Shown here piece after piece: positions 1 through 64,000 of a DNA stretch of 64,000 nucleotides; positions within the stretch are counted from its first letter, which is position 1, and every line of letters starts with the position of its first letter. The translations under genes were made by a program, and so were the position numbers. The stretch comes from Acidimicrobiia bacterium (GTDB lineage: Bacteria; Actinomycetota; Acidimicrobiia; Spongiisociales; ZC4RG35): the NCBI GenBank assembly GCA_965216495.1, contig OZ244163.1, positions 96,127-160,126 on the forward strand, written 5' to 3'. The notes under the pieces are model-generated. The model searched no databases, was not told the DNA's origin, and saw nothing but the letters and a program-made list of their open reading frames with translations.

Positions 1-740
1 ACTGCCTTGCCTTCCATCACCGGCTTACTAGCCAAGGCTCCGATGTTGCCGAGGCCCAGTACCGCCGAACCGTTTGATACGACCGCAACCAAGTTGCCTC
101 GATTGGTGTATTTGAAAGCAGCATCTGGGTCGTCAGCTATGACCAGGCAAGGTTCTGCCACCCCTGGCGAGTAGGCCAACGTCAGGTCGTGTTGGGTCGC
201 GGTCGGCTTCGTGGAACGGATTTCGAGCTTGCCGGGACGCGGTTTTTCGTGATAGTCGAGGGCCTCGGAGAACCGAGGTTTGGTTGTCATACCATTGACC
301 TTATCGAACCCTCCCGAGTTCCCAACCCCACTTCAGAGCACGGACCTCAATCACAGGTCAAGGTGCGGAACAGACAGCTTGGTGCGACAATTGGGGCGTG
401 CTCGAGACAGACCTACCCATTCTCTCCACCAATGGATACAAGGTCCTCAACGGCTGGCGGGTAGGCCAGTCCCCCGAGGACACGACAACTCGATCCGGTT
501 TGCTAGTGCCCATCGGCACCAAGGATGGAAACGACGCGCTGGCACTTGTCGATGTAGAAACTGGCCAGCGATTCTGGGCGGTGCCCACCGGAGCGTGGAG
601 ATTCATCTGGCCACCAACGGGGCAACCCGTGATCGCCGTCCGCGAATCGCAAATCATCGCTGAAGAGGAACTCGAGCACGTCGGCGACGAGGGTCAGTAC
701 CTCTGAAATCCTCCGACATTGTCTCGAATCAGCGGCAACG

Positions 741-2099
741 ATGTGCCCACCACTTCGATCTATGACTGCTGAACATCAATCCCGCTCCCGCCGACGCCTG
801 ACAGCAACGGTCACCGACCTCGAGGTACAAGTCCAAAAGGCTTTCCTCATCGGTGTCCAGCTACCGGGCATGACTACCGACGAGGAAGAGCGTTCGCTCG
901 ACGAGCTTGAACTCCTCACAGACACTGCAGGCTCCGACCCAGTCGATCGCGAGTTGGTGAAACGAAACACAGTCGACCCGGCGACATACATTGGATCCGG
1001 CAAGGCCGACGAGTTGGCCAACCTGACGACCGCTCTCGACATCGACGTCGTCGTGTTCGACCAGAGCCTGACACCGGCACAGCAACGCAATCTTCAAAAG
1101 AAGTTCCAATGTGACGTGGTCGACAGGGAAGCTGTGATCCTCGACATCTTCGCTCAGCACGCCACATCGAAGATCGGAGCCATCCAAGTCGAGCTCGCTC
1201 TCCTTCGGTACAACTTGCCCAGATTGCGCGGCAAGGGCGTTCTCCTGTCCCAGCAGGGAGGTGGCCGCGGGGCAGGAGGCGGGATGGCCACTCGCGGTCC
1301 AGGTGAAACCAAGCTCGAAACCGACCGCCGCCGTGTTCTCCAACGCATCTCGAAACTCGAGCGACAGCTCGCTGAGTCCACCCGTCACAGAGAAACTCAA
1401 CGCAAGCAGCGGAAACGTTCGGACACTCCGCAGGTAGCCATTGTCGGGTACACCAATGCCGGTAAGTCCACCCTGCTCAACGCTCTTACCGATGCCGAAG
1501 CCCTCGTTGAGGACCAACTGTTCGCCACTCTGGACTCCACTGTTCGTCGTCTCGAGATACCCGATGGGCCCGACGTGGTTCTGGCCGACACTGTCGGCTT
1601 CGTCAGACGACTTCCACACCATCTAGTCGAGGCGTTCCGCTCCACTCTGACCGAGACAACTGAAGCCGACCTGCTGTTACATATCGTCGACGCAAGTGAC
1701 TCCGACCCGGCCGGTCAAATCTCAGCCGTTACTGAGGTTCTGGCTGAGATCGGAGCTGCAGAGATCGAACAACTGCTGGTGTTCAACAAGATCGACTTGG
1801 TCGATGAAACGCAGCGGACCCGGCTGTCCAACCTGTGGCCGGAGGCGGTTTTCATCTCCGCTCACACCGGGGAGGGCCTCGACTCCCTCTTGGAAAGCTT
1901 GTCAGATGGTCTCGCCAAAGGCCTCGTCGAGATGAGTCTGTTGGTCCCCTATCAGAACGGGGACGTTGTAGCGGCGGCACACCGCCTGGGAGAGGTGTTC
2001 GAAACGGCCCACGACGAGAACGGGACGAGACTCCACATAAGAGTGCCTGAACGACTGGTGGCGCGGTTCGCGGACTTCACCGACTCGCTGCCCGAATAG
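741..2099 (+). CDS. hflX: GTPase HflX
   Basis: G1 P-loop GYTNAGKSTLLNALT and G3 DTVGF motifs plus HflX-type N-terminal domain. The true start may be an internal Met near 762. Confidence 0.85.
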   Translation: MCPPLRSMTAEHQSRSRRRLTATVTDLEVQVQKAFLIGVQLPGMTTDEEERSLDELELLTDTAGSDPVDRELVKRNTVDPATYIGSGKADELANLTTALDIDVVVFDQSLTPAQQRNLQKKFQCDVVDREAVILDIFAQHATSKIGAIQVELALLRYNLPRLRGKGVLLSQQGGGRGAGGGMATRGPGETKLETDRRRVLQRISKLERQLAESTRHRETQRKQRKRSDTPQVAIVGYTNAGKSTLLNALTDAEALVEDQLFATLDSTVRRLEIPDGPDVVLADTVGFVRRLPHHLVEAFRSTLTETTEADLLLHIVDASDSDPAGQISAVTEVLAEIGAAEIEQLLVFNKIDLVDETQRTRLSNLWPEAVFISAHTGEGLDSLLESLSDGLAKGLVEMSLLVPYQNGDVVAAAHRLGEVFETAHDENGTRLHIRVPERLVARFADFTDSLPE

Positions 2100-2817
2100 C
2101 CGCTCCGACTATCCCAGCGTTGTTGCCCATGGTCGCTCGAACCACAGGCAGGGCAGCGTCGAGATGATGGCTGAATAGCTCCCAGCGTTTGGCGGCTCCA
2201 CCCCCGACCACGATTCGACGGGGACTGAACACACGGTCGATGTGACTGAGATAGCGGTTGGCGCGAAGTCCCCACTCATCCCAAGAGAGGTTCTCTCGCT
2301 TGCGGGCGCTGGCGGCGAAATGGTTTTCGGCCGGTACATGCCCGTCGAGCTCGATGACACCCAGCTCAACGTTCGGAGCGAGCACCCCGTCGATCACCAA
2401 GCCACTTCCAATCCCTGTGCCAAACGTGATCACGACTACCAGTCCGCTAGTGCCGCAGGCAGCCCCAAAGCTCACCTCGGCAATTGCCGCTGCGTCGGCG
2501 TCGTTGAGGACCGGAACAGTGCGCCCAAACAACTTCTCGAGTCGCTTCGCGAGGTTCACATCGATCCATGTGCGATCGATGTTCATGGCCGTCTCAACCA
2601 CGCCACGGCGCACAACCGCTGGGAAGCCCACCCCGGTCGGGCCGTGATGACCGAAGAAATCTCTCAGCTCCCCCAGCTGAGTCAGAACCGTTTCGGGAGT
2701 CGCCGGTTGGATTGTGTCAACGCGATAGCGATCGGTTACCAACTCGCCGGTCGTCGGGTCGACCAAAGCTGCCTTGATCCCTGACCCACCAATATCTATG
2801 CCTAAAACCTGAGTCAA
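2077..2817 (-). CDS. ppgK: polyphosphate/ATP glucokinase (ROK family)
   Basis: N-terminal LGIDIGGSGIK ROK/sugar-kinase ATPase motif. Size ~246 aa, divergent from gnd. Confidence 0.7.
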   Translation of the reverse strand: MTQVLGIDIGGSGIKAALVDPTTGELVTDRYRVDTIQPATPETVLTQLGELRDFFGHHGPTGVGFPAVVRRGVVETAMNIDRTWIDVNLAKRLEKLFGRTVPVLNDADAAAIAEVSFGAACGTSGLVVVITFGTGIGSGLVIDGVLAPNVELGVIELDGHVPAENHFAASARKRENLSWDEWGLRANRYLSHIDRVFSPRRIVVGGGAAKRWELFSHHLDAALPVVRATMGNNAGIVGAAIRAASR

Positions 2818-2864
2818 GTGCGCAAGGCTAAGCGGAAGCCACCAGAAGTAATAGCCTCAAGACT

Positions 2865-4274
2865 GTGAAACCTCGATCTGACATAGGGGTCATTGGCCTG
2901 GCGGTGATGGGAGCAAACCTCGCGCTCAACGTCGCCGAATCCGGAAATCGCGTGAGTGTCTACAACCGCACGACGTCTGTCACCCATGAGTTCATGGCTG
3001 GCGAGGCCTCGGAGTTCGACATGGTGGCGACTGAGAGCCTGGCGGACCTGGTCAACAGCCTGGAACGTCCGCGCAGAGTTCTCCTCATGGTCAAAGCAGG
3101 CGACCCGGTCGACTATGTGATCTCCGATCTCGTTCCGTTGCTCGACAAGGGCGACATAATCATCGACGCCGGAAACTCACTTTTCACAGACACCGACAGG
3201 CGTTATCGAGAGCTATCCGAACAGGGCATCAGTTTTCTCGGTGTAGGCGTTTCAGGAGGCGAAGAGGGAGCCCGTCGCGGACCGTCGATAATGCCGGGGG
3301 GCGACCCCGAAGCGTGGCCCCACGTCGAACAGATGCTTAAGGGGATCGCTGCCGTTGCCTCCGATGGCAGCCCGTGCTGCGAATGGGTAGGGCCTGGTGG
3401 TGCAGGCCACTTCGTCAAGATGGTCCACAACGGCATCGAATATGGCGACATGCAGGTGATCGCCGAGGCTTACGACCTGATGAGAAGGGGAATGGGGCTC
3501 GACACCGATTCGCTAGCCGATGTATTCGCTGATTGGAATCGTGACCGGCTGGAGTCGTATCTCATCGAGATCAGTGCCGACATCCTTGCCACCAAGGTCG
3601 ACGGTGAAGCTCTTATCGACAAGATCCTCGACGCCGCCGGCCAGAAGGGAACCGGCAAATGGACGGTTATCGCCTCAATGGAAGCTGGTCAACCAACAAC
3701 CCTGGTTGCCGAGGCGGTCTACGCCCGTATCGTAAGCTCGGACCCCGACCGGAGAGCACGAGCCGCCGATCTGTTTCCCTCGCCAATCGGATCCATAGAT
3801 GCCTCGGTCGAAGACATAGAGTCCGCGCTCTACGCGTCGAAGATCGTGTCGTATGCCCAGGGATTCAGGCTTCTGGCCTCAGCCAGCGAGGAGCACAACT
3901 GGAATCTCGATCTGGGGTCGATCGCTGGCCTGTGGCGGGCTGGTTGCATCATCCGGGCCGTATTCCTCGAAGACATCACCGCTGCCTACCTGGCCAACCC
4001 TGATTTGGCTGACCTGATGGAGGCCGAGTTCTTCGCCGACGCGTTGAAGGATGCGGAGCCGGCATGGCGCCGAGTCGTAGCCTCCGCCGTTTCAGCGGGA
4101 ATCCCAGCTCCCGCCTACGCAACGGCCCTCGCCTACTTCGACGGAATGCGGTCGAAGCGGGTTCCGGCCGATCTCATCCAGGCACAGCGGGACTACTTCG
4201 GCGCCCACACCTTCGAACGGATTGATCGTCCCCGAGGTGAGTTCTTCCACCACGACTGGTCTCCGGACGACTGA
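2865..4274 (+). CDS. gnd: 6-phosphogluconate dehydrogenase (decarboxylating)
   Basis: N-terminal GVIGLAVMGANLALN Rossmann motif and full-length 469 aa 6PGDH-like sequence. Confidence 0.9.
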   Translation: MKPRSDIGVIGLAVMGANLALNVAESGNRVSVYNRTTSVTHEFMAGEASEFDMVATESLADLVNSLERPRRVLLMVKAGDPVDYVISDLVPLLDKGDIIIDAGNSLFTDTDRRYRELSEQGISFLGVGVSGGEEGARRGPSIMPGGDPEAWPHVEQMLKGIAAVASDGSPCCEWVGPGGAGHFVKMVHNGIEYGDMQVIAEAYDLMRRGMGLDTDSLADVFADWNRDRLESYLIEISADILATKVDGEALIDKILDAAGQKGTGKWTVIASMEAGQPTTLVAEAVYARIVSSDPDRRARAADLFPSPIGSIDASVEDIESALYASKIVSYAQGFRLLASASEEHNWNLDLGSIAGLWRAGCIIRAVFLEDITAAYLANPDLADLMEAEFFADALKDAEPAWRRVVASAVSAGIPAPAYATALAYFDGMRSKRVPADLIQAQRDYFGAHTFERIDRPRGEFFHHDWSPDD

Positions 4275-5420
4275 TCAGGCTGGACCTTCGGTTGGTCCTG
4301 TCTGATTGGCTACATCTTCTTCCAGGAGAGTTGCCAAGGTCGCTCCGTTGGCCTTGAGCTGTTGCCTGAAGCCCTCGGCCACCTCATCAGTCCATTCAGC
4401 CTTGGCTGCGTCCCCATTGATTTGGATCCGAATCCGCAATTCGCTCCCCTTCTGGCCCAGATCAGTGAACTCGTAGGTGTGACGATGGAAACTGCCTTCA
4501 CCCAAGTGAGGGAATGAGTACTCGGTGGTCAGGTACGAAAAGGGCTGCCAATCGGCAATGTGCTCGATAATCAGGTCAGGTCCGTGCATGCAATGATTGA
4601 CTGTCCCAACCTGGATTCTTCCCGGCGTCTGTTGCTCGAAACTGTCGATCGAGGCGTTCCACAAAGCGCGCTTCGCCGGATTCGTGATGTACTCCCACAC
4701 CGCTTCTTTTGGGGCAGCGAACTGCCTGGTCTCACTCAGATCCGCGTCTGTCTCAGTGATATAGACCCGGTTTCGCTCTAGTTCGAAGGCCCATCTGTTG
4801 GCGAGGTCGGCCACGTAGACCTCGACCTCACCCACATCTGAAACGTTCTCGGTGAACTTTACGAAGCCCAGAATCTCGGCATTCATCCCGAACTCCTCGA
4901 AGGTGCGCGCGGTGTACACCGCATAAGCCGGTTGCCCGAAAGCCGAGCCAGCATCCCCCTTCATCAGGCGATGAACCAGGATCACGTCTGTTCCGGTGAG
5001 CTCCTCAGTGCCCGCAATCCGGCGCACACCGAACTCCCCGTGGTGGACAAAGTACTTGAGGTCGAGTTGGGGGATCAGAACACACGCGTCGCATTCACAG
5101 CTCGTTGCGTTGTCGATATCACGCAACCGTCGCTTGAAGGCGAAGTAGCCGGCTTCGACTGTGTCGAGGATGATCGTTGGACTGACGGATCCGTCACGGG
5201 CGTAGGCAAATGCGGCGTCTCCTTCGAGCTTCGAGAGAGTAAACGTCGGAGCCAGGGTGGCTACGAGTGTCTCTAAGAGGTCAGCCAAAACGTCCTGAGC
5301 GTGCTCAAGCTCCGTCGCCTGGAGGTAGCGCGTATATCCCGAGATGTCGGCGAGCAGCAGACAGCCACTTTCAGTCTGGGTGAGTGTTTGCACGGAATCG
5401 CAGGATAACGCTGGAGGCAA
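4275..5420 (-). CDS. hypothetical protein with C-terminal SRPBCC (AHSA1/polyketide-cyclase-like) domain
   Basis: 381 aa ORF. The C-terminal ~150 aa have the SRPBCC-like pattern; the N-terminal domain was not recognised. Confidence 0.45.
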   Translation of the reverse strand: MPPALSCDSVQTLTQTESGCLLLADISGYTRYLQATELEHAQDVLADLLETLVATLAPTFTLSKLEGDAAFAYARDGSVSPTIILDTVEAGYFAFKRRLRDIDNATSCECDACVLIPQLDLKYFVHHGEFGVRRIAGTEELTGTDVILVHRLMKGDAGSAFGQPAYAVYTARTFEEFGMNAEILGFVKFTENVSDVGEVEVYVADLANRWAFELERNRVYITETDADLSETRQFAAPKEAVWEYITNPAKRALWNASIDSFEQQTPGRIQVGTVNHCMHGPDLIIEHIADWQPFSYLTTEYSFPHLGEGSFHRHTYEFTDLGQKGSELRIRIQINGDAAKAEWTDEVAEGFRQQLKANGATLATLLEEDVANQTGPTEGPA

Positions 5421-5464
5421 AGCCTCGCTTGAAGGCCCGATTCAGGACCAGTGAGCCCGGCCTC

Positions 5465-6691
5465 TCAAGCTGGAGGTGTGCCAGGAATCTCGATGGGTGG
5501 TCCCGACACGAATTTCGGGTCGCCGGCGTCGGCCGCTTCGACGAAATCGCGTTTCACGCCCATCAAGAACAGCACCGCGTCCAAATAGGGCACCGAGACC
5601 GATGTATCGGCATTCTCACGGACAATCGGCTTGGCGTTGAAAGCGATACCAAGGCCAGCGGCCGCCAACATGTCGAGGTCGTTGGCGCCATCCCCCACGG
5701 CAACCACCTGGTCAGTAGTGATGCCTTCCTTCGCTGCAAGATCTCGGAGAAATTTCGCCTTGCGGGGGCCGTCAACCAGCTCACCGGTCAGTCTCCCCGT
5801 CAGCTTCCCCTCTACAACCTCAAGCGTGTTCGACAGGGAGTGATCAATCCCGAGGTTCTCAGCCAGCTCGTCAGCAAACTGGGTGAAGCCAGCCGACACT
5901 ATGGCCGTAGTCAGGCCCATTCGCCTGAGTGTCCTGATGAAGGTTCTCGCTCCAGGCGAGGGGTTGATCCGACGGCGAACCTTTATCAAGGCATCCTCGC
6001 CCAAACCCTGCAGTAGTGAGACCCTCTGACGCAACGACTGCTCGAAGTCGATCTCCCCTCGCATCGCCGCCGTGGTGATCGAGGCGACCTTCTCCCCAAC
6101 ACCGGCCTCATCGGCCAGCAGATTGATGACCTCGTTCTCGATCAGCGTCGAGTCGACGTCCATGATCACGAGTCGCTTAGACCACCTACCGAGACCTTCC
6201 GCCTGGATGGCAATGTCCATCGGGTTGGCCGAGGCCACGTCGATCAATGCCTTACGGATCTTTTCGATGTCGCCACCCGACACCGCCAGTTCGTATGACA
6301 CGACCGGGTATCGGGAAAGCCGAAAGATCCTCTCGATGTTGCCTTCGCCCTGGGCGATGGCCGTCGCCACTGCACCGAAATCCTCGGGCCCGATACGTGG
6401 AGCCAAGATGGTCACGGCACTTATGTTCTTGACCGGCGAGGGAACCGGCTCAACGACCTCGAAATCGATGTGAAGTCCGCGCTCCCAACCGAACATCAGC
6501 AGGTCGCGAATCGTCGCCTTCTCTCCCTCGACTCCAATCAATACGTTCAGGGTGAGCCGCCCCCTGACAACGATCTGCTCGACGTCGTAGACCTCGGCTC
6601 CGGTTAAGGCGAGTACCTCCATGAGACCAGCGGAGATTCCAGGCTTATCCGGCCCGTGGACCGAAACCAGGATCGTTGAGTGCTCAGACAC
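5465..6691 (-). CDS. serB: phosphoserine phosphatase SerB with N-terminal ACT domains
   Basis: HAD motif I (VIMDVDSTLI), DGANDL motif III, and two N-terminal ACT-like repeats as in actinobacterial SerB2. Confidence 0.85.
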   Translation of the reverse strand: MSEHSTILVSVHGPDKPGISAGLMEVLALTGAEVYDVEQIVVRGRLTLNVLIGVEGEKATIRDLLMFGWERGLHIDFEVVEPVPSPVKNISAVTILAPRIGPEDFGAVATAIAQGEGNIERIFRLSRYPVVSYELAVSGGDIEKIRKALIDVASANPMDIAIQAEGLGRWSKRLVIMDVDSTLIENEVINLLADEAGVGEKVASITTAAMRGEIDFEQSLRQRVSLLQGLGEDALIKVRRRINPSPGARTFIRTLRRMGLTTAIVSAGFTQFADELAENLGIDHSLSNTLEVVEGKLTGRLTGELVDGPRKAKFLRDLAAKEGITTDQVVAVGDGANDLDMLAAAGLGIAFNAKPIVRENADTSVSVPYLDAVLFLMGVKRDFVEAADAGDPKFVSGPPIEIPGTPPA

Positions 6692-6794
6692 ACCGCAAGG
6701 CTAGGTCGCGAGGGCCCGAAAACCCATATCGCAAGGGTCTTTCTCAACGTTTACGGGTACCATCGGCCAGCCGCAACAACGTAAGGAATCAGCC

Positions 6795-9332
6795 TTGTCC
6801 GAAAACCCGTTTCGACTGCCGAGGTTCGCTCGGCCGAGCCACTACGACATTCGACTAGATCTCGATCTCGACCACTTCACCTTCAACGGCGCGGTCGGGG
6901 TCGACCTCGTCCTCGACAAGCAGACTGATCACATCGTCATGAACGCCGCCGAGATCGACTTGAAGTCGGCAGCCTTCGCAGACGGCCCCGTCATCTCAGA
7001 GATCACCTATGACTCCGACCTCGAGATGGTGACTTTGAAGCTCGCAGAGCCAGCCGCTCCGGGCAACTATCGGCTGGAGATCGAGCACACCGGAACGATC
7101 AACGATCAGCTCAGGGGGCTCTATCGATCGACGTACACCGACCGTGATGGTGTCGAGCACGTGTTGGCAACGTCGCAATGTCAGGCCACTGATGCCCGAC
7201 GAGTCATTCCGTGCTGGGACGAGCCGGATTTCAAGGCGACCTACCAAACGACCATGGTGGTCGATGCGAGCCTCGAGGCGTACTCGAATACCTCCGAGAT
7301 CGGCCGAAGTGACCTGGGCAACGGTCGTATGGAGGTCAGGTTCGCCAAGACGATGAAGATGTCGACATACCTGCTGGCATTCATTGCAGGGCCCTTCGAG
7401 GCAACCGAGCCGCAAATCGTCAAGGGCACCCCCACCCGCATCATCGTCCCCCGCGGAAACCTCCATCTCACTGATATTGCAATGGAAAACGCGGTCTTCT
7501 GCCTGGAATACCTATCCGACTACTACGACATCCCGTACCCCGGCGACAAGTTGGATCACATCGCCATACCTGACTTTGCTGCCGGAGCGATGGAAAACGT
7601 TGGACTGATCACCTACCGCGACACCTACTTGGTCATCGACCCAGAAACGGCAAGCCAGGGAGAGAAACAGAACAGCCTCGACGTAATCGGACACGAGATC
7701 GCCCACCAGTGGTTCGGCAACTTGGTCACGATGGAATGGTGGGAGGGAGCCTGGCTCAACGAGGCCTTTGCAAGCTTCATGGAGTTGAAGGCGACCGATG
7801 CCATGCGTCCTGAATGGAAACGCTGGTTGGCCTTTGCCAATCTCGAGGTCCCCTGGGCAATGGGAACCGACCAGTTGGCGTCCACCCGACCCATTGAGTT
7901 CGCGGTAACTGCACCCGAAGAGGTCGAGCAGATGTTCGACGCCATCACCTATGGCAAGGGATCTGCCGTGCTCCACATGCTCGACGAGTTCATCGGAGTC
8001 GAGAACTTCAGGCAGGGAGTGGGCAACTATCTGCGCAAACACTCTTACTCGAACACCGTGACGAATCACCTGTGGGAGGGACTGGACGGTGCGTCTGAAT
8101 ACCCGGTGTCCGAGATCATGAACACATGGGTGTATCAGCGCGGGTTCCCCCAGATTGACGTGTCGCGAGTCGACGGAGGAGTCAAGCTCAGCCAACGTCG
8201 GTATCTGGTTATCCCAGACGAGACCGACACCACCATCTGGAAGGTACCGATCCAGCTACGAGGCGTGGCTGATGGCAAGGCGTTCTCGACACGCTTCCTT
8301 CTCGAAGACGACGAGGGAATCGTTGCGCTCGGTGACAACGTCGAGTGGGTCACCGCCAATGCCGGTGGTCATGGGTTCTATCGAACGAGATACGACGAGG
8401 GGACTTTTGCCAGGCTCCTCGACAATGTAGGCGACCTCAATGAAAACGAGCGATACGCCTTGGTTTCGGACACTCTCGGCTTCGTTCGGAGCAGCCAAGT
8501 TCCAGCGGAGGCGTTCCTCGACCTTGTATCCCAATTCGAGAACGAGGAAGAGCAGGCGATCTGGTCAGTCATAATCGGTGGTCTGGGAAATATCGAGCAC
8601 CATGCCCTGGACGAAGCGGCTCGACCCGGATTCCAAGCCTTCGTCTCGTCGCTCGTTGGTCCAGCTCTCGGTCACCTCGGGTGGGACACCAAAGAGGGAG
8701 AGACCGACCTCCAGCGCAAATTGCGCGGTGACCTCATCTCAACGATGGGGAACCTCGCCCGGGACGCGGACACCATCGCCAAGTGTGGCGAGATCGCTCA
8801 GCGACTGATCGCAGGAGAACCAACCGATCCCGAGGTTTCGAACGCCTCACTGGCGGTGTTTGCCCGCAACGGCGGTCCCGAGGAGTACGCGATTTTGTGG
8901 CAGGCCTATAAGGACGCGACAACTCCGCTGGACCAGGCGCGCTATCTCAGGTCAGTAGCAGCAGTGGCCACAGAGCCAGAGGCGTTGTCAACACTCGAAA
9001 AGGTGCTTGCCGGAGATGTCCGGAGTCAGGACTCCTTCTGGGTCTTCGCGCGACTTCTCGCCGGTGATTCAGGGCCCGACGTTTGGGCCGACGCCCGAAC
9101 AAAGTGGGACGATGTTCTCAACTCCATGCCGGGGATGACTCGCACCAGAGTGGTCGAGGGAATACCAGCACTTTCTCAACCAGAAGTGGCGGCCGACGTG
9201 AAGGGATTCTTCGCCGAGCACCCACTACATGAGGCGGCGCGTGTGTTGGAGCAGAAGCTGGAGATGCTCACCGCCAACGTCAAGCTCCGGGAACGCGAGA
9301 CCGATCGAGTCACGGCCTACTTCACCCGCTGA
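6795..9332 (+). CDS. pepN: aminopeptidase N (M1 family metallopeptidase)
   Basis: GAMEN motif and HEIAHQWFGN...E zinc-binding signature; 845 aa. Confidence 0.9.
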   Translation: MSENPFRLPRFARPSHYDIRLDLDLDHFTFNGAVGVDLVLDKQTDHIVMNAAEIDLKSAAFADGPVISEITYDSDLEMVTLKLAEPAAPGNYRLEIEHTGTINDQLRGLYRSTYTDRDGVEHVLATSQCQATDARRVIPCWDEPDFKATYQTTMVVDASLEAYSNTSEIGRSDLGNGRMEVRFAKTMKMSTYLLAFIAGPFEATEPQIVKGTPTRIIVPRGNLHLTDIAMENAVFCLEYLSDYYDIPYPGDKLDHIAIPDFAAGAMENVGLITYRDTYLVIDPETASQGEKQNSLDVIGHEIAHQWFGNLVTMEWWEGAWLNEAFASFMELKATDAMRPEWKRWLAFANLEVPWAMGTDQLASTRPIEFAVTAPEEVEQMFDAITYGKGSAVLHMLDEFIGVENFRQGVGNYLRKHSYSNTVTNHLWEGLDGASEYPVSEIMNTWVYQRGFPQIDVSRVDGGVKLSQRRYLVIPDETDTTIWKVPIQLRGVADGKAFSTRFLLEDDEGIVALGDNVEWVTANAGGHGFYRTRYDEGTFARLLDNVGDLNENERYALVSDTLGFVRSSQVPAEAFLDLVSQFENEEEQAIWSVIIGGLGNIEHHALDEAARPGFQAFVSSLVGPALGHLGWDTKEGETDLQRKLRGDLISTMGNLARDADTIAKCGEIAQRLIAGEPTDPEVSNASLAVFARNGGPEEYAILWQAYKDATTPLDQARYLRSVAAVATEPEALSTLEKVLAGDVRSQDSFWVFARLLAGDSGPDVWADARTKWDDVLNSMPGMTRTRVVEGIPALSQPEVAADVKGFFAEHPLHEAARVLEQKLEMLTANVKLRERETDRVTAYFTR

Positions 9333-9352
9333 CTCTGCCAGCCAAGATAAGA

Positions 9353-9384
9353 AAAGGGCCGGTGCGTTGCACCGGCCCTTTTCA
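9353..9384. terminator. bidirectional hairpin terminator between convergent pepN and rplL
   Basis: Perfect inverted repeat AAAAGGGCCGGTGC-GTT-GCACCGGCCCTTTT. Confidence 0.6.
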
Positions 9385-9403
9385 ATTGGATAGTTGTGCT
9401 GAG

Positions 9404-9793
9404 CTACTTCAGCTCGATCTCCGCACCGGCACCCTCCAAGGTTTCCTTGGCCTTGTTGGCGGTCTCTTCGTCCACACCTTCGAGGACGGCGACCGGGGCA
9501 CTCTCGACGAGATCCTTGGCCTCTTTGAGACCGAGGCTCGTCAGGCCACGGACTTCCTTGATCACCTGGATCTTGGAAGACCCGGCTGAGGTCAACATGA
9601 CGTCGAACTCGTCCTTGGCCTCATCAGCGGCAGCGGCATCTCCGCCACCAGCACCGGGGGCTGCGGCAACGGCGACCGGAGCGGCAGCCGTCACATCGAA
9701 CTTCTCCTCGAAGGCATCGAGGAAGTCCTTGAGCTCGAGCACGGTCATCTCTTCGAACGTGCTGAGAAGCTCCTCAGTGGTCATCTTTGCCAT
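9404..9793 (-). CDS. rplL: 50S ribosomal protein L7/L12
   Basis: [10 protein letters not shown]...LKEAKDLVE...; 129 aa, typical L7/L12. Confidence 0.95.
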
Positions 9794-9795
9794 TT

Positions 9796-10404
9796 CTATT
9801 CCTCCTCGGCCTTGCCGGCCGCGGCATCGCTGGGCTCGTCGGCGGGAAGAGTGGCCTCATCGGCACTTCCTCCACCTACAAACTCACCCGACTCTTTTTT
9901 GTCCAGTAGCTGTGAAAACATTGAGGCGGCGTTGCGGTTGAACGACGCAAACATGCCCGCCGCTTTGAACAGTGGCGCTTTGGCGCCACCGGCGATCTTG
10001 GCGAGAAGCACTTCTCGCGGCTCGATCTCAGCGAGCTTGGAAACCTCTTCTGGTGAGAGAACCTCACCCGACAGGTAACCGGCCTTGAGCACAAAGACCT
10101 CGTTGTCTTTCGAGAAATCCTTGAGGGCCTTAGCCGTTGCCACTGGATCGTCCTTGGCAAAAGCAAGTGCTGTCGGTCCGGCGAAGAACTCATCGAGCCC
10201 TTCGATTCCCGCGTCACCTGCAGCCAGGCGGGCCAGCGTCATCTTCACGACCTTGTAGTCGGCTCCACTGTTACGTAGAGCGTTCCTCAGGTCCTGAATC
10301 GCCTGCACCGAAAGACCCCGATACTCGGTGACAAACACCGCCTCGGCACCTTCCAGCCCTTCTCGAATGTCTTTTACAGCTTGGACCTTTTCTGGTCTTG
10401 CCAT
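9796..10404 (-). CDS. rplJ: 50S ribosomal protein L10
   Basis: [15 protein letters not shown]...; immediately upstream of rplL. Confidence 0.9.
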
Positions 10405-10585
10405 TGCGTCTCCCTAGACATCAATAAAGCCCCTCGCCAAAGACAGAGGAGCTTCGAAAAGCGAACCTACGCAGGCGGGTGAACCCTTTAAGACGAGCAC
10501 CGGCGGTCTTCGGCCGAGGTATTGGAGTTGCGATGGAGATTGTACTTGGCGGGCGCTGAAGGGCAATTCGGGCCATAATGTCGAC
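10405..10585 (-). promoter_or_regulatory. putative rplJ leader / promoter region (candidate L10 autoregulatory leader)
   Basis: 181-nt untranslated region upstream of rplJ. No structure was verified. Confidence 0.25.
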
Positions 10586-11389
10586 ATGATCAGCGGCCAC
10601 GCAAGCAGTGGAGCAGCGGAGCTGTATTACGAAGACGAGGGGGACGGAAGCCCCGCTCTATTCATCCATGCCGGTGTGGCCGACTCCCGCATGTGGAAAC
10701 ACCAGATGGATTTGGGGGGGGTGCGCTCCGTAGCTTTCGACCAGCGTGGATTCGGCAAGACGGCGATGGTTGAGGAGCCATATGCCGACTGGAAGGACGC
10801 CGTGGCCGTCCTCGACGAGCTGGGCATCGATAAGGCCAACATCGTGGGATGTTCTCTCGGTGGGAGCATCGCGCTTCATCTGGCGATCGCGGCTCCTGAG
10901 AGAGTCAACTCCCTGGTCCTCATCGGTGCCGCGGCCGGGGGTTGGGAACCGATCGGCGGCTGGCCCGAGGATCCCCTCTGGGACGAAGCCATGACTGCAT
11001 TCAAAGAGGGAAACCTGACAAAGGTGATCGACATTGATGCTCAACTCTGGTTGGCCGGGCCACGCCGATCGCTCGGCGACATCGACCCTGGCCTGATCTC
11101 GCTGTTCCGGGACATGGATCGCATCGCCATGGGCACAGAGGAAAGGCGAAGAGAGTTCGTAGAGCGGTTCGAGCCACCCACCAACGATCGACTCGACTCA
11201 ATCTCCGTCCCCACATTGGCAGTGGTCGGTGAGTTCGACGTGCCCGACCTCATTGAATCGACCCACTACTTGGCTGAGAAGCTGAGCGACATCCCTCCGG
11301 TCGTCATTCCAAGGGCAGCCCATTTGCCTAGCCTCGAAGAGCCAGACGTCTTCAACCAGGCACTGTTGGGCTTCCTGTCGACCGTCTGA
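10586..11389 (+). CDS. alpha/beta-fold hydrolase
   Basis: GCSLGGSIALHLA nucleophile-elbow motif; 267 aa. Lies on the opposite strand between rplA and rplJ. Confidence 0.7.
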   Translation: MISGHASSGAAELYYEDEGDGSPALFIHAGVADSRMWKHQMDLGGVRSVAFDQRGFGKTAMVEEPYADWKDAVAVLDELGIDKANIVGCSLGGSIALHLAIAAPERVNSLVLIGAAAGGWEPIGGWPEDPLWDEAMTAFKEGNLTKVIDIDAQLWLAGPRRSLGDIDPGLISLFRDMDRIAMGTEERRREFVERFEPPTNDRLDSISVPTLAVVGEFDVPDLIESTHYLAEKLSDIPPVVIPRAAHLPSLEEPDVFNQALLGFLSTV

Positions 11390-11662
11390 ACGGCCTTCCA
11401 TATTTTCCCTGGACAGGGTCTGCTCTGCGCGCGACACTTGAAGCAGTTGAAAACAGGGGGTCTCCGTATGACCAGGGCGGGTTCCCTGACCGCCCCCGCC
11501 CCGTCATCCCGGGACCCAAATAGAAGAGGGCCACGTGGCCGACCATTAGAGACCAGCCCCTACCCTGGTCCACAGACGAAGGTGTCGGCGGCGTGCAGTA
11601 GGTGGACCTGGCAGCCAAGCCCTCCGAAGAAGTGGACCCCGGAATCGGGGACCCCCGCTTTC

Positions 11663-11696
11663 AAAAAAGAAGCCCCCGGTAGTCGGGGGCTTCTTT
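11663..11696 (-). terminator. rho-independent terminator of secE-nusG-rplK-rplA transcript
   Basis: Hairpin AAGAAGCCCCCG-GTAG-TCGGGGGCTTCTT followed on the minus strand by a run of six T. Confidence 0.6.
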
Positions 11697-11717
11697 GATT
11701 CTTGGATTCGGTTTCAG

Positions 11718-12431
11718 CTAGCTGACCTGATCCGTCAAGTCTTCGAGATGGCCGGTATCGACCTTGATCCCTGGACCCATCGTCGAAGAAACAGTCATCG
11801 ACTTGAGATAGCGACCCTTAGCGCCGGCTGGCTTGGCCCGCTCGATCTCCAAAGTAAGTGCGGCGAGATTGCCGACCAACTGATCGAGCTCGAATGAGAC
11901 CTTGCCCACGGGCACGTGGACGTTTCCGTACCGGTCGTTGCGGTACTCGATCTTCCCGGCCTTGAACTCGGTGACGGTCTTGCCGACGTCCTGGGTGACA
12001 GTGCCTGACTTGGGGTTGGGCATGAGGCCGCGGGGTCCGAGCACTCGACCGAGCTTGCCGACTTCCGACATCATGTCAGGAGTGGCGATCGCAACGTCTG
12101 CATCCAGTTCCTGACCGCCTTGCAGCGCTTCAACCAGCTCTTTGCCACCAACGATGTCAGCGCCTGCCTCGGTCGCCTCGGCTTCTTTGTCGGGCGGGCA
12201 GAACACAGCCACCTTGACGTTCTTGCCAGTGCCGTTGGGAAGTGAGACCGTTCCTCGCACCAACTGGTCCGCTTTGCGGGAGTCGATCCCAAGGCTGTAT
12301 ACGACTTCGACGGTCTCGTCGAACTTTGCAGGTGCGAGTGACTTGACCAGCTCGATGGCCTCCTGGGCCTCGTAGCGGTGCTCGCGGTCGTAGCGAGACG
12401 TCGCCTCGCGGTATTTCTTTCCGTGTCCCAT
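11718..12431 (-). CDS. rplA: 50S ribosomal protein L1
   Basis: [10 protein letters not shown]... The start was taken at the internal Met of the 251-aa ORF. Confidence 0.9.
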
Positions 12432-12503
12432 GTTTCTCCTTGTGGTCCAGGCGGCCGCTAAACGACCTCCCACCTAGATGTCTCTTTGGTTCTGTGAGGG
12501 TTG

Positions 12504-12932
12504 TTAGCCGTCGACGACGATGCCCATTGAGCGAGCCGTGCCCTCAACGACCTTCATGGCGCCTTCGATGTCGATGGCGTTGAGGTCGGGCATTTTGATC
12601 TCAGCGATCTCTTTGACCTGAGCTTTGGTCACCGAACCAACCTTCTCCTTGTTCGGCTCCCCAGACCCCTTGTCGACTCGTGCGGCCTGACGAAGCAGGG
12701 CGGCTGCCGGAGGCGTCTTGGTGATGAAGGAGAACGACCGATCTTCGAAGATTGAAATCTCGACCGGGATGATCTGGCCGCGCTGGCTACCGGTGGCGTC
12801 GTTGTACGCCTTGACGAAGTCCATCAGGTTCACACCGTGTGGACCCAGCACCGTACCCACCGGCGGTGCCGGTGTCGCCTGTCCAGCCGGAAGCTGGATC
12901 TTGACTGTGGTTACCAGTCTCTTCCTACCCAT
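12504..12932 (-). CDS. rplK: 50S ribosomal protein L11
   Basis: [34 protein letters not shown] signature. Confidence 0.9.
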
Positions 12933-12940
12933 TTTCAGTC

Positions 12941-13585
12941 CTAACTCTTCTGAATATCTTCGAAACCAAGTTCGACCGGGGTATCCCGACCGAAGATGTT
13001 GACGAGCACGACGACCTTCTGCTGGTCGATGTTGAGCTCTTCGATAACACCATTGAAATCGGCGAAGGGGCCGGTGGTGACCCGAACCTGTTCGCCCACG
13101 TCCCAGTCGGGCTTGAAGCGTGGCTTGGTCTGCTCGCCTTCTTCTTCGCCTTGCACACCCAAGAACCGCTCGACTTCTCGACGAGACAGCGGGGTGGGCT
13201 TCTGGGCGTTCCCTGCAACGAATCCTGTGACCCCCGGCGTGTTTCGCACCGCGTACCAGGAGTCGTCGTCGAGAGTCATCCGGACCAGGATGTAGCCGGG
13301 AAAGACCTTCTTGGGAACGGTGACCTTCTTGCCGTTCTTGAACTCGACAACGTCTTCCATAGGTATGTGGATCTCGAAGATCCGATCCTCCATGTGCATC
13401 GATTGGATCCGAGTGGAGAGGTTGGCCTTCACCTTGTTCTCGTAGCCCGAGTAGGAGTGAATGACGTACCAGTCGCCCGGCAGGTCGTACGGGCTGACCG
13501 GCTTCGGAGCTTCGACGACCTCCTCGGTGGCTTCTTCGACAGCCTCCGGCTCGTGGTTCTCGGCGGGTTGGGTGGTCACTGTCAT
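12941..13585 (-). CDS. nusG: transcription termination/antitermination factor NusG
   Basis: NGN domain plus C-terminal KOW ([22 protein letters not shown]). Acidic N-terminal extension typical of actinobacteria. Confidence 0.9.
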
Positions 13586-13917
13586 CAGCCTCTCAATTCA
13601 ACGAGCCACAGGACGAAGCGCTTGGCGGCCACGTCGAATCCGAATACGACACCAGTGAGAACAACCGTGGTGATGAGCGTCACAGTGGTGAAGGCGATCA
13701 TCTGCTCACGAGTGGGCCATGTGACCTTGCGCAGCTCGACGCGAACCTCGTGCAGGTAATCGCGAATGCGAGCGAAGATGGACTTGCGCTCCTTGGGTTC
13801 GCCGCTGCGACTCTGCAAAGCCTGAGCCTTGCGTTGCGCTCTGCTCGAACCTTCTTGTTCCTTCTTGCGACGACGTTCTTCGGCTTCCTGAAGTCGTCGT
13901 ATCTGTCTGTTGCTCAT
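13585..13917 (-). CDS. secE: preprotein translocase subunit SecE
   Basis: Basic N-terminus, single C-terminal TM helix, and position between tRNA-Trp and nusG. Confidence 0.8.
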
Positions 13918-13956
13918 GCCTAACTAACTCTGTTAACCACTATTTCTTTACCAGTG

Positions 13957-14034
13957 TGGCAGGGGTGGAGGGACTCGAACCCCCAACCTCCGGTTTTGGA
14001 GACCGGCGCTCTAGCCAATTAGAGCTACACCCCT
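13957..14034 (-). tRNA. tRNA-Trp (anticodon CCA)
   Basis: Reverse complement folds as a cloverleaf: acceptor AGGGGTG/CACCCCT, anticodon loop CTCCAAA, T-loop GGTTCGAGTCC, 3' CCA encoded. Canonical position upstream of secE. Confidence 0.85.
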
Positions 14035-14097
14035 AGGGGGTTCGCGGGTCGTCAAAGTATAAGACCGGTCGGCTCCCTGTGGAAAGTTGAGCGGGAT

Positions 14098-14200
14098 ATA
14101 GGGGACGCCCGAACGCGGAAGCGTTCGTGCCGTCCCCGGATTGTTGTAGTGGATTAGGGGACGCCCGAACCCGGAACAAGTTCTCGCTGTTCCTTCTAGA
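14098..14200. repeat. two direct copies of TAGGGGACGCCCGAAC(g/c)CGGAA, each forming a GC-rich hairpin
   Basis: Copy 1 is a nested perfect inverted repeat GGGGACG-CC-CGAACGC-GGAA-GCGTTCG-TGC-CGTCCCC. Copy 2 is GGAACA-N9-TGTTCC. Both lie between tRNA-Trp and the upstream minus-strand gene. Confidence 0.5.
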
Positions 14201-14417
14201 TCCTCCCTGTCTGATCGTGATCAGCGTGCAGGTGTCCGAGATCTCGTCACCATTCCATATTTAACTGAACCGTGGTGTTGCGTGAGCTGAGCCCAGTGAC
14301 GAGCAGTTAGCTCGTATCTGAAGGAGGAATTGGTCACCCTCAATCGGACAGTGACGACTGGAGCGAACGAACTCGGTGCGGCTCACCTAGACGGGTGCTG
14401 CAATCTTTGGATGTTCG

Positions 14418-14918
14418 TTATGGAAGGGGTGCTTCGAGTTCAAGATCGAGCATTAGGTCTACCCAGCCCACTAGGCGAGATTTCCACTCTTCGTATTCGA
14501 CAACGGGATTTCCGTCGTACATGAAGTCGCCGACGTCCTCGCGGACCTCATCAGAGAACATCATTGCACCGCGGGTCAAGAAATCGCCAGCGTCGCAATC
14601 TGGCGTCAGGCCGGTCTCTCTCATGTGCAGGTTCGCGAGCTGGCTAACAAGGGTTTCAACATCATATAGGCGGGAGCTCCAGGACTGACCCCGAACTGTC
14701 TCAGGGCTGCCGATGACAGTGAGTACCCTCTCATTCATCTCTGTCCCCCACTCCAAGGCAACTTCCTGACACGTCGTTCCGGTGAATTCAGGCCGGTCGC
14801 TGTCGCAGGCGCCGATCGACCGGGGTAGGCCGTCGCAAGAGTCGGGACGAAGCGCTAACAAGCCAACAACGACGGCACCCACCGCCAAAAAGCTGGCAAC
14901 GATCAGAATCCGTTTCAA
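14418..14918 (-). CDS. secreted/membrane-anchored hypothetical protein
   Basis: N-terminal signal/TM (MKRILIVASFLAVGAVVVGLLAL) and several Cys. No family recognised. Confidence 0.5.
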   Translation of the reverse strand: MKRILIVASFLAVGAVVVGLLALRPDSCDGLPRSIGACDSDRPEFTGTTCQEVALEWGTEMNERVLTVIGSPETVRGQSWSSRLYDVETLVSQLANLHMRETGLTPDCDAGDFLTRGAMMFSDEVREDVGDFMYDGNPVVEYEEWKSRLVGWVDLMLDLELEAPLP

Positions 14919-14990
14919 GCCTTCAACCTTTCGAACAATCCAACCGCCTTGGGTCGGAGGAGCTGCCTCCGACCCAGGACGAACGTAGTC

Positions 14991-15600
14991 TCAACAGTCG
15001 GTTGAGATATAGGTAGCTCCACTAGTCGCGATCGTATAGGGCGCGCTGTAGTCCGACGTAGCCGTATTGGTCTCAATCTTGACTGTGGCCTTGTATCCGG
15101 CGTTGTTCGTGACGTTGAATACGGCCGAGGGGATTAATCGGCTGACCAGAACACTGGCTCCAACGTCGTATCGAGACTCGTATTTGCCCCACGTCTCAAC
15201 GGTTTTGGTTGACGGCGCATTCCATCGAAGTCGGACCTGCATCTCGAATTGGAAGTTCCCATCCGCTTTGCAGTGAGTCCTCGAAGTCGTGCCAGCTGGC
15301 AGAACTATCCAGCCCGTATCATCGCTCCACCAGCAGAGAACGCAGTCTTTCTTGCTGCGCCATTTGTATTCCAGGACACACGATGACAATCCGACCGGAC
15401 AGTCGTTCAAGATCGAGCCCGAGTCGAAGGTGACGCGTGCTGTGGATCCGTTATCTGTCACATGACCAGCCATGTTGTTGTCTCCTCCCACGACCTGCCC
15501 ATCGGCGGCCTGCGCAGGTAGCGTGTTAGCGATGAATAGCGCAGCCAGCGCTATTCCAACGACCAGCATTCTGCGTCCATTCACAAGTGCAAGGCTCATC
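14991..15600 (-). CDS. secreted Cys/Trp-rich hypothetical protein
   Basis: Start taken at MSLALVNGRRMLVVGIALAALFIANTLPAQA (signal peptide); the mature part is Cys/Trp-rich. The ORF-track N-extension was judged unlikely. Confidence 0.5.
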
Positions 15601-15795
15601 TTGTCTTCTCCTTTAGATCGTGCCTTGATGCGTTGGTGAGCTTGCGGGAGGGCTACGCAGGCGTCTATCCCCAGTTGCGGGTAAATCTGTAGCCAGATTG
15701 AGTGATTTGCGTACCCAAAACCGGGCAAGTGTCTTCTTCCAACGCTGCTGATGGTATGGCTAGGGTGGTGTCGACTGAATTCTTAGGGGGTCGAC

Positions 15796-16251
15796 GTGGT
15801 GGACATCGTGGACATCGTGCGCGTCAGTCTGGTCGTAGCAAACACGAGCCTGTTCGGGTACCTGATACTCACTGGACTCAGAGAGCGGTCGGCTAACCGA
15901 GGTCCCGGAGTTCGGTTGATGCGCAGAGCGGCGTTGGCAGCCTACGGTGCCGTCTTTGTCGGGGGACTGCAGCGCATAATCCTCCAAGGTGTCCCATTGG
16001 GACTTGTAAACGACGACGCTCTAGACCCAATACTCGAGACCTATGCTTACGTTCAGGCGGCGGTGGTGCTGAGCCTGGGGGTCGTCTGCTGGCGCTCGTT
16101 AACAATGGCTACGCACCGATTGAGGGCTTCAGACGACCTGCTTGCAGCTTTTGGGGGTGCGCTTCCGGATGTCGACTGGTCCGGAGTGCATTTGACGCCA
16201 CGAGAGCGAGAGGTCGCGGACGTTTGGGAAACGACAGCGCTACCTGAATGA
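15796..16251 (+). CDS. hypothetical protein (possibly the frameshifted 5' part of a longer gene)
   Basis: 151-aa Val-rich ORF with an internal tandem 9-mer (gtggacatc x2). It ends 1 nt out of frame with a downstream HTH-coding frame. Confidence 0.3.
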   Translation: MVDIVDIVRVSLVVANTSLFGYLILTGLRERSANRGPGVRLMRRAALAAYGAVFVGGLQRIILQGVPLGLVNDDALDPILETYAYVQAAVVLSLGVVCWRSLTMATHRLRASDDLLAAFGGALPDVDWSGVHLTPREREVADVWETTALPE

Positions 16252-16405
16252 AATTCTCCCAATTCTCACGGATATCAAACTCGAAGCTATCGCCCAAGCA
16301 ACCGGCCTCTCCCTCGGCTACTGCTCATTCATCCGGCGTGGCATCAAGACACCACATCCGAGACACTGGCAAGCTCTAGCAGCACTCGTCCAACGAGTCG
16401 GCTAG
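16196..16405 (+). other. startless XRE-family helix-turn-helix coding frame (cryptic small regulator or frameshifted C-terminus of the upstream ORF)
   Basis: Frame +1 relative to 15796..16251 translates to ...KLEAIAQATGLSLGYCSFIRRGIKTPHPRHWQALAALVQRVG*. This matches the XRE pattern L-x3-A-x3-G-x-S-x4-S-x-I-(E/R)-R-G-x3-P-x7-LA. No in-frame ATG/GTG/TTG lies between the upstream stop (16193) and the TAG at 16403. Confidence 0.4.
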
Positions 16406-16407
16406 CG

Positions 16408-16423
16408 CATATTGCCGGTTATG
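16408..16423. repeat. palindromic motif copy G (CATATTGCCGGTTATG)
   Basis: Inverted-repeat motif CATA(A/T)-N6-TTATG, 3 bp after the XRE-frame stop. Confidence 0.5.
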
Positions 16424-16498
16424 GGTTGGTGGGGGTGGATGGACAGGCCCTCTCAAAGCTGTTTCGTGACTTGAGTTCAGGGTTGATCACCCATGCGG

Positions 16499-16945
16499 TT
16501 ACGGGTTGCGAGCCCATGGCCGTTCTTCCACGACGAACCAGAGGCCTGCTACGGAAAAACCCAGGGGAAAGAGGAGTAGGAGTGATCCAAGAATGATTGA
16601 CCCGATGCCTGCGGTAGTGACGTTGGTGGGGTCAGCCGGGTCGTAGCGGACGTCTAGTACATCACCTTCGGCATCGAACGCCGACGTGGCAATCCAGGTC
16701 TCCACTTGTTGTCCGTCTGAAGTCGTGAAGGCCACGGTTGCCTCGAAGCCGGTCTGGGAACTCCCGGAAGCATCCGAGAGGAGAGTGCCTGAAGTTGTCT
16801 CCCCGCTTGTAAGCAGGCGGATGTCGGTCCACGTTTCTGCGACGTTGTAGCCGAACCATGCGAGGACGAGGATCGTTAACGCGACTGCGCCGATCCAAGT
16901 CCACCATCTCTTTAGATCTAGTTTCCGTCCCAAGCCAGGCTGCAT
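16499..16945 (-). CDS. DUF3592-like membrane protein
   Basis: N-terminal TM, beta-rich middle (GTLLSD...VRYDPADP) and C-terminal TM. The start was taken at the internal MQPGLGRK. Confidence 0.55.
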   Translation of the reverse strand: MQPGLGRKLDLKRWWTWIGAVALTILVLAWFGYNVAETWTDIRLLTSGETTSGTLLSDASGSSQTGFEATVAFTTSDGQQVETWIATSAFDAEGDVLDVRYDPADPTNVTTAGIGSIILGSLLLLFPLGFSVAGLWFVVEERPWARNP

Positions 16946-17052
16946 TCTCGCATTACGGACCCAACCAACGCGGGGCTGCTGCTCAAACACAAGGAGCAAA
17001 TAGCGGCAGATATGAGCGGCTTTGCGCACGGATCAGGCTGGTTGGTGGCTGT

Positions 17053-17448
17053 TCACGCCAGACCTGCGAGACCCCAAATCAAGAGACCAAGCCCTAGTGC
17101 CACAAGCAAAGGAACGACTAGCAGCAACGGTGAGCTCATGAGTCCACGCCCGTAGTCGACGGATGTTCCCCACCACGCTGGGCCTTGGAAGTACGAGATA
17201 TCAATCGAGTCCCCAGCTTCATGGCTGCTGTAAAGGTGCTGCCAGACTTCTACCACATGCTCGGATCCATCAGGTAGTTCAACAGTCAACAAGAAGGACT
17301 CCCCTCCTTCTCTTCCACCTAGGTCATGACGCTTTGCTTTGACCTCAGCAGCCGCTCGGCGAAACAGAGCCAGCCGGTAAACCAAAGCAAGCACAGACGG
17401 AACCAAAACAATGATCCCTAACACAACGGCGGTTGTGGGCTGCACCAC
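17053..17448 (-). CDS. DUF3592-like membrane protein (tandem paralog)
   Basis: Same TM-beta-TM architecture (ESFLLTVELPDGSEHVVEV...), 131 aa. Confidence 0.55.
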   Translation of the reverse strand: MVQPTTAVVLGIIVLVPSVLALVYRLALFRRAAAEVKAKRHDLGGREGGESFLLTVELPDGSEHVVEVWQHLYSSHEAGDSIDISYFQGPAWWGTSVDYGRGLMSSPLLLVVPLLVALGLGLLIWGLAGLA

Positions 17449-17492
17449 AGCTCAACCTATCGTCCGATCACACTTGGAGTCGGATTGGCCTA

Positions 17493-17508
17493 CATAACGG
17501 CACATGTG
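17493..17508. repeat. palindromic motif copy A (CATAACGGCACATGTG)
   Basis: 45 bp upstream of the minus-strand DUF3592 gene start (17448). Confidence 0.5.
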
Positions 17509-17622
17509 CGCCTTCAGGCACAACGCCGAGTTCCATCAGCGGACGTTGTTCCTTCGGATCGGGGCATCGGAACCTAGCGCGCAGACGCAGCCGAGGTACT
17601 GGTGTCCATGCACCTAGCTGCA

Positions 17623-17638
17623 CATAACGGCACATATG
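17623..17638. repeat. palindromic motif copy B (CATAACGGCACATATG)
   Basis: 27 bp upstream of the ATG at 17666. Confidence 0.55.
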
Positions 17639-17665
17639 TCGTGGTTGGCTGGGTAGCTTCGACGC

Positions 17666-18148
17666 ATGCCAGACGAATTCTTCTTCCTTACATTTGGTGG
17701 TCTTGGTGTTTCCCTGGCTGGGTTCGCTGGACTGATTCATGCCCTGGACCGCAGCGATAGCGCAGACAACCCTGAGACCAAGTGGCGTATCCGCAACATT
17801 GTCATGGGTGGGTTCACCGTGGCTCTGGCCGGGCTGCTCACGTGGCCGGTGTACGGGTTCACTCAGGATGTGGATACGACTGTGCGGATCGTCTCGGCCT
17901 ACTTCGTCTTAGGACTAATCCGTCAGTTCGCTGTGGATGCGAGGCCGGGACCGGCCTGGCCCAACGACACCCGCCGCAAGGTCTTCCTAGGCATCGGAGT
18001 TGCGCTTGGGGTCGTGGCCGTAATCAACGTATTTGCTGCATCAGTAGCCTTACTGGAACTGCTGTTCTTCTTGGCAATCGGGGGCCCGATCGGCACCTTC
18101 ATCAGAGCGATCGGCGATCTCCACGACCCGGCGGAGGCGAGCGCATAA
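17666..18148 (+). CDS. small polytopic membrane protein (hypothetical)
   Basis: 160 aa with 4-5 predicted TM helices. The stop TAA is embedded in motif copy C. Confidence 0.55.
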   Translation: MPDEFFFLTFGGLGVSLAGFAGLIHALDRSDSADNPETKWRIRNIVMGGFTVALAGLLTWPVYGFTQDVDTTVRIVSAYFVLGLIRQFAVDARPGPAWPNDTRRKVFLGIGVALGVVAVINVFAASVALLELLFFLAIGGPIGTFIRAIGDLHDPAEASA

Positions 18149-18159
18149 CGGCACATATG
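18144..18159. repeat. palindromic motif copy C (CATAACGGCACATATG)
   Basis: Contains the stop codon of the 17666..18148 ORF; 22 bp upstream of the EamA gene. Confidence 0.55.
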
Positions 18160-18181
18160 AGCGTGGCGTAGGGTCCTTGCG

Positions 18182-19066
18182 ATGGATGGGAGGCTGGACC
18201 GCGCCGGTCTGAGGTTGTTTCTTGCCTATTCGGTGCTGGCTGGTGGGAACGCAGTGGGGGTCCGGTTTTCTAATCGCGAGTTGGACCCTTTTTGGGGTGC
18301 GACTTTCCGGTTCGGGACTGCTGCGGTCTTGATGCTTGTTTTGATGGCAGTGCTGGGTCATCGGATTCCGCGAGGTCGAGCTCTGGCCGGTGCAGCGTTG
18401 TATGGCCTGTTGGCTTTTGGGGGTGCGTTCGCTTTCGCGTTCTACGCCTTGGTCGAACTCGAAGCTGGTTTCGGCCAGATCCTGCTCTCGGTCGTGCCGC
18501 TGGTCACCCTTCTGCTTGCATCAGCTCAGAAACTCGAACGGCTGAAAGGGTCTGCTGTTGCGGGCGCACTCATCTCGCTTGCAGGAGTCGTCGTGATGTC
18601 AGGCCTGGGCTTTCAAGGTTCGCTTCCGCTCCCGTCGATCCTTGCCGGAATCGGTTCAGCCGTTTGCTTTGCTCAAGCGTCTCTTACGATCAAACGTTTC
18701 CCCGAATCTCATCCCATCGTCGTCAACGCAGTCGGCATGGCCGCCGGTGCCGTGTTCCTCGGCCTTGTGACCTTGGTTGCCGGCGATGACATCGCCCTGC
18801 CACAACAATCCGACACTTGGTGGGCGATCGTATACATGGTGCTAATCGGCTCGATCGCGGTCTTCAGTATTTACGTGGCACTCCTTGAACGCTGGGAAGC
18901 CTCAAGAGCCAACTACGGGTTCGTGATCATCCCCATCGTCACCGTCTTGGTGTCGGCCTGGCTACTCGACGAGCCGATCAGCATTGGACTGGCCTTTGGA
19001 GGAGCATTAGTACTAGCGGGCGTGTACCTCGGAGCGCTTCGACGACCAGCCACAACCCGCCCATAA
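18182..19066 (+). CDS. EamA/DMT-superfamily transporter
   Basis: Ten-TM architecture with two EamA-like repeats; 294 aa. Confidence 0.75.
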   Translation: MDGRLDRAGLRLFLAYSVLAGGNAVGVRFSNRELDPFWGATFRFGTAAVLMLVLMAVLGHRIPRGRALAGAALYGLLAFGGAFAFAFYALVELEAGFGQILLSVVPLVTLLLASAQKLERLKGSAVAGALISLAGVVVMSGLGFQGSLPLPSILAGIGSAVCFAQASLTIKRFPESHPIVVNAVGMAAGAVFLGLVTLVAGDDIALPQQSDTWWAIVYMVLIGSIAVFSIYVALLERWEASRANYGFVIIPIVTVLVSAWLLDEPISIGLAFGGALVLAGVYLGALRRPATTRP

Positions 19067-19077
19067 CGGCACTTATG
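19062..19077. repeat. palindromic motif copy D (CATAACGGCACTTATG; perfect CATAA/TTATG arms)
   Basis: Contains the EamA stop codon; upstream of the MFS gene. Confidence 0.55.
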
Positions 19078-19147
19078 CCGCCTGGCGGATGCGTGCATAC
19101 TGCCGGTTCTCGGGCGGCGTGCCGCATTCGCTCCAGGCTGCGGGACC

Positions 19148-20413
19148 GTGGTCCGATATGGTCGTGAGATGTCGCAGTCGGATGTTCCACGTCGGGCCGG
19201 CGCAGTCATCTCTGATCCCGATGGCCGTTTGCTTCCGCTCCTCCTTCTGACGACTGCCCTTGTCTTGGGCATGTCGACCTGGTTCTCAGCCACGGCAGTG
19301 GTGCCCCAACTCACGGATGCCTGGTCCCTGTCCAATACAGGTAGGGCTTGGCTCACAATTGCGGTGATTCTCGGCTTTGTTGTTGGGGCTGTCTTTTCGG
19401 CTGCCTTGAATATCGCTGATCGAGTGCGCCCTCAGTTGGTGATGCTGGTGGGTGGGGTAGGTGCCGGGATCGCGAATCTAGGGTTGATCTGGGCTGGAGG
19501 GGCAGAGATCGGCGTGGTGCTCCGCTTCGTAACCGGCTTCTTCATTGCCGGCATCTACCCGCCTTCGTTCAAGCTGATCTCGACGTGGTATCGGAAGGGC
19601 CGGGGTATGGCCTTGGGTGTCCTGGCTGCGGGGATCGTCTTCGGTAACTCGACTCCTCACTTGGCTAACGGTCTAGGTGGCATCGACTGGCAGAGCGTCA
19701 TCTACGCCACGACGGTCATGTCCATAGGTGGGGGTGTGGTGGCGTTCGTGGTTAGGGATGGGCCTTTCGAGTTCCCACGATCGGTATTCGATCCCCGCCA
19801 GGTCGGTCTGGTATTCGCCAACCGGGGTGTGAGGCTGGCTTCGATCGGCTACTTCGGTCATATGTGGGAGTTGTTCGCCATGGCAGCCTGGTTCTTGATC
19901 TTCTTCGGCGACCACCTCGTTGCCTTGGGTCAGCCGGCACTGCCGCACGCAGCATTCGTGACTTTCGTCGTCATCGCTATGGGAGCCGCAGGCTCGTGGG
20001 CTGGTGGGTTCATCGCCGACCGATGGGGACGGACCAACTTCACCGCGCTCATGCTCACGATCTCAGGACTGTGCTCACTCGGCATTGGCCTTCTGTTCGA
20101 TGGACCAACGTGGCCAATCGTAGTTGTCGGTCTCGTATGGGGGTTCACGGTCGTGGCCGACTCAGCACAGTTCTCCGCCATGGTCACCGAGGTGGGTGAC
20201 CAGTCCTATGTGGGGACGGCCCTGACCATGCAGATCGCCATAGGGTTCACCATCTCCGCAGCAACTATCTGGATCATCCCCCTCGTGGAAGAACTCACAA
20301 CATGGAGATGGGCATTCGCGGTCCTCGCCCTAGGGCCCCTTCTAGGCATATGGGCAATGCTTCGCCTAAAACGTCTTCCGGAGGCAGCCAAGATCGCTGG
20401 CGGGCTGGGATAA
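19148..20413 (+). CDS. MFS transporter
   Basis: 12-TM major-facilitator-like sequence, 421 aa. Confidence 0.75.
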   Translation: MVRYGREMSQSDVPRRAGAVISDPDGRLLPLLLLTTALVLGMSTWFSATAVVPQLTDAWSLSNTGRAWLTIAVILGFVVGAVFSAALNIADRVRPQLVMLVGGVGAGIANLGLIWAGGAEIGVVLRFVTGFFIAGIYPPSFKLISTWYRKGRGMALGVLAAGIVFGNSTPHLANGLGGIDWQSVIYATTVMSIGGGVVAFVVRDGPFEFPRSVFDPRQVGLVFANRGVRLASIGYFGHMWELFAMAAWFLIFFGDHLVALGQPALPHAAFVTFVVIAMGAAGSWAGGFIADRWGRTNFTALMLTISGLCSLGIGLLFDGPTWPIVVVGLVWGFTVVADSAQFSAMVTEVGDQSYVGTALTMQIAIGFTISAATIWIIPLVEELTTWRWAFAVLALGPLLGIWAMLRLKRLPEAAKIAGGLG

Positions 20414-20446
20414 GTCGCACCGCCTCCTTTCCAGGAAGAACCAACG

Positions 20447-20462
20447 CATATCGGCACTTATG
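20447..20462. repeat. palindromic motif copy E (CATATCGGCACTTATG)
   Basis: Lies in the 54-bp gap between the convergent MFS and membrane-domain ORFs. Confidence 0.5.
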
Positions 20463-20467
20463 TGAGG

Positions 20468-22231
20468 TCAGGCGGTGGTCGGGCTGAGAATCGCCAATGC
20501 GAGGATGGTCCAGCCAACAACGGTTCCCATCAAGGCGACTTCCAGTAGTCGTTCGTCGATCCCCGAAAGGACAGCTCCCATCGGTAGTGAGGCGACGAAG
20601 AGCCAGGCGAGCAGTCGAGGAGCGAAGCTGTATCTCGGAAGGAGTTGATTCCGGAGCACCTGGCCGCCTATCAGGAAGAGAGTGACGACTATCGACAGCA
20701 TGGTTGCTAGGGCAGCGGGACCAAACAGACCGTCGTCCCCGTCGATGATGTAAGCCACACCGGCGACAGCACCTCCCACCGCCGCAACCCACGCAAGAAT
20801 CGTGACCAGCCGAGGAAACCTGTCGATCCGGTCTCTGATACCGTAGACCAGCAGCAGAATCGAAACTCCGAAGAACACCAGAGCAAGTTCAAACCAATAG
20901 TCGGGCTGATCGCCAGTAGCCAGAATGGCGATGCTCTTGTAAGACCACATCACCGCCCCGACCACGGCGAGCAGACCGCTCCATCGCAGCACACCACCAA
21001 CCGTGCCCTGCCACCTCATCATCAGCTCCCTGCACACGCACATAACGGCACATATCGCTCGGGCTAAATGCGATCGGGACCAAGCAAAAAGCCGCTCGCC
21101 AGTTGAGATGACCTCAAAAGAATGAAGGGCATCTGCCGGGTAAGCCAGTGGCACCCAAGAGGCCCGATCCTCGTCCCAAATCGCCAGACCAGAGCAATGC
21201 TGTGCCAGAGGTTGCCTGCCATAGGTGTGAGCTGTTGGCGAACACTCGTAGAACCGCAGCGGAACATCGGGATATGGGTTCCACCGGTTGGATTCGGGGT
21301 CATATCGCGACGCACCCATCTGGTAGTCAACAGCGATCACATCGCCTCCCAGAGCCACGCCCGATGTAGCCAGCGACGTCAAGCCGCTCGACGGCATCAG
21401 TGTCCACTCATCGATGCTGACGTCATATGCGCCCTCTCCTGTGACCACCACCAGGTGCTCATCGGCCCATACCGCTGTAGCTCTGTCATGCAGGCTGGGC
21501 GGCTCGGCAATTGGGGTGGGGTCTCCATTAAGGGGGTCAACCAAGAGCCCCTTCTCTGCGTCAATCACCTCGGAGCCGGTCCAATCCGACAAAGGGTAGA
21601 ACCCTCCGTCGAGCGGCCAATCGTCAATCACTCGCCAAGTGTTCGTTGCCGGATCCCAAGCCGCGGCGTCAGGGGCTCGGGTCCAAATGATCAGCTCCTC
21701 GCCCGTCCAGACGGACCCGTATTTACTGCTCAGGCGCACCGGGCTGTCCGTCAGCTCGCGCCACCTTCCCGTTTCCGGGTTGTAGGCGGCACCTCCACCC
21801 ACCGGAGCGCCTCCACCAAGGCGCTCGCCACCCCAGTAGACCAACTCCTGTCCGGTCCAAGCCTTGACGCCCACCCACCGAGCCGACAGCGGGCCGGGGT
21901 CCAACTGAGTCCAGTCCTCAGAAACGAGGAACTCATCTGGAACGGGCCTTCGCTGTGCAACATCGTCGATCGGGAACGGCAGTGAACGCGTGACATCCGA
22001 CGGAAGAGGCGAGACGTCGATCAAGTACTGCAAATGGTCGATCCCGTCTGCCGACTCGATCGGCGCCGTAGCCGTGCTCTCCGGTGCCGTCGGCGCGCCC
22101 GGATCCTGACCGTCGGTCAGGGCAAAGAGAACCACAAGAATCAGAGCCAGCGCTGCCACGGCCGCTGCGACCCGAGGGCCTCTCATCGAAGACCTGTTAA
22201 CCGCGTGGGCCAGGCGTTCACCGACGTGCAA
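20468..22231 (-). CDS. secreted Kelch-repeat beta-propeller protein fused (or run together) with a C-terminal 6-TM membrane domain
   Basis: N-terminal signal (MRGPRVAAAVAALALILVVLFAL) and repeated ...W..GG...YDP.TN.W... Kelch-like blades. The C-terminal ~185 aa, from MMRWQGTV at ~21023, are polytopic membrane. Motif copy F lies in frame at the junction. These may be two genes: 21060..22231 and 20468..21023. Confidence 0.5.
   Translation of the reverse strand: MHVGERLAHAVNRSSMRGPRVAAAVAALALILVVLFALTDGQDPGAPTAPESTATAPIESADGIDHLQYLIDVSPLPSDVTRSLPFPIDDVAQRRPVPDEFLVSEDWTQLDPGPLSARWVGVKAWTGQELVYWGGERLGGGAPVGGGAAYNPETGRWRELTDSPVRLSSKYGSVWTGEELIIWTRAPDAAAWDPATNTWRVIDDWPLDGGFYPLSDWTGSEVIDAEKGLLVDPLNGDPTPIAEPPSLHDRATAVWADEHLVVVTGEGAYDVSIDEWTLMPSSGLTSLATSGVALGGDVIAVDYQMGASRYDPESNRWNPYPDVPLRFYECSPTAHTYGRQPLAQHCSGLAIWDEDRASWVPLAYPADALHSFEVISTGERLFAWSRSHLARAICAVMCVCRELMMRWQGTVGGVLRWSGLLAVVGAVMWSYKSIAILATGDQPDYWFELALVFFGVSILLLVYGIRDRIDRFPRLVTILAWVAAVGGAVAGVAYIIDGDDGLFGPAALATMLSIVVTLFLIGGQVLRNQLLPRYSFAPRLLAWLFVASLPMGAVLSGIDERLLEVALMGTVVGWTILALAILSPTTA
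21041..21056. repeat. palindromic motif copy F (CATAACGGCACATATC)
   Basis: 18 bp upstream (minus strand) of the ATGATG that begins the membrane domain. It is in frame inside the 587-aa ORF. Confidence 0.5.
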
Positions 22232-22481
22232 CTCCTCAAAGGACCTTTCCCTCCACGGTCTCCGTTCTTCCTAACTGCCCCAGGGTGAGGGGGCTGAAAA
22301 AGCAGTACGTCGATTAAGACGTTGAAAAGGCTTACAGGGTTCACAGCGATCCAAACGAAGGCGAGGCAAGACTTATGAATCTTGTTTGGTCGGGCCTGGA
22401 TCGGGGGACATAATGCAAGCCATGAACCAATTTGGGGGTCACTGATCATTTGGGGAATGAAGTCCGGCTCCTCGACTGGAC

Positions 22482-22850
22482 TTGAATATCCGGGGTCATA
22501 GCTTTGCCGTCTGCGCAGCCATGGTCGCGCTGCTGGCCGCGTGCAGCAGTACCTCGATCTGCTCTGGCGAGGTAGGCCCCGAAACGGTCCATGTCGACGC
22601 CTCAGCGTGGGTCGACGAGGAAACCACCATTGTCGTCTGCCTCATGGAGCAGGCGACAGGGGCGGAATACTGTGGACAGGAAGGGTCGCCCACGGTGTCG
22701 GTCGTAGCCTCCAATGACTATCAGGTTGAATGGAACTACTACGTCACTTTCCGACAAGGGAACACCCACGTGGTTCCGTCGGCTGCTGGCGGGACGCACT
22801 CGATGAAATGCGAAGCCACGACCACGAACATCGTGCTGACCCGGGGCTAG
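22482..22850 (+). CDS. putative lipoprotein (hypothetical)
   Basis: TTG start. Signal plus lipobox MNIRGHSFAVCAAMVALLAAC-SS. 122 aa. Confidence 0.45.
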   Translation: MNIRGHSFAVCAAMVALLAACSSTSICSGEVGPETVHVDASAWVDEETTIVVCLMEQATGAEYCGQEGSPTVSVVASNDYQVEWNYYVTFRQGNTHVVPSAAGGTHSMKCEATTTNIVLTRG

Positions 22851-22932
22851 ACCACGGCTGCCTAGCGAGAACCTTCGACGCAGCGGTCGCGACCGACCGC
22901 CTCGAAGACCTCGACCTACTGGTTCACACCGC

Positions 22933-23499
22933 TCAGTGGGGAGCGACTACCTCGGCAGGCTGATGGGTGCTCGCGGGCTCGGGAATGAGTTCCAACAGCT
23001 GAGAATTGAGCAGGTAGAACTGGTGTGTGGTCAGCGAACCTTGCCCGTGACGACGGTTGATGTCCTTGAGCATCCGCAACCACCGACGGAAAGCTAGGGA
23101 AGGATCAACGCCCTCGGCATTGAGGCCCTCCTCCACTTCTTTGACCTTGGACTTCAGCTCTTCGAACCGCTCTTCTTCGATAGCTGAGCGGTTGAGTGTT
23201 GAACCGGTTGCCGCCGCCACACCGTTGGATGCAGGAGAGGCGGCAGGTTGGGCGTCGGCGACACCGAGTTCGAGAGCGAAGCGGGACGCGTCATCCACTT
23301 TGAGAATCATCTCCTCACCGTCCACCTTGATGTAGAACTCGCCGTCCTCAGCGCGGGCGACCAATTCTTCGAGCGGCCACTCGGCAATGGTGCGTTCTCC
23401 CGACATGAGGCACAGCCCTTCATCGGAAATGTCGACGACGACGCCAACAGGAAGGCGGGTCTGGCCGGGGATGCGAAGCCTGGCATCAAATGAGGACAT
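22933..23499 (-). CDS. hypothetical cytoplasmic protein (weak PilZ-like RxxxR...DxSxxG N-terminus, coiled-coil C-terminus)
   Basis: Start taken at MSSFDARLRIPGQTRLPVGVVVDISDEGLCL. No confident family assignment. Confidence 0.45.
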   Translation of the reverse strand: MSSFDARLRIPGQTRLPVGVVVDISDEGLCLMSGERTIAEWPLEELVARAEDGEFYIKVDGEEMILKVDDASRFALELGVADAQPAASPASNGVAAATGSTLNRSAIEEERFEELKSKVKEVEEGLNAEGVDPSLAFRRWLRMLKDINRRHGQGSLTTHQFYLLNSQLLELIPEPASTHQPAEVVAPH

Positions 23500-23585
23500 G
23501 TCTCTCTCCTTCACGCCTCTCAGCCAGCATCTAGGTAATCGACAGGGAGACCCCTTGGGATACCGCCATCCAGAGGATCCTTTCA

Positions 23586-23870
23586 ATGCGGTATTGTTCG
23601 GCCGTGCACAAGATCGATATCACCTACTGCGTTCCTTGAAACTATCTCCCCCGCGCCGTGAGCGCGGCCAACGGAATCCTCGCCGACTATCAACACGTCG
23701 TTGAGTCTCTGACCTTCACCACCGGCTCCAAAGGAGTGTTCGACGTAGTGGTCGATGGCGAGCTCCTCTACTCCAAGCACGAGACAGGTCGTCACGCCGA
23801 CGAAGGCGAAGTGGCCCAGCTTTTCGCGGAGAAGTATGGGGAAGGCGTCACCAAGTACGGCGACGGCTAG
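23586..23870 (+). CDS. SelW-like (Rdx family) selenoprotein with in-frame TGA = Sec
   Basis: ATG at 23586 has a GAGGA RBS 9 nt upstream. It reads MRYCSAVHKIDITYCVP-U(TGA 23637-39)-NYLPRAVSAANGILADYQHVVESLTFTTGSKGVFDVVVDGELLYSKHETGRHADEGEV... The CxxU redox motif and the G..G.F(D/E)V.V.G.L..SK motif match the SelW/Rdx fold. The ORF track reported only the 70-aa part after the TGA. Confidence 0.6.
23651..23667 (+). promoter_or_regulatory. putative bacterial SECIS hairpin
   Basis: CCGCGC-CGUGA-GCGCGG is a perfect 6-bp stem with a 5-nt loop containing GU. It begins 12 nt 3' of the UGA, the usual bSECIS spacing. Confidence 0.4.
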
Positions 23871-24033
23871 CAGCCAGGGTCCTCCTTAAACACTCTTCAC
23901 AAACAAGGAGGGCCGATCGACTTCGAGCCGACCAAAAAGCCCTCTCAGCGACCACAGTACGCGCACCCCCATTACAGTGCGTGGCGGAGGGGCAGAAACA
24001 AAATCAAGGAGAGAGAACTTGAGGAAAGTATGG

Positions 24034-24849
24034 ATGACCGCCATTGCGGTCTTCACGATCATGGCGATGGCCATCCCAGTCGGAGCTATCACCAAGGGCG
24101 GAGCGCCCGACAATGGTGAGCACCCGTACGTGGGCCTTATGGTCGCCAAGGACGCCGATGGCAACCCGCTTTGGCGTTGTTCGGGATCGATGATCTCGCC
24201 GACGGTGTACGTAACCGCAGGTCACTGCGTTTCACAGCCGGCAGCGACGGCAACGATCTGGTTCGAGGAGGACGTGCAGTCGCTCGGCTTCGATATCGCA
24301 GATCCCAACATGTACCCGAACGGCGGACCGACCACGGTCACCGGAACGGCACATCCACATCCCAACTATGACGACAACGCCTTCTTCCTATACGACATGG
24401 GAGTGGTCGTCCTGGACGAGCCGGTCTATCTGTCGTCATATGCAACTCTCGCTAGCGAGGGTGCCTTGGACGATTTGGGCAATGGTCGCAACGACGCTGT
24501 TGTCGAAGCAGTCGGCTACGGCTTGCAGAATGCCAACAAGAACCACACCGTCGCTAACCGCGTTCGGATGAAGGCTGACCTCATGGTCGTCGACACCATC
24601 GGTGTTGCCGGTCTCGGGAGACTCGCCAAGTTCTTTGAGGGCAGCGGCTCCTTCATGGTCAGCGGCGACGCAGCCCACGGTGGAACCTGCTTCGGCGACT
24701 CGGGAGGACCGATGCTCATCGGTGACACCGATGTCCTCGTCGGGGTCAACTCCTTCGGACTCAACGGCAACTGCGCCGGAGTCGGAGGCGCCTACCGAAT
24801 CGACCAGGCAGACGACCTTGCGTTCATCAACTCGTTCCTGGGTTCCTAA
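24034..24849 (+). CDS. secreted trypsin-like serine protease (S1 family)
   Basis: Signal peptide, TAGHC (His) and GDSGGP (Ser) catalytic motifs, and AGGAGAGAGAA RBS before the ATG at 24034. Confidence 0.8.
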   Translation: MTAIAVFTIMAMAIPVGAITKGGAPDNGEHPYVGLMVAKDADGNPLWRCSGSMISPTVYVTAGHCVSQPAATATIWFEEDVQSLGFDIADPNMYPNGGPTTVTGTAHPHPNYDDNAFFLYDMGVVVLDEPVYLSSYATLASEGALDDLGNGRNDAVVEAVGYGLQNANKNHTVANRVRMKADLMVVDTIGVAGLGRLAKFFEGSGSFMVSGDAAHGGTCFGDSGGPMLIGDTDVLVGVNSFGLNGNCAGVGGAYRIDQADDLAFINSFLGS

Positions 24850-24865
24850 CCCAGCCTGAACTCGA

Positions 24866-24901
24866 CAGAAGGGGCGCCCTTTGGGCGCCTCTTCTTTTTT
24901 T
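24866..24901 (+). terminator. rho-independent terminator of the S1 protease gene
   Basis: GAAGGGGCGCCC-TTT-GGGCGCCTCTTC followed by TTTTTTT. Confidence 0.65.
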
Positions 24902-24953
24902 GATCCAAACCTGGCGTCGCTCCGAAGTCCCAATACACAGCGACAAAGGAGAG

Positions 24954-25469
24954 ATGCTGATGAGGAAACTGCTCGTGTCAATGGTGGCTGTCGCAATGAC
25001 CGCGACCATGGCCCTACCAGCCCTTGCAGGCAAGCCTGCTGCCGCCGAGGCGGCCAAACCCGGCAACCAGACGATCGTGGAGATCGCTTCGGGCAACTCG
25101 AACTTCGAGGTGTTGGTGACTGCGGTGGTACGCGCCGACTTGGTCGACCTGCTCAATGGGAAAGGCCAGTTCACCGTCTTTGCCCCGACTGATGCTGCAT
25201 TCGAGGCGACCTTCGGAGCCGACGAAGAAACCATCAAGGGACTGATCAACGCCGGCGCTCTCGACGGTGCATTGGGAGACATCCTTGGGTACCACGTCAC
25301 AGAGGGTCGACGGATCTCAACCTCGGTTCTGGCAGCGTCAAGCTACGAAATGCTGAACGGTGACACGCTCACCAAGGCCGAACTAGTGGCGGCTGGAGTG
25401 GTTCCTGCCGACATCTCGGCTAGCAACGGAATCATCCACGTGCTCACGGCCGGAGTACTTCTGCCCTAA
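24954..25469 (+). CDS. secreted fasciclin (FAS1) domain protein
   Basis: Signal peptide plus FAS1 signatures (TVFAPTDAAF, GYHVTEGR, NGIIHVL). AAGGAGAG RBS. Confidence 0.75.
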   Translation: MLMRKLLVSMVAVAMTATMALPALAGKPAAAEAAKPGNQTIVEIASGNSNFEVLVTAVVRADLVDLLNGKGQFTVFAPTDAAFEATFGADEETIKGLINAGALDGALGDILGYHVTEGRRISTSVLAASSYEMLNGDTLTKAELVAAGVVPADISASNGIIHVLTAGVLLP

Positions 25470-25521
25470 CGAACAACCACTCACTGTTCGGGTCCTGGTC
25501 GTCGACTAGGGCCCGAACTCT

Positions 25522-25851
25522 CTAGGAGGTCCGTGGTCTGGCCCGCCACACCACGAGGGCGATCGCCATTGAGACACCCGCCGCGACGTAGGTGATTGGC
25601 TTCTTCCAAGAACGGCTGATCGCCAGGTCTCCTTCGAGCGAAGACATGACCTTCCATTCGAGATCTCTGGGGGCCTCGAAGTGGCCCTCTTTCATGACTG
25701 CCATCTCTTTGGCAGCCCGGCTCATAGCGGCGTAGCGGGCCTGACACTTCAAACAAGTGGCCGAATGACCCCCAAGCACGCCACCTACCGCTGACCCTTC
25801 CACCGCAGCCGTCGCTACGAACGGCACTGCCACTTCGCAAACAACGCTCAC
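25522..25851 (-). CDS. membrane-anchored ZAS-family anti-sigma factor
   Basis: C5...H29SATC33LKC36 zinc-anti-sigma motif (HxxxCxxC) and a C-terminal TM helix. Translationally coupled (ATGA overlap) to the upstream ECF sigma gene. Confidence 0.6.
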   Translation of the reverse strand: MSVVCEVAVPFVATAAVEGSAVGGVLGGHSATCLKCQARYAAMSRAAKEMAVMKEGHFEAPRDLEWKVMSSLEGDLAISRSWKKPITYVAAGVSMAIALVVWRARPRTS

Positions 25852-26426
25852 GCTGACGCCTCGAGATCTCTGGCCAAGCGGGCACGGGCACGATGGAGCC
25901 TCACCTTTGCCGCCGTGACCGATATCCCAGTCACCTCTGCGATCTCTGCGTGTGACCAGCCGTAGACGTCCTTCATGACGACAACCTGCCGCTGAGCCTC
26001 GGGTAGCCGATCCAATGCCGACCGAAGGCGGCCCCGAAGTTCCATGATTTCACCGGCGAACTCGGGACTCGTCGTGTCCTCTGGAGCGGGCAACTCAAAG
26101 TGGTCATCAATTGGGACCGCACTATGTCGCTTGGCCCGCTGTTTATGGGTCCACGCCGTATTGACCGTTATCCGATAAAGCCACGTCGACAACTTCGCAT
26201 CTCCCCGGAACTTGGGTAGGGCCTTCCAGGCGCGTATCAGGGACTCCTGTGCGATATCTGCCGCTAGATGCGGATCTCTGACCAATCGTCGAGCCAACGT
26301 ATAGACCTCGTCCTGATGCTCCCGGACCAGTGCTGCGAAAGCGGCACGGTCACCCTGTTGGGCCCTCTCAATGAGGCGGGCCTCTCTGTCAGGTTCGACC
26401 CGCTTCTTGTCGCCTGGGTTACTCAT
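25848..26426 (-). CDS. ECF-type RNA polymerase sigma factor
   Basis: Sigma-70 region 2 (YTLARRLVRDPHLAADIAQESLIRAW) and region 4 (VVVMKDVYGWSHAEIAEVTGISVTAAKVRLHRAR). The start was taken at MSNPGDKK. Confidence 0.8.
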   Translation of the reverse strand: MSNPGDKKRVEPDREARLIERAQQGDRAAFAALVREHQDEVYTLARRLVRDPHLAADIAQESLIRAWKALPKFRGDAKLSTWLYRITVNTAWTHKQRAKRHSAVPIDDHFELPAPEDTTSPEFAGEIMELRGRLRSALDRLPEAQRQVVVMKDVYGWSHAEIAEVTGISVTAAKVRLHRARARLARDLEASA

Positions 26427-27219
26427 CGGCAAGCTCGACTCTGGCCGTGAGACACTCGACCTCACCAGCTGCCAGCGTGACGGTCACCTGACCTTCTGAT
26501 TGCGCCTGCACCACGTCAACCGGAACGGCTGGCAGCAGAGGCGCTCGAAATCGTATCTTGGCACTAGTCAGCGGAGCGTCTCCAGGGCGCCTTTCAGCGG
26601 CCAACCTGAGAGCCCAACTCGCCTGAAGTAGCCCGTGGGCCACCACCCCCGGAAGCCCTGCTTCGACGGCGGCGGTGTGATCCCAGTGGATTGGGTTCCA
26701 GTCACGAGTCGCCGCCGCGTAACGGACCAGGTCTGCCCTCGAAGCAGACAGTTGGCCTGTCGCAGGGTCACCATCATCAGTCGCCGGCGGTTCTTCCCTC
26801 TCAGCGTCAGATTTGGTTGCGGTCTCGGCACCAGCGGCGAGGAACCCGGCGGAGCCAGAAGCGACCAACCGCCCCTCGCAATGCACCTCCATCTCGAATG
26901 TGATGAAGTAGACGCCTCCTCGCTCACGGGCACGTGTTACTTCGCCCGACACGGCCAGCTCCGAACCAACGAGCAACGGTTCAGTCCACTGAAACGATTG
27001 GTCGCCATGGATCACCGAATGCTCGTAGAGCAGTCCCAACAGTTCTGGCGCAACAGCAAACAACGCCACCGAAAGGAACCCCGGAGGCGCTGCGTTCACC
27101 CATCGACCGCGATCATCGCCAGTCGCCACCAAAAAATCCCTGACACCATCTGGGGATACGTAAAGAGGCTCCGGGCCAAAGGTTCGACCGGCCAGGTCGG
27201 ACAGATCCATCGAGTCCAC
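26419..27219 (-). CDS. MaoC-like (R)-specific hydratase/dehydratase, fused double-hotdog (HadA/HadB-like)
   Basis: Two hotdog-fold halves in 266 aa. The position next to rpmG mirrors the mycobacterial rpmG2-hadABC-secE arrangement. Confidence 0.6.
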   Translation of the reverse strand: MDSMDLSDLAGRTFGPEPLYVSPDGVRDFLVATGDDRGRWVNAAPPGFLSVALFAVAPELLGLLYEHSVIHGDQSFQWTEPLLVGSELAVSGEVTRARERGGVYFITFEMEVHCEGRLVASGSAGFLAAGAETATKSDAEREEPPATDDGDPATGQLSASRADLVRYAAATRDWNPIHWDHTAAVEAGLPGVVAHGLLQASWALRLAAERRPGDAPLTSAKIRFRAPLLPAVPVDVVQAQSEGQVTVTLAAGEVECLTARVELADE

Positions 27220-27254
27220 GGTAATCGGTAAACCCGAGGCAATACACTGACTGG

Positions 27255-27770
27255 GTGCCAGAGGGCAGTCGACCGATCATGGACGGATACGGAGTCAGCG
27301 ATGATGCACGCGGACTCCTGGACTGGACATGGGCGGCCAGCCGACTCGAGACAACCCGCAACTATTGGCTGGCCACCGTAACCCCCACCGGTCAGCCACA
27401 CGCCATGCCCGTATGGGGTGTTTGGCTGGCTGATCCCGACGAGTTCATCTTCTGCTGCGATCCAAATGCAAAGAAGGCCCGGAACCTTCGCGAGAACCCT
27501 CACGCTGTCGTCACGGTGGATGACACCGTCGAGGTGGTCGTTGTGGAAGGCATTGCCACCGAAACTCGGACCACCGCGATCCCAGACGTTGTGCGGACGT
27601 ACGCGAGGAAGTACCACTCGGAGAATCGCGACGACGGCCCTAGCGAAGCGGACCTCGTTGCTTTCCTTGCCGATACGTGCGCGTTTCGCATCAAGCCGTC
27701 AAAGGCGTTTGGGATCATCGAACGACCCGACGAATTCGGCACGCGCGCCACCCGCTGGGTCTGGCGGTGA
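27255..27770 (+). CDS. pyridoxamine 5'-phosphate oxidase-family (PPOX-class, probable F420/FMN-binding) protein
   Basis: 171 aa; split-barrel pattern RNYWLATVTPTGQPHAMPVWGVW. Confidence 0.6.
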   Translation: MPEGSRPIMDGYGVSDDARGLLDWTWAASRLETTRNYWLATVTPTGQPHAMPVWGVWLADPDEFIFCCDPNAKKARNLRENPHAVVTVDDTVEVVVVEGIATETRTTAIPDVVRTYARKYHSENRDDGPSEADLVAFLADTCAFRIKPSKAFGIIERPDEFGTRATRWVWR

Positions 27771-27802
27771 GATCGACGGAACGTCGCATCGTTTGAGCAA
27801 AA

Positions 27803-27834
27803 GAGAGTGGGCACCTTCACAGGCGCCCACTCTC
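27803..27834. terminator. bidirectional hairpin terminator (PPOX gene / rpmG convergent)
   Basis: GAGAGTGGGC-N12-GCCCACTCTC inverted repeat. Confidence 0.5.
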
Positions 27835-27855
27835 AGTTCTTGAACCGTTGGGGTG

Positions 27856-28017
27856 CTAGCGGGTCTCCCGATGCACCGTATGGCTGCGACAGAACCGGCA
27901 ATACTTCTTCAGCTCAAGCCGGTCCTGCGTATTCGACTTGTTTTTGGTTGTGACGTAGTTGCGACGCTTGCACTCGGTGCAGGCCATCGTCAACGGCGGT
28001 CTCTTATCTGAAGCCAT
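27856..28017 (-). CDS. rpmG: 50S ribosomal protein L33
   Basis: Translates to [53 protein letters not shown] with the Cys4 zinc ribbon. 5 bp downstream of tuf. Absent from the ORF track because it is under the 60-aa cutoff. Confidence 0.85.
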
Positions 28018-28022
28018 GTCTC

Positions 28023-29213
28023 CTACTTGTTGATTTTGGTGACTCGTCCGGCGCCTACGGTGCGGCCACCCTCACGGATAGCGAACCGGAGACCCTCGTC
28101 CATAGCGATCGGAGCGATCAACTCGACAGTCATCTCGGTGTTATCACCAGGCATCACCATCTGAGTCCCCTCAGGCAACTGGATCGACCCGGTCACATCA
28201 GTAGTCCGGAAATAAAACTGAGGCCGATAACCAGGGAAAAACGGGTTATGACGACCGCCCTCTTCCTTAGTCAACACATAAACCTGAGCTTCGAAATCAG
28301 TATGAGGAGTAATACTCCCGGGCTTGGCCAAAACCTGGCCACGCTCAACCTCTTCCTTACCAATACCCCGAAGAAGAACCCCTACGTTGTCACCAGCACG
28401 ACCCTCATCCAACAACTTCCGGAACATCTCAATCCCAGTAGCCACCGTCTTCTGAGTGTCACGGATCCCCACAATCTCAACTTCCTCGTTGACATTCAAA
28501 ATCCCCTGCTCAATACGACCCGTAACCACAGTCCCACGACCAGTAATCGAGAACACATCCTCGATCGACATCAGAAAATCCTTCTCCGTGTCACGCTCAG
28601 GATCCGGAATAAACGAATCAACCGACTCCATCAACTCCATCACCCTGTCCTGAGCATCAGAATCGCCCTCCAACGCAGCCAAAGCAGAACCACGAACCAC
28701 AGGAACATCATCCCCAGGAAACTCATACTCAGTCAGAAGATCCCGAACCTCCAACTCAACCAAATCCAACAACTCCTCATCATCAACAAGATCAGCCTTA
28801 TTAATGAAAACCACAATCGAAGGAACCCCAACCTGACGAGCCAACAACACATGCTCACGAGTCTGAGGCATAGGACCATCATCGCCACCAACCACCAAAA
28901 TCGCCCCATCAACCTGAGCAGCACCCGTAATCATGTTCTTGATGTAATCAGCATGACCCGGCATATCCACATGCGCATAATGACGAGCCTCCGTCTCATA
29001 CTCCACATGAGAAATCGAAATCGTGATACCACGCTCCCGCTCCTCAGGAGCCTTATCAATATTCTCAAACTCAGTGAACTGATTCTCACCACCAACACGC
29101 TCAGCAAGCGTCTTAGTAATAGCCGCCGTCAACGTCGTCTTCCCATGATCAATATGACCCATCGTCCCCACATTCACATGCGGCTTCGTCCGCTCAAACT
29201 TGGCCTTGGCCAT
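28023..29213 (-). CDS. tuf: elongation factor Tu
   Basis: [32 protein letters not shown]...; full-length 396 aa EF-Tu. Confidence 0.97.
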
Positions 29214-29267
29214 TCTCGGTTCCTTCCTTGCCTTCCTGTCCTTGCCGGCCCCTGCCGGCTCGATATG

Positions 29268-29341
29268 TAGCGGCGGGCAGACTCGAACTGCCGACCTCTC
29301 GATTATGAGTCGAGCGCTCTCACCAACTGAGCTACGCCGCC
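29268..29341 (-). tRNA. tRNA-Met (anticodon CAT)
   Basis: Cloverleaf on the minus strand: GGCGGCG acceptor, CTCATAA anticodon loop, GGTTCGAGTCC T-loop. Confidence 0.8.
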
Positions 29342-29370
29342 TCAGTGCAGAAGGGTATTCCCATCTGCAG

Positions 29371-29443
29371 AGCCCCGTTCCGGATTTGAACCGAAGACCT
29401 CTTCCTTACCATGGAAGCGCTCTACCAACTGAGCTAACGGGGC
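29371..29443 (-). tRNA. tRNA-Thr (anticodon GGT)
   Basis: GCCCCGT acceptor, anticodon loop ATGGTAA, T-loop GGTTCAAATCC. Confidence 0.8.
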
Positions 29444-29469
29444 TGGATTGTGGTGACGCTAGGCGTCCG

Positions 29470-29552
29470 TGCCGGGAGAAGGATTCGAACCTCCGTAGGC
29501 GTATGCCGGCAGATTTACAGTCTGCTTCCTTTGGCCGCTCGGACATCCCGGC
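29470..29552 (-). tRNA. tRNA-Tyr (anticodon GTA), long variable arm
   Basis: Anticodon stem-loop GCAGA-CTGTAAA-TCTGC, class II long extra arm, T-loop GGTTCGAATCC. Confidence 0.8.
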
Positions 29553-29640
29553 GCACACCTGGTCACAGCAAATCACCGTGACGCGGGCTGCAAAATGATA
29601 GCCACCACCAACTGGTGTGCCCAATGGAGCCCCGACACTG

Positions 29641-29690
29641 ATTACCTCCGGTAGTTAGGCCCGTATCCGGGCCTAACTACCGGAGGTAAT
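29641..29690 (-). terminator. 23-bp perfect inverted repeat (probable htpX terminator)
   Basis: ATTACCTCCGGTAGTTAGGCCCG-TATC-CGGGCCTAACTACCGGAGGTAAT, immediately 3' of htpX on the minus strand. Confidence 0.5.
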
Positions 29691-29698
29691 CGGAAGTT

Positions 29699-30556
29699 CT
29701 AGGAGATGCCCATCGCCATGTTGGTGAGGCGCTCGATGCGCTCCTCCGTCGGCGGATGGGTACTGAACCACTTGCTCACCCCGCGACCCTTGAAAGCCTT
29801 CAGCGGGTTGTCAATGAATAGCTGAGCCGTCGACTCGTTCACGCGCATCGGGATACGGGCGGTACCTCGAGAGATCTTGTCCAGGGCCGAAGCCAGCTTC
29901 AAGGGCTGCCCTGTGATCTCGGCGCCGGTGCGGTCGGCCTGAAACTCGCGGGTACGGGAGATGGCGAATCTCAGCAACATGGCTGCCATCGGTGCGATGA
30001 TGAGCGAGAGCAACACACCGACAATCCCGAGTGGGTTGTTGCGGTTGTCACCACCACCGAACCAGAAGGCCATTCGGACCAGGATGGCGATGGCCGAACC
30101 GATCATCGCCGCGATCGACGAGATCAAGATGTCTCGGTTGACCACGTGGCCAAGCTCGTGCCCCAAGACTCCTTCGAGCTCCTCGTGGTCGAGGATCTCC
30201 ATGATCCCGGTGGTCACCGCAACGGCTGCCTTCTTGGGGTTTCTACCTGTCGCAAACGCATTCGGCTGGGGCGAGTCGATGACATAGACCCGAGGCATCG
30301 GGATATCCATCTGGGTGCTGAGACGTCTGACAGTCCCGTAAACGTGTGGAAGCTCAGCCTCTGTAACCGGACGCGCCCGGCTGGCGGCTAACGCCATCTT
30401 GTCGGAGAAGAAGTAGGCAGCGAAGTTGAAAAGGACGGCGACGCCGACGGCTAGCCAGAGACCTTGCTCGCCCACCAGCGTAAAAGTGATGGTGAACAGC
30501 AACACCGCCATGAAGGCAAGGAGGCCGACTGTCTTGAAGTTGTTCATAGAGACCAT
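29699..30556 (-). CDS. htpX: zinc metalloprotease HtpX (M48)
   Basis: HELGHV zinc motif and four TM segments; 285 aa. Confidence 0.85.
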   Translation of the reverse strand: MVSMNNFKTVGLLAFMAVLLFTITFTLVGEQGLWLAVGVAVLFNFAAYFFSDKMALAASRARPVTEAELPHVYGTVRRLSTQMDIPMPRVYVIDSPQPNAFATGRNPKKAAVAVTTGIMEILDHEELEGVLGHELGHVVNRDILISSIAAMIGSAIAILVRMAFWFGGGDNRNNPLGIVGVLLSLIIAPMAAMLLRFAISRTREFQADRTGAEITGQPLKLASALDKISRGTARIPMRVNESTAQLFIDNPLKAFKGRGVSKWFSTHPPTEERIERLTNMAMGIS

Positions 30557-30576
30557 TTTATTGGGAGAATGTTGAT

Positions 30577-31008
30577 ATGAGGTTTGTCAGATTTGGAATT
30601 CTCGCCTTGGTCCTCGTCGGCTGCGGAGCGGCGGCAGACGGTGACGACACCACACCTTCGACTCAGAACCCACCCACGACCAACGCCGGCTCGGTCCCCG
30701 AGCGGGTCAAACCAGTCAACGCTCAACCACCGAACTGGTTCTCCAACGAGGACGCTGCTCCCAAAGAACTGATCGCGGCAATTGCCACCGAGATCGACGC
30801 GCAGTACCTGGGGTCAATGCAGGTGGACTGGAACAACTCCGGCATCGGATGCACCGACGGGACCACCCTTCAGGTCATCACCCCCGGCTACCTGATCCTC
30901 TTCGAGCACCCCGACGGCCTGATAAGAGTCCACACCGACATGCGCGCCAATTGGAAGGTGTGTGATCTGGCCCGCCCCTTGGAAGGCATTCCCACCGTCA
31001 CGTCTTAG
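30577..31008 (+). CDS. putative lipoprotein (hypothetical)
   Basis: MRFVRFGILALVLVGC lipobox followed by a Thr/Pro-rich linker. Confidence 0.45.
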   Translation: MRFVRFGILALVLVGCGAAADGDDTTPSTQNPPTTNAGSVPERVKPVNAQPPNWFSNEDAAPKELIAAIATEIDAQYLGSMQVDWNNSGIGCTDGTTLQVITPGYLILFEHPDGLIRVHTDMRANWKVCDLARPLEGIPTVTS

Positions 31009-31016
31009 AGCAAAAG

Positions 31017-31048
31017 GAAGAGGGGCCCCGCAGGGCCCCCTCTTCAAG
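31017..31048. terminator. bidirectional GC-rich hairpin terminator
   Basis: GAAGAGGGGCCC-CGCA-GGGCCCCCTCTTC at the convergent junction. Confidence 0.5.
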
Positions 31049-31066
31049 CTCATACCGTAACGCTTG

Positions 31067-33982
31067 CTACGGCAGGGTTACCACCTGGCTCTGATCGCCG
31101 CGCTCGTTGGCTGGGTACAGCCAGAGCATGTCGCCCGAACCAGAGGTACTCAGGTTCAGGACTCCGTTCTCCAAAGCGAAGGAGAATGGATCGGCGCTAG
31201 GTGCCGTGTTGGTGTCAACCGAGGCCTGCATGACGTCGAAGTTCGACGAGTAGTAGTCGAAGCTGTAGGCGGTCATGTTGAACACGCCGTCGCCGTCGTA
31301 CGGGAACACCAGCTCCCACTCATCGAGCAGTACACCGACTTCGTCGTTGTAATCCATGCCCGAGAAGAAGTCGAGCGGGAACGCACCCGTGCACAGGTTG
31401 AAGACACCCGTCACGATCGTGCCGGTCGGGTCGTTGCCAAGCAACAAGCCGAGGTCGGCAGCCACGATCACGGTCTCCGCACCGAACGGACCACAGGCAG
31501 TATCCGGGTCGTCATCGATGTAGATGTCGATCTCGTATGGCGAGAACGACTGCCAAGCGGCATCCGTCGCAACACCGAACTCGATGGCATTGAAGCCGTA
31601 GGCATCGTGTGCCCTCACTCCGAGCGAGTCGAAGTTGTATGGCTCGCCGTCACCAAGCAATCCCGTGCCGAGATAGGCGAAGCCTTCGGCGACACCAGGC
31701 ACGGACGCATTGTTCTTGGCTGTGACACCGTTCTTCTTCACCGACACTTCGATGTTCGAAGCGGGGTCGGCAGCAGCCATGTAACCGACGTGCAGCTCAT
31801 CCGTTCCATCGTTGAGGATGAACCAACCATCGACCTCAGACTGGCTGAAGAAGTTGTTGTCTGCAGCCATTTCGTTCGGGTTGGCCGAGAGATGGGCCTT
31901 GAATGTGGCACTCGAGTTGGCACCAACCGTCACAGTGTCCTCAGTCGTCTCGACAGTCACACCCGGCAGCGTGTGCAAGGGAACGGTGCTGATCGAGAAA
32001 GTCCTAGAGGTGCTGCTCATGTTGGTGACTGTTACGTCCATCATGATCGACGTCGGGTTGGTCGAATCGATCCGACCAAAGCTCACGCCGCCTGGCGACG
32101 CATAGCTGGTCAACCCGATTGCAGCATCAGCCTGAACGATTCCGACACCCTGACGTGCCAACGGGTAGTTGACAGCGGCTGGGGTCGTCGAGTTCTGGAT
32201 CAGGGCCTTCGCAACTACAGGATCGAGGTCTCCGTGCTTGTCAACAAGCAAAGCAGCCAGACCCGCAACGTGGGGCGCCGCCATTGAGGTACCGCTCGAG
32301 ACCGAGCCGAGCACTCCGGTACCCACGTTGGTCGACAGAATCCCGAAACCGGGTGCTGCCACGTCAGGCTTGAACGTCGTCCCGAAGCCGGGTCCACGCG
32401 AAGTGAAGTCGGCCAATGTGTCAGCCAACTCAGGCTTCGGAATCCGAATGTCCGACGACAGAGTCGCTGTCACCGTCGATCCGGCGTTGTAGGCATCAGC
32501 CATAGCTTGCCCATCGCTGTGACCTACGAACATGGATGGAATCGTGAACGTTCCGCTGCCACCCATCACCAGGACGGCGTCGCCACGAGCAGCATCGTTG
32601 AACACGATGACACCAATAGCGCCGGCTGCCTCAGCGTTGGCGACCTTGTCTACGAACGCACAGGCACCACGCTCGATCAGAGCGATGTTGCCGGCAATGT
32701 CGGCCCCGTTGGTGAGCGCGGTACAACCGTCGTTTGAGTCACCAACCGCATCCTGAGCTTCGACGACAACACCAGAAACCGGTCCTACAAGAGCCAGAGG
32801 TGGCGTGAATCCGCCTTCAGCAGCTTCGACTTGAACCGGCGCGCCACCGTCTACGGCGTACTCCAGCGCAAGCACGGCATACCCGCCATCAACCGAAGCG
32901 GCAACGTTGATTGCTCCGTCGGCAACACCAGGTGAACCAGTCACGTAGGGGCTATCGCCCTCGTTACCAGCAGAGGCAACCACGATCACACCGGCCGCAG
33001 CAGCGTTGTTGCTGGAGATGGTGCTCGGATCGTCGTGTGAACCGAAGGGTGAGCCAAGGCTCATGTTGATCACATCGAGGTGATCATCCATCGATCCGTC
33101 GCCGTTGGGGTCCATGGCCCACTCGATGGCCTGCGAGGTCACGTTGGTCGAACCAGAGCAACCGAAGACCTTCAGGGCATAAACGGTGGCGTCGGGGGCA
33201 ACACCCTTGCCGATGATCCCGGGCACGCCTACACCAGCGGCTGAGCCGCCGACGTGGGAACCGTGACCGTGACAGTCCAATGGGTCAGCATCAGGGCTTG
33301 GCGTTGTCGGTCCGTCGTCGCCAGACGCGTCGTAGTTGTCGCCAGCGAAGTCCCAACCACCGGCAACCTTGGCCGTGGGGAAGGTTCCCGCCTCGATGAT
33401 GGTGGGGTCGTCATTCAGATAGTCGTTGACGTCTCCAGACCCACCGAAGTTGGCGTGGTAGTAGTCGATGCCGGTATCGATGATTCCGACTGACACTCCT
33501 TCACCTGTGTATCCGAGTTCCCAAACAGCTGGTGCGCCGATCCACGGCACGCTCGATTCGTTGGACACCTCGAATTCAGTGACTCGCGCCACCGAAAGAA
33601 CTCCGTCGATCGAAGCCAGGTCGGGAATCGCCCGCAGCGCAGCGTCAATGTGGAAGCCGTTGGCACCCACTACGAGGCTATCGACGATGGTTCCGCCGGC
33701 AGCCTCGATGTCGCCCTTCTTGGCGTTCTGCTGTGCCTTGACCTTGTTGGCCTGAGCTTGCTGCTGGCCGCGGTTAGGCGTGTTGTTGGACTCAGCCACG
33801 AATTCGGAAACCGCCGGTACGTCCAAACGCACAAAGAGCCGGACAACCTCATCGAGATCGACCGGCCCTCTTACCGCTTCGCCCGAGACACGCTCAGGCG
33901 TACGGGCGGTGTTTCCGAATACGGGCAGAGCTGTAGCAAACAGCGTCGCAATGGACACTGCAATGATGAGGAGTTTTCTCAC
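31067..33982 (-). CDS. secreted subtilisin-like serine protease (S8) with PA/C-terminal domains
   Basis: Signal peptide; Asp (GIIDTGID), His (HGSHVGG) and Ser (GTSMAAPHVAG) catalytic motifs; 971 aa. Confidence 0.85.
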   Translation of the reverse strand: MRKLLIIAVSIATLFATALPVFGNTARTPERVSGEAVRGPVDLDEVVRLFVRLDVPAVSEFVAESNNTPNRGQQQAQANKVKAQQNAKKGDIEAAGGTIVDSLVVGANGFHIDAALRAIPDLASIDGVLSVARVTEFEVSNESSVPWIGAPAVWELGYTGEGVSVGIIDTGIDYYHANFGGSGDVNDYLNDDPTIIEAGTFPTAKVAGGWDFAGDNYDASGDDGPTTPSPDADPLDCHGHGSHVGGSAAGVGVPGIIGKGVAPDATVYALKVFGCSGSTNVTSQAIEWAMDPNGDGSMDDHLDVINMSLGSPFGSHDDPSTISSNNAAAAGVIVVASAGNEGDSPYVTGSPGVADGAINVAASVDGGYAVLALEYAVDGGAPVQVEAAEGGFTPPLALVGPVSGVVVEAQDAVGDSNDGCTALTNGADIAGNIALIERGACAFVDKVANAEAAGAIGVIVFNDAARGDAVLVMGGSGTFTIPSMFVGHSDGQAMADAYNAGSTVTATLSSDIRIPKPELADTLADFTSRGPGFGTTFKPDVAAPGFGILSTNVGTGVLGSVSSGTSMAAPHVAGLAALLVDKHGDLDPVVAKALIQNSTTPAAVNYPLARQGVGIVQADAAIGLTSYASPGGVSFGRIDSTNPTSIMMDVTVTNMSSTSRTFSISTVPLHTLPGVTVETTEDTVTVGANSSATFKAHLSANPNEMAADNNFFSQSEVDGWFILNDGTDELHVGYMAAADPASNIEVSVKKNGVTAKNNASVPGVAEGFAYLGTGLLGDGEPYNFDSLGVRAHDAYGFNAIEFGVATDAAWQSFSPYEIDIYIDDDPDTACGPFGAETVIVAADLGLLLGNDPTGTIVTGVFNLCTGAFPLDFFSGMDYNDEVGVLLDEWELVFPYDGDGVFNMTAYSFDYYSSNFDVMQASVDTNTAPSADPFSFALENGVLNLSTSGSGDMLWLYPANERGDQSQVVTLP

Positions 33983-34091
33983 CCCTGATCCTCCGTATTC
34001 TCTCTCCTAGTGGTTGGCGATGAAGATCGCCTTGAAACCGTTGGGAACCATAGCGGACTTCTAGCAAACGCGTCGAGTGACCCTCAACCGC

Positions 34092-35105
34092 TCAGTGTGA
34101 TGAGTGGAGCACCCTGAAATCGCCGAGGCCACGAGGATGCAACACGGTCTCGATGCCAACGATTTCCGATCGAATCCGCAGGGACTCAAGGTGATCGCCA
34201 TTCACGCTTCTTTCTCTCTCGGTCCGCCGCAGTTGGTCGAGGGTTTCGCCCAATCCCAGATTGACCAAGAAGTCGTCCTGACGACCGAACCACCAGTCGT
34301 CGAGATCCATCAAGGCCGAGAAATTGACGTCAGCCGTGATGTCGGTTTGGCCCGGTTCTGCCAACGGGTCAGGGCCGAGATGATGGGAGCGATAGGTACG
34401 AAGGGTCCCCGACGCCCGGCGATTGGCCAGCCCCTCCGCCGTGTCTCCGTAGTCGATCAGGACCACCGAACCTTCAGTCACGGCTGCAACTGCGGCGGAC
34501 ACCCAAGCGCGGGCCACCAACTGAACCTCGACCCATCCGCCGTCGGGCACGGGTCCTGAGAAGGTGTCCAGCCAAGCCGCTGCGTCCGGTCTTGGATCCG
34601 CGTCGACAAGCACCAGGCCGTCACCTTCGCGGCCAACCCAACGCTCACGCCATTCGCCGTCGACCATCTGGGCTAGACCCATGGGGAGGTTGTCCAATAG
34701 CTCATTCGCGATAAGCACCCCTCGAAACGACTCAGGCACTTGGTCAGCCACTTCGACGAAGCCGCTCAGAGATTCGCGAGCCGCTGGAGATCTCTCGACC
34801 GCAAGAGCTTCCACATCGCACAGTTCGAGTAGTTGCCTGAGCAACGAGCCGGAACCCGCCCCGGCCTCCACAACCGTGAACGGGTCTCCAAGTCTTTCGT
34901 ACTCGGCTTGCACCAAACGGCCCAGCGTGCGCCCGAAATGGGGGCTGACCTCTGGCGAGGTCAGGAAATCGCCAGCCCCGGTGGACCGGAGCTTCCCGCT
35001 ACCGAAGAAGCCATCAGGCCCGTAAAGAGCCTTCTCCATGAAGCGCTCGAACGGCATCGGGCCGTTCGACTCGATCTCTTGGATCAAGTGTTGAAGCACA
35101 GACAT
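34092..35105 (-). CDS. class I SAM-dependent methyltransferase, MidA/NDUFAF7 (DUF185) family
   Basis: VVEAGAGSGSL SAM-binding motif and the overall DUF185 pattern; 337 aa. Confidence 0.55.
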   Translation of the reverse strand: MSVLQHLIQEIESNGPMPFERFMEKALYGPDGFFGSGKLRSTGAGDFLTSPEVSPHFGRTLGRLVQAEYERLGDPFTVVEAGAGSGSLLRQLLELCDVEALAVERSPAARESLSGFVEVADQVPESFRGVLIANELLDNLPMGLAQMVDGEWRERWVGREGDGLVLVDADPRPDAAAWLDTFSGPVPDGGWVEVQLVARAWVSAAVAAVTEGSVVLIDYGDTAEGLANRRASGTLRTYRSHHLGPDPLAEPGQTDITADVNFSALMDLDDWWFGRQDDFLVNLGLGETLDQLRRTERERSVNGDHLESLRIRSEIVGIETVLHPRGLGDFRVLHSSH

Positions 35106-35123
35106 CAGATACCGTTGCCAACC

Positions 35124-35969
35124 ATGAAGTACGGAGTGTTCATCTTTCCCACGGATTCCTCAATTCGTCCCGACACCCTCGCAGCTGAGGTAGAGCGCCT
35201 CGGGTTCGACTCCCTCTGGTTTCCCGAGCACTCCCACATTCCGGCGAGTCGCGCCACTCCATGGGGCGGCCAGGAGGGAGCACCGCCGTTGCCCGACCAC
35301 TATTGGCGCACCCACGACCAATTCGTAGCTCTCGCTTTCGCCGCAGCAGCCACCGAGAACCTTTTACTGGGGACTGGTATCTCCCTTGTGGCACAGCGTG
35401 ACCCAATCTGGACCGCCAAAGAAGTGGCATCTCTCGATGTGTTGTCCGGGGGCCGGGTCATGTTCGGCGTTGGATATGGGTGGAACAAAGAAGAGATGGC
35501 TCAACACGGCACCGCCTACCTCGAAAGGAGGGCGGTGATGCGCGAGAAGATCCTGATGATGAAGGCGTTGTGGACCGAAGACGAGTCTGCGTTCGCCGGC
35601 GATCTGCTGACTCTCGAGCCCTCTTGGGCTTGGCCCAAGCCCAAGCAACAGCCTCACCCTCCGATCATCATGGGTGCGGCCCCAGGGCCCAAGACGCTGG
35701 CCGACATTGTCGAGTATTGCGACGGTTGGCTTCCGCTTGCCACGCGCCACGACATCGGAAGCCAGGTAGCCCGCGTCCGCCAGGCGGTCGAAGACGCCGG
35801 TCGCGACCCCGGAGCGTTTCAGGTGATCGCGTACGGCGCCAAGACGGATCGCGTAGATGAACTGGCCGCGGCTGGCGTCGACCACGCCGTGTTCTCATTG
35901 CCTCCGATGGGTGAAGACGTAATCCTGCCCAAACTGACCGAGTGGGCCGACAAGGTTGGCCTGAATTGA
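35124..35969 (+). CDS. LLM-class (luciferase-like) F420-dependent oxidoreductase
   Basis: MKYGVFIFPTDSSIRP... TIM-barrel LLM pattern. The start was taken at the ATG at 35124, not the upstream ORF-track extension. Confidence 0.6.
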   Translation: MKYGVFIFPTDSSIRPDTLAAEVERLGFDSLWFPEHSHIPASRATPWGGQEGAPPLPDHYWRTHDQFVALAFAAAATENLLLGTGISLVAQRDPIWTAKEVASLDVLSGGRVMFGVGYGWNKEEMAQHGTAYLERRAVMREKILMMKALWTEDESAFAGDLLTLEPSWAWPKPKQQPHPPIIMGAAPGPKTLADIVEYCDGWLPLATRHDIGSQVARVRQAVEDAGRDPGAFQVIAYGAKTDRVDELAAAGVDHAVFSLPPMGEDVILPKLTEWADKVGLN

Positions 35970-37057
35970 AGCAACACCGCCCTTCAATCGTCTTGGGCAC
36001 GCGCCCAGAGATCATCAAGCTGGGTCCCATCGTGTCTGCCATGGGCGGTGACGTCGACATCATCCACACGGGCCAGCACTATGACCCAGAGATGGCCGGC
36101 GTGTTCTTCGAAGCCTTCGGCATCAGCGACTTTGCTGCTGAGCTGAAGGTGGGTGGTGAAAGCCGCGGCCAGCAGATCGGTCGCGTGGTCGCAGGACTTG
36201 ACGACTACTTCGACCAGATTGGAAACCCTTCAGCGGTCATTGTTCAAGGCGACACCAACACAGCTCTGGCGGGAGCCCTCACTGCCAACGCACGCGAGAT
36301 TCCCTTGGTCCATGTTGAAGCAGGTCTCCGGTCGTTCGACCGGGCAATGCCAGAGGAGCACAACAGGGTCCTGGCTGATCACCTCTCAGATCTTTGCCTC
36401 GCCCCAACCGAGGTATCGCAGAACAACCTGCTCAACGAGTCCATCAGCGATGCCAGAATCGTGATTACCGGCAACACGATTGTAGATGCGGTCCGGGAGC
36501 TCACGAGATCATCCGATCAAATGGCCGCAATCCGGAGACGTCTGATCGAGGACGAAACCTATGTCGTGGCGACATTCCACAGGCCCGAGAACGTGGACTC
36601 GCCGAAGAACCTTCAACGTATCCTCGAAGAGCTTGGACGCATAAGTGTGCCGGTCGTGCTCCCACTTCATCCCAGAACTCGTGCCGTAGCGACGCGTAAC
36701 AAGATCGATCTGAGCCAGGGTCAGGTCAGAGCGATCGATCCACTCGGATACCTTGATTTCTTGTCATTGGTTGAGGGTTCTTCGCTGGTCGTCGCGGACT
36801 CTGGTGGACTTCAAGAGGAGGTATCCGTCCTCAAGAAGCCGATGATCGTGGTTCGGAACTCGACGGAGAGACCGGAGGTCCTGGATACCTTCTGCAGCTT
36901 GCTTTCAGTGACTGATCCAATCGCCGAAACGGCCGAGAGGCGGCTTATCGGCGACCCATATTCTCTAGATGATTTAGCACGCATGCCCTCTCCATACGGC
37001 ACAGGAGACGCCGCACTCCGTTCGGTTGAGGCCATAGGTGCTCTACTGAGCAGCTGA
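35942..37057 (+). CDS. wecB: UDP-N-acetylglucosamine 2-epimerase (non-hydrolysing)
   Basis: PEIIKLGP...HTGQHYD...VHVEAGLRS... epimerase_2 signature. The start may be the TTG at ~35966. Confidence 0.8.
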   Translation: MGRQGWPELKQHRPSIVLGTRPEIIKLGPIVSAMGGDVDIIHTGQHYDPEMAGVFFEAFGISDFAAELKVGGESRGQQIGRVVAGLDDYFDQIGNPSAVIVQGDTNTALAGALTANAREIPLVHVEAGLRSFDRAMPEEHNRVLADHLSDLCLAPTEVSQNNLLNESISDARIVITGNTIVDAVRELTRSSDQMAAIRRRLIEDETYVVATFHRPENVDSPKNLQRILEELGRISVPVVLPLHPRTRAVATRNKIDLSQGQVRAIDPLGYLDFLSLVEGSSLVVADSGGLQEEVSVLKKPMIVVRNSTERPEVLDTFCSLLSVTDPIAETAERRLIGDPYSLDDLARMPSPYGTGDAALRSVEAIGALLSS

Positions 37058-37074
37058 CTCACTCTTCGAGCAAC

Positions 37075-37106
37075 AAAGAAGGGGGCCCCGTAGGACCCCC
37101 TCCTTC
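37075..37106. terminator. bidirectional GC-rich hairpin terminator (wecB / groEL convergent)
   Basis: GAAGGGGGCCCC-GTA-GGACCCCCTCCTTC; near-identical to the hairpin at 31017. Confidence 0.45.
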
Positions 37107-37125
37107 AATGTCTTGTGCGACAGGA

Positions 37126-38763
<1,638 letters not shown>

Positions 38764-38771
38764 TCAGCTCC

Positions 38772-39062
38772 TCAGTTGACGATTGCCAGAATGTCGCGCT
38801 CGCTGAGGACCAGGTATTCACCGGTGTCGAGCTTTACCTCGGTGCCGGCGAACTTCGAGTAGAGAACCTTGTCCCCTACCGAAACGTCCATAGCGATACG
38901 ATCGCCGTCGTCGTCCCGGGCGCCCGGTCCAACAGCGATGACTTCTCCTACTTGGGGCTTCTCCTTGGCGGTGTCGGGAATGACCAGACCTGAGGGGGTG
39001 CGGGACTCCGCATCCTCGGTTGGCGAGACCACAACACGATCGCCGAGAGGTTGAAGCTTCAT
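38772..39062 (-). CDS. groS: co-chaperonin GroES
   Basis: [12 protein letters not shown]... The start was taken at the internal Met (96 aa). Confidence 0.95.
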
Positions 39063-39120
39063 ACGTAGCTCCTCCTTGAGCATCTACGTTCGTGCCTTAC
39101 CCGTCGTTGCTTGACGACGG

Positions 39121-39147
39121 TTAGCACTCTCTTGTTTTGAGTGCCAG
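39121..39147. promoter_or_regulatory. CIRCE-like element 1 (HrcA operator, imperfect)
   Basis: TTAGCACTC-N9-GAGTGCCAG versus the consensus TTAGCACTC-N9-GAGTGCTAA. Confidence 0.7.
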
Positions 39148-39153
39148 GCAAAT

Positions 39154-39180
39154 GTAGCACTCTCCGGAAGAGAGTGCTAG
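39154..39180. promoter_or_regulatory. CIRCE element 2 (HrcA operator)
   Basis: GTAGCACTC-N9-GAGTGCTAG, near-perfect CIRCE upstream of groES. Confidence 0.8.
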
Positions 39181-39243
39181 CCAAGACCCCTTGGACCTGA
39201 GTCAAGACGACTCAACAAACATCAAATGGTTAGGTGAACACCT

Positions 39244-39882
39244 TCAAGCCGGCCAAGACTGAATCAGCCAGAACACCCCTACCGCAATGGCTCCCAAGCC
39301 AAACACCGTCATGACCGCCCTGAGGACCCGGTCGCCACGATCAGCCACGAGTTTGCCGAGAATCCAGGCAAAACCAGCCATCGCAGCCACCGCAGCTATC
39401 AGGTAGAACGCCAAATACGCCACCGCCTGCCCGGTAGGGAGCCCCAACGCTGGAAGAACACCAAACAGGTGCCCTGTGCCCGCCATACCGTGAAGAACAC
39501 CGACGCCGAGGGGAGCGTGGCGATGAGAACCACCGTGGGCGTGGACGTGGGCGTGGACATCACCATCGTGGTCATGGGTGTGGGTATGAATCTGCAGCGT
39601 TCGGGCACGCCAGATGGCCCAAAGCCCAACACCGATCAGAAGAAATCCGACAGTGAACTCCGCCCATTCCGAGATGGATTCCATGTCGATCAAGCCGCGA
39701 AGAGCCAGCCCCACCCCCGCCACGATCCCGGTTCCGATGCCGTGCCCGAGGCCCCATTTCGCCCCGGTGAATCCGGCCCGCTTGGGGTCCTCGACCGCCA
39801 GGGGCGCAAGAGCAGCCAGATGGTCGACACCAGCCACCACATGCAAGGCCCCGGCCGCCAGGCCAGCGAGTGCTTCGATCAC
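39244..39882 (-). CDS. HupE/UreJ-like Ni/Co transporter with His-rich loop
   Basis: Duplicated G.LH...G.DHL / G.LHG.AGTGHL motifs in TM helices and a central [24 protein letters not shown] loop. Confidence 0.5.
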
Positions 39883-40880
39883 AGCATCATCGAGGGGTCA
39901 ACGGACTCGGCCCAGTCTGAGAGTCGGCCCTGCGATAGCCAGTGAGCTCCAGCCACGCCAATCATGGCGGCGTTGTCGGTACACAGCACGGGGTCGGGAA
40001 GAGCCAACTGCACTCCTCTTTTGTCGGCCTCTTCGGCAAACCGATATCGAATTCGACGGTTTGCCAGAACCCCTCCTCCACCACCCACGACTCGGGCGTC
40101 GGTGGCATCGACGGCGGCGAAAGTCTTATCGACCAGCACATCGACAATCGCCTCTTGGATCGAGGCTGCAACGTCAGCGCGAGGCGCGAGGTCTCCGGCG
40201 GCATGGGCCTTCTCAAGATAGCGAATAACCGACGTCTTTAGGCCCGAGAAGGAGAAGTGGTAGGGCTTGTCAGGCAGAGCCCTTGGGAAACGGACAGCAA
40301 GCGGATCGCCGCCTTCGGATTCCTTATCGATCGCCGGGCCACCGGGGAAACCAAGACCCATCACCCGAGCCAGCTTGTCGAAAGCCTCGCCAGCGGCATC
40401 GTCGATAGTGTGCCCCAGAGTCTCGTACTCGCCCCAATCCGACACATGGACGATCTGCGAATGACCCCCTGAAGCCAAGAGCACCACCGCTGGTGGGGCG
40501 AACTCTTCGAACTGAAGGCGGGGCGCCATCAGGTGGCCCTCCATGTGATCGACTCCCACGAACGGAATCTGACGTGCCCACGCGGTCGCTTTGGCAAAGG
40601 AATGACCAACGAGAAGTGCGCCTATTAGGCCGGGACCCGCCGTCGCTGCCACGCCGTCTAGATCAAAGGGATGCACTCTGGCTTCTGTCAGAGCCTGGTG
40701 GGTGAGATGTCGAATGGCCTCTACATGGGCCCTGGCGGCGACTTCGGGAACAACGCCACCAAACCGTGCGTGCAGCTCCACCTGCGAAGAAAGGACGTTG
40801 GAAAGCGCCTCGGTGCCGCGCACCACAGCGACAGCGGTTTCGTCGCAACTTGTCTCGAACGCCAAAACGGTTGGCTTCAT
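39879..40880 (-). CDS. tsaD: tRNA N6-adenosine threonylcarbamoyltransferase TsaD
   Basis: [14 protein letters not shown]...; Kae1/Gcp family. The start was taken at MKPTVLAF. Confidence 0.9.
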
Positions 40881-41338
40881 CGCCGGACCCCCACGCTTTG
40901 ATCGATGTCGTGTTTCCACATGATCAGGGCGTCGTCATCTCCGTAGTAGCTAGGACGCATCCCGACTGGAGCAAGCCCAAATGAGGCGTATAAGCGACGC
41001 GCCGCTTCGTTCTTGCTTCGCACCTCGAGGGTGAGATGTTTGGCACCGGATCGCACTGATTCAGATATCAGAGACTCCAGCAGCTTCGAGGCCACCCCTT
41101 TCCGGCGACGTCCTGGTGCCACCAGGAGATTGGTGACATGCGCCTCGTCATCCACAAGCATCACACCACCAAACCCAGCGAGAGCCTCGTCGATGGCGGC
41201 GAGATAGATTCGGTCGTCCCGGCCCAACTCGTTCTCGAAGACGTCTCTTGACCATGGGCGTTGCTGTTCGGCCGACTCGAGTTGAGCCACGAGATCAAGG
41301 TCATCTCTCTGCATCGTTCTGACAACCAAGGTCTTCAT
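40877..41338 (-). CDS. rimI: ribosomal-protein-alanine N-acetyltransferase
   Basis: GNAT fold between tsaB and tsaD; conserved operon context. Confidence 0.75.
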
Positions 41339-42039
41339 CCCCAAGGACCAGCCTTTCGGATCTTGTCCCAATTGATGGTGACATCCGCATCGCGCAGATA
41401 CATAGGTCGAATGTCGTCGGGAGCCGGGTACTCGTCCCGCTGATACTTGCCAGCGCCGATTTCGGCGAGGGCGACTGCGTAGGGGTACCGGGGACGAGCA
41501 GACTTGGCGCGAGCGATGCCTCGAAAGAAGCCTTCGCCCAGAGCAGCCACTTCACCCACAACCAGGCTGTGCTCGACGGTGGCTTCGAGAACGGCCCTGA
41601 ACCGTTCGGGGGTCATCAGCTCAGCCGAAGACTCTTTGACCACTCCACCTGGAACCGGCCGATAGCGAGCAACAGCAACATCACCGCGTCGGACGTCGAC
41701 CACCGACCAGATCATTCGGTGACCAGTCTTGGCTTCGAGCGCTAGCGCGTCCAGTGACGTCGCTGGAATTATTGGGATGCCGAATGCTGCGGCCAGACCC
41801 TGAGCTGTGGCGAGCCCAACTCTGATGCCGGTGTAGAGACCGGGGCCGATGTCGACTACCACCGCATCAAGGTCCTCTGGATTCCAACCAACCTGGTGGA
41901 AGCTGAAGTCAATTGCTGGGACCAGAAAGCTGGCATGGCCCCGGCGATCGATCCGAGACGCTGCAGCCAGGGTGCGGCCGTCCTCAACCACGGCAACCGA
42001 AGAGCCAGGAGTCGCGGTCTCTATCGCCAGCAGCTTCAC
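41335..42039 (-). CDS. tsaB: tRNA threonylcarbamoyladenosine biosynthesis protein TsaB
   Basis: VKLLAIETATPGSSVAVV... YeaZ-like; probable GTG start. The N-extension in the ORF track was judged spurious. Confidence 0.7.
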   Translation of the reverse strand: MKLLAIETATPGSSVAVVEDGRTLAAASRIDRRGHASFLVPAIDFSFHQVGWNPEDLDAVVVDIGPGLYTGIRVGLATAQGLAAAFGIPIIPATSLDALALEAKTGHRMIWSVVDVRRGDVAVARYRPVPGGVVKESSAELMTPERFRAVLEATVEHSLVVGEVAALGEGFFRGIARAKSARPRYPYAVALAEIGAGKYQRDEYPAPDDIRPMYLRDADVTINWDKIRKAGPWG

Positions 42040-42488
42040 AACAAATCCTCGAGAGAACGTCGGCACCAGTCCCCGGACGGGACGAAGGAGACAAGACGAG
42101 AACCGTCCTCGCTGACTTCTAGCTCCACCCGCAGATGGTCTTGGGGGACCATTGCATCCACGGCCTCGCCCCATTCGATGACAACCACCCCTTCAACGCC
42201 GGCGTCAAAGACCTCAAGATCCTCGAACTCATTGAGTGACCCGAGCCGGTAGACGTCGAGATGGACCACCGGCATGAATCCGGTGCGGTACTGACGCATG
42301 AGCACAAAGGACGGGCTGAGGACCGGTTCTTCGACACCGAGTCCAATGGCGAGACCTCTGGTGAAGACTGTCTTTCCGACGCCAAGACCTCCGGCGAGCA
42401 CTACTACGTCGCCTGGACGCAGACTGGCAGCAAGCCGACCGCCGAGGGCTTCGGTGTCGGCCTCCGCCGGACAACGAACCTCCATCAT
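42036..42488 (-). CDS. tsaE: tRNA threonylcarbamoyladenosine biosynthesis protein TsaE
   Basis: P-loop VVLAGGLGVGKTVFTRG, YjeE family; 150 aa. Confidence 0.8.
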   Translation of the reverse strand: MMEVRCPAEADTEALGGRLAASLRPGDVVVLAGGLGVGKTVFTRGLAIGLGVEEPVLSPSFVLMRQYRTGFMPVVHLDVYRLGSLNEFEDLEVFDAGVEGVVVIEWGEAVDAMVPQDHLRVELEVSEDGSRLVSFVPSGDWCRRSLEDLL

Positions 42489-43066
42489 CCCTCGTCCGCC
42501 TTTTCGTCAAGGGCAGCTTTGGCCAGGTGAAAGTCCTTTGACATGTCGTCTTTGACCGACGGCCTGCCTCGCAAAGCCGCGGCTGGATGGAACGTGGGAA
42601 CCAACGTGGCGCCGAGCCACCAGCTGTACCGCTGGCCGCGCACTCGGGTGATGCCGATGTCGGTGGGCATCAGCAGTTTGGTGGCGAAGTTGCCGAGAGT
42701 CATCACGACAGCCGGCTGAATTGTGCGAATCTGCTCACGCAAATACCCCTTGCAAGAATCGATCTCCTCAGGCTTCGGATCTCGGTTGCCCGGTGGCCTG
42801 CACTTGAGGACGTTCGCAATGTAAACGTCTCGGCGCTCGACTCCGATTTCTTCAAGGAGTTGATCCAGGAGCTTGCCGGCCGCCCCAACGAATGGCTCGC
42901 CCTGAAGATCCTCGTTCCTTCCCGGCGCCTCACCGACCAGCATCAAGTCGGCATCGGGGTTACCGGCGCCAAAAACGACATTCGTGCGTGTCTCGGCCAG
43001 ACCGCATTGGACACAGGCGAGAGCAGCGTCTCTCAGGTTGGCGAGTGGCAGGGGGTTGGACGTCAA
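42485..43066 (-). CDS. uracil-DNA glycosylase, family 4
   Basis: GEAPGRNEDLQGEPFVGAAGKLLD motif A and an Fe-S Cys pattern. Confidence 0.8.
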   Translation of the reverse strand: MTSNPLPLANLRDAALACVQCGLAETRTNVVFGAGNPDADLMLVGEAPGRNEDLQGEPFVGAAGKLLDQLLEEIGVERRDVYIANVLKCRPPGNRDPKPEEIDSCKGYLREQIRTIQPAVVMTLGNFATKLLMPTDIGITRVRGQRYSWWLGATLVPTFHPAAALRGRPSVKDDMSKDFHLAKAALDEKADEG

Positions 43067-43119
43067 ACCAATCCCATTGTGGCAAGTGCCGGGCCTACCC
43101 GCAGCAATATCACAGGCAC

Positions 43120-43899
43120 CTAAGGCTTAGTGCAAAAGAGAACGTTTTCATCGCGCAGCAGCCCATAGCGGTCAACAACTTCGTCAGAGAGATCCTCCGC
43201 AAGGTCGAGGTCAACGGTGAATCCGGCGGCTTCAATCCGATCCACGACATCAGACCCATACCACCGAACATGACTGGTTTCACCAAAAGCCAACCTTCGC
43301 TCCTCCGGGTCGACGACCCCGGGATCCTCATATGTCAAAGATCCAAGCCTCAAGGGAACCGTTATCAGCGCCCACCCTCCGGACCTCAGGACTCGGTACA
43401 TCTCAGACATTGCCTCACGATCGTTCTCGACATGTTCAAGCACATGTATGCACACCAGAGCATCGAAGGTCTCCGAAGTAAAGGGTGCCGACGCGAGGTC
43501 AAAGATGACGTCAACCAATGGATGCTTTTCGATGTCGCTAGCTACGTACTGGATGTTTCGCTTCGACCTGAGTCGCCTTTCGATGCACCTTCGCGGTGAC
43601 AGGTGAAGCAGTCGCAGATCCTGGCCGCCAAGGAGGTCAGCGCGTTGTTGGAGGAACAGCCAATCACGACGATGACGAGCCTTGGAGTTGCATCTTGGGC
43701 AATGCCCCTTCTCCCGGGCCTTCATCGAGCCTCCGGCGGCGACAAACTGTCTCACCCTCCACCCACAACACGGGCACTCGTACCGACGGCCTACGAAGAA
43801 GACGGCCCTGAGAAACAAGAAGGAGTCAGCCAGGTCTAAGCCGGTCCGGCTTTCGATACCAGCTAGCAGGCGCTTGAGGTGATTAGCAAGCCTGGACAT
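43120..43899 (-). CDS. class I SAM-dependent methyltransferase with N-terminal Cys4 zinc ribbon
   Basis: CPCCGW...CPRCN zinc ribbon plus a methyltransf_11-like core (DALVCIHVLEHV). Confidence 0.55.
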   Translation of the reverse strand: MSRLANHLKRLLAGIESRTGLDLADSFLFLRAVFFVGRRYECPCCGWRVRQFVAAGGSMKAREKGHCPRCNSKARHRRDWLFLQQRADLLGGQDLRLLHLSPRRCIERRLRSKRNIQYVASDIEKHPLVDVIFDLASAPFTSETFDALVCIHVLEHVENDREAMSEMYRVLRSGGWALITVPLRLGSLTYEDPGVVDPEERRLAFGETSHVRWYGSDVVDRIEAAGFTVDLDLAEDLSDEVVDRYGLLRDENVLFCTKP

Positions 43900-43906
43900 T
43901 CTTCAA

Positions 43907-44995
43907 TCAGAGGTGATCCACGACCGATTGATATCGCCGTGGCACCCGCGGACCGATCGAGCAAACCACCTCGTAGGAGATTGTATTGAGCGCGCCAGCC
44001 CAGTCGTCGGCGGTGACCTCCGCAGAACCTTGGCTACCGAGTAACACGACCTCATCACCGGGTTGGACATCATCATCACCAACATCAATCACGATTTGAT
44101 CCATCGTGACGGTTCCGGCCAACGGGTACTTGTTGCCGCCTATCAGCGCAACGCCTCCGCTCGTCAAGCCGCGTGCGAACCCATCCGCGTAGCCCACAGG
44201 AGCCGTGGCCATATTGGAGTCGCTGTCCAACTCGCGGACACGTCCATAGCTGGGGCGCGCTCCCGCCGACAATCGCTGAACGTGCGAAACATGGGTGATC
44301 ACCCGCATTGCCGGTTCGAGATCGACTACTGACCGAGTTTCCTCGCACGGGTGCAAACCGTAGGTTCCGAGGCCAATCCGGCACATATCTCGCCGGGCTT
44401 CGGGGAACAGGATGGCGCCGGCGGTGTTCGCTGTGTGACTGAGTGGTGCCGCCACTCCGAGGGCGTCGAATAGCTCTAGTTGAAGCCTCGTGAAGTCGGG
44501 GTCTTCATCAGCAACCGAAAAGTGAGTCCAGACAGCCTCCAGAGTGACCAGTTCGGACTTCTCAATCTGGCGGGCCAGATCGCGTGCAACGTCGGGAGTT
44601 GCCCCAACTCGGTGCATTCCTGTGTCCACCTTCAAATGTGCGTCGGCGCGGATGCCGGAATCGATCAAAGCCTCGACGAAGCCAAGCGTGTAGACAGTTG
44701 GCTTGAGGTCCCACTTTTCCAGCACGGGAAGACTCTCCGGACCAGGTTCGGACAGAAGGAGAATCGGGGCTTGGATCCCGGCCTCTCGAAGACGAACACC
44801 TTCCTCCACAAGCGCAACAGCGAGATGAGTTGCGCCGTGAGCCAACGCCGCCGAAGCGACAGGCACATCGCCGTGGCCGTATCCATCGGCCTTGACGACG
44901 GCGCAGAATGCAGCTGGCTTGATCAGTTCGGCCAACCGGGAAACGTTGTTCCCGATGGCGCCCAGGTTGATCTCGGCGTAGGTAGGCCTCACCAC
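43907..44995 (-). CDS. alr: alanine racemase
   Basis: AVVKADGYGHG PLP-lysine motif; 362 aa. Confidence 0.9.
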   Translation of the reverse strand: MVRPTYAEINLGAIGNNVSRLAELIKPAAFCAVVKADGYGHGDVPVASAALAHGATHLAVALVEEGVRLREAGIQAPILLLSEPGPESLPVLEKWDLKPTVYTLGFVEALIDSGIRADAHLKVDTGMHRVGATPDVARDLARQIEKSELVTLEAVWTHFSVADEDPDFTRLQLELFDALGVAAPLSHTANTAGAILFPEARRDMCRIGLGTYGLHPCEETRSVVDLEPAMRVITHVSHVQRLSAGARPSYGRVRELDSDSNMATAPVGYADGFARGLTSGGVALIGGNKYPLAGTVTMDQIVIDVGDDDVQPGDEVVLLGSQGSAEVTADDWAGALNTISYEVVCSIGPRVPRRYQSVVDHL

Positions 44996-46353
44996 GCCAG
45001 GGACGCTATCGCGTGACTCAACTCCGGTGCGGTGACCGTCCCGCTTTCTCGAAGCCTCGATCCGGCAATTCCATGCCAGTAGGCACCCGATACCGCAGCA
45101 TCCATACCGTCGAGACCACGAGCCATCAAGGCACCAATCATCCCTGCCAGGACGTCACCGGTACCGATGGTCGCGAGTTCTGGACCGCCGGTACCCACCA
45201 CCACCGGCACCCCGCCGTCAGTGACCATCGTCGGGTTGCCCTTTCGAAGCCCAATGACGCCAGCGCTCCTCGCATAGGCCCGAATGGCAAAGGTGCCCAT
45301 ACCCGAACCGGCGATCCGCCGGAACTCGGCGTGATGGGGTGTGACCACGACTTCAGCGTCATTGGTCCGAGCTGCTGCAACCAACTCGGGTACGAGACCC
45401 CCGGCGTCGAGAACCAGCCGATCAGCCTTCTCCACCAGAGGTAGCGCGCCCTCAATGTCAGCCTCGGCCAGGCCGGGGCCGGCGACAACGACGTCGAACC
45501 GGTCGACCGCTGGATCATCCTCGAGCGAGACAGTCGGGAGTGCATGAGAAATCTGATGGATCGCATCCGGCTGACTAGAGGCCACGACCACCGATCCGGC
45601 GCCAAACCGAAGGGCACTCTCTCCGGCAAGGACAGCCGCCCCGACCATGCCCTGAGACCCACCCACGACGAGCACCGAGCCTGCTGACCATTTGTGAGCC
45701 AATCGATCCCGACTGGGCAGCTGGGCATCGGACTCCTCAGCCAAGATGAGGCTGGGGTTGCCTCCATGAATACCGATGTCGGCGACGGTGACACTTCCAC
45801 AATGCTCAGGACCACGTCCCATTACGTGGCCAGTATTGATGGTCGAGAAAGTGATCGTCTCCACGGCTACGAATGCTCGCTCGTCGGCTGCGCCCGTGTC
45901 GTGATCGAGTCCTGTTGGGAAGTCGACCGAAATCACGGGGGCCTTAGTCGCCATCCAATCGAGGATCACCTCGGGAAGTCCACCGCGCGCTCCTCCCCCA
46001 AACACGGAATCGATGACCAAATCGGTGGGTACCGGCGATCCCATCTCGACTACCGAAACTCCAACTCGAACTGCGTGCTCTCGGGCTGCTCGGCTGAGTT
46101 CGGTCTTCGGGTGACCTAAGGCGTGGACAGTCACCTGGCATCCACGCTGCTTCAGGAATCGTGCAGCGACGTAGCCGTCACCGCCGTTGTTTCCGGGACC
46201 AGCCAAAACCGACACCCGGTGGCCGTAGCCGTAGCCCATTCGAGTCGCTGCCAGCGCCACGGCATGACCAGCTTTCTCCATGGCGGCCGCTAGGTCACCC
46301 TGGTACGCCTTGTCCACGCGCCGATACTCAGAGCCGGTGAGGATCGGCTTCAC
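44989..46353 (-). CDS. nnr: bifunctional NAD(P)H-hydrate epimerase / ADP-dependent dehydratase
   Basis: N-terminal YjeF-N (GPGNNGGDG) and a C-terminal carbohydrate-kinase-like domain; 454 aa. Confidence 0.85.
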   Translation of the reverse strand: MKPILTGSEYRRVDKAYQGDLAAAMEKAGHAVALAATRMGYGYGHRVSVLAGPGNNGGDGYVAARFLKQRGCQVTVHALGHPKTELSRAAREHAVRVGVSVVEMGSPVPTDLVIDSVFGGGARGGLPEVILDWMATKAPVISVDFPTGLDHDTGAADERAFVAVETITFSTINTGHVMGRGPEHCGSVTVADIGIHGGNPSLILAEESDAQLPSRDRLAHKWSAGSVLVVGGSQGMVGAAVLAGESALRFGAGSVVVASSQPDAIHQISHALPTVSLEDDPAVDRFDVVVAGPGLAEADIEGALPLVEKADRLVLDAGGLVPELVAAARTNDAEVVVTPHHAEFRRIAGSGMGTFAIRAYARSAGVIGLRKGNPTMVTDGGVPVVVGTGGPELATIGTGDVLAGMIGALMARGLDGMDAAVSGAYWHGIAGSRLRESGTVTAPELSHAIASLAW

Positions 46354-46730
46354 TAATCGTGCTCTCCCACCGCAACCGCCATCACCAAGGCTGAGGTGTC
46401 AGTGTGGGTGATAGTTACGAGAATCTCGGTGACACCAAGCATCTCCGCCCGCTGCGCCGCCCGGCCAGACATTCTGACTGTGGGTTTCCCCCCACCGGTG
46501 ATCTCGATGTCTTTCCACCGGATACGCCGCCAGCCGGTTCCCATGGATTTCATTACGGCTTCCTTGCCCGCAAAACGAGCCGCCAATCGGCGCTCCGGCT
46601 TGGTGAACCTGAAGGCATACTCACGTTCGTGCTCGGTGAAGCATCGCTCAGCGAACCGGGGGTATTTCTCCAAGACTCGCCCAACGCGGTCGATGTCTGC
46701 GAGGTCCACGCCAAGTCCGAGGATGTTCAT
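46353..46730 (-). CDS. acpS: holo-[acyl-carrier-protein] synthase
   Basis: MNILGLGVDLADIDR...GKEAVMKSMG 4'-PPTase signature. The start was taken at the internal Met. Confidence 0.8.
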   Translation of the reverse strand: MNILGLGVDLADIDRVGRVLEKYPRFAERCFTEHEREYAFRFTKPERRLAARFAGKEAVMKSMGTGWRRIRWKDIEITGGGKPTVRMSGRAAQRAEMLGVTEILVTITHTDTSALVMAVAVGEHD

Positions 46731-47143
46731 GAGTTCACTTTGAATTGGTCCGACTAATTTCAATCCGGTGCTCGGGAGAATCTAGAGCTTCCGGGGTCGA
46801 AGGCTTGCGACAGATAGGTATGTGTTCGTCTCGTTTCAGCCCGTGCATTGCAACCGCCAGATCGTCGAGGCCGGTTGCGTCCTCCATCGCGACCGCAAAG
46901 CCAACACAGCGAAGCCGGTCCATTGCGTCTATGCCATTCCACCCGACGTGGCCGGCCTTCTCGCTCGCTTCCACACTCGCGGTAGGGGTCACAATGGTTG
47001 GATGCCCGAAAGTTTCGGCGTCAACAAAAGAACGCCCGCGGCCAGAAAAGTCATCTGGCTGTTGAGCCTAGCCCTGACCTCAAGGACCGCATCTCGTCGG
47101 ACCCGACCCGAGGGACCTTTCAGATGACAGTTACGATCGCACC

Positions 47144-48751
47144 GTGCAATCACGCCCAGAGTTCGCAATTATCACAGAGCGAGGCCGCATTCAGCGTTGG
47201 CAAGCCGACTGGCTTGAGGGTTGCATTGCTTCTGGGTCGGTGCCGGTGGCAGTTTTGGACCTCGCACCTAAAGCGCAAAAGCGCGGCGTTGCCCAACTAC
47301 TGTGGCATCTCTACAAGAGGTTCTTCATCCAATCAGGCGGGCAAGCACTCGAGCCGGTTCGCCTCGAAAGCTTGAGGACAGTCAGAACCGTCACAGTCGG
47401 CGTCTCGACGAACGACTTCAGCCTCGACGATCATGCCCTTGATTTCCTGGAAAGGGCCGGGTGTTCACGTCTCCTAAACCTCACCAGCCGGAAGCTTTCA
47501 ATGCCAAGAACTGGGGTCCCGACCCAGGGGATCTGGGAGTTTGAGGCACTGGTTGCCCCGGAGTGGAGCGTGTCAGGACCGGAAGTCGCGCAAGTCCAAC
47601 TCAGGCTGGTGCACTCCACCGCTACCGGCAAAGTGGTCAAGAGAGCCGGAACAGTCAATTGCGTTCCGAAGTCTTTCGCCCAAACCGTCGATCGAGCGTA
47701 CAACTCCATGCGACCCTGGCTTGACTGCACCTTCAACGGATCACAAACCGAGGCACCACTAGAAGGAGACGCGCTCGACCGAGTATCCGAGCCCTTGACT
47801 TCGACAGCTCAGCTAGGTGTGCTTCCTCGCTTCGCGGCAAACCGATTGAAGTGGTTTGCGACCCGACTCGCACTACAGGAGGAATGGCATGTCGGGATAG
47901 TCAACCAGCCAATTGAGGAGGTCTTCCGAGCAGGGACTGTCGAGGATGTGACCTGGATCGCAAATCCACCTCGCCAGTATCTCGCTGACCCGTTTGGCGT
48001 CCCTAACAGCAGCACGTTGCTGGTCGAAAGGTTCGACATGATTTCGAGTCGCGGTGATATCGCTGCCACTGATCTGCAAAACCCCGAGCTGACATTCCGA
48101 CAGGAGCTGTCAACGAACGGTCACCTCTCGTATCCCTTTCTGTTCCAATCGGAAGGTTCGCTCTACTGCCTTCCCGAAATGATTGATCAACGAAGGCTTG
48201 CCCTCTTCAACTGGGAAACTTCCCAATCTCAATGGGTCGCATGGGCCGATATTGAGATCGACGTCAAGGCAGTCGATCCGACAATGATCCACCATGACAA
48301 TCGGTGGTGGCTGTTCTGCACGGATGCTCTCGCAGGCGAGAACAGCCACCTCTTCGTTTTCCATGCTGACGACCTTGCCGGACCATGGGTTCCACACGTT
48401 CTCAACCCTGTGAAGGTTGATGTAAACTCATCCCGCTCTGGAGGTACGCCATTCCGTGTCGGCAATCGCCTGATCCGCCCAGCGCAGCAGCACCGGCGCG
48501 GGTACGGGAGCGGCATCGTCTTCAACGAGATATTGACACTCACCGACCACGAATTCGTCGAACAGTCTGTAGCCACGCTCTCCCCGCCCAATGGCCCCTA
48601 CCGTCATGGACTGCACACGGTCAGCGAGTGGGGCAACCGGACACTGGTTGACGGGAAGCAGACCCGGTTTTCGGTGTCCAGCCTCATCGGTACGGCCGTA
48701 GGCTTGGTCCGCCGAGGCTGGCAGAGTCGGGCCAGCACCCGCGACCGCTGA
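47144..48751 (+). CDS. two-domain hypothetical protein (C-terminal GH43/GH32-like beta-propeller signature)
   Basis: 535 aa. The C-terminal half has ADPFGV...W...D pattern elements typical of the 5-bladed propeller GH-J/GH130 clans. The N-terminal domain was not recognised. Confidence 0.4.
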   Translation: MQSRPEFAIITERGRIQRWQADWLEGCIASGSVPVAVLDLAPKAQKRGVAQLLWHLYKRFFIQSGGQALEPVRLESLRTVRTVTVGVSTNDFSLDDHALDFLERAGCSRLLNLTSRKLSMPRTGVPTQGIWEFEALVAPEWSVSGPEVAQVQLRLVHSTATGKVVKRAGTVNCVPKSFAQTVDRAYNSMRPWLDCTFNGSQTEAPLEGDALDRVSEPLTSTAQLGVLPRFAANRLKWFATRLALQEEWHVGIVNQPIEEVFRAGTVEDVTWIANPPRQYLADPFGVPNSSTLLVERFDMISSRGDIAATDLQNPELTFRQELSTNGHLSYPFLFQSEGSLYCLPEMIDQRRLALFNWETSQSQWVAWADIEIDVKAVDPTMIHHDNRWWLFCTDALAGENSHLFVFHADDLAGPWVPHVLNPVKVDVNSSRSGGTPFRVGNRLIRPAQQHRRGYGSGIVFNEILTLTDHEFVEQSVATLSPPNGPYRHGLHTVSEWGNRTLVDGKQTRFSVSSLIGTAVGLVRRGWQSRASTRDR

Positions 48752-48755
48752 CAAC

Positions 48756-49907
48756 ATGAAGGTCCTTCAAATCCACAACCGATATCGGCTGTCGGGCGGT
48801 GAAGACTCAGTCGTCGACAACGAGGCAGCAGGATTACGAGAAGCTGGTCATGAGGTGTTCCAGTTCGCTGCGACCAATCCGACGAGGCCGGTCTCGACCG
48901 CAGCAAAGCTGCTCGCCTCGCCGTGGAACCCGCGACAGTTCCAGGCGATTAAGAGACAGGTAATCGATAACGATTTCGACATAGCCCACGTACACAACAC
49001 TTGGTTCTCTATCACTCCGTCGGTAATCGACGCTATTGAGAGACAAGGCATTCCAATCGTCATGACGGTTCACAACTTCCGACTGGTTTGCATCAACTCG
49101 CAACTAACCAGAGATAGCCAGCCATGCACTGCCTGTGTTGGCGGTAGCCCATGGCGCGGGGTTCGATACAGCTGTTACCGAGGTTCCCGGGCGAGTTCGG
49201 CAATAGCGGCAGGCGCACTATCGGTTGGTCGCAAAATGCGGTTGTGGGACAACGTCTCGAAGTTCATCGTGCCAAGTCAGTTTGTGCGCGGCGTGCTCGC
49301 ACAGGGCGGAATCGAGCAAGACCGTATGACGGTACGACCTCATTTCGTACACGATCCGGGCCAGCGGACTGCGCCATCGTCGCAATCCAACACCGTGCTC
49401 TTTGCCGGAAGAATCGAAGAGGCAAAAGGCGTTTGTCTTCTGCTCGAAGCCTGGGACGACGCTGATACCGGTCACCTCCAATTGGAGCTTCTCGGGGATG
49501 GTCCCTTGAGAAGGGAACTAGAACATCGGTACCCAGACGTCACCTTTAGCGGAACCGTCCCCCAGGCCGAAGTAGTCAGGAGAATGATGACGGCGCGGGC
49601 GCTCGTGATCCCATCGCAGGTCCCAGAAACAATGGGACTTACGGCCCTCGAGGCCTTCGCTGCCTCACTGCCTGTCGTCGCATCGGACATTGGAGCACTG
49701 CCAGAGATCCTCGCTGGTCAAGGCCCCCAATGGAACGTCGGTGCTGACGATACGGCAGGATGGGTGTCGGCGATCGAACTCCTGAAGGACGACGCACTCG
49801 TAGATGAGGCAGGAACCAGAAATCGCGCGACATATCGAGAGAGATACTCTCCCCGGACTGCAATCCCCAGTCTGGTATCGGTTTACAACAAGGTTCGGGC
49901 CGGCTAG
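48756..49907 (+). CDS. glycosyltransferase family 4
   Basis: GT-B fold; C-terminal E-x7-E-like region (GLTALEAFAASLPVVASDIGALPEI). Confidence 0.8.
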   Translation: MKVLQIHNRYRLSGGEDSVVDNEAAGLREAGHEVFQFAATNPTRPVSTAAKLLASPWNPRQFQAIKRQVIDNDFDIAHVHNTWFSITPSVIDAIERQGIPIVMTVHNFRLVCINSQLTRDSQPCTACVGGSPWRGVRYSCYRGSRASSAIAAGALSVGRKMRLWDNVSKFIVPSQFVRGVLAQGGIEQDRMTVRPHFVHDPGQRTAPSSQSNTVLFAGRIEEAKGVCLLLEAWDDADTGHLQLELLGDGPLRRELEHRYPDVTFSGTVPQAEVVRRMMTARALVIPSQVPETMGLTALEAFAASLPVVASDIGALPEILAGQGPQWNVGADDTAGWVSAIELLKDDALVDEAGTRNRATYRERYSPRTAIPSLVSVYNKVRAG

Positions 49908-51217
49908 GACTCGACCAACTGCTCTACGGCTGCCCGATATTGACGCCAAGCGACATACCAGCGGACAGAGTTGGCGAGAACAAAAGCCATCACAAACCCG
50001 ACAAGTCCAATGATGGGTCCCAACAACGCCGACAGTGCAAGAGCCACTATAGCTCCGGCCGCCTGCGAGATAAAAGCGTCCCGAGGTTGGTCCATGGCTT
50101 TCAAGCCGATGGTGTAGGCGGATATCCATGCATGCGGAATAGACCCAATCGAAAGACCGGCGGCCAGCCATCCGTACTGAACAAACTCTGGACCAAAAGC
50201 TAGGCCCATGATCCGGTCTCCGGTAACGGTCAACACCGCAGCGAAAGCCACTGAAACGAAAGTCAGAGCCCAGCCTATGACTCTCACATAACGATGCATT
50301 CCGTCCGTCTCGTGCTCCCCAAGGACACGGGTGACAATCGGGATATAGGCGACCGAAATACCCACAAACAGGACCCCGTAGGGCCTCAATAGAACCTGGC
50401 CAGCCCGAAAGGCGCCGGCGGCAGCCAGACTAATGAACAGGGCCGACACGGCGGCAAGTCCGTAGTTGACGATCCAAGCGGAACCCTCGCCGGCCAACAG
50501 CCACCGGCCGAACTTCCAATGGTTCCGGACGGTCGGCCATTTGCCGCCCTTCCTGTTAACCCAACTGAAGTCGAGGCGGAGTAGATAGGTCATGACAAAT
50601 GCCTGAATCGCTCCACCGACGCCGAGCGAGGCGATTGCGAGTCCCGCAGTCATGCGTCCAGACCCCTCCAAGAGCAGAAGCGAGGATATGACAACCGCCG
50701 AGTAGACGAACGTTCCTGCCAGCGCAACGCCCTGTCGCTCGGCGATATATGCAATTCGCCTAGTCGCCCAACCTGCGAAAACAGGTGGCGCGACCAAGAG
50801 CCCGAGTCCCACTGTCCGTGCCACATCAGCTGCACCGTGCTGGACCAGTAACAGACCACCAACAGCCGCAACACCACCAAGAAGAACCGTCGCCACCAAG
50901 AGACCCCCTGCGTAGCCAGGCATCTCATCGTCGTGATCCCTCGGACCAATCACTCCTGCTGGCTCGAGCACCAGGCTGTTAACCAAACTCCCCACGCCGT
51001 ATAGTGTCGCCGTCCCCACAGTGAAGACACCGAGTCCGATGGCACCGAGATAGCGGGCGACGAGAGCCGCGGCAATGAAGGAAGTTAGAGAAACGAGGGC
51101 TTGATCAATGATTGCAGGGCTGAACCTCCGGGCCTCGACACCCAACCCACCCAGGTCGTTCCCGCCGCCCGCTAGGCGATCAGACTCCTTCTCAGGCCCC
51201 GCCGGCGGCCGCATCAA
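49904..51217 (-). CDS. polysaccharide flippase (Wzx/MOP-superfamily, multi-TM)
   Basis: 437 aa with ~12-14 TM segments and a PST-family-like profile. Confidence 0.6.
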   Translation of the reverse strand: MMRPPAGPEKESDRLAGGGNDLGGLGVEARRFSPAIIDQALVSLTSFIAAALVARYLGAIGLGVFTVGTATLYGVGSLVNSLVLEPAGVIGPRDHDDEMPGYAGGLLVATVLLGGVAAVGGLLLVQHGAADVARTVGLGLLVAPPVFAGWATRRIAYIAERQGVALAGTFVYSAVVISSLLLLEGSGRMTAGLAIASLGVGGAIQAFVMTYLLRLDFSWVNRKGGKWPTVRNHWKFGRWLLAGEGSAWIVNYGLAAVSALFISLAAAGAFRAGQVLLRPYGVLFVGISVAYIPIVTRVLGEHETDGMHRYVRVIGWALTFVSVAFAAVLTVTGDRIMGLAFGPEFVQYGWLAAGLSIGSIPHAWISAYTIGLKAMDQPRDAFISQAAGAIVALALSALLGPIIGLVGFVMAFVLANSVRWYVAWRQYRAAVEQLVES

Positions 51218-51270
51218 CTCAGGAGCCTTGCCGAGCCTTCAAGCAGTGAAGCCGGGCCGGGTTTGACACC

Positions 51271-52452
51271 TTGAAGATTCGCCATGTCCTCAGAGGGCGC
51301 TGCAACCCAGACAATGCCGATGGGATCATCAGGCACTGCTACCAGATCGCCCACGCACAACTCCAGTCCGGCCATGACGTTGCAGTCTACGGCGTTGAGA
51401 GCAACTCCGAGGTGCCTGAAAAGATCGACCGTGATGGACTGACAGTGCACGCCTTTCCCAAGACACGCTGGCCATTCTCGCCACACCCTGCGCTGGCAAC
51501 CCACCTTGCTGAGCTCGACCTCGATACCGAAATAGTGCATTTTCACATGCCTCACGATCCGGCTGGTTACGCCGTATCGCGCCTACTGAAACGACTCAAT
51601 GTTCCCTATGTGATAGCCCCACACGCCATGTGGGAGCCCACCGCATTGGCCAGGAACGCTGTCAAGAAGAGGGCCTACAAGACGCTGATAGACGATCGGA
51701 TGGTGCGTGGAGCACATGGGGTCATGGCGACCGCTCGCAGCGAAATCGCTTCGATCGCGAGGTACGCCCCGGACACGAGGGCGTTCGCAATTCGCAACGC
51801 GATAGACATTGAGTCGACGGTCGTCGACCTACAGAATGCCGAGCGTTATTGGGCTCACATCAAAACAAGCGACGAAACACTCATCTACACATTCATGGGT
51901 CGTCTCGACCCATATCAGAAGGGGCTAGACATTCTGCTCGACGCATGGGGACGATCAAGATCGAGGGGCTTGGACGCAAAACTCGTCCTAATGGGTCCGT
52001 ATTGGCGGGGCAGTCGAGAGCCCCTTCAGTCTCTAGTAGACGAGCACCAGATCTCAGACTCCGTTCACTTCAGTGGACCGTTGTTCGGCGTCGATAAGTA
52101 CACGGCTCTAACTGGTAGCGACATCTTCATCCAGCTTTCTCGTTATGAAACAACGCCTTACTCGATTCAAGAAGCCATGGCTTGCCGGCTTCCTGTCCTC
52201 TTATCCGCCGACACCAATTTGTCGGGCGTGGCTGAAAGGTATGGCGCCGGATGGGAAGTGGCACTGGGCGCTGAGCAAGCGGCCGAGGCCATCCTCAGAG
52301 TGTCCGAGCTCTCCGATGACGACCGGATCTCTCACGGACAAGCGGCGCGGCGCCTGGTTGAGGAGCGACATTCGATTCAGCGGGCTGCCACACGCATGGT
52401 CGCGGCGTACGAAAGCGCCCTCACCGGAAGTCAGTTCGATCACGATGATTGA
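51271..52452 (+). CDS. glycosyltransferase family 4
   Basis: GT-B fold with conserved ...TPYSIQEAMACRLPVLLSAD... C-domain. Confidence 0.8.
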   Translation: MKIRHVLRGRCNPDNADGIIRHCYQIAHAQLQSGHDVAVYGVESNSEVPEKIDRDGLTVHAFPKTRWPFSPHPALATHLAELDLDTEIVHFHMPHDPAGYAVSRLLKRLNVPYVIAPHAMWEPTALARNAVKKRAYKTLIDDRMVRGAHGVMATARSEIASIARYAPDTRAFAIRNAIDIESTVVDLQNAERYWAHIKTSDETLIYTFMGRLDPYQKGLDILLDAWGRSRSRGLDAKLVLMGPYWRGSREPLQSLVDEHQISDSVHFSGPLFGVDKYTALTGSDIFIQLSRYETTPYSIQEAMACRLPVLLSADTNLSGVAERYGAGWEVALGAEQAAEAILRVSELSDDDRISHGQAARRLVEERHSIQRAATRMVAAYESALTGSQFDHDD

Positions 52453-52465
52453 GCCACAAACTGCG

Positions 52466-53506
52466 TCAGTGATTGTCGATGAAACGGCCGACAACCTGTC
52501 CACACGCCTCGTTTAGGTCCGACTCCAGAACGACAGAGGATCCCCCCCACTCCCGATTACTGAACTCAAACTCAGGATGAGGCGTCACGATGATGGCGGC
52601 ACCCGCCTTACTCACTCGCCTGGCCGTGTGCTTCCTTAGAGAGCGTTCTACGGGACCGTAGACCACGCCAACAGTAAGAAACATCGTGTCGATGGCGGAG
52701 CTGACTCTTGCCGCGAACTCGGGTTCAGTGGTTATGGCGACGACCCCACACCTCGCCGAGGCCGCACCAACCCGATCCCACAGGCGCCGCAGCACTCCTA
52801 TTGCCGACTCACGCGAACGCAAAACATGGGTCAGACCGAAAGCAGCCCTCTGTTTCCGCATCAACTCGGCAACCGATCCTCTGTCGTTAGCCAGCAGACT
52901 ATTCACGACTCGATCCGCGACCTTCTCGTCTCCCAGAGCTTCGGCGAGATCAAGCGTGAATGACTGCTGGTGAGCCGAAACGTAGGCGAATGTCTCATCC
53001 CAGTACTCCTTCTTCATCTCTGATATCTGCCCAGAGAACCCAAACTGGAGCACGCGTTGGGCCGCCATATGAGATTCTGAAGCGACCCAAACTCCATTCG
53101 CTGCCAGAGTTCGGTCACGCAGAAGATTCTCGGTAGAGACAAGGGACAACCCAGCCCAACGAACTCGGGTGAAGTGCAGCTCGAGTTGCTCGATGACACA
53201 TCCGCTCTGGTTCAGGAAATAGAAACTGGTTCCCTCATGGTGACCAGTGCAACGAACGAGGTGATCCCACCCGAAACTCAACCGGACTTGCCCCAATACA
53301 TCCGCGATCCGGGATATGTCAGCGTCGTGGGCAGCCATGTCAACATCGCGGCCCGGCTCTTCGTGGAGCCGATCATGATTGCGGAGGACGCAATGTTCGA
53401 TACCCGCTGATTCCAGGGCCGCGAGAGAAGCCATTGTGGTTGCGGCCCGCAGTGAAGCTCCAGTTTCAGCCATCGGGTTGCGATCCAACTGCGTCGCGAT
53501 ATACAT
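52466..53506 (-). CDS. hypothetical protein in polysaccharide locus
   Basis: 346 aa, cytoplasmic, no motif recognised by eye. Confidence 0.4.
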   Translation of the reverse strand: MYIATQLDRNPMAETGASLRAATTMASLAALESAGIEHCVLRNHDRLHEEPGRDVDMAAHDADISRIADVLGQVRLSFGWDHLVRCTGHHEGTSFYFLNQSGCVIEQLELHFTRVRWAGLSLVSTENLLRDRTLAANGVWVASESHMAAQRVLQFGFSGQISEMKKEYWDETFAYVSAHQQSFTLDLAEALGDEKVADRVVNSLLANDRGSVAELMRKQRAAFGLTHVLRSRESAIGVLRRLWDRVGAASARCGVVAITTEPEFAARVSSAIDTMFLTVGVVYGPVERSLRKHTARRVSKAGAAIIVTPHPEFEFSNREWGGSSVVLESDLNEACGQVVGRFIDNH

Positions 53507-54683
53507 CCACCATTACCTCAGTTAGCTTCCGATCCGCCGGGACAAGACTTGACGGGATAGGTGCCGGGTTCTCGATGAACGAACCGACTGCCTTAGCCAG
53601 AGCGAGCACAACTTCATCACGGGCTGCAACGTTGACCGCAACACTGGGAACAGTTGACCAAAGAGCCGTAATTGCACCTGGACCACCATGGTCGAGACAG
53701 ACCACTGGCAGCCCCAAACTCAACGACTCAGAAACGACAAACCCTGCAGAGTCGTGAAATGACGGGAAGAGCAAACATGAGGCTGACCGCATCATCCTCA
53801 ACAGCTCCTCACGTGGTATTGGACCCTTGACATCGATACGGTTCGCAACTTTGGACCGCGTCGCCGCGCGACGGAGACGGCCGATATCCCGACCGCCTCC
53901 TACAAAAACCAGGCGAGCATGAGGGTCGGCCACCAACTCAAATGCCTCGATCGCTAGGAGGATCCCCTTCCAAGTCACGATCCGACCCGCAAAGAGAGCG
54001 ATCTTGTCGCGTCGGCTGGTCTCACCCAGAGCCGTGGAGTCGACAGGTGGTTCAGAAGCATGAGGGTGGACAACAAGGGGGGCAGCACCCAATCCAAGGT
54101 TTCGGCGGGCGAAAGACTCCATCTCTCTGTTCTGACAGAGAACCCGTGTTGCAGTCCGCCAGCGCCGTCTCGTTAATCGAATCGCCAGAGCAGCGGAAAC
54201 TTTCCTCAGCAAATCCTTGAGTCGGCCAGCCGTCCCTAGGTATCGCGTCAAGGAGGGTGGTGTGAAAGTGCCCCCAGAGATGGGGCCGATCACTTGCGCA
54301 GGTCCTTTCAACCGGCTCACACCCATGGGCATCCAAAACCCGCTCATCGTGGCGTGGTGGACGACATCAAAGGGCCCATCAGATATCGAGAGTTCGCGCG
54401 CCCTTCGCAGGGCTTCGCGTTGCCAAACGAAGTTGTAGAACGTCACGATTCCGAACCGCTTCTTCATTCGGAGCGCCCAGGAATGCGCCTCAAGAGGTAC
54501 GAGATGAACGGGATGAGCAGTTGGGTTTCTTGCTAGTGACGCCCGCAAATCGGGTACGTTGTTAGCCCTCGTCAGCACCCAGCATTCAGCTATTGACGCT
54601 GCAGCGCGAACAATGCTGTAACCGGCTCCACCCTCGGACCCTCGGTTTGGAGCGCAACCGTAGGCGGATATCAAGATCTTCAC
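53466..54683 (-). CDS. glycosyltransferase family 4/GT1-like
   Basis: GT-B C-domain (LLFPSFHDSAGFVVSESLSLGLPVVCLDHGG). Confidence 0.7.
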   Translation of the reverse strand: MKILISAYGCAPNRGSEGGAGYSIVRAAASIAECWVLTRANNVPDLRASLARNPTAHPVHLVPLEAHSWALRMKKRFGIVTFYNFVWQREALRRARELSISDGPFDVVHHATMSGFWMPMGVSRLKGPAQVIGPISGGTFTPPSLTRYLGTAGRLKDLLRKVSAALAIRLTRRRWRTATRVLCQNREMESFARRNLGLGAAPLVVHPHASEPPVDSTALGETSRRDKIALFAGRIVTWKGILLAIEAFELVADPHARLVFVGGGRDIGRLRRAATRSKVANRIDVKGPIPREELLRMMRSASCLLFPSFHDSAGFVVSESLSLGLPVVCLDHGGPGAITALWSTVPSVAVNVAARDEVVLALAKAVGSFIENPAPIPSSLVPADRKLTEVMVDVYRDAVGSQPDG

Positions 54684-55963
54684 TTCGACTCCGGCGGATT
54701 GGATAGATCGACTGATGAGGCAACCAGACCAAATGCCCCAGTCTCAGCCACTGACAACCAGGCAATGACCAGAGATGCGATGGTCAGTAGCAATCCTGGA
54801 CGTGCAATCGAGCTAGCGGCCACACCATAGATGACCATAAGTACCCCGAAAGCCCCTACCAGGTCGGCGTCGGGATCATTACGAGTTCTCGACCGCCACG
54901 CCATCGACAACAACCGCGCCAGAATCCAAGTAATTGCAACGACTCCGACCAGACCTAATCCGACGCCTGCTTCTATCCAGAGATTGTGGCCTTCACCAGC
55001 CCAAGGGACGCGTTGGAGCAGCACCAAACGACTGGCACCAAACCCGAAGCCGACTATCGGACTCTCCGAGATCGCATCGATCGCGTGGCCCCACAAGAAC
55101 GTTCTGCCGGTCAGAGTGGTCAGCGTCTCCACATCCCCACCCCGCAGGACAAACCCAAGTGTCTCGCCAGGCCAAATGAGGATGATACTTACAAGCATTC
55201 CGACCAAGCAGAGAGTAAGAAAGACACGATCGCTGCCTCGTAGCTTCCGCGTCAACAGAATTAGAACGAGCAACGCCACAAGGAACGAGAACATCGCCGA
55301 ACGCGTGACGGTCAGGAACACGGCCACTCCAAAAAAGATGGACCCAGCAGCGAAGTATCGACTCCTCGCTCTCAGCTGTCTTCCCTTGGCATCAAGGGCC
55401 AACGCAGCCGAGACGAGGCTGGCCACCGTGAGAAATGCAGCCGAGCTGATGGGATGTTGCCCAGGCCACGCAAATCGATCACCTGTCCCAACCGCCAGCC
55501 CAATAAGAGTCACAGCCGCGCTGACAATGACATACCAGATCCATATCCGACGCCAATCGGTAAAGGCGCGTTCTTGATCTTTGTACCAAATCTGAACAGT
55601 CGCGTACACGACCAACGCCAAAATGAGGACTTGACCACCTCTCACGAGAGAGAACAGGGGAATCTTCGACCAAGCGGCTGAAATCATTGCGAAGGTGCCA
55701 TACACCACCAATAGATTCACAGTAGGCACGCTGATTTGACGCCGGATCTTCGGCAGGTAAGGAACAACCAGCAGTCCCACGAACCCGTAGAAAGCGAGCT
55801 CGATCAGGTTTTCGATTGACGCGACGCCAGCCGAGGCTAGAGACGGGTCGCGCGATCCGGTCAATCGAAATGACGACACGAAAAACAAGGTCACCCAAAC
55901 TGCAGGCAGGCGAGCGCCCTTTTCTAACGCGCGCCTCGTTGCCATCGGCTTGCTAATCAACAC
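54680..55963 (-). CDS. O-antigen ligase/polymerase-like (Wzy_C) membrane protein
   Basis: ~10-12 TM segments with a large periplasmic loop; Wzy/WaaL-like. Confidence 0.6.
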   Translation of the reverse strand: MLISKPMATRRALEKGARLPAVWVTLFFVSSFRLTGSRDPSLASAGVASIENLIELAFYGFVGLLVVPYLPKIRRQISVPTVNLLVVYGTFAMISAAWSKIPLFSLVRGGQVLILALVVYATVQIWYKDQERAFTDWRRIWIWYVIVSAAVTLIGLAVGTGDRFAWPGQHPISSAAFLTVASLVSAALALDAKGRQLRARSRYFAAGSIFFGVAVFLTVTRSAMFSFLVALLVLILLTRKLRGSDRVFLTLCLVGMLVSIILIWPGETLGFVLRGGDVETLTTLTGRTFLWGHAIDAISESPIVGFGFGASRLVLLQRVPWAGEGHNLWIEAGVGLGLVGVVAITWILARLLSMAWRSRTRNDPDADLVGAFGVLMVIYGVAASSIARPGLLLTIASLVIAWLSVAETGAFGLVASSVDLSNPPESK

Positions 55964-56598
55964 CCGAGCCGCTCTCGGAGCTTCTCAACTGCCTGAAGGG
56001 CGAGACGGTCAGGCTCAGCACCAGTATCGAGATCCAACTGCGGTAAGAAATCAAGAGTCTTCCAGAGCCCAATCTCCGTTCTGATCTCGGAGATGCTCAA
56101 CTCAGCTTTGCGATGAGCAATCAGTTCCGGACCTGCTGATAGACGAATCAAGAGATCTGGCTTCGGCGCGAACCTGACTCCTACCTTGGCAAGCCAGGAC
56201 GGTCCGTAAAACCGAAGACTGTATGGCTGGCCTACATAGCCGTACACCCATCGGTCACCCACGACGATTGCCCCCCTTCGCACCCGCGGCCTGATGTGCT
56301 TCCAATAGGCGAACCAAGAGCGGATGACATTGCGCAGAATCCGAGCCACACCCATGACTGGGTTGCCGTTCCTAGAAGGTTTTGGTTGGGGCACCTGCGT
56401 CTCGTGCACCACCCCAGGGTCAGAGATCATCGAGTTCTCAGAAGTTGGGAGGAAGTGAAAGTAGCTGACCGGGCCGTCCCACGCCCTCATCAGCGAAGTC
56501 GCCAACGTGGTCTTACCCACTCCATCTGGGCCCACGACAACCACGAAACCCCCAGGACAAGTTCGGCTATCCCGCCGCTCCCACGTGTCAACTTCCAT
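55957..56598 (-). CDS. P-loop NTPase (nucleoside/nucleotide-kinase-like fold)
   Basis: Walker A VVVGPDGVGKTTLATSL; 213 aa. Confidence 0.45.
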   Translation of the reverse strand: MEVDTWERRDSRTCPGGFVVVVGPDGVGKTTLATSLMRAWDGPVSYFHFLPTSENSMISDPGVVHETQVPQPKPSRNGNPVMGVARILRNVIRSWFAYWKHIRPRVRRGAIVVGDRWVYGYVGQPYSLRFYGPSWLAKVGVRFAPKPDLLIRLSAGPELIAHRKAELSISEIRTEIGLWKTLDFLPQLDLDTGAEPDRLALQAVEKLRERLGC

Positions 56599-56663
56599 CG
56601 CGACCGGAGCCTACCGGCGGGCCTGCTCTACGGCCTCGCGCCAACCAATCGTCGAACTTAGGC

Positions 56664-58109
56664 CTACTTGAACGATCCGTTTGGATCGTTACCCGCCTCC
56701 TGCCACTCCGACCACGACATCGTCGACGGGAACTTGAAAGTCGTTCCGGAGTATTGGTTTCGGTCGAACACAACCCTGGTGTCGGCCGGGTCGTAGATTG
56801 CCCCAGGATCACTCACGTTGTGCTCATAGACCCCAACAGAGCCACCCGAGACTGTGTTGGCCTCTAGTCGGATGTTCGAAAGGGTCCAGGAACAGTTGCT
56901 ACCCGAGCCCCTGTTTTGGTGCCAAACCTCAATGGCTGTGGCGTTTCCCCTGATCACGTTACCGCTGAAGGTTGCTCCCTGTGAAGCCACGATCATCAGG
57001 CCAGCTTCACCGTTTCGTTCGATTTTGTTATTGCGAATCGAACTCGAGCAGCTGACCTCAAAGTGGAGACCCTTGTGGCGGTTATCTGACACTGTGTTGT
57101 TCTCAACCACAGCGTTGATATTGTCGCCATCGAGCCAAAGGCCATTGTTGTAGTTGCTGTGGAAATGGTTCGATTTGATGGTCAGGTTCTTTCCACCCAC
57201 CCACTTCGCGCCGGCCGAGTTTCCCGACATTTGTGCTGCCCCGTTGCTCCACACCTCATTCCCGGTGATAACAGAGCCATGCGCTTTATAGCCCACGATC
57301 CCAACATTGGAGTTGTGATGAATGCTGTTACCTGAAATTGTGGTGGAGCTTCCGTGATAAAGGCCTACGCCCTGATTGGAGTGAATCTCCGAGTTTCGGA
57401 TTACCCAACCGCTCGCTGCCTTGATTGCTCCCATGCCACCCTCGTTTGGCACTTTGAAATCCCTCACGACCAACCCATCCACCGTGACGTTCTTCACATG
57501 GCCACCGGAGTCAAACGCCATCGGCAAGCTACCACCGCCACTAATGACAGCTGAACGACTAGACACAGCTCGGAATACCTGGCCTTCATGCGGTCGGATC
57601 GGGGCATCGAGAGAATACGTGCCGGCTGTGAAACAGAATGTTATGCCGGCGCCTGCTCCATCGACTACCGCCTGGATGTTGTCACTGGACGACACAAGAA
57701 CGCCGTCACACTCGCCGGTAGACGGCGGAGCGGTCGAAGTGGTCGTAGTGGCTTCGGTCGTTGTTGTGGTTTGGGGCGCAGTTGTGGTGGTCGTCTCGGC
57801 AATCGTTGTGGTTGACAACGCGATTGTGGTGGTAGTCGATGAGTCTGGAACCGTCGTTGTTGTCTCGGGAATTGTCGATGTTGACGTACCTGCTCGTCCC
57901 GATGCCGTAGCCCCGTTGCTATCGCCTGACTTGCCCTTGCTCTTTGGCTTCTTCGTTGAGTTCCGGATCAGTTCACTTTCATCAACCTCGGTTTGCTCAG
58001 CCGACAGATAGACGATGTCCTTCTCCGGGGGCTCAGGCTCAACACCGACAGAAACGGCAGCAAACGTTGAGGCGGAAACCACGGCACCGGCCAAGAAGCG
58101 GATCAGCAT
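56664..58109 (-). CDS. secreted right-handed parallel beta-helix repeat protein (polysaccharide lyase/hydrolase/epimerase-like)
   Basis: Signal peptide, Thr-rich linker, then repeated N..I.GN / H.N beta-helix rungs (NSNVGIVGY..., SNHFHSNYNNG..., RNNKIERNGEAG...). Confidence 0.7.
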   Translation of the reverse strand: MLIRFLAGAVVSASTFAAVSVGVEPEPPEKDIVYLSAEQTEVDESELIRNSTKKPKSKGKSGDSNGATASGRAGTSTSTIPETTTTVPDSSTTTTIALSTTTIAETTTTTAPQTTTTTEATTTTSTAPPSTGECDGVLVSSSDNIQAVVDGAGAGITFCFTAGTYSLDAPIRPHEGQVFRAVSSRSAVISGGGSLPMAFDSGGHVKNVTVDGLVVRDFKVPNEGGMGAIKAASGWVIRNSEIHSNQGVGLYHGSSTTISGNSIHHNSNVGIVGYKAHGSVITGNEVWSNGAAQMSGNSAGAKWVGGKNLTIKSNHFHSNYNNGLWLDGDNINAVVENNTVSDNRHKGLHFEVSCSSSIRNNKIERNGEAGLMIVASQGATFSGNVIRGNATAIEVWHQNRGSGSNCSWTLSNIRLEANTVSGGSVGVYEHNVSDPGAIYDPADTRVVFDRNQYSGTTFKFPSTMSWSEWQEAGNDPNGSFK

Positions 58110-58214
58110 GTCAGGAACCTCGCGAGTTAGGGGCAGATCAAAGGTCCGAAAGGGGACATACGACTAAGTCGGTCGGTATTTATAGGTCTTAAGGACTTTT
58201 TTCCAAGAGGCAAT

Positions 58215-59957
58215 TCAGGCCTCATCAGCCTTTCCCAGAATGTTTCTCATCGACCCGGAGCGCTCGGTTAGCTCAGAGCGCTTCGGCGCCATGTTGTACA
58301 CGTACCCGACAAGTGGGACGCCGAGCAACTCGAACCGATCGGCCAACTCCGATTGGGGGGATACTTTGCTGTTATGCGGAACAACCGGTACCGCTCCATC
58401 GGTCAATCCCAAAAGAGAAGAGGCGTAGGACACCTGGAGAGCAGGCGGTGTGTCGACTATCACGGCGTCGTAATTCTTTCGTCCCCACTGCAGCAGTTCC
58501 TTCGCAGCTGAAGTCCCAAAGAAGTCACCGGCCCGAAGCGAGGCTGTGCCTCGTGTAATCAGGTCGAGTGAGCGACCCTCTTCGACCTCGACGGGACTAA
58601 CAACACTTCGAAAGTTTCCGGAGCCTGAGTTCACATCTGTCAGCCCGAGATGACCATTCGGGTTATCGAGCAGCAGTCGTGAGAGCGCCAGGTCACCGAA
58701 ATCACCGTCGATCAGGAGAATCTTCTTTCCCTGGCCCGTCAACGCCAAGGCCGTGTTCGCGGCCACTGCCGTCTTCCCCGCCCCGAGATAGGCAGAAGTC
58801 ACAGCAAGGCAATTTCTCCTCATCTTGCCGGTGCCCTCAAGCTCTGCAATCCGGGCAAGAACCGCATTTCCTACAAAACGAAAGGCCTCGGCAGGAGGAG
58901 AAGTTGGATGGTTCAAGACCACCAACCGATCGACGTCTGTGCTGACGGAGTATTCGGGGACCTCAGAAAGGAGGGGAACGCCCAAAGCTGCCGACGGCTC
59001 GAGCCGATGGCCGAAACGTCGATTGAAGCTGGCAACGAAGTAGGCGGCAACTGCTCCCAGAATTGATCCCATGATCAACCCCACTAGGCCCAAGCGAACC
59101 GAACTTGCTCCGGCCGAGGCCGTCGTGGCCTCCGCTATTGCAGCTATTCCGGTACTAGCGAGTCCGGCTTCGACTCGTAATTGGTCGCGTCTGATCACGA
59201 GCTGTGATCGCCGATCGATTATCTCACGCCTGAGGTCGAGTAGGAGAGCGAGATTGGGGTCCTGAATCTCCAGCACACGGAGGGTTTGCAGAGTCTGCAG
59301 CTGCTGCAACACCTGTGCCAGTTCTGCAGCGGTGGGTTCACCGTTCGTCGCCCGTAGGAAGTCGGCGACGGCAGCCTCCAACTGGCCCTCCAGCTCTGAG
59401 CTTGCGAGATCTGCACGCAAGGCATCAATATCGACATCGATAGCGGCGATTTCCGCCTCAACTTCACCAATCGACTTGTCGAGGCCCTCCAACGCCTGCG
59501 TGAATGACTGAAGCGTTTGGGTCTCTCTGTAGCCTTCATAGGCTCTTGCCAGCGAGTTGGCCAACAGGATGGCTGTGTCACCATCTGGGTGTTTGAAGTT
59601 GATGGTGAGCAGACCCGACTCCGCCGCTACCTTCACATCTGCCCGGCTCGCCACTTCAGCAGCAGAGGGAGCCTGGCTGCCGGCAATGGCCCGCGCATCT
59701 TCAATAAGATCTGGAGACTCGATCAGGGAAGCCTGCGCGTTCAGAAACCGATCGGTAAGAATCAGGCCACCTGTGTCGAAAACACGGTTGTTCCCAGGAT
59801 CGTCGAGAAGAACCTCTGCAGAGGCCACCGACTCGTCGAGAAACGTCTCTCTAAACGCAACGAATCCTACCGTGGTCACGAGTGCGCACACTGCCACGAG
59901 CCACCAATATCTCTTGGCGGCAGCAAAGACCGACATTTGGAGGGCTTCGTTATCCAT
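58215..59957 (-). CDS. polysaccharide co-polymerase / BY-tyrosine kinase (Wzc-like)
   Basis: N-terminal Wzz-like periplasmic domain between two TMs, coiled coil, and a C-terminal Walker A (GAGKTAVAAN), A' (ILLIDGD) and B (VIVDTPP) kinase domain. Confidence 0.75.
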   Translation of the reverse strand: MDNEALQMSVFAAAKRYWWLVAVCALVTTVGFVAFRETFLDESVASAEVLLDDPGNNRVFDTGGLILTDRFLNAQASLIESPDLIEDARAIAGSQAPSAAEVASRADVKVAAESGLLTINFKHPDGDTAILLANSLARAYEGYRETQTLQSFTQALEGLDKSIGEVEAEIAAIDVDIDALRADLASSELEGQLEAAVADFLRATNGEPTAAELAQVLQQLQTLQTLRVLEIQDPNLALLLDLRREIIDRRSQLVIRRDQLRVEAGLASTGIAAIAEATTASAGASSVRLGLVGLIMGSILGAVAAYFVASFNRRFGHRLEPSAALGVPLLSEVPEYSVSTDVDRLVVLNHPTSPPAEAFRFVGNAVLARIAELEGTGKMRRNCLAVTSAYLGAGKTAVAANTALALTGQGKKILLIDGDFGDLALSRLLLDNPNGHLGLTDVNSGSGNFRSVVSPVEVEEGRSLDLITRGTASLRAGDFFGTSAAKELLQWGRKNYDAVIVDTPPALQVSYASSLLGLTDGAVPVVPHNSKVSPQSELADRFELLGVPLVGYVYNMAPKRSELTERSGSMRNILGKADEA

Positions 59958-60124
59958 CCATCCCCATCCTCTCAGGAAGTGATATGAAGGCTAAGGGTCG
60001 TAAATCATGCACCCCCCAAACCCACAACTTCTGTACGCATCGTAAGCGTATTCACCGTACGGCTCTAGTCGAACTGCGTTCGTTGTTGATCTTGCGAGGC
60101 CTAGAGCTACATTCGAAGCACTCG

Positions 60125-61051
60125 ATGAACTCGCACAAGAGCCTTCCACCTGATCACCACCTCTCGATCCCTCTAAGCTCAAGGGCAGCCTCCAAAGCCG
60201 GGCTGACCCTTTATGCAGCCTGTACGCGGCCCGCTCTAATTGCGCAGCAACTCGCATCTCTCGGAGTTCAGGTCATGGGAGGCAAGATCCTTCCGGGCAA
60301 ATCAACGAATCTGGACTTTTCTTCGGAGTTCACCGGATGGAGCGACTTGCTGTATCAGTGGCACGATTTGGTCGGCGATTTCGACGATTTCGCTGTTCAT
60401 ATGCGACGTCCGATTGATCGATCTGGCATCTCCCTGCTCCTTCTTGACCGAGGCAAACCCAAGGCGTTCATAAAGCTACGCCCCGGTGACGACAACTCCC
60501 TTGCCCGTGAACAGCAAGCATTGGATGCCCTAGCCGCTGAGAATGGCAAGGTGGAGACGCCTTCTGTGCTCGGGGCGGGCAAGGCAGAAGAATGGAAGTA
60601 TCTAGCGATTTCGCCACTGCCGCCAGAAATTCACCGGATACATCGTGGCCGACCGGACGAGGTCGTGGCGGACTACTCAGCGCGCCTGGCCAAGAGCTGG
60701 AAACGCCCAGAAGGCGTTCCCTCTTCTTGGGCTCCCCTCCACGGAGACCTAACCGCGTGGAATTTGCGAACCATCAAACCCAACCGGGCGATCCTGTTCG
60801 ACTGGGAGGATTCAGGGTGGGGACCCCCGAACGCCGACCTCCTTTGGTATACGACAACCTCTGCCATCAAGGGACTCCGAGTGGCAACGCCAGCCACCCC
60901 CCCAACCGAGGAAGTAGTGCTGTTCTGGATCGATCGGCTCGAGGAGTCCAATCCTCCGGAACGAAGTCTCGCTGGATTCGTCCTCCGGACCCTCAAATCC
61001 GGGGAAACGAAGAAACCTCGCAATAACGGCGGAGGCATGCCCGATAACTGA
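60125..61051 (+). CDS. protein-kinase-like phosphotransferase (APH/ChoK-like)
   Basis: Brenner/APH motifs LHGDLTAWNL and ILFDWEDSGWGPPNADL. The start is uncertain (candidate Mets at 59984, 60125, 60266). Confidence 0.5.
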   Translation: MNSHKSLPPDHHLSIPLSSRAASKAGLTLYAACTRPALIAQQLASLGVQVMGGKILPGKSTNLDFSSEFTGWSDLLYQWHDLVGDFDDFAVHMRRPIDRSGISLLLLDRGKPKAFIKLRPGDDNSLAREQQALDALAAENGKVETPSVLGAGKAEEWKYLAISPLPPEIHRIHRGRPDEVVADYSARLAKSWKRPEGVPSSWAPLHGDLTAWNLRTIKPNRAILFDWEDSGWGPPNADLLWYTTTSAIKGLRVATPATPPTEEVVLFWIDRLEESNPPERSLAGFVLRTLKSGETKKPRNNGGGMPDN

Positions 61052-61075
61052 CAGAACCGACCCGAAGGAAGAAGC

Positions 61076-62212
61076 TTGCAAGTAGCGGTTGCCACATCAA
61101 CGCACCATCTCCGCAACGAGACCATCCAACAGTGGGATCGATTGGCAATACACTCCGACCAGCCATTCGCTAGCCCTCACTGGCTGTTGCCTTGGTGGAA
61201 GCATGCGAGTCCGAGATCCGCTGGGCTTCGCATCGTTACTGTCAGCGACCAGGATCAATTGGCTGCAGTGCTACCTTTGTTCGTGGAGAAGACCGCTCTG
61301 GGGCAGCGCTATCGATTCTTGGGGTCTGGGGCGTCGCCAACGGTCGACATTGTCGCAAACGAACATGCAATCAACGACACCACGTGGCTAAGGAAGGCCA
61401 TGGCAGCTCTTCAGCCCTCGCCCCGAGCTGTGATTTGGGATGGGACGCCTGAGGCATCTCCGTGGCCAGACCAGATGAAACACCAGTGGGAGGGGGGCGG
61501 CGCGCTATCCGATGAGTTCGGAATGAGAATCCCCCGGCTCACGCTCAGTTACCCGAGTTTTGATGACTGGTACCAGTCGAAGAGCCGCAACTTTAGACAG
61601 AAGACAAAACAGCAGAGCAAACGACTCAGCCAGTCCGACGCCAGGTTCGAACTCCTCGAACGCCCAGCCAGTTGGGCTGATGAGATACAGACGTTCGCTC
61701 AACTTCACCGAGCTGTGTGGGACCGGAAGGGCGGGTCGAGTGTCCTTCGCCCCGGCATGGAGGCGGCCCTTGTCGATGCTGCGGAAGCCCTCGCCCCCCA
61801 TGGGCGGTTCTTTGTCTGGAAATTGGTGTTTGGTGAGCGGGCCGTCTCGAGCGCGATCTTTTTCGCTGCCGGTCAGGTGCTCAGCTATTGGCTCGGCGGC
61901 TACGACCCAGAATGGGCTCGATTTCAACCAGGCCTGATGACGTTGATACGTGCCATCGAACACGCCTACGACGGTGACTACGAGCTGCTCGACCTCGGAC
62001 CTGGAGCCCAGTCCTACAAATACCGGCTGTCAGACAACGAAACCAGAGCAACGTGGCATACGACGAGCCAACACGGTTTTGGCCACCAAACTCAACGCCT
62101 TCACCTCGCCAACTCTCGGGCAAGGATGGCCCTCGCCGACACCCTGCCGGAGGACTTGAAGAACAGATTGAAACGCATTAGACGGTGGACGGCTGACCGG
62201 CAGTCACACTGA
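61076..62212 (+). CDS. CelD/BioF2/FemAB-like GNAT acyltransferase (Acetyltransf_6-like)
   Basis: 378 aa. The C-terminal GNAT-like fold with ...YWLGGYDPEWARFQPG... resembles the cellulose-biosynthesis CelD-like family. Confidence 0.5.
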   Translation: MQVAVATSTHHLRNETIQQWDRLAIHSDQPFASPHWLLPWWKHASPRSAGLRIVTVSDQDQLAAVLPLFVEKTALGQRYRFLGSGASPTVDIVANEHAINDTTWLRKAMAALQPSPRAVIWDGTPEASPWPDQMKHQWEGGGALSDEFGMRIPRLTLSYPSFDDWYQSKSRNFRQKTKQQSKRLSQSDARFELLERPASWADEIQTFAQLHRAVWDRKGGSSVLRPGMEAALVDAAEALAPHGRFFVWKLVFGERAVSSAIFFAAGQVLSYWLGGYDPEWARFQPGLMTLIRAIEHAYDGDYELLDLGPGAQSYKYRLSDNETRATWHTTSQHGFGHQTQRLHLANSRARMALADTLPEDLKNRLKRIRRWTADRQSH

Positions 62213-62222
62213 TGATCAGGCT

Positions 62223-63320
62223 CTAACCAGCGAGCTTCAAGACTTCAGCCACAATCCTATCGATGGTCTCGGGGCGAAGTTCTTGATGGACCGGGAGAAT
62301 GACTGTCGAGCCGCGGAAAGAGTCAGCCACCGGATATTGGTCAACTGGAAACGTTGGGTGAGGAAAGGTCCAAAACCGGATGCAATTGACGTCCTTCTCG
62401 CGTAGCCGTGTCACCCATTCGTCCACGCGGGGGGCGGTAATTGGGAAAGCAAAAGGCGATGCGCCTTCAGGCAGCTGCTCAAATGGTCGAGGGACCAAAT
62501 GGGCCAACCCCGCCAAGAGCGATCGATAGTTGTCTCGACGCCTGCCCGTTGCTCGTTCATCAAGCGTTCGATGCAGCAAGAACGAAGTTATGGTCGAGGG
62601 AGGGGTAGACGGATCGCCAAGAGCGAACTCCTTTTCGTCGTCTTGTGTGTCACCGGTAAGCATGCGCTTACGCCTAACAGCTCGCTGAAGTCCTGACACC
62701 GACCTCGAGAACTGACCGAGCCAAGCTCCGTGTCTCAGTGCAGCCTTGCGAAACCCGAGCCCACCTGTGCTGCGCACCGACACCGACCCGTGCGAAGAAA
62801 CAAGAGCTGCTCCATCGGGAAGGCCAAACGATTTGTAGAGGCAGAATATCGCTAAGTCACCCATCGATCCGACGGGGACGCCCGCACTTTCAGCCATGAA
62901 CGCCTGAGCCGCATCTTCGATCAATGCGATACCTCGTTGGTCACACCACTTCCGCCACCTCTTGACGTCTTGGGGGAACCCCAAATAGTGAATCAAGTGG
63001 AGCGCGGCGACATCACCATCCACCAGGTCGTCAAGAGCGCCCAAATCGGGTTCAAGACCAGGAGTCAATGGGTAATAAACACATCTCATCCCCGCCTGGA
63101 TGAGCGCCTCAACCTCCGAGCCGTGGTGCAGAGACGGAACCAATACCGACTTGCCCGCCAGTCCGTCAATCGAGCGGACTCCATTCCACAGGGCGTGGCG
63201 CCCCAGGCTGAAAAGGGTGCACGAAGGATCGCCCAACGGGAACGGGACTTCCCGAGCTTTTGGCGCCAGGTATCGGCGAGGGTCAAGCGAGGGCCAAACC
63301 CCAGCGTGAAAGGTTTTCAA
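62223..63320 (-). CDS. DegT/DnrJ/EryC1/StrS-family PLP-dependent sugar aminotransferase
   Basis: Candidate PLP-lysine motif FCLYKSFGLPDGAALVS; 365 aa. Confidence 0.55.
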   Translation of the reverse strand: MKTFHAGVWPSLDPRRYLAPKAREVPFPLGDPSCTLFSLGRHALWNGVRSIDGLAGKSVLVPSLHHGSEVEALIQAGMRCVYYPLTPGLEPDLGALDDLVDGDVAALHLIHYLGFPQDVKRWRKWCDQRGIALIEDAAQAFMAESAGVPVGSMGDLAIFCLYKSFGLPDGAALVSSHGSVSVRSTGGLGFRKAALRHGAWLGQFSRSVSGLQRAVRRKRMLTGDTQDDEKEFALGDPSTPPSTITSFLLHRTLDERATGRRRDNYRSLLAGLAHLVPRPFEQLPEGASPFAFPITAPRVDEWVTRLREKDVNCIRFWTFPHPTFPVDQYPVADSFRGSTVILPVHQELRPETIDRIVAEVLKLAG

Positions 63321-64000
63321 CGGAGTGGCCCCCGAACTCGTGCTAGAGCGGTCCGGAGGCGCCTCCGAGTGTTGCTGTTCAGCTTGTCACGGGCCCACGC
63401 CACAGCCTTGGACCTAAGGTCCATATGAAGTCGGTCCACTCGTTGGTAGATCCACCCGGAGATGCTGGCGTCATATAACACGAGCCGTATCAACTCCAAC
63501 GCATCATCGGCCCAATCAGATTTCCAATCGTTGTGCCCTCCTTCATCTGTGCCCATGAACTCGTAGGACGATATGCCGGAGTTGAAGCAGCGCTCAATCA
63601 TCTTCATACGAAGAAGCTGCCCCGGACCGAACCGTCGGAATTCAGGAGCAAAGCCGGTCTTGAGGAGGTAGTGACTGTCGTCCGTCTCGAGAGACAAGTC
63701 CGCTGCGATTGTCGTTCCGTCCAGGCGCAGGGTGGCAATGCGAAGCCAACCCTGGTCGCGAGCCCACTCTGCGAGCGATTGATAGAACCGAAGCGACTCG
63801 CCTCTTGAGGCTATGGCCGTCCCCTGATCTGCCTTCCAACCAGATGATTCGATCCGAAGAAATTCCGAGAGGTGCTCATTGAGATCTCCCTCGCCCTCGA
63901 AGACAACCAGACCCAAGCTTCCCGTTTCAGAAAGCCGTCGCTCGCGCCGACGGATCTCGCTTCGGCGGCGCGATGGCACACGCTCAAGGAAGGTGTCCCA
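63317..64000 (-). CDS. CelD/FemAB-like acyltransferase, C-terminal part (gene runs off the window end)
   Basis: The reading frame stays open through 64000. Conserved ...SYEFMGTDEGGHNDWK... region. Confidence 0.45.
   Translation of the reverse strand, partial: WDTFLERVPSRRRSEIRRRERRLSETGSLGLVVFEGEGDLNEHLSEFLRIESSGWKADQGTAIASRGESLRFYQSLAEWARDQGWLRIATLRLDGTTIAADLSLETDDSHYLLKTGFAPEFRRFGPGQLLRMKMIERCFNSGISSYEFMGTDEGGHNDWKSDWADDALELIRLVLYDASISGWIYQRVDRLHMDLRSKAVAWARDKLNSNTRRRLRTALARVRGPLR

What the first reader, a model, noticed from the sequence alone, without database searches (positions are those of the whole stretch)
14035..27250. ~13-kb lineage-specific block inserted into the conserved rpmG-(hadAB)-tRNA-Trp-secE junction
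In most actinobacteria rpmG, the MaoC-like hadAB genes, tRNA-Trp and secE-nusG are adjacent. Here tuf-rpmG-MaoC lie at 26.4-29.2 kb and tRNA-Trp-secE at 13.6-14.0 kb. About 13 kb of secreted, membrane and regulatory genes of no recognisable housekeeping role separates them. These are the Cys-rich secreted proteins, DUF3592 pair, motif-flanked transporters, Kelch protein, selenoprotein, S1 protease, fasciclin and ECF sigma/anti-sigma. No integrase, transposase or flanking tRNA-fragment direct repeat is visible, so it is not a classical mobile island. It is most likely an accessory/niche-adaptation region that grew at a tRNA-proximal hotspot.
Basis: partly seen in the sequence, partly recalled or inferred. 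Interest (0 to 1): 0.5.

Follow-up and report, generated by a model that had tools for sequence, protein, structure and literature searches.

The report
Variable gene slot holding swappable cassettes
Between two highly conserved housekeeping gene clusters of an uncultured Acidimicrobiia bacterium lies an 11.4-kb accessory stretch, and its middle third is a row of single-gene modules bounded by a 28-bp dif-like site and shared almost identically with a clearly different genome, which points to a cassette-exchange system not yet described in Actinobacteria.

Summary
The ECF sigma/anti-sigma pair (25522-26465) and MaoC belong to the conserved backbone in every Acidimicrobiia relative examined. 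The variable slot is about 14095-25521 (11.4 kb). PNPOx (27255-27770) is a separate small insertion.

In 47 relatives with both anchors visible, the slot is 750 nt or less in 36 and 1.1-4.7 kb in 11. Ten more exceed 5.7-9.7 kb. Cargo is unrelated between lineages, for example a lasso-peptide-like cluster or Cas1. The block has no integrase, no tRNA-fragment repeat, native codon usage, and lies on the promoter side of tRNA-Trp.

New finding: 16402-21062 is an array of eight 28-bp sites (GCCGCACATAA-CGGCAC-TTATGCGCGGC, 11-6-11) that bound single-gene modules. The site occurs in more than 120 metagenome contigs. It is intergenic, co-oriented locally (95 adjacent pairs versus 10), and marks homology breakpoints.

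A contig whose backbone is only 72-76% identical carries window 16404-19650 at 99.85% identity in the same slot. A third contig carries 16405-17499 at 97.9% elsewhere. Both segments start exactly at a site edge.

The most likely mechanism is site-specific recombination by a Xer-like recombinase encoded elsewhere. This is inferred, not shown.

The parts
13957..14034 (-). tRNA-Trp (CCA). Conserved left anchor of the slot, followed by secE and nusG.
   Evidence: ARAGORN and Rfam tRNA, 63.8 bits. Present next to secE in 74 or more relatives.
14056..14085 (-). Promoter-like site of tRNA-Trp (TTTCCA-18-TATACT). Conservation with relatives ends just beyond it.
   Evidence: Promoter scan. Sequence comparison with L037 and L212.
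14095..25521 (.). The variable accessory slot as corrected here (11.4 kb). It has three segments: A 14095-16401, B 16402-21062 (the site array), and C 21063-25521.
   Evidence: None of its proteins occurs in the equivalent place in 80 relatives, apart from a 30% Kelch-like match. Slot length varies from under 0.75 kb to over 9.6 kb.
14418..14918 (-). Segment A: secreted 166-aa protein with 4 Cys, no Pfam family, singleton in the protein collection.
14991..15599 (-). Segment A: secreted Cys-rich 202-aa protein (start at MSLALV), no Pfam family, singleton.
15796..16251 (+). Segment A: 151-aa membrane protein, no Pfam family.
16402..16430 (-). Site 8: a diverged, inverted dif-like site (GCGCATAT-TGCCGG-TTATGGG). 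It is the left breakpoint of the segments shared with L212 and L214.
   Evidence: It has the highest PWM score outside the array in the whole window. Homology with L212 and L214 starts exactly at its outer edge.
16499..17029 (-). Module: DUF3592-like membrane protein (probable start at 16945).
   Evidence: Pfam 24.8 bits, just under the cut-off. The exact protein occurs on 3 contigs.
16993..17020 (+). Site 1 (degenerate copy).
   Evidence: PWM 16.3; pattern search.
17053..17448 (-). Module: 131-aa two-TM protein (weak DUF7489 hit). Only marginally similar to the DUF3592-like neighbour.
17487..17514 (+). Site 2. In L214 an IS110-family element sits inside its spacer.
17515..17616 (.). Empty module: about 100 nt between sites 2 and 3 with no ORF.
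17617..17644 (+). Site 3 (perfect core).
17666..18148 (+). Module: 160-aa membrane protein. The unit site-gene-site is conserved in other contigs that have unrelated flanks.
   Evidence: Homologues at 78-87% identity. Contexts. Alignment A4.
18138..18165 (+). Site 4 (perfect core); overlaps the stop codon of the 160-aa gene.
18182..19066 (+). Module: EamA/DMT transporter.
   Evidence: Pfam 1.4e-31. 100% aa identity in L212.
19056..19083 (+). Site 5.
19148..20413 (+). Module: MFS transporter. Intact here, truncated and frameshifted in L212, and 97.9% identical in L215 from another sample.
20441..20468 (+). Site 6, between the convergent MFS and membrane-protein genes. In L215 a 135-nt IS110-derived mini-element sits in the equivalent spacer.
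20468..21022 (-). Module: 184-aa multi-TM protein with its own ATG (21022) and a GGGAG ribosome-binding site. It is read through in frame from the Kelch-like ORF upstream.
   Evidence: Kelch homologues never cover this part.
21035..21062 (+). Site 7, the last site of the array. It lies inside the long ORF 20468-22231, at the point where Kelch homology stops.
21080..22231 (-). Segment C: Kelch-like beta-propeller gene, 3'-truncated. Homologues are 730-895 aa, and P0124 (892 aa) continues about 137 aa further. Homology ends about 8 codons before site 7.
22482..22850 (+). Segment C: 122-aa lipoprotein-like protein, no Pfam family.
22933..23586 (-). Segment C: hypothetical protein (probable start 23499, 188 aa), no Pfam family.
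23586..23870 (+). Segment C: SelW/Rdx-like selenoprotein, MRYCSAVHKIDITYCVP-U-NYLPRA, with TGA at 23637-23639 followed by the hairpin CGCGC-cgtga-GCGCG.
   Evidence: Pfam Rdx 6.5e-8 on the part after the TGA. Translation and sequence.
23977..24849 (+). Segment C: secreted trypsin-like S1 protease, followed by a strong terminator-like hairpin at 24867-24895.
24900..25469 (+). Segment C: fasciclin-domain protein.
25522..26465 (-). Backbone, not part of the insertion: ECF sigma (25848-26465) and a small anti-sigma with HxxxCxxC and one TM (25522-25851).
   Evidence: Conserved after MaoC in relatives at 50-75% and 54-61% identity, and in the nearest relatives.
26419..27219 (-). Backbone: fused double-hotdog MaoC-like dehydratase.
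   Evidence: Pfam PF13452 + PF01575. Conserved position.
27255..27770 (+). Second, separate lineage-specific insertion: a PNPOx-like protein between MaoC and rpmG.
   Evidence: Pfam. Absent from all relatives at this place. No dif-like site flanks it.
27856..29213 (-). Backbone right anchor: rpmG (27856-28017) and tuf (28023-29213).
16404..19650 (.). Segment 99.85% identical (4 mismatches and 1 gap in 3248 nt) to L212:8739-11986. The housekeeping flanks of L212 are only 72-76% identical to the window.

Best explanation
The interval between the conserved operon tuf-rpmG-MaoC-ECF sigma-anti-sigma and the conserved operon tRNA-Trp-secE-nusG is a permissive, hypervariable slot in this Acidimicrobiia family. 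In this genome it holds an 11.4-kb mosaic of envelope, secreted and transport genes made of at least three pieces.

The middle piece (16402-21062) is an array of single-gene modules. Each module is bounded by a 28-bp site with the layout of a dif/Xer site: two 11-bp inverted arms that end in ...CATAA / TTATG..., around an invariant asymmetric 6-bp spacer, CGGCAC. Modules, or runs of modules, are exchanged between co-occurring genomes and between loci, and the breakpoints fall at these sites.

Shown: the variable slot, the sites and their properties, breakpoints at sites, and near-identical module runs in diverged genomes.

Inferred:
- The sites are substrates of a tyrosine (Xer-like) recombinase encoded outside the window.
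- Co-oriented sites allow excision of modules as circles and their re-insertion at a resident site.
- A resident site about 130-170 nt upstream of tRNA-Trp serves as the landing pad for this slot.

Segments A and C carry no sites and their route of entry is unknown. Segment A (14095-16401) is absent from the one relative that shares the array. It is therefore either a later insertion in this lineage or was never part of the transferred run.
For: Variable slot.
- The order htpX-tRNAs-tuf-rpmG-MaoC-ECF-(anti-sigma)-tRNA-Trp-secE-nusG is conserved in relatives.
- The anchor-to-secE gap is 750 nt or less in 36 loci and 1.1-4.7 kb in 11 loci. In 10 further loci the right anchor is not reached within 5.7-9.7 kb.
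- Slot ORFs are mostly singletons between relatives, with mixed functions including Cas1.
- The nearest relatives carry a PqqD/transglutaminase/ABC/small-peptide cluster there instead.

The sites.
- There are 7 copies in the window against 0.18 expected, all on the + strand and all within 16999-21056. A PWM scan finds no others, apart from one diverged inverted copy at 16402.
- The pattern hits more than 120 metagenome contigs.
- 227 copies give an 11-6-11 consensus.
- 80% of copies are intergenic although about 83% of the DNA is coding, and there is no preferred gene orientation.
- Adjacent copies are co-oriented 95 times against 10, with a median spacing of 699 nt and no link to GC skew.
- Arm pairing is not maintained: only 37% Watson-Crick at the variable arm position and 34% A-A at the innermost pair.

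Breakpoints and mobility.
- 8 of 87 internal homology ends between site-bearing contigs fall at a site in both partners, against about 0.15 expected. The joints are clean.
- The 160-aa membrane-protein module is conserved as site-gene-site with unrelated flanks in L209, L210 and L211, and with decayed sites in L208.
- L212 has NusG 89%, RplA 73% and SecE 68% identical, and 72-76% nucleotide identity in its flanks. It carries window 16404-19650 at 99.85% identity, starting 130 nt from its own tRNA-Trp.
- L214 carries window 16405-17499 at 97.9% identity in another locus.
- L215, from another sample, carries the MFS module at 97.9% identity, ending in the spacer of site 6.
- Array proteins have copies at 90% identity or more on other contigs. 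The anti-sigma and both segment-A secreted proteins are singletons, and MaoC's best non-self hit is 71%.
- L037 has a near-consensus site 166 nt upstream of its tRNA-Trp, in the same orientation as site 8.
Against: - No recombinase gene is present in the 64-kb window. Only 3 of 121 site-bearing loci carry a tyrosine-recombinase ORF.
- Most homology ends are not at sites.
- The right end of the L212 segment lies inside the MFS gene. One L214 end lies 34 nt beyond site 2.
- Block composition and codon usage are native, so composition gives no independent support for foreign origin.
- The nearest backbone relatives are distant (MaoC 71% or less), so the age of segments A and C cannot be judged.
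- L212 and L214 are low-coverage metagenome contigs (3-4x, going by their names) from a single sample. Assembly chimerism is unlikely because the junctions share only about 25 bp, but it cannot be excluded.
- IS110-family elements also target REP sequences (own knowledge), so their insertion into these sites does not separate the recombination-site reading from the REP-like reading.
Confidence: 0.68

Rival explanations
1. The block is an old, vertically inherited lineage-specific region, that is, an ancient rearrangement or gradual gene gain. The 28-bp motif is simply a REP-like selfish palindrome that has accumulated in its intergenic gaps.
For: Block GC3, codon usage and most tetranucleotide content are native. 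No integrase or transposase is present. The motif is palindromic, intergenic and multi-copy. IS110-family elements insert into it, as they do into REPs (own knowledge).
Against: A 3.25-kb run is 99.85% identical in a genome whose flanks are 72-76% identical. Modules recur with unrelated flanks and breakpoints at site edges. All 8 copies occupy 8 consecutive gaps, and none occupies the other roughly 50 gaps of the window. Copies are co-oriented locally, 95 versus 10. Arm pairing is poorly maintained.
Confidence: 0.15
2. The motif is an operator for a dimeric transcription factor, and the array is a co-regulated set of membrane and transport genes. The block is an ordinary accessory region with no special mobility mechanism.
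For: Six of the seven + strand copies lie 18-90 nt upstream of a start codon on one side or the other. The arms are palindromic.
Against: All seven canonical copies in the window share one orientation although the genes lie on both strands, and one copy sits between two convergent 3' ends. In 227 copies all four gene configurations are about equally frequent, including 41 convergent cases. The asymmetric spacer is the most conserved part of the site. Homology breakpoints fall at the site. Cassette genes are functionally unrelated.
Confidence: 0.07
3. The block is a degraded classical genomic island that once integrated at tRNA-Trp by an integrase and has since lost it.
For: It lies next to a tRNA gene. 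The tRNA-proximal 14-19 kb is the most compositionally deviant part of the window (z about 2.4, GC 0.57 versus 0.59).
Against: It lies on the 5' promoter side of the tRNA. No tRNA-fragment direct repeat exceeds chance. No integrase remnant is present. Relatives carry quite different cargo in the same place, and no integrase family appears among the 25 most frequent Pfam families in their slot ORFs, which is a partial view.
Confidence: 0.05

Closest known systems
dif (pdif) modules of Acinetobacter Rep_3/OrfX plasmids
   Same: Both are small accessory modules, often one gene and sometimes empty. Both are bounded by 28-bp sites built as 11-bp arm, 6-bp spacer, 11-bp arm with ...ATAA / TTAT... 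next to the spacer. Modules are shuffled between replicons with crossovers centred on the sites. Specific IS families target the sites. (Definition from PMC13141974; IS targeting from PMC10132070.)
   Different: Here the arrays are chromosomal and in Acidimicrobiia. The arms are nearly symmetrical and both resemble the XerC-side arm. The sites are overwhelmingly co-oriented, whereas pdif sites alternate as C/D and D/C. Xer dependence is untested.
Integron cassette arrays
   Same: Both are arrays of co-oriented recombination sites separating mostly single, functionally miscellaneous genes. Cassettes are shared between arrays with homology that starts at the site. IS110/IS1111-type elements target the sites (own knowledge).
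   Different: The site here is 28 bp with conserved sequence, not a 57-141-bp structured attC. Genes lie on either strand at about equal frequency, so each needs its own promoter. No intI, attI or Pc lies nearby. Complete integrons were not found in Actinobacteria (PMC4889954).
Flexible genomic islands / regions of genome plasticity between conserved operons
   Same: Conserved flanks, lineage-specific cargo of envelope, secreted, defence and secondary-metabolite genes, and native composition.
   Different: Usually no defined short site is known. Here part of the cargo is organised by one.
IMEX elements (integrative mobile elements exploiting Xer, such as CTX-phi and TLC-phi at Vibrio dif)
   Same: Tandem elements separated by co-oriented dif-like sites, with the recombinase supplied by the host rather than by the element.
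   Different: IMEX elements integrate at the single chromosomal dif site at the terminus and are phages or islands of several kb. Here the modules are single genes at a non-terminus locus, and in many loci.

Membership tests
Classical tRNA-targeting integrative genomic island | Tyrosine or serine integrase gene at one end | tested here: not met
   No such Pfam domain in any block ORF. phmmer with two tyrosine recombinases finds nothing in the 64-kb window.
Classical tRNA-targeting integrative genomic island | Direct repeat of the tRNA 3' end at the far border, with the island on the 3' side of the tRNA | tested here: not met
   The best tRNA fragment match is 15 of 18 bases, at chance level. 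The block is upstream of the tRNA promoter.
Classical tRNA-targeting integrative genomic island | Composition unlike the host | tested here: not met
   GC3 is 0.665 in both block and non-block genes, and the codon-bias residual gives p = 0.52. Only 14-19 kb is mildly deviant.
Region of genome plasticity (flexible island) | Conserved flanking genes with different cargo in related genomes | tested here: met
Integron | intI integrase with adjacent attI and Pc | tested here: not met
   No tyrosine recombinase in the window.
Integron | attC sites of 57-141 bp, conserved in structure rather than in sequence | tested here: not met
   Conservation is confined to about 28 nt of sequence. Arm pairing is not maintained. 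No dedicated attC covariance model was run.
Integron | Co-oriented sites separating mostly single-gene cassettes | tested here: met
   95 co-oriented versus 10 opposed adjacent pairs, median spacing 699 nt. Window array.
Integron | Cassette genes co-oriented and promoterless | tested here: not met
   All four gene configurations around a site are about equally frequent. In the window three module genes are on the + strand and three on the - strand.
Acinetobacter-type dif modules | 28-bp site made of an 11-bp arm, a 6-bp spacer and an 11-bp arm | tested here: met
   Consensus from 227 copies. The layout matches the predicted Frankia dif, CACGCCGATAA-TGCACA-TTATGTCAAGT (PMC3025954).
Acinetobacter-type dif modules | Distinct XerC and XerD arms, with adjacent sites inversely oriented (alternating C and D modules) | tested here: not met
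   The arms are near-symmetric and the sites are co-oriented. Definition from PMC13141974.
Acinetobacter-type dif modules | Recombination catalysed by host XerC/XerD | not testable with these tools
   No recombinase is linked to the sites. This needs biochemistry or genetics.
REP/BIME elements | Short imperfect palindromes in intergenic regions | tested here: met
REP/BIME elements | Dispersed genome-wide, with an associated RAYT transposase | tested here: inconclusive
   Within 64 kb all copies sit in one 4.7-kb run. The rest of the genome and any RAYT gene could not be examined.

The most novel reading that the evidence does not exclude
Uncultured marine and sediment Acidimicrobiia possess a previously undescribed chromosomal gene-cassette system. 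It consists of single-gene modules bounded by co-oriented 28-bp Xer-type sites, which are captured at resident sites (one of them upstream of tRNA-Trp) and swapped between co-occurring species. The system is itself parasitised by an IS110-family element that inserts into the site spacer. Functionally it would be an integron analogue in a phylum where complete integrons have not been found.
Probability: 0.45. Interest if true: 0.8.

Novelty: new variant of a known kind. Interest (0 to 1): 0.62.

Why it matters
As a plain accessory block between conserved operons the finding would be routine. The array inside it is not routine.

It gives a concrete, sequence-defined handle, a 28-bp site, on how flexible genes are captured and exchanged in an abundant but uncultured actinobacterial class. 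Complete integrons have not been found in that phylum (PMC4889954).

The site can be searched for directly in genomes and metagenomes. It predicts excision circles and empty-site junctions that long reads can confirm. It also makes testable whether Xer-type recombination drives chromosomal gene-cassette traffic outside Acinetobacter plasmids.

It also corrects the picture of the junction. The ECF sigma/anti-sigma pair is an ancestral part of the rpmG-MaoC operon neighbourhood in Acidimicrobiia, not accessory cargo.

Tried and rejected
- **tRNA-Trp fragment repeats.** A scan of all 18-mers with up to 3 mismatches, plus blastn-short, found only chance-level hits.
- **Rfam on 13-30 kb.** Only the four tRNAs; no riboswitch or other RNA family for the motif.
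- **Composition.** A tetranucleotide sliding window shows only 14-19 kb mildly deviant. Per-gene GC3 and codon bias show no difference. Composition therefore cannot date or source the block.
- **Plasmid and phage collections.** Only weak MFS gene similarity in plasmids, and nothing in phages. One motif hit in viral contigs was not followed up.
- **Replichore-linked orientation of the motif (KOPS-like).** No relation to GC skew or to gene direction.
- **Hairpin or structural element.** Watson-Crick pairing of the arms is poorly kept.
- **Operator or promoter element.** Rejected on gene-orientation statistics.
- **Recombinase next to arrays.** A regex and Pfam search found tyrosine recombinases in only 3 of 121 loci, and none in the window.
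- **tRNA enrichment near arrays.** 7 tRNAs in 422 kb, which is not enriched.
- **Decayed sites around segments A and C and around PNPOx.** None apart from site 8.
- **Literature search for the motif sequence.** Only unrelated primers.
- **Look-up of the source contig through the exact MaoC protein.** Failed.

Full report
**What is in the window.**
ARAGORN finds tRNA-Trp at 13957-14034 (-) and tRNA-Met/Thr/Tyr at 29267-29552 (-). ORF listing and Pfam give the following map.

| Coordinates | Strand | Gene |
|---|---|---|
| to 13917 | - | rplL, rplJ, an alpha/beta hydrolase (+), rplA, rplK, nusG, secE |
| 13957-14034 | - | tRNA-Trp |
| 14418-14918 | - | secreted protein, 166 aa |
| 14991-15599 | - | Cys-rich secreted protein |
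| 15796-16251 | + | membrane protein, 151 aa |
| 16499-17029 | - | DUF3592-like protein |
| 17053-17448 | - | two-TM protein |
| 17666-18148 | + | membrane protein, 160 aa |
| 18182-19066 | + | EamA transporter |
| 19148-20413 | + | MFS transporter |
| 20468-22231 | - | long ORF: Kelch-like part plus C-terminal membrane part |
| 22482-22850 | + | lipoprotein-like protein |
| 22933-23586 | - | hypothetical protein |
| 23586-23870 | + | Rdx/SelW-like gene |
| 23977-24849 | + | S1 protease |
| 24900-25469 | + | fasciclin-domain protein |
| 25522-25851 | - | small anti-sigma with HxxxCxxC |
| 25848-26465 | - | ECF sigma |
| 26419-27219 | - | fused double-hotdog MaoC |
| 27255-27770 | + | PNPOx-like protein |
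| 27856-28017 | - | rpmG |
| 28023-29213 | - | tuf |

Two qualifications apply. The 'DUF3592 pair' is weak: 24.8 bits against a cut-off of 25.3 for one gene, none for the other, and the two are barely alike. The selenoprotein call is right, with the motif ITYCVP-U-NYLPRA and a hairpin after the TGA.

**Who it is and what relatives look like.**
NusG retrieves 80 loci from GTDB species representatives. Nearly all are labelled Acidimicrobiia MAGs, at 69-93% identity. Mapping the window's proteins onto them shows one ancestral order: htpX, tRNAs, tuf, rpmG, MaoC, ECF sigma, anti-sigma, tRNA-Trp, secE, nusG, rplK, rplA.

The ECF sigma (50-75% identity) and the anti-sigma (54-61% in the closer relatives) are therefore backbone, not cargo. 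This is also true in the nearest relatives found through MaoC (69-71% identity).

Among 47 loci with both anchors visible, the distance from the last anchor to secE is 750 nt or less in 36 and 1.1-4.7 kb in 11. In 10 further loci, 5.7-9.7 kb of upstream DNA does not reach MaoC. In the window the distance is 11.6 kb.

None of the window's slot proteins occurs in any relative's slot, except a 30% Kelch-like match in L023. Slot ORFs of the relatives are mostly singletons with respect to one another. Their Pfam content is a miscellany of glyoxalases, methyltransferases, cyclases, LeuA, Cas1 and others. The two nearest relatives carry a PqqD / transglutaminase-core / ABC / small-ORF cluster, which is lasso-peptide-like, plus a Trp halogenase.

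PNPOx is missing from all relatives, so it is a second small insertion between MaoC and rpmG.

The slot runs from about 14095, just beyond the conserved tRNA-Trp promoter, to 25521.

- No fragment of tRNA-Trp is repeated above chance.
- The block lies on the promoter side of the tRNA, which is the wrong side for 3'-end att sites.
- No integrase or transposase domain occurs in the block, and no tyrosine recombinase occurs in the whole window.
- Composition is essentially native. Mean GC3 is 0.665 for both block and non-block genes, and the length-corrected codon-bias residual is indistinguishable (p = 0.52).
- Only the tRNA-proximal 14-19 kb is the most deviant 4-kb stretch in tetranucleotide content (about 2.4 sd), with GC 0.57 versus 0.59.
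- There are no plasmid or phage matches beyond weak MFS similarity.

**The array.**
Repeat finding exposed a motif, GC[ACG]CATAACGGCAC[AT]TATG. It has seven copies in the window against 0.18 expected, all on the + strand, all between 16999 and 21056. No copy occurs elsewhere in the window by PWM scan. A further diverged, inverted copy lies at 16402-16430, and it is the top-scoring position outside the array.

The copies occupy every gap between consecutive units: the DUF3592-like gene, the two-TM gene, about 100 nt with no ORF, the 160-aa gene, EamA, MFS, and a 184-aa membrane gene. They do so whatever the gene's strand. One copy lies between two convergent 3' ends.

The last copy lies inside the long 'Kelch' ORF. 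Homologues of that protein (730-895 aa, 47-56% identity) match only residues 83-384. Homology stops about 8 codons before the site, and the 184-aa membrane part beyond it has its own ATG and GGGAG. The Kelch-like gene is therefore 3'-truncated at the edge of the array.

**The motif elsewhere.**
In the 121 loci examined (120 metagenomic plus one viral contig, 422 kb) there are 227 copies with 3 or fewer mismatches.

The consensus extends to 28 nt: (G/C)CCGCACATAA-CGGCAC-(A/T)TATG(C/G)GCGGC. This is two 11-nt inverted arms around an invariant asymmetric 6-nt spacer. It has the dimensions and inner-arm sequence of dif sites. The predicted Frankia dif is CACGCCGATAA-TGCACA-TTATGTCAAGT (PMC3025954). 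The likeness to the E. coli XerC arm GGTGCGCATAA is from memory.

Other properties of the copies:
- 80% are intergenic although about 83% of the DNA is coding.
- The four possible arrangements of neighbouring genes are equally common: 41 convergent, 33 divergent, and 34 and 39 tandem. This argues against a promoter, operator or terminator element.
- Adjacent copies are co-oriented 95 times against 10, with a median spacing of 699 nt. Orientation does not follow GC skew or gene direction.
- Pairing between the arms is not preserved: 37% Watson-Crick at the variable position and A-A at the innermost pair in a third of copies. This argues against selection for a hairpin.
- Genes between sites are a typical cassette-like miscellany: adenylate cyclases, SnoaL, GNAT, PadR, hydrolases, OsmC.

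**Sites as junctions.**
Among homologous segments shared by site-bearing contigs, 8 of 87 internal ends lie at a site in both partners, against about 0.15 expected. The alignments show identity of 80-98% starting within 2-3 nt of the site edge and none beyond it.

The 160-aa membrane-protein module is conserved as site-leader-gene-site. This holds in L209 (79% aa identity) and in L210 and L211 (78%), with unrelated neighbours. In L208 (87%) it sits in a different chromosomal neighbourhood with decayed sites.

**Direct evidence for recent exchange.**
The exact 160-aa protein also occurs on contig ctg302462 of ENA analysis ERZ25072999 (L212/L213). That contig has the same backbone order (pepN, rplL, rplJ, hydrolase, rplA, rplK, nusG, secE, tRNA-Trp) but is clearly another lineage. 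It is 72-76% identical at the nucleotide level, with NusG 89%, RplK 88%, RplA 73% and SecE 68%.

Yet L212:8739-11986 equals window 16404-19650 with 4 mismatches and one gap in 3248 nt. That run covers site 8, the DUF3592-like gene, site 1, the two-TM gene, site 2, the empty unit, site 3, the 160-aa gene, site 4, EamA, site 5 and the first 500 nt of MFS.

In L212 the run begins 130 nt upstream of tRNA-Trp, so the window's segment A (14095-16401) is absent there. The left joint is exactly at the outer edge of site 8. The right joint is inside MFS, whose remnant in L212 is frameshifted and truncated, so the window holds the intact version.

A third contig from the same sample (L214, 183 kb, in a different locus) carries window 16405-17499 at 97.9% identity, again starting at the edge of site 8. 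A contig from another sample (L215) carries the MFS module at 97.9% identity, ending in the spacer of site 6.

Cluster look-ups agree. Array proteins have copies at 90% identity or more on other contigs. The anti-sigma and the two segment-A secreted proteins are singletons, and MaoC has no relative above 71%.

Of 74 GTDB relatives, only L037 has a site upstream of tRNA-Trp. It is a near-perfect copy, 166 nt from the tRNA, in the same orientation as site 8.

**Interpretation.**
The slot is a permissive gap between two essential transcription units, and it has been filled independently in many lineages. In this genome it is a mosaic.

Its central third is an array of modules that move, singly or in runs, between loci and between co-occurring species, with joints at a 28-bp dif-like site. 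I infer site-specific recombination by a tyrosine recombinase encoded elsewhere. Co-oriented sites would permit excision as circles and re-insertion, and a resident site upstream of tRNA-Trp would act as landing pad in the window's lineage, L212 and L037.

None of this recombination chemistry is shown, and several points count against it:
- No recombinase is linked to the sites.
- Several breakpoints are not at sites.
- L212 and L214 are low-coverage metagenome contigs.

The main rival is a REP-like selfish palindrome in an otherwise ordinary accessory region. It is weakened by four observations: the confinement of all eight copies to eight consecutive gaps, local co-orientation, site-edge breakpoints, and near-identical module runs in diverged genomes. 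Segments A and C carry no sites and remain unexplained beyond being accessory.

**Comparison with known systems.**
The nearest analogue is the dif-module system of Acinetobacter plasmids. It shares the 28-bp 11-6-11 site, small and sometimes empty modules, crossovers at sites, and IS families that target the sites. Those sites, however, have distinct XerC and XerD arms and alternate in orientation (PMC13141974). Here the arms are near-symmetric and the sites co-oriented, on a chromosome, in another phylum.

Integrons share the co-oriented array and the cassette logic. They differ in site type, in gene orientation and in the need for intI. Complete integrons were not found in Actinobacteria (PMC4889954).

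The motif sequence does not occur in the searchable literature. I therefore rate the array a new variant of a known kind, and the block as a whole an ordinary member of the class of flexible regions.

Noticed in passing
L214:511-1943 (equivalent to window 17499, inside site 2); L215:4659-4793 and L215:2133-3164: An IS110-family element (352 aa, PF01548 + PF02371) is inserted, without target duplication, exactly in the 6-bp spacer of a dif-like site (CATAACG^GCAC). A 135-nt mini-element with the same termini (AAGCCTCTTTGTGTCAAG ... CATCATCAATCAG) sits at the same spacer position of another site, in a contig from a different sample. Next to that site there is also a second IS110-family gene.
   Followed up: partly
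window 23586-23870 (+): A SelW/Rdx-like selenoprotein gene with an in-frame TGA at 23637-23639 in a CVPU motif, followed 11 nt later by the hairpin CGCGC-cgtga-GCGCG, a possible bacterial SECIS. No selenocysteine machinery was looked for in the window.
   Followed up: partly
L081:11808-18300 and L083:2565-7900: In the two nearest relatives (MaoC 69-70% identity) the same slot holds a RiPP-like cluster: PqqD, a transglutaminase-core protein, an ABC transporter, several 36-45-aa ORFs and, in L081, a Trp halogenase. It is followed by extra sigma-factor pairs.
   Followed up: no
L001:1-9505: In this relative (NusG 91% identity) the slot contains Cas1 plus four large ORFs (188-1043 aa) with no Pfam family at all.
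   Followed up: no
window 20468-22231 (-): The long ORF is a chimera. A Kelch-like beta-propeller lacks the C-terminal roughly 137 aa of its homologues and runs in frame through a dif-like site into an unrelated 184-aa membrane protein. Full-length homologues (for example P0124, 892 aa) directly follow an ECF sigma gene in another locus, which suggests they are anti-sigma-type sensors.
   Followed up: partly
window 27255-27770 (+); L137:119-667; L208:13434-13844: The PNPOx-like gene between MaoC and rpmG is unique to this lineage. A PNPOx-family gene (28% identity to the window's) is flanked by two dif-like sites in L137, and a PNPOx_N gene lies in the accessory stretch of L208. The window copy has no site next to it.
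   Followed up: partly
window 14099-14176: Two copies of a 22-nt repeat (TAGGGGACGCCCGAAC[G/C]CGGAA, 56 nt apart) lie just beyond the tRNA-Trp promoter. One is part of a long GC-rich hairpin (GGGGACGGCACGAACGC-TTCC-GCGTTCGGGCGTCCCC). Their function is unknown.
   Followed up: no
window 10586-11389 (+) and the rplJ-rplA interval of relatives (for example L212:4596-6139, L023:11900-16700): The gap between rplA and rplJ is a second variable place. An alpha/beta hydrolase sits there in about half of the relatives (42-60% identity). L212 adds an ECF sigma plus a Germane/Gmad2 protein, and some relatives have several extra kb.
   Followed up: no
L019:4055-6734: In this relative a 664-aa ORF with no Pfam family lies between tRNA-Trp and secE, so the tRNA-secE link can also be broken.
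   Followed up: no
L205:5266-5284: One exact copy of the motif lies in an 8-kb IMG/VR 'viral' contig. It was not examined further.
   Followed up: no

What the first reader, a model, noticed from the sequence alone, without database searches (positions are those of the whole stretch)
16196..16405. Startless XRE-family HTH reading frame ending 3 bp before a motif copy
In a frame offset +1 from ORF 15796..16251, 16196..16402 translates to ...RQRYLNEILPILTDIKLEAIAQATGLSLGYCSFIRRGIKTPHPRHWQALAALVQRVG*. This is a canonical XRE/Cro-C1 helix-turn-helix, yet the 68 codons contain no ATG/GTG/TTG. It is therefore either a non-canonically initiated small regulator, the frameshifted C-terminus of the upstream 151-aa ORF, or a fresh pseudogene. 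XRE dimers bind short inverted repeats, and the frame's TAG stop is 3 bp from motif copy G. That makes it the most parsimonious candidate regulator of the CATAA-N6-TTATG regulon; this link is inference.
Basis: partly seen in the sequence, partly recalled or inferred. Interest (0 to 1): 0.65.

Follow-up and report, generated by a model that had tools for sequence, protein, structure and literature searches.

The report
Leftover tail of a Cas1-like gene
The start-less helix-turn-helix frame is the last ~62 codons of a Cas1-type integrase gene, joined by a DNA rearrangement to a truncated LuxR-type regulator gene, so it is a gene relic and not a hidden regulator.

Summary
The frame is real: 69 sense codons, no ATG/GTG/TTG, TGA before it and TAG after. 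It is not a small XRE regulator gene.

- **Origin.** A profile of 114 full-length "Cas1-solo" proteins (Cas1 domain, zinc ribbon, C-terminal HTH; ~500 aa) matches only window 16220-16393. That is profile positions 455-512 of 516, E 1.6e-22. No other piece of such a gene is in the window. Related Acidimicrobiia carry the intact gene in the same variable spot beside tRNA-Trp/secE.
- **Upstream ORF.** The 151-aa ORF is itself truncated. A 95%-identical metagenomic contig encodes the intact 194-aa membrane LuxR/GerE protein, and identity collapses right after 16215. So 16215|16216 joins two gene fragments in different frames.
- **Fold.** It is XRE-like (AlphaFold pLDDT 87), but Pfam HTH_3 is below threshold.
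- **Motif.** The "motif copy" at 16408 is degenerate. Seven strong copies (16999-21056) form a one-gene-per-unit array of a 12-6-12 palindromic site. In 80 metagenomic loci these sites keep direct orientation (68:8), ignore gene direction (28:31) and mark homology breakpoints. They behave as recombination sites, not operators, and none co-occurs with Cas1-solo.

The proposed regulator link is unsupported.

The parts
16216..16405 (+). 3' relic of a Cas1-solo-type gene. It holds the last ~62 codons plus TAG and encodes only the C-terminal HTH domain.
   Evidence: The Cas1-solo HMM (516 positions) matches positions 455-512 at 16220..16393, i-E 1.6e-22, and nowhere else in the window. The best BLASTP hits are full-length Cas1-solo proteins: L087/P0158 at 67.9% over 56 aa and P0157 at 72% over 54 aa. 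The AlphaFold2 model is a 4-helix HTH with pLDDT 86.9.
16196..16215 (+). First 20 nt of the open frame. This is out-of-frame sequence of the luxR-like gene, not part of the HTH homology. It merely happens to be stop-free after TGA 16193-16195.
   Evidence: This stretch is still ~95% identical to L088, the intact luxR-like locus. The HMM match starts only at 16220.
15796..16215 (+). 5' 140 codons of a membrane-anchored LuxR/GerE-type regulator gene, cut after '...LTPREREV'. The called 151-aa ORF runs on to 16251 through the relic in the wrong frame.
   Evidence: P0273 is the same ORF at 100% identity in NCBI/ENA. Its cluster mate P0274 (194 aa) continues '...LTPREREVLGQLASG...' and hits Pfam GerE at E 1.5e-10. 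DNA identity to L088 is 94.8% over 15796-16215 and ~50% beyond.
16215..16216 (.). Rearrangement junction between the two gene fragments.
   Evidence: Alignment A2 shows identity collapsing between these two bases.
16408..16423 (.). Degenerate motif copy (CATATTGCCGGTTATG) 2 nt after the relic's stop. It may be a decayed terminal site of the array.
   Evidence: Located. The PWM score is 5.7 (reverse) and 2.4 (forward), which ranks 10-14 among 127,942 positions.
16999..21056 (+). Array of seven strong CATAACGGCACWTATG sites, all in the same orientation. Their start positions are 16999, 17493, 17623, 18144, 19062, 20447 and 21041. All but one of the seven intervals (counting the one bounded on the left by the degenerate 16408 copy) hold one gene, on either strand: DUF3592, DUF7489, a 160-aa membrane protein, EamA, MFS and a ~185-aa membrane protein; the 114-nt interval 17509-17622 is empty.
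   Evidence: Interval coverage is.
13957..14184 (-). tRNA-Trp (13957-14034) and its upstream region (14034-14184). This is one edge of the variable island that holds everything above.
   Evidence: tRNA calls are. The tail of L088 matches 14184..14034 in reverse orientation at 87%.

Best explanation
The frame is a non-functional relic. It is the last ~62 codons of a Cas1-solo-type gene, which encodes a ~500-aa protein made of a Cas1 integrase domain, a zinc ribbon and a C-terminal XRE-like HTH.

A recent rearrangement in the hypervariable island next to tRNA-Trp/secE removed the first ~88% of that gene. It joined the remaining tail, out of frame, to the first 140 codons of a membrane-anchored LuxR/GerE regulator gene. 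That gene lost its own DNA-binding domain in the same event.

The frame has no start codon because it was never the start of a gene. It looks open and 'canonical' because the truncation is recent. In the parent protein the HTH is presumably the DNA-recognition module of a Cas1-family integrase, by analogy with casposases. In this genome it most likely does nothing.

Shown: the homology, its extent, the junction, and the intact versions of both genes in relatives. Inferred: that the relic is not expressed, and what role the HTH has in the parent protein.
For: 1. The domain family has 2418 representatives. It sits at the C-terminus of 450-700-aa proteins whose N-terminus hits Pfam Cas_Cas1.
2. 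A related Acidimicrobiia MAG (L006/L082) has an intact 500-aa Cas1-solo 8.5 kb from secE, in the same relative orientation. Its C-terminus reads '...ATGLTPGYCSFIRRGIKIPHPRHW...'. L084 has one 5.4 kb from secE. L021 has a frameshifted relic ~100 bp from tRNA-Trp.
3. The HMM of 114 full-length proteins hits only positions 455-512 of 516 at 16220-16393, i-E 1.6e-22. Nothing else matches in six frames of the whole window.
4. The top BLASTP neighbours of the relic are full-length Cas1-solo proteins.
5. The upstream ORF is truncated. Its orthologue P0274 carries a GerE domain, and DNA identity of 95% stops at 16215.
6. There is no ATG/GTG/TTG in the frame and no promoter-like site in 15600-16700.
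7. The island between anti-sigma and tRNA-Trp varies from 0.3 to ~10 kb among relatives. The window's island genes have no homologues in 80 related loci.
Against: - All family-invariant residues are intact and there is no internal stop, so selection on the fragment cannot be excluded.
- Stand-alone small proteins with this domain exist. P0001 (112 aa) is apparently coupled to a methyltransferase gene, and P0003 is the last gene of an integrative element. The parent could therefore have been a small gene rather than a full Cas1-solo.
- Only 1.3 kb of the close relative (L088) is available. The exact history (deletion versus inversion plus deletion) is unresolved.
- I could not check reads, so an assembly chimera at 16215|16216 is not excluded.
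Confidence: 0.8

Rival explanations
1. The relic descends from a stand-alone small HTH gene of the same family (70-120 aa) rather than from a full-length Cas1-solo gene. It would still be truncated at 16215|16216.
For: Most of the 150 best representatives are short. P0001 (112 aa, 69% identical) has its own start and overlaps a downstream N6_N4 methyltransferase gene. The truncation leaves nothing upstream of profile position 455 that could settle the question.
Against: The highest-scoring neighbours are 500-aa Cas1-solo proteins. Related Acidimicrobiia have the full-length gene in the same hot spot. Many short database entries may themselves be fragments or relics, as in L021.
Confidence: 0.12
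2. The frame is a functional small HTH protein started at a non-canonical codon (for example CTG 16244 or ATT 16253). It would act as a regulator or accessory DNA-binding factor, possibly on the CATAW-N6-WTATG sites.
For: The domain is intact and folds confidently. Near-cognate codons exist. A GGGA lies ~10 nt before CTG 16244 (read directly from the sequence). A motif-like sequence follows the stop.
Against: - Homology begins at a rearrangement junction.
- Initiation at CTG 16244 would remove most of helix 1.
- There is no promoter-like site.
- The family does not co-occur with the motif in 80 motif loci.
- Five intact Cas1-solo loci lack the motif within 80 nt after the stop; L082 and L083 were pattern-scanned in full.
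- The adjacent copy is degenerate.
- The sites behave as recombination junctions, not operators.
Confidence: 0.05
3. The frame is the frameshifted C-terminus of the 151-aa ORF. The cause would be a sequencing indel, a real 1-nt mutation or programmed +1 frameshifting, and the product a membrane-anchored HTH protein.
For: Both are on the + strand and overlap by 56 nt. The original gene also had a 'transmembrane plus HTH' architecture.
Against: The intact orthologue continues into an unrelated GerE domain. DNA identity ends at 16215, so the two parts have different origins. No upstream homology to the Cas1-solo family exists in the ORF's frame. I saw no recognised +1 slippery or stop-codon context in 16196-16251 (inspection only).
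Confidence: 0.02
4. The junction is an assembly chimera. The cas1-solo tail and the array would belong to another place or another genome.
For: The window appears to come from a MAG-type 2.3-Mb contig. L088 shows a different arrangement around the luxR-like gene.
Against: G+C content is continuous across the junction at 0.56-0.57. The flanking synteny tuf ... secE is kept. Relatives also carry Cas1-solo genes or relics in this same hot spot.
Confidence: 0.04

Closest known systems
C-terminal HTH domain of casposases and Cas1-solo proteins (for example the Methanosarcina mazei family 2 casposase, PDB 6OPM)
   Same: Both are Cas1-fold integrases with an extra C-terminal 60-70-residue HTH. In the casposase, deleting the HTH abolishes integration (PMC6977970). 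The parent family here matches 6opm and 4n06 over its Cas1 part and is not next to CRISPR arrays.
   Different: Only the HTH tail survives in the window. The parent family is bacterial (Acidimicrobiia, Acidobacteria, Solirubrobacterales) and has a Cys4 zinc-ribbon linker. It sits in a conserved module with unannotated proteins of ~1040, ~125, ~95 and ~190 aa, and has no PolB. No sequence-level match to the casposase HTH was obtained.
XRE / Cro-C1 (lambda-repressor-like) HTH, Pfam HTH_3 (PF01381)
   Same: The predicted fold is the same. Top structural neighbours are DdrO, C.Esp1396I, SinR and a mycobacterial XRE regulator, with TM ~0.55 and rmsd 2.1-2.6 A over ~53 residues. There is a weak HTH_3 hit over residues 27-63.
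   Different: The hit is below Pfam's cut-off (18.2 vs 23 bits). Foldseek E-values are >=0.23. The segment is a domain of a larger enzyme, not a free-standing repressor, and the signature 'YCSxIRRGxKxPHPRHW' is specific to this family.
LuxR/GerE-family regulators with N-terminal membrane domain (applies to the upstream ORF)
   Same: The orthologue P0274 has three predicted transmembrane helices followed by a GerE domain at residues 132-185.
   Different: In the window the GerE domain is cut after its first 8-9 residues.
Core sites of tyrosine recombinases (dif/Xer, pdif modules) and integron cassette arrays (applies to the neighbouring motif)
   Same: The site is a 12-6-12 imperfect palindrome with inner arms CATAA/TTATG, as in dif. 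Frankia alni dif is CACGCCGATAA TGCACA TTATGTCAAGT (PMC3025954). The sites are direct repeats that bound single-gene units, and homology breaks fall at the site.
   Different: - The outer arms are symmetric (AGCCGC/GCGGCT) and unlike the XerD arm.
- The sites are in direct orientation, not alternating as in pdif modules.
- There is no attC-type structure, no gene-orientation bias and no integrase gene beside the array in the window.

Membership tests
XRE/Cro-C1 HTH (Pfam HTH_3) | Score above the Pfam gathering threshold for HTH_3 | tested here: not met
   18.2 bits against a cut-off of 23, E 0.0026. A full-length family member, P0043, gives the same sub-threshold result.
XRE/Cro-C1 HTH (Pfam HTH_3) | Lambda-repressor-like helical fold with an HTH | tested here: inconclusive
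   The AlphaFold2 model has pLDDT 86.9 and helices at 5-24, 29-36, 40-47 and 55-68. The Foldseek top 50 are almost all XRE-type HTHs at TM ~0.5-0.58, but no hit has E<=0.001.
XRE/Cro-C1 HTH (Pfam HTH_3) | Independent gene with its own start codon | tested here: not met
   No ATG/GTG/TTG in 69 codons. Homology starts at a rearrangement junction.
XRE/Cro-C1 HTH (Pfam HTH_3) | Binds an inverted-repeat operator near regulated genes | not testable with these tools
   This needs EMSA or ChIP. Indirectly, there is no co-occurrence with the motif.
Cas1-solo / casposase-like integrase with C-terminal HTH | C-terminal HTH domain homologous to that of the family | tested here: met
   HMM positions 455-512 of 516 match with i-E 1.6e-22. 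Identity to full-length members is 58-72%.
Cas1-solo / casposase-like integrase with C-terminal HTH | Cas1 catalytic domain (PF01867) in the same gene | tested here: not met
   It is absent from all six frames of the window. It is present in intact homologues. The window therefore holds a fragment, not a member gene.
Cas1-solo / casposase-like integrase with C-terminal HTH | No adjacent CRISPR array or other cas genes ('solo') | tested here: met
   For homologue loci L082, L084, L085 and L087, there are no short-spaced direct repeats and no other cas Pfam hits in the gene lists.
Casposon (self-synthesising transposon) | PolB gene and terminal inverted repeats around the Cas1 gene | tested here: not met
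   The conserved neighbours (~1040, ~125, ~95 and ~190 aa) have no Pfam or PADLOC hit, and none to DNA polymerase B. Terminal inverted repeats were not searched for systematically.
LuxR/GerE regulator (upstream ORF) | Complete GerE HTH domain | tested here: not met
   The window ORF ends '...LTPREREVADVWETTALPE*' and has no GerE hit. The orthologue P0274 hits GerE at E 1.5e-10.
Tyrosine-recombinase core site (dif-like), for the motif | Two inverted arms around a 6-8 bp asymmetric spacer | tested here: met
   The consensus AGCCGCA-CATAA-CGGCAC-WTATG-nGCGGCT was derived from 151 copies.
Tyrosine-recombinase core site (dif-like), for the motif | Sequence exchange occurs at the site | tested here: met
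   Pairs L127/L148, L152/L161 and L094/L137 are 76-100% identical on one side of the site and unrelated on the other.
Tyrosine-recombinase core site (dif-like), for the motif | A cognate recombinase binds and cleaves the site | not testable with these tools
   A regex for tyrosine-recombinase box II found nothing in the window. Integrase genes or fragments lie in some motif loci: L091, L094, L102 and L125.
Integron | intI gene plus attC sites (R''-L''...L'-R' structure) with co-oriented cassettes | tested here: not met
   No integrase was found in the window. The site is a 30-bp palindrome rather than an attC. ORF orientation relative to the site is 28:31.

The most novel reading that the evidence does not exclude
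The cas1-solo gene whose tail survives here may once have been functionally tied to the adjacent array of CATAACGGCACWTATG sites. Either a Cas1-family integrase or its HTH would recognise these sites. The relic plus the array would then be the remains of a Cas1-driven gene-cassette system, and not two unrelated tenants of the same hot spot.
Probability: 0.03. Interest if true: 0.85.

Novelty: new member of a known kind. Interest (0 to 1): 0.28.

Why it matters
For the finding itself the result is deflationary. A tempting 'orphan regulator with no start codon' turns out to be a gene relic at a rearrangement junction. It should not be annotated as a gene or used to explain the motif.

It matters indirectly in two ways.
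1. It shows that the tRNA-Trp/secE neighbourhood of these Acidimicrobiia is a turnover hot spot where Cas1-solo genes come and go. It also exposes a large bacterial Cas1-solo family (more than 3000 database hits), apparently undescribed in the literature I searched, with a zinc ribbon, an XRE-like HTH and a conserved set of unannotated partner genes.
2. Checking the proposed regulator link showed that the neighbouring motif behaves as a recombination site. It builds one-gene-per-unit arrays that are widespread in metagenomes. That is the more interesting object and deserves its own evaluation.

Tried and rejected
- **Upstream Cas1 remnants.** I looked in every frame with tblastn of 152 family members against 14000-17000 and a six-frame HMM scan of the whole window. 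Only the known frame hits.
- **Other genes of the Cas1-solo module.** tblastn of the ~1040, ~125, ~95 and ~190 aa proteins against the window found nothing.
- **Frameshift fusion with ORF151.** An apparent 'REVADVWE' ~ 'AVAEWN' resemblance in the ORF frame was considered. It was rejected because the HMM sees nothing there and L088 shows that stretch is LuxR-gene sequence.
- **Simple insertion into the luxR-like gene.** The missing GerE-coding part is nowhere else in the window by blastn or tblastn. Instead, L088's tail matches the tRNA-Trp leader in reverse. The difference is therefore an inversion plus loss, which 1.3 kb of the relative cannot resolve.
- **Motif next to intact Cas1-solo genes.** None in L082/L083 or within 80 nt after the stop in L082-L087.
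- **Cas1-solo or its HTH in 80 motif-bearing loci.** None.
- **Motif as a promoter or operator.** Disfavoured because site orientation follows neighbouring sites (68:8) and not genes (28:31). Also, the copy at 20447 (and the degenerate one at 16408) has no gene start downstream on either strand.
- **Motif as attC or integron.** No integrase and no attC architecture.
- **Routine scans.** Rfam on 13-23 kb found only tRNA-Trp. The promoter/terminator scan was uninformative.
- **Source contig.** The look-up of encoding contigs for ORF151 returned 'not on record', so the source contig could not be fetched.
- **Literature.** Searches found no description of such arrays or of this Cas1-solo family. 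That is absence in the held library only.

Full report
**Observation.** It has 69 sense codons, is preceded by TGA (16193-16195) and ends in TAG (16403-16405). It contains no ATG, GTG or TTG. Only near-cognate codons are present: CTG 16244, ATT 16253 and 16262, and several ATC. It lies +1 relative to ORF 15796..16251. Pfam gives only a sub-threshold HTH_3 hit (18.2 bits, cut-off 23) and NCBIfam gives nothing.

**What the domain is.**
- The word-indexed protein search found four short homologues sharing 'ATGLS..YCS.IRRG.KTPHPRHW'.
- An exhaustive HMMER search with their alignment found 2418 cluster representatives.
- In these proteins the domain is always C-terminal. It occurs in many short proteins and in 450-700-aa proteins whose N-terminal 300 residues are a Pfam Cas_Cas1 domain.
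- These long proteins carry a Cys-x2-Cys...Cys-x2-Cys linker, a 'DPAHGG' stretch and then the HTH.
- A search with one of them returned 3174 hits at E<=1e-5. Nearly all are ~500 aa, and those that carry a source name (about a quarter of the rows shown) are called 'CRISPR-associated endonuclease/protein Cas1'.
- Their Cas1 part matches solved Cas1 (4n06) and the M. mazei casposase (6opm).
- Four such loci have no CRISPR-like repeats and no other cas genes. They are therefore 'Cas1-solo' genes.
- An AlphaFold2 model of the window frame, using 86 homologues as the alignment, is confident (pLDDT 86.9) and has four helices. Its structural neighbours are XRE-type HTH domains such as DdrO, C-proteins and SinR, at TM ~0.55 but with non-significant E-values. 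The gene assignment is not.

**Only the tail is present.** An HMM built from 114 full-length Cas1-solo proteins (516 positions) matches the window once. Positions 455-512 align to 16220..16393, i-E 1.6e-22. No other segment matches in any of the six frames of the 64-kb window. tblastn with 152 family members against 14000-17000 gives the same answer. The relic's best BLASTP neighbours are full-length Cas1-solo proteins: L087/P0158 at 67.9% over 56 aa and P0157 at 72% over 54 aa.

**Genomic setting.**
- SecE-based retrieval of 80 related loci identifies the organism as an Acidimicrobiia bacterium. Its own genome is not in that set, and the best SecE identity is 82-83%.
- These genomes share the order tuf - maoC - sigma - anti-sigma - [gap] - tRNA-Trp - secE - nusG. 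The gap varies from ~0.3 kb to ~10 kb.
- In the window the gap spans about 14.1-25.5 kb. Its genes have no homologues in the 80 loci (apart from a weak hit of the Kelch part of 20468..22231 in L021), except for the HTH.
- One relative (L006/L082) has an intact 500-aa Cas1-solo 8.5 kb from secE in the same relative orientation.
- Another (L084, a 2.6-Mb contig) has one 5.4 kb from secE.
- L021 has a 5'-truncated, frameshifted remnant of the same HTH about 100 bp from tRNA-Trp.
- Cas1-solo genes and their wrecks are therefore recurrent tenants of this hot spot.

**The upstream ORF and the junction.**
- The 151-aa ORF exists as a called protein in NCBI/ENA on a 2.3-Mb contig (P0273).
- Its 90% cluster holds a 194-aa member from a 1.3-kb metagenomic contig (P0274/L088).
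- P0274 is collinear up to '...GVHLTPREREV'. It then continues 'LGQLASGCIRDAQLAEKLHISPETARSHVKAITRKTGL...', which is a GerE/LuxR HTH (Pfam E 1.5e-10).
- At the DNA level, window 15280-16215 is 95.2% identical to L088. Identity falls to ~50% immediately after 16215.
- So 16215|16216 is a junction. To its left are the first 140 codons of a membrane-anchored LuxR-type regulator. To its right are the last ~62 codons of a Cas1-solo gene, in a different frame.
- The missing GerE-coding part is nowhere in the window. The tail of L088 instead matches the tRNA-Trp leader (14184..14034) in reverse orientation. The two genomes therefore differ by at least an inversion and a loss. The 1.3 kb available cannot resolve the order of events.
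- The relative differs by only ~5% in sequence and the relic is undamaged, so the event is recent.

**The proposed link to the motif.**
- The copy next to the stop (16408, CATATTGCCGGTTATG) shares only the outer CATA..TATG with the real motif. On a 30-nt matrix it scores 5.7/2.4 bits, whereas seven copies score 22-34 bits. Those seven start at 16999, 17493, 17623, 18144, 19062, 20447 and 21041, and all are in the same orientation.
- These seven, with 16408 as a possible decayed end, delimit units. All but one hold one gene, on either strand: DUF3592, DUF7489, a 160-aa membrane protein, EamA, MFS and a ~185-aa membrane protein. One unit (17509-17622, 114 nt) is empty. In two cases the gene's TAA stop lies inside the site.
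The 80 loci retrieved (340 kb) hold 156 copies.
- Neighbouring copies are co-oriented in 68 of 76 pairs. The single longest ORF covers a median 78% of each interval. ORF direction relative to the site is 28:31.
- The extended consensus is AGCCGCA-CATAA-CGGCAC-WTATG-nGCGGCT. This is a 12-6-12 palindrome around an asymmetric spacer, the architecture of a tyrosine-recombinase core site. Its inner arms resemble dif; Frankia dif is CACGCCGATAA TGCACA TTATGTCAAGT (PMC3025954).
- Three pairs of loci are 76-100% identical on one side of a site and unrelated on the other.
- An IS110-family element sits 17-21 nt from the site in at least two loci (L129, L160; 74 nt in L092).
- These properties fit recombination sites bounding mobile single-gene units. 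They do not fit operators of a regulon.
- None of the 80 motif loci encodes the Cas1-solo/HTH family. Intact Cas1-solo loci have no such motif: none anywhere in L082/L083, and none within 80 nt after the stop in L082-L087.
- The adjacency in the window is therefore best read as two tenants of the same hot spot.

**Mechanism and comparison.**
- In family 2 casposases an extra C-terminal HTH of 60-70 residues is required for integration. It is thought to recognise sequence next to the target (PMC6977970).
- By analogy (inference), the HTH of the bacterial Cas1-solo family is the DNA-recognition module of a Cas1-type integrase.
- That family is not a casposon. Its conserved neighbours (~1040, ~125, ~95 and ~190 aa) have no Pfam or PADLOC match and none is a PolB.
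- In the window the domain is cut off from its enzyme. It has no start codon and no promoter-like site. Most likely it does nothing.

**Verdict.** The object is ordinary in kind, a recent gene relic at a rearrangement junction, although its parent family and its neighbour, the site array, are not ordinary. Remaining uncertainties:
- whether the parent was a full Cas1-solo or a stand-alone small homologue;
- the exact rearrangement path;
- whether the junction survives a check against raw reads.

Noticed in passing
window 16999-21056; loci L089-L168: An array of a 16-nt core (30-nt 12-6-12 palindrome AGCCGCACATAACGGCACWTATGnGCGGCT) in direct orientation, usually with one gene per interval on either strand. 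Homology breakpoints fall exactly at the site. It looks like a cassette array built on a dif-like recombination site. I found no description of it in the held literature.
   Followed up: partly
L129:1413-2810, L160:2710-4089, L125:12454-13837, also L091, L092, L096, L148: A ~1.4-kb IS110-family element (Pfam DEDD_Tnp_IS110 + Transposase_20) is inserted 17-21 nt from a motif site in L129 and L160 (74 nt in L092); homologous copies also occur in L091, L096, L125 and L148, there far from or without a nearby site. Its end carries 'GCGCACATAATGAATCTCTTATGTCAAGG', whose right arm equals the actinobacterial dif XerD arm TTATGTCAAG.
   Followed up: partly
L082:5472-11503, L085:3914-10033, L087:3314-9391, L083: A conserved five-gene module surrounds the bacterial Cas1-solo gene: [~1040 aa][107-130 aa][95 aa] on one strand, then [~190 aa][Cas1 + Zn ribbon + HTH, 500 aa] on the other. 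None of the four partners has a Pfam or PADLOC hit. Neighbours are defence-island genes (SIR2, nSTAND1, Eco57I, DpnI).
   Followed up: partly
window 14035-25520: The interval between tRNA-Trp/secE and the anti-sigma/sigma/maoC/tuf block is a hypervariable hot spot. It is 0.3 to ~10 kb in 80 related Acidimicrobiia loci and 11.5 kb here, and its genes have no homologues in those loci.
   Followed up: yes
L021:9638-9765: An independent remnant of the same HTH domain, 5'-truncated and frameshifted, lies about 100 bp from tRNA-Trp in another Acidimicrobiia MAG.
   Followed up: partly
window 20468-22231 (- strand): A 587-aa ORF reads straight through the site at 21041-21056. It fuses a Kelch-repeat part (conserved in L021) to a C-terminal membrane part that looks like the last unit's gene (it starts 'MMRWQG'). 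This may be two genes, or a fusion created at the array boundary.
   Followed up: no
L020:190-205: A single strong motif copy (CATAACGGCACTTATG) lies ~190 bp upstream of tRNA-Trp in a related MAG, near the end of its contig. This suggests that arrays seed at this same hot spot in other genomes.
   Followed up: no
window 18146-18148 and 19064-19066: The TAA stop codons of the 160-aa gene and the EamA gene lie inside the CATAA arm of the next site. In metagenomic units, ORFs often end in the site's TAA/TTA or begin at its CAT/ATG.
   Followed up: partly
L001:3245-3583: The closest short homologue, P0001 (112 aa), overlaps the start of an N6_N4 DNA methyltransferase gene by 8 nt and sits beside a HEPN_AbiU2 gene. 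This is a controller-protein-like position, which suggests some stand-alone members of the family are real regulators.
   Followed up: no
L125:2938-3285: One unit of a metagenomic array contains only the C-terminal third of a tyrosine integrase (Pfam Phage_integrase positions 88-169 of 172). Gene fragments therefore also occur inside such arrays.
   Followed up: no

What the first reader, a model, noticed from the sequence alone, without database searches (positions are those of the whole stretch)
16408..21056. Seven copies of a 16-bp inverted-repeat motif (CATAA-N6-TTATG) punctuate a run of small membrane-protein/transporter genes
CATAACGGCAC(A/T)TATG recurs at 17493, 17623, 18144, 19062, 20447 and 21041, plus a variant CATATTGCCGGTTATG at 16408. 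Every copy is intergenic or at a gene junction; flanking sequence is not conserved. Five copies sit 18-86 bp upstream of a start codon: the DUF3592 gene, the 160-aa membrane protein, EamA, MFS and the 6-TM domain. Two copies contain the TAA stop of the preceding gene, and one lies between convergent genes. The arms CATAA/TTATG are exact reverse complements, which is the geometry of a dimeric HTH-repressor operator; nothing in a standard feature list accounts for it. The other readings are a REP/MITE-like element, or cassette boundaries, since each gene or gene pair is bracketed by copies.
Basis: seen in the sequence. Interest (0 to 1): 0.7.

Follow-up and report, generated by a model that had tools for sequence, protein, structure and literature searches.

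The report
Recombination sites bounding mobile gene cassettes
The repeated 16-base motif is the core of a 28-base recombination site that separates single-gene cassettes in an integron-like gene-capture array of marine Acidimicrobiia, driven elsewhere by a dedicated Xer-type recombinase; no paper in the searched library holds the motif.

Summary
The repeat is real and far above chance. Six near-exact copies plus one degenerate copy of CATAACGGCACWTATG lie on the + strand within 4 kb. It is not an operator.

Across about 90 copies from related metagenome genomes the motif extends to a 28-bp site: inverted arms CGCnCATAA / TTATGnGCG around an invariant asymmetric 6-bp centre, CGGCAC. This is the 11-6-11 layout of Xer/dif sites.

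B often sits 18 nt after an A site.

In more than 30 Acidimicrobiia contigs these sites bound units of about 0.9 kb, mostly one ORF in either orientation, with diverse cargo.

In ten independent loci a 301-aa Xer-family tyrosine recombinase sits between two mirror-image arrays. Upstream sites are 22/22 "+" and downstream sites 42/43 "-". This enzyme is not XerC/D and not IntI.

In four genomes, the window included, the array lies beside tRNA-Trp–secE.

The window holds a recombinase-less half-array. 3.2 kb of it is 99.85% identical to the array of a species whose core genes are only about 75% identical.

Verdict: cassette boundaries of an integron/dif-module-like platform. None of the literature searches found it described. 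All evidence is computational.

The parts
13957..14034 (-). tRNA-Trp (followed by secE, nusG, rplK, rplA). Chromosomal anchor of the array.
   Evidence: ARAGORN and Rfam. The same anchor occurs in L001, L113 and L124. Their first site lies 121-176 bp upstream of the tRNA.
16402..16429 (+). Type-B site (AGCGCATAT TGCCGG TTATGGGTTGG). Outermost site of the array and left edge of the block shared with L001.
   Evidence: B sites are also outermost in L090, L124, L125 and L227.
16499..17029 (-). Cassette gene, DUF3592-like membrane protein.
   Evidence: Pfam, E-value 3.5e-5.
16993..17020 (+). Degenerate type-A site (core AATAGCGGCAGATATG at 16999-17014).
   Evidence: PWM score 17.3 bits against a shuffle maximum of 10.
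17053..17448 (-). Cassette gene, 131 aa, unknown function.
17487..17514 (+). Type-A site (core 17493-17508, CATAACGGCACATGTG).
17617..17644 (+). Type-A site (core 17623-17638). The 130-bp unit 17493-17623 has no convincing ORF.
17666..18148 (+). Cassette gene, 160-aa membrane protein. Its TAA stop lies inside the next site.
18138..18165 (+). Type-A site (core 18144-18159).
18182..19066 (+). Cassette gene, EamA transporter. Its TAA stop lies inside the next site.
   Evidence: Pfam, E-value 1.4e-31. The identical protein is encoded in L001.
19056..19083 (+). Type-A site (core 19062-19077). The only copy with perfect CATAA/TTATG arms.
19090..19117 (+). Degenerate type-B partner (CATACTGCCGGTTCTC), 18 nt after the A site. 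Together they form the window's only A-B composite.
19148..20413 (+). Cassette gene, MFS transporter.
   Evidence: Pfam, E-value 3.9e-21.
20441..20468 (+). Type-A site (core 20447-20462) between convergent genes. Compared with the homologous L089 cassette, a 31-nt stretch holding the B partner is missing here.
20468..21043 (-). Cassette gene, 6-TM membrane protein. Its possible start codon is the CAT of the next site.
   Evidence: 76% aa homologue occurs as a stand-alone cassette in L089.
21035..21062 (+). Innermost type-A site (core 21041-21056). In complete elements the recombinase gene follows 52-67 bp after such a site. Here it does not.
16404..19650 (.). Block 99.85% identical to L001 8223-11470. 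L001 is a species whose core genes are 74-80% identical to the window's.

Best explanation
**What it is.** The motif copies are core recombination sites of a chromosomal gene-cassette platform found in a clade of (mostly marine-sediment) Acidimicrobiia. Each site is about 28 bp. Two inverted 9-11-bp arms (CGCnCATAA / TTATGnGCG) would each bind one recombinase monomer. They flank a 6-bp asymmetric centre.

**How it most likely works.**
- Strand exchange takes place in the centre. The centre gives the site its direction and must match between partners.
- Class A (CGGCAC) and class B (TGCCGG) would therefore be heterospecific.
- The enzyme is a dedicated 301-aa Xer-family tyrosine recombinase. 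In complete elements it is encoded between two mirror-image arrays, bracketed by inverted A sites.
- Recombination between direct sites within one arm excises a cassette as a circle. The reverse reaction inserts it. Recombination between sites of opposite arms inverts the middle.
- The recombinase gene lies between inverted sites, so excision cannot remove it.

**What the window holds.** It holds one arm only: B, seven A sites and six genes. The arm is anchored next to tRNA-Trp/secE, has no recombinase, and its right arms are decaying. It is probably an immobilised remnant, comparable to an integron CALIN. Part of it was exchanged recently with another species.

**Shown versus inferred.**
- Shown: site architecture, arrays, the link with the recombinase, the anchor, and cassette-level homology breaks.
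- Inferred: binding, cleavage positions, circle formation, A/B incompatibility.
For: - **Enrichment and clustering.** 6 copies against 0.02 expected. The PWM scan hits only positions 16999-21056.
- **Extended 11-6-11 logo** from 91 unique copies. It matches the classical dif layout described in PMC6449649.
- **Arrays.** 32 of 121 loci from a genome-collection scan carry at least 2 copies. Nearly all are Acidimicrobiia or Actinomycetota contigs, with the copies on one strand.
- **Units.** 63 units have a median of 871 bp and mostly one ORF. ORF orientation relative to the site is 28 forward to 24 reverse.
- **Recombinase found in array loci** by phmmer.
  - It is Xer-like but far below the XerC/XerD equivalog cut-offs: about 140 bits against about 330.
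  - The catalytic residues R, K, H, R, H and Y are invariant.
- **Ten independent recombinase loci.** Upstream sites are 22/22 '+' and downstream sites 42/43 '-'. The nearest A site lies 52-67 bp before the start codon and 6-15 bp after the stop.
- **Same anchor.** tRNA-Trp/secE flanks the array in the window, L001, L113 and L124. In L124 the recombinase is also present.
- **Crossover position.** A cassette shared by L089 and L097 keeps 95% identity from the centre of one A site to the centre of the next, then diverges immediately.
- **Horizontal transfer.** A 3248-bp block is 99.85% identical between the window and L001, whose core genes are about 75% identical. Its left edge lies at the B site.
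- **Reshuffling.** Homologous cassettes have different neighbours in different arrays.
- **Cargo is diverse**.
Against: - There is no experimental evidence and no direct observation of excised circles or alternative arrangements in reads.
- The window has no recombinase within 64 kb.
- The window's sites score below the family median, with poor right outer arms. They may be inactive.
- The right edge of the block shared with L001 (19650) is not at a site. L001 is a 4x-coverage metagenome contig, so mis-assembly cannot be excluded.
- The role of B sites and of A-B composites is unexplained by a simple double-strand model.
- Recombinase relatives at 61-71% identity mostly lack these sites.
- The genome-wide distribution of the motif in the window's own genome could not be examined.
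Confidence: 0.8

Rival explanations
1. **True integron-style mechanism.** The functional unit is the A-18-B composite, folded as a single-stranded hairpin (an attC analogue). Solitary A or B sites are decayed halves.
For: - 37 of 120 A sites have a B partner, always downstream on the same strand. The preferred gap is 18 nt.
- B is an inverted A with its centre shifted by 1 nt. Composites fold into stems of about 22 bp with one bulged C and one bulged G in 20 of 22 cases.
- Outer arms are conserved and inner arms are degenerate (A strong-left, B strong-right). This mirrors the R''/R' versus L''/L' pattern of attC sites.
- AAC and GTT triplets occupy the positions they hold in attC sites.
- The window's 20447 junction differs from its L089 homologue by loss of exactly the B site.
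Against: - Two thirds of junctions have a single site.
- The L089/L097 cassette breaks at A-site centres with no B present.
- Paired arm positions of A and B show no covariation beyond the shared consensus.
- The recombinase lacks the IntI-specific insertion that reads extrahelical bases.
- Top and bottom strands fold about equally well.
Confidence: 0.2
2. **Host XerC/XerD acts on the sites**, as with Acinetobacter pdif modules and IMEX elements. The neighbouring Xer-like gene would be cargo or a regulator.
For: - The sites have the dif layout.
- Their inner arms CATAA/TTATG equal those of E. coli dif (own knowledge).
- The window and L001 arrays persist without a local recombinase.
Against: - A conserved paralogue sits between the arrays in 10 of 10 complete loci at fixed distances from inverted sites.
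- Both arms resemble one consensus rather than distinct XerC and XerD arms.
- The right arm lacks the widely conserved XerD-side TTATGTnAAnT (own knowledge).
Confidence: 0.1
3. **Operator of a dimeric transcription factor** controlling membrane-protein and transporter genes.
For: - The arms are partly palindromic.
- Several copies lie 22-70 bp upstream of start codons.
Against: - Copies also lie downstream of genes and between convergent genes.
- The site strand is constant whatever the gene strand.
- No promoter-like sites coincide with the copies.
- The cargo elsewhere is unrelated to membranes.
- The invariant part is the asymmetric centre, not the arms.
Confidence: 0.02
4. **REP/MITE-like selfish repeat** or a transcript-end structure.
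For: - The sequence is short, intergenic, repeated and partly palindromic.
Against: - The copies are confined to arrays.
- Only 28 bp are conserved. There are no terminal repeats or target duplications.
- Single sites fold no better than shuffles, with z-scores from -2.2 to +1.0.
- No terminator-like features coincide with the copies.
Confidence: 0.03

Closest known systems
Integrons (IntI + attI + attC cassette arrays; CALIN when the integrase is missing)
   Same: - Chromosomal arrays of mostly single-ORF cassettes with diverse, often unknown functions, each bounded by a recombination site.
- A tyrosine recombinase of the Xer-related group is encoded next to the array.
- Recombinase-less arrays exist, like the window's.
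- Composite A-B sites resemble attC: two inversely oriented simple sites, conserved outer boxes, bulged bases, AAC...GTT.
   Different: - The recombinase lacks the IntI insertion. It has 25 aa where IntI4 has 65, and the integron-integrase model matches only the last 65 aa.
- Most junctions are simple 28-bp sites.
- Cassette ORFs point either way, so no single Pc promoter can serve them.
- The recombinase sits between two mirror-image arrays instead of at one end next to an attI.
- The host phylum has no complete integrons according to IntegronFinder 2.0.
Acinetobacter plasmid dif modules (pdif sites, XerC/XerD)
   Same: - 28-bp sites with an 11-6-11 layout and palindromic inner arms.
- The sites bound small accessory-gene modules.
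- Recombination is expected only between sites with matching 6-bp spacers.
- IS elements are found next to the sites (PMC10132070, for pdif; IS110-family genes here).
   Different: - pdif sites have distinct XerC and XerD arms and alternate in orientation (C and D modules). They lie on Rep_3 plasmids and use the host XerCD.
- Here both arms follow one consensus.
- The sites are direct repeats within an arm.
- The platform is chromosomal.
- A dedicated paralogous recombinase is encoded in the middle.
Chromosomal dif/Xer and elements that exploit it (IMEX)
   Same: - Site geometry and inner arm sequence: E. coli dif is GGTGCGCATAA TGTATA TTATGTTAAAT (own knowledge).
- The recombinase's best matches are XerD, XerC and XerA.
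   Different: - dif is a single site at the replication terminus.
- Here there are many sites next to the ribosomal-protein/tRNA-Trp cluster, with no GC-skew switch in the window.
- The recombinase scores far below the XerC/XerD thresholds.
Shufflons and other multiple-inversion systems (e.g. Rci/sfx)
   Same: - A tyrosine recombinase is flanked by inversely oriented sites, so inversions of the central segment are possible.
   Different: - Shufflons rearrange segments of one gene.
- Here independent whole genes are bounded by mostly direct repeats.

Membership tests
Integron | Integrase of the IntI type, carrying the additional domain between the catalytic Lys and the HxxR motif | tested here: not met
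   - TIGR02249 matches only residues 216-280: 72 bits against a cut-off of 265.
- Against IntI4 (2a3v), the query has 25 aa where IntI4 has 65.
- The K180-to-H242 spacing is 62 aa. It is 72 in XerD and 106 in IntI1 (own knowledge).
Integron | attC sites: imperfect inverted repeats R''-L''...L'-R', 57-141 bp, folding with extrahelical bases | tested here: inconclusive
   - About 31% of junctions carry an A-18-B composite of 50 bp or more that folds with two bulges.
- The other junctions are single 28-bp sites.
- There is no arm covariation.
- The IntegronFinder attC model could not be run.
Integron | attI and Pc next to intI, at one end of a co-oriented array | tested here: not met
   - The recombinase lies between mirror-image arrays.
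- ORF orientation is 28 to 24.
Integron | Array of small, mostly single-ORF cassettes of diverse function, each bounded by a recombination site | tested here: met
dif modules (pdif) | 28-bp site: two 11-bp arms with palindromic inner parts and a 6-bp spacer | tested here: met
   Logo. The definition comes from PMC6449649.
dif modules (pdif) | Distinct XerC and XerD arms; neighbouring sites inversely oriented (alternating C and D modules) | tested here: not met
   - All sites of an arm share one orientation.
- Both arms fit one consensus.
- The definition comes from PMC13141974.
dif modules (pdif) | Recombination by the host's housekeeping XerC/XerD | not testable with these tools
   A dedicated Xer-like paralogue is encoded in the arrays. 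The host xerC/xerD and dif were not available in the sequences held.
Xer/dif chromosome-dimer resolution site | Single site per chromosome at the terminus; recombinase is a XerC or XerD equivalog | tested here: not met
   - Nine sites lie within 4.7 kb.
- There is no skew switch in the window.
- XerD scores 139.7 against a cut-off of 329.6, and XerC 134.2 against 335.
Transcription-factor operator | Fixed position and orientation relative to promoters or start codons of a regulon | tested here: not met
REP/MITE | Dispersed intergenic copies with a stable hairpin, or terminal inverted repeats with target duplications | tested here: not met
   - In the window the copies are confined to one array.
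- The folds are not significant.
- Genome-wide dispersal was not testable.

The most novel reading that the evidence does not exclude
This is a sister, or precursor-like relative, of integrons. A Xer-type recombinase without IntI's extra domain would work on both plain double-stranded dif-like sites and hairpin-forming composites built from two inversely oriented simple sites with bulged bases. It would be a living intermediate, showing how attC sites and integron-type gene capture could have arisen from Xer/dif recombination. It would also extend cassette-based adaptation to Actinomycetota.
Probability: 0.2. Interest if true: 0.95.

Novelty: new variant of a known kind. Interest (0 to 1): 0.8.

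Why it matters
- **Phylogenetic reach.** Gene-cassette platforms are known from integrons (mostly Proteobacteria) and from Acinetobacter dif modules. Actinomycetota are reported to lack complete integrons. A dedicated cassette system in Acidimicrobiia would show that this way of acquiring genes arose, or persisted, in another phylum with a different enzyme-site pair.
- **Cassette mining.** The invariant 16-bp core gives a direct handle for fishing cassettes out of sediment metagenomes by PCR or by pattern search, as attC primers did for integrons.
- **Engineering tools.** The two site classes differ only in the spacer. With a compact Xer-like enzyme, they are candidates for orthogonal recombination tools.
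- **Evolution of integrons.** The A-B composites make the Xer-to-integron question experimentally testable.

Tried and rejected
- **Single-strand folding** of each window site ±30 nt: not better than shuffles. Single sites are therefore not hairpin elements.
- **Rfam and tRNA scans:** only tRNAs were found.
- **Pfam on window ORFs 14-30 kb, plus phmmer with array recombinases against all window ORFs:** no recombinase in the window.
- **Reading 16408 as a reversed A site with an indel:** rejected once the same centre, TGCCGG, recurred 24 times in other genomes with a fixed position relative to A.
- **Metagenome scan with the recombinase profile:** it returned mostly 61-71% relatives from high-GC soil contigs without A/B sites. 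It did not add arrays, but it showed that the sites belong to a subclade.
- **GAAC-N-GTTC motif** near tRNA-Trp as a second site family: not recurrent.
- **Viral and plasmid collections:** only single chance matches, or none.
- **Literature searches** for the motif, for Acidimicrobiia integrons and for Xer-like cassette arrays: nothing matching.
- **Covariation test** for the A-B hairpin: negative.
- **All-against-all DNA comparison of array loci:** few shared cassettes. One reason may be that the collection holds one genome per species.
Full report
**1. The observation**

A search for CATAACGGCACWTATG with up to two mismatches finds six copies, at 17493, 17623, 18144, 19062, 20447 and 21041. 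All are on the + strand. Shuffles give 0.02.

The strict palindrome CATAA-N6-TTATG is met by only one copy. The invariant part is the asymmetric centre CGGCAC.

A position-weight matrix built from copies in other genomes scores only seven places in the 64-kb window above 8 bits. These are the six copies plus a degenerate one at 16999. All are on the + strand between 16999 and 21056. Scores run from 17 to 34 bits, against a shuffle maximum of 10.

The copies sit at gene junctions:
- Two contain the TAA stop of the upstream gene.
- One lies between convergent genes.
- One overlaps the probable start of the 6-TM gene.

**2. The site is longer than 16 bp and comes in two classes**

A scan of one genome per species for the exact 16-mer returned 120 stretches. 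32 of them hold two or more copies. Nearly all of those are Acidimicrobiia or Actinomycetota metagenome contigs of 57-61% G+C, with the copies on one strand 0.2-3 kb apart.

Ninety-one unique copies give the logo a.CCGCaCATAA CGGCAC TTATG.GCG.ct. That is inverted arms of 9-11 bp around a 6-bp centre. It is the layout of dif sites: two 11-bp arms, palindromic and conserved on the inside, and a 6-bp spacer (PMC6449649).

- Class B has 24 strict copies, against 65 for class A.
- Thirty-seven of 120 A sites have a B partner. It is always downstream on the same strand, most often 18 nt away.
- The window has one such composite, with a degenerate B at 19096.

**3. The sites bound cassettes**

Sixty-three site-to-site units have a median length of 871 bp (range 130-2859). 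Most hold one ORF, in either orientation relative to the site (28 to 24).

Several ORFs use the site's TAA as stop or its ATG as start, in both directions.

Ninety-five cassette ORFs hit 82 Pfam families. These include methyltransferases, luciferase-like oxidoreductases, cyclases, glyoxalases and transporters. The window's membrane proteins are therefore incidental.

A 264-bp cassette is present in both L089 and L097. It keeps 95% identity from the centre of one A site to the centre of the next, and diverges immediately outside. This is the signature of crossover in the central region.

Homologous cassettes have different neighbours in different arrays. The window's 6-TM gene has a 76% identical homologue as a separate cassette in L089.

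**4. The recombinase**

No tyrosine recombinase is encoded in the window. Array loci, however, encode a 301-aa Xer-family enzyme:
- Its best models are XerD and XerC, at about 140 bits against cut-offs of about 330.
- The integron-integrase model matches only its last 65 residues.
- Its best solved relative is XerD.
- It has 25 residues where IntI4 has 65, so it lacks the integron-specific insertion.
- The catalytic residues R154, K180, H242, R245, H268 and Y277 are invariant in twelve members.

Ten independent loci were examined: L090 (a complete 2.6-Mb chromosome), L097, L122, L124, L125, L126, L127, L226, L227 and L231. In them the sites upstream of the gene are 22/22 on its strand, and the sites downstream are 42/43 on the other strand. 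An A site lies 52-67 bp before the start and an inverted A site 6-15 bp after the stop.

The platform is therefore two mirror-image arrays around the recombinase gene, often ending in B sites.

Relatives at 61-71% identity, mostly from high-GC contigs in JGI metagenomes, lack these sites. The site-enzyme pair belongs to a subclade.

**5. Chromosomal anchor and the state of the window's array**

The window's array lies upstream of tRNA-Trp–secE–nusG–rplKA.

The same anchor is seen in L001, L113 and L124. L001 and L124 are about 76% identical to each other in core genes. Both have a B site at the orthologous place, 121-133 bp from the tRNA. L124 continues B, A, A, recombinase.

The window reads B(16408), then seven A sites, then a Kelch-repeat gene:
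- The conserved recombinase leader is absent after the last site.
- No inverted sites follow.
- The window's sites have poor right outer arms.
- One junction has lost exactly its B partner relative to L089.

I read the window as a recombinase-less, decaying half-array, comparable to an integron CALIN.

Even so, 3248 bp of it (16404-19650) are 99.85% identical to L001, whose ribosomal and nusG/secE genes are only 74-80% identical to the window's. The left edge of this block is at the B site. This points to recent transfer of a multi-cassette block.

There are caveats. The right edge lies inside the MFS gene, not at a site. L001 is also a low-coverage metagenome contig.

**6. Mechanism**

The most likely mechanism is classical tyrosine-recombinase exchange between double-stranded sites with identical centres. 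Direct sites would give excision and integration, and inverted sites would give inversion. A and B would be heterospecific classes, as spacer identity governs pdif recombination (PMC13141974). Binding, cleavage positions and circle formation are inferred, not shown.

A rival reading is that the A-18-B composite works as a folded single strand, like attC:
- *For:* B is an inverted A with its centre shifted by one base. Composites fold into stems of about 22 bp with a bulged C and a bulged G. Outer arms are conserved and inner arms are weak.
- *Against:* most junctions are single sites, the mapped crossover is at A centres, and there is no arm covariation.

**7. Comparison with known systems and novelty**

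The system works like an integron or a dif-module set, but it fails the defining tests of each:
- It has no IntI-type integrase, no attI/Pc end and no co-orientation.
- Its sites do not alternate and do not have separate XerC/XerD arms. It is not plasmid-borne.
- It is not a single terminus dif site.

The literature searches found no description of the motif or of such arrays. IntegronFinder 2.0 reports no complete integrons in Actinobacteria.

I rate it a new variant of a known kind: a site-specific-recombination cassette platform. All evidence is computational and rests largely on metagenome assemblies.

Noticed in passing
window 20468-22231 (-): A single open 587-aa ORF joins a Kelch-repeat protein to the 6-TM cassette protein. 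It reads straight through the A site at 21041, which encodes ICAVMCV. The 6-TM part is a separate cassette in L089. The fusion may therefore be accidental read-through or a real chimeric protein.
   Followed up: partly
window 14099-14176: Two copies of TAGGGGACGCCCGAAC(G/C)CGGAA lie 56 bp apart, 65-140 bp upstream of tRNA-Trp. The first is part of the inverted repeat GGGGACGCCCGAAC-N8-GTTCGTGCCGTCCCC. A search for similar GAAC/GTTC sites near recombinase relatives found nothing recurrent.
   Followed up: partly
window 14086-16403: 2.3 kb lie between tRNA-Trp and the B site. The orthologous place in L001 and L124 has none of it. It holds three ORFs without Pfam hits, plus an ORF tail (…LSLGYCSFIRRGIKTPHPRHWQAL) that ends 2 nt before the B site. 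The tail is out of frame with ORF 15796-16251, so there may be a frameshift.
   Followed up: partly
window 19650 / L001 11470: The near-identical block shared with L001 ends inside the MFS gene with no site nearby. L001 also has a 1-nt indel near 11313 that breaks the gene. The cause could be a deletion, an assembly error or a chimera. It is unresolved.
   Followed up: partly
L122 4858-5894; L226 519-1115; L228 63-1100; L231 7230-8255: IS110-family transposase genes lie inside or at the edge of four arrays. In L228 the gene ends 49 bp from a B site. This recalls IS families that target attC or pdif sites.
   Followed up: no
L097 5348-5377 and 5393-6767: A third site type has perfect 12-bp arms: GGTAGCACATAA TGTCTG TTATGTGCTACC. 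It lies 23 bp before a second recombinase paralogue. That gene is followed by a small helix-turn-helix ORF (MSEGRVTLSEAAQILGVHRNTIRNWV…), possibly an excisionase-like factor. A truncated copy of the main recombinase lies next to it (4594-5145).
   Followed up: no
window 17493-17638: Two A sites lie only 130 bp apart with no convincing ORF between them. This could be an empty cassette or a remnant.
   Followed up: no
L113 190-205: The A site next to tRNA-Trp points the opposite way from the first sites of the window, L001 and L124. The mirror-image rule does not explain this. The contig ends 190 bp further on.
   Followed up: no
L227 8188-9467: After two B(-) sites at the outer end of the downstream arm comes a B(+) site. 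A second element may abut the first.
   Followed up: no
L129 4975-5000, L130 4389-4414: A recombinase 71% identical to the query is followed by CCCGAA CTGCCGG TTCGGG. The arms have diverged but the centre is similar to class B. This hints that sites and enzymes co-diverge.
   Followed up: no
window 28001-29000: A dip in G+C (0.51) with strong negative GC skew coincides with the EF-Tu gene (28023-29213, minus strand). It is probably codon-usage bias of a highly expressed gene.
   Followed up: no
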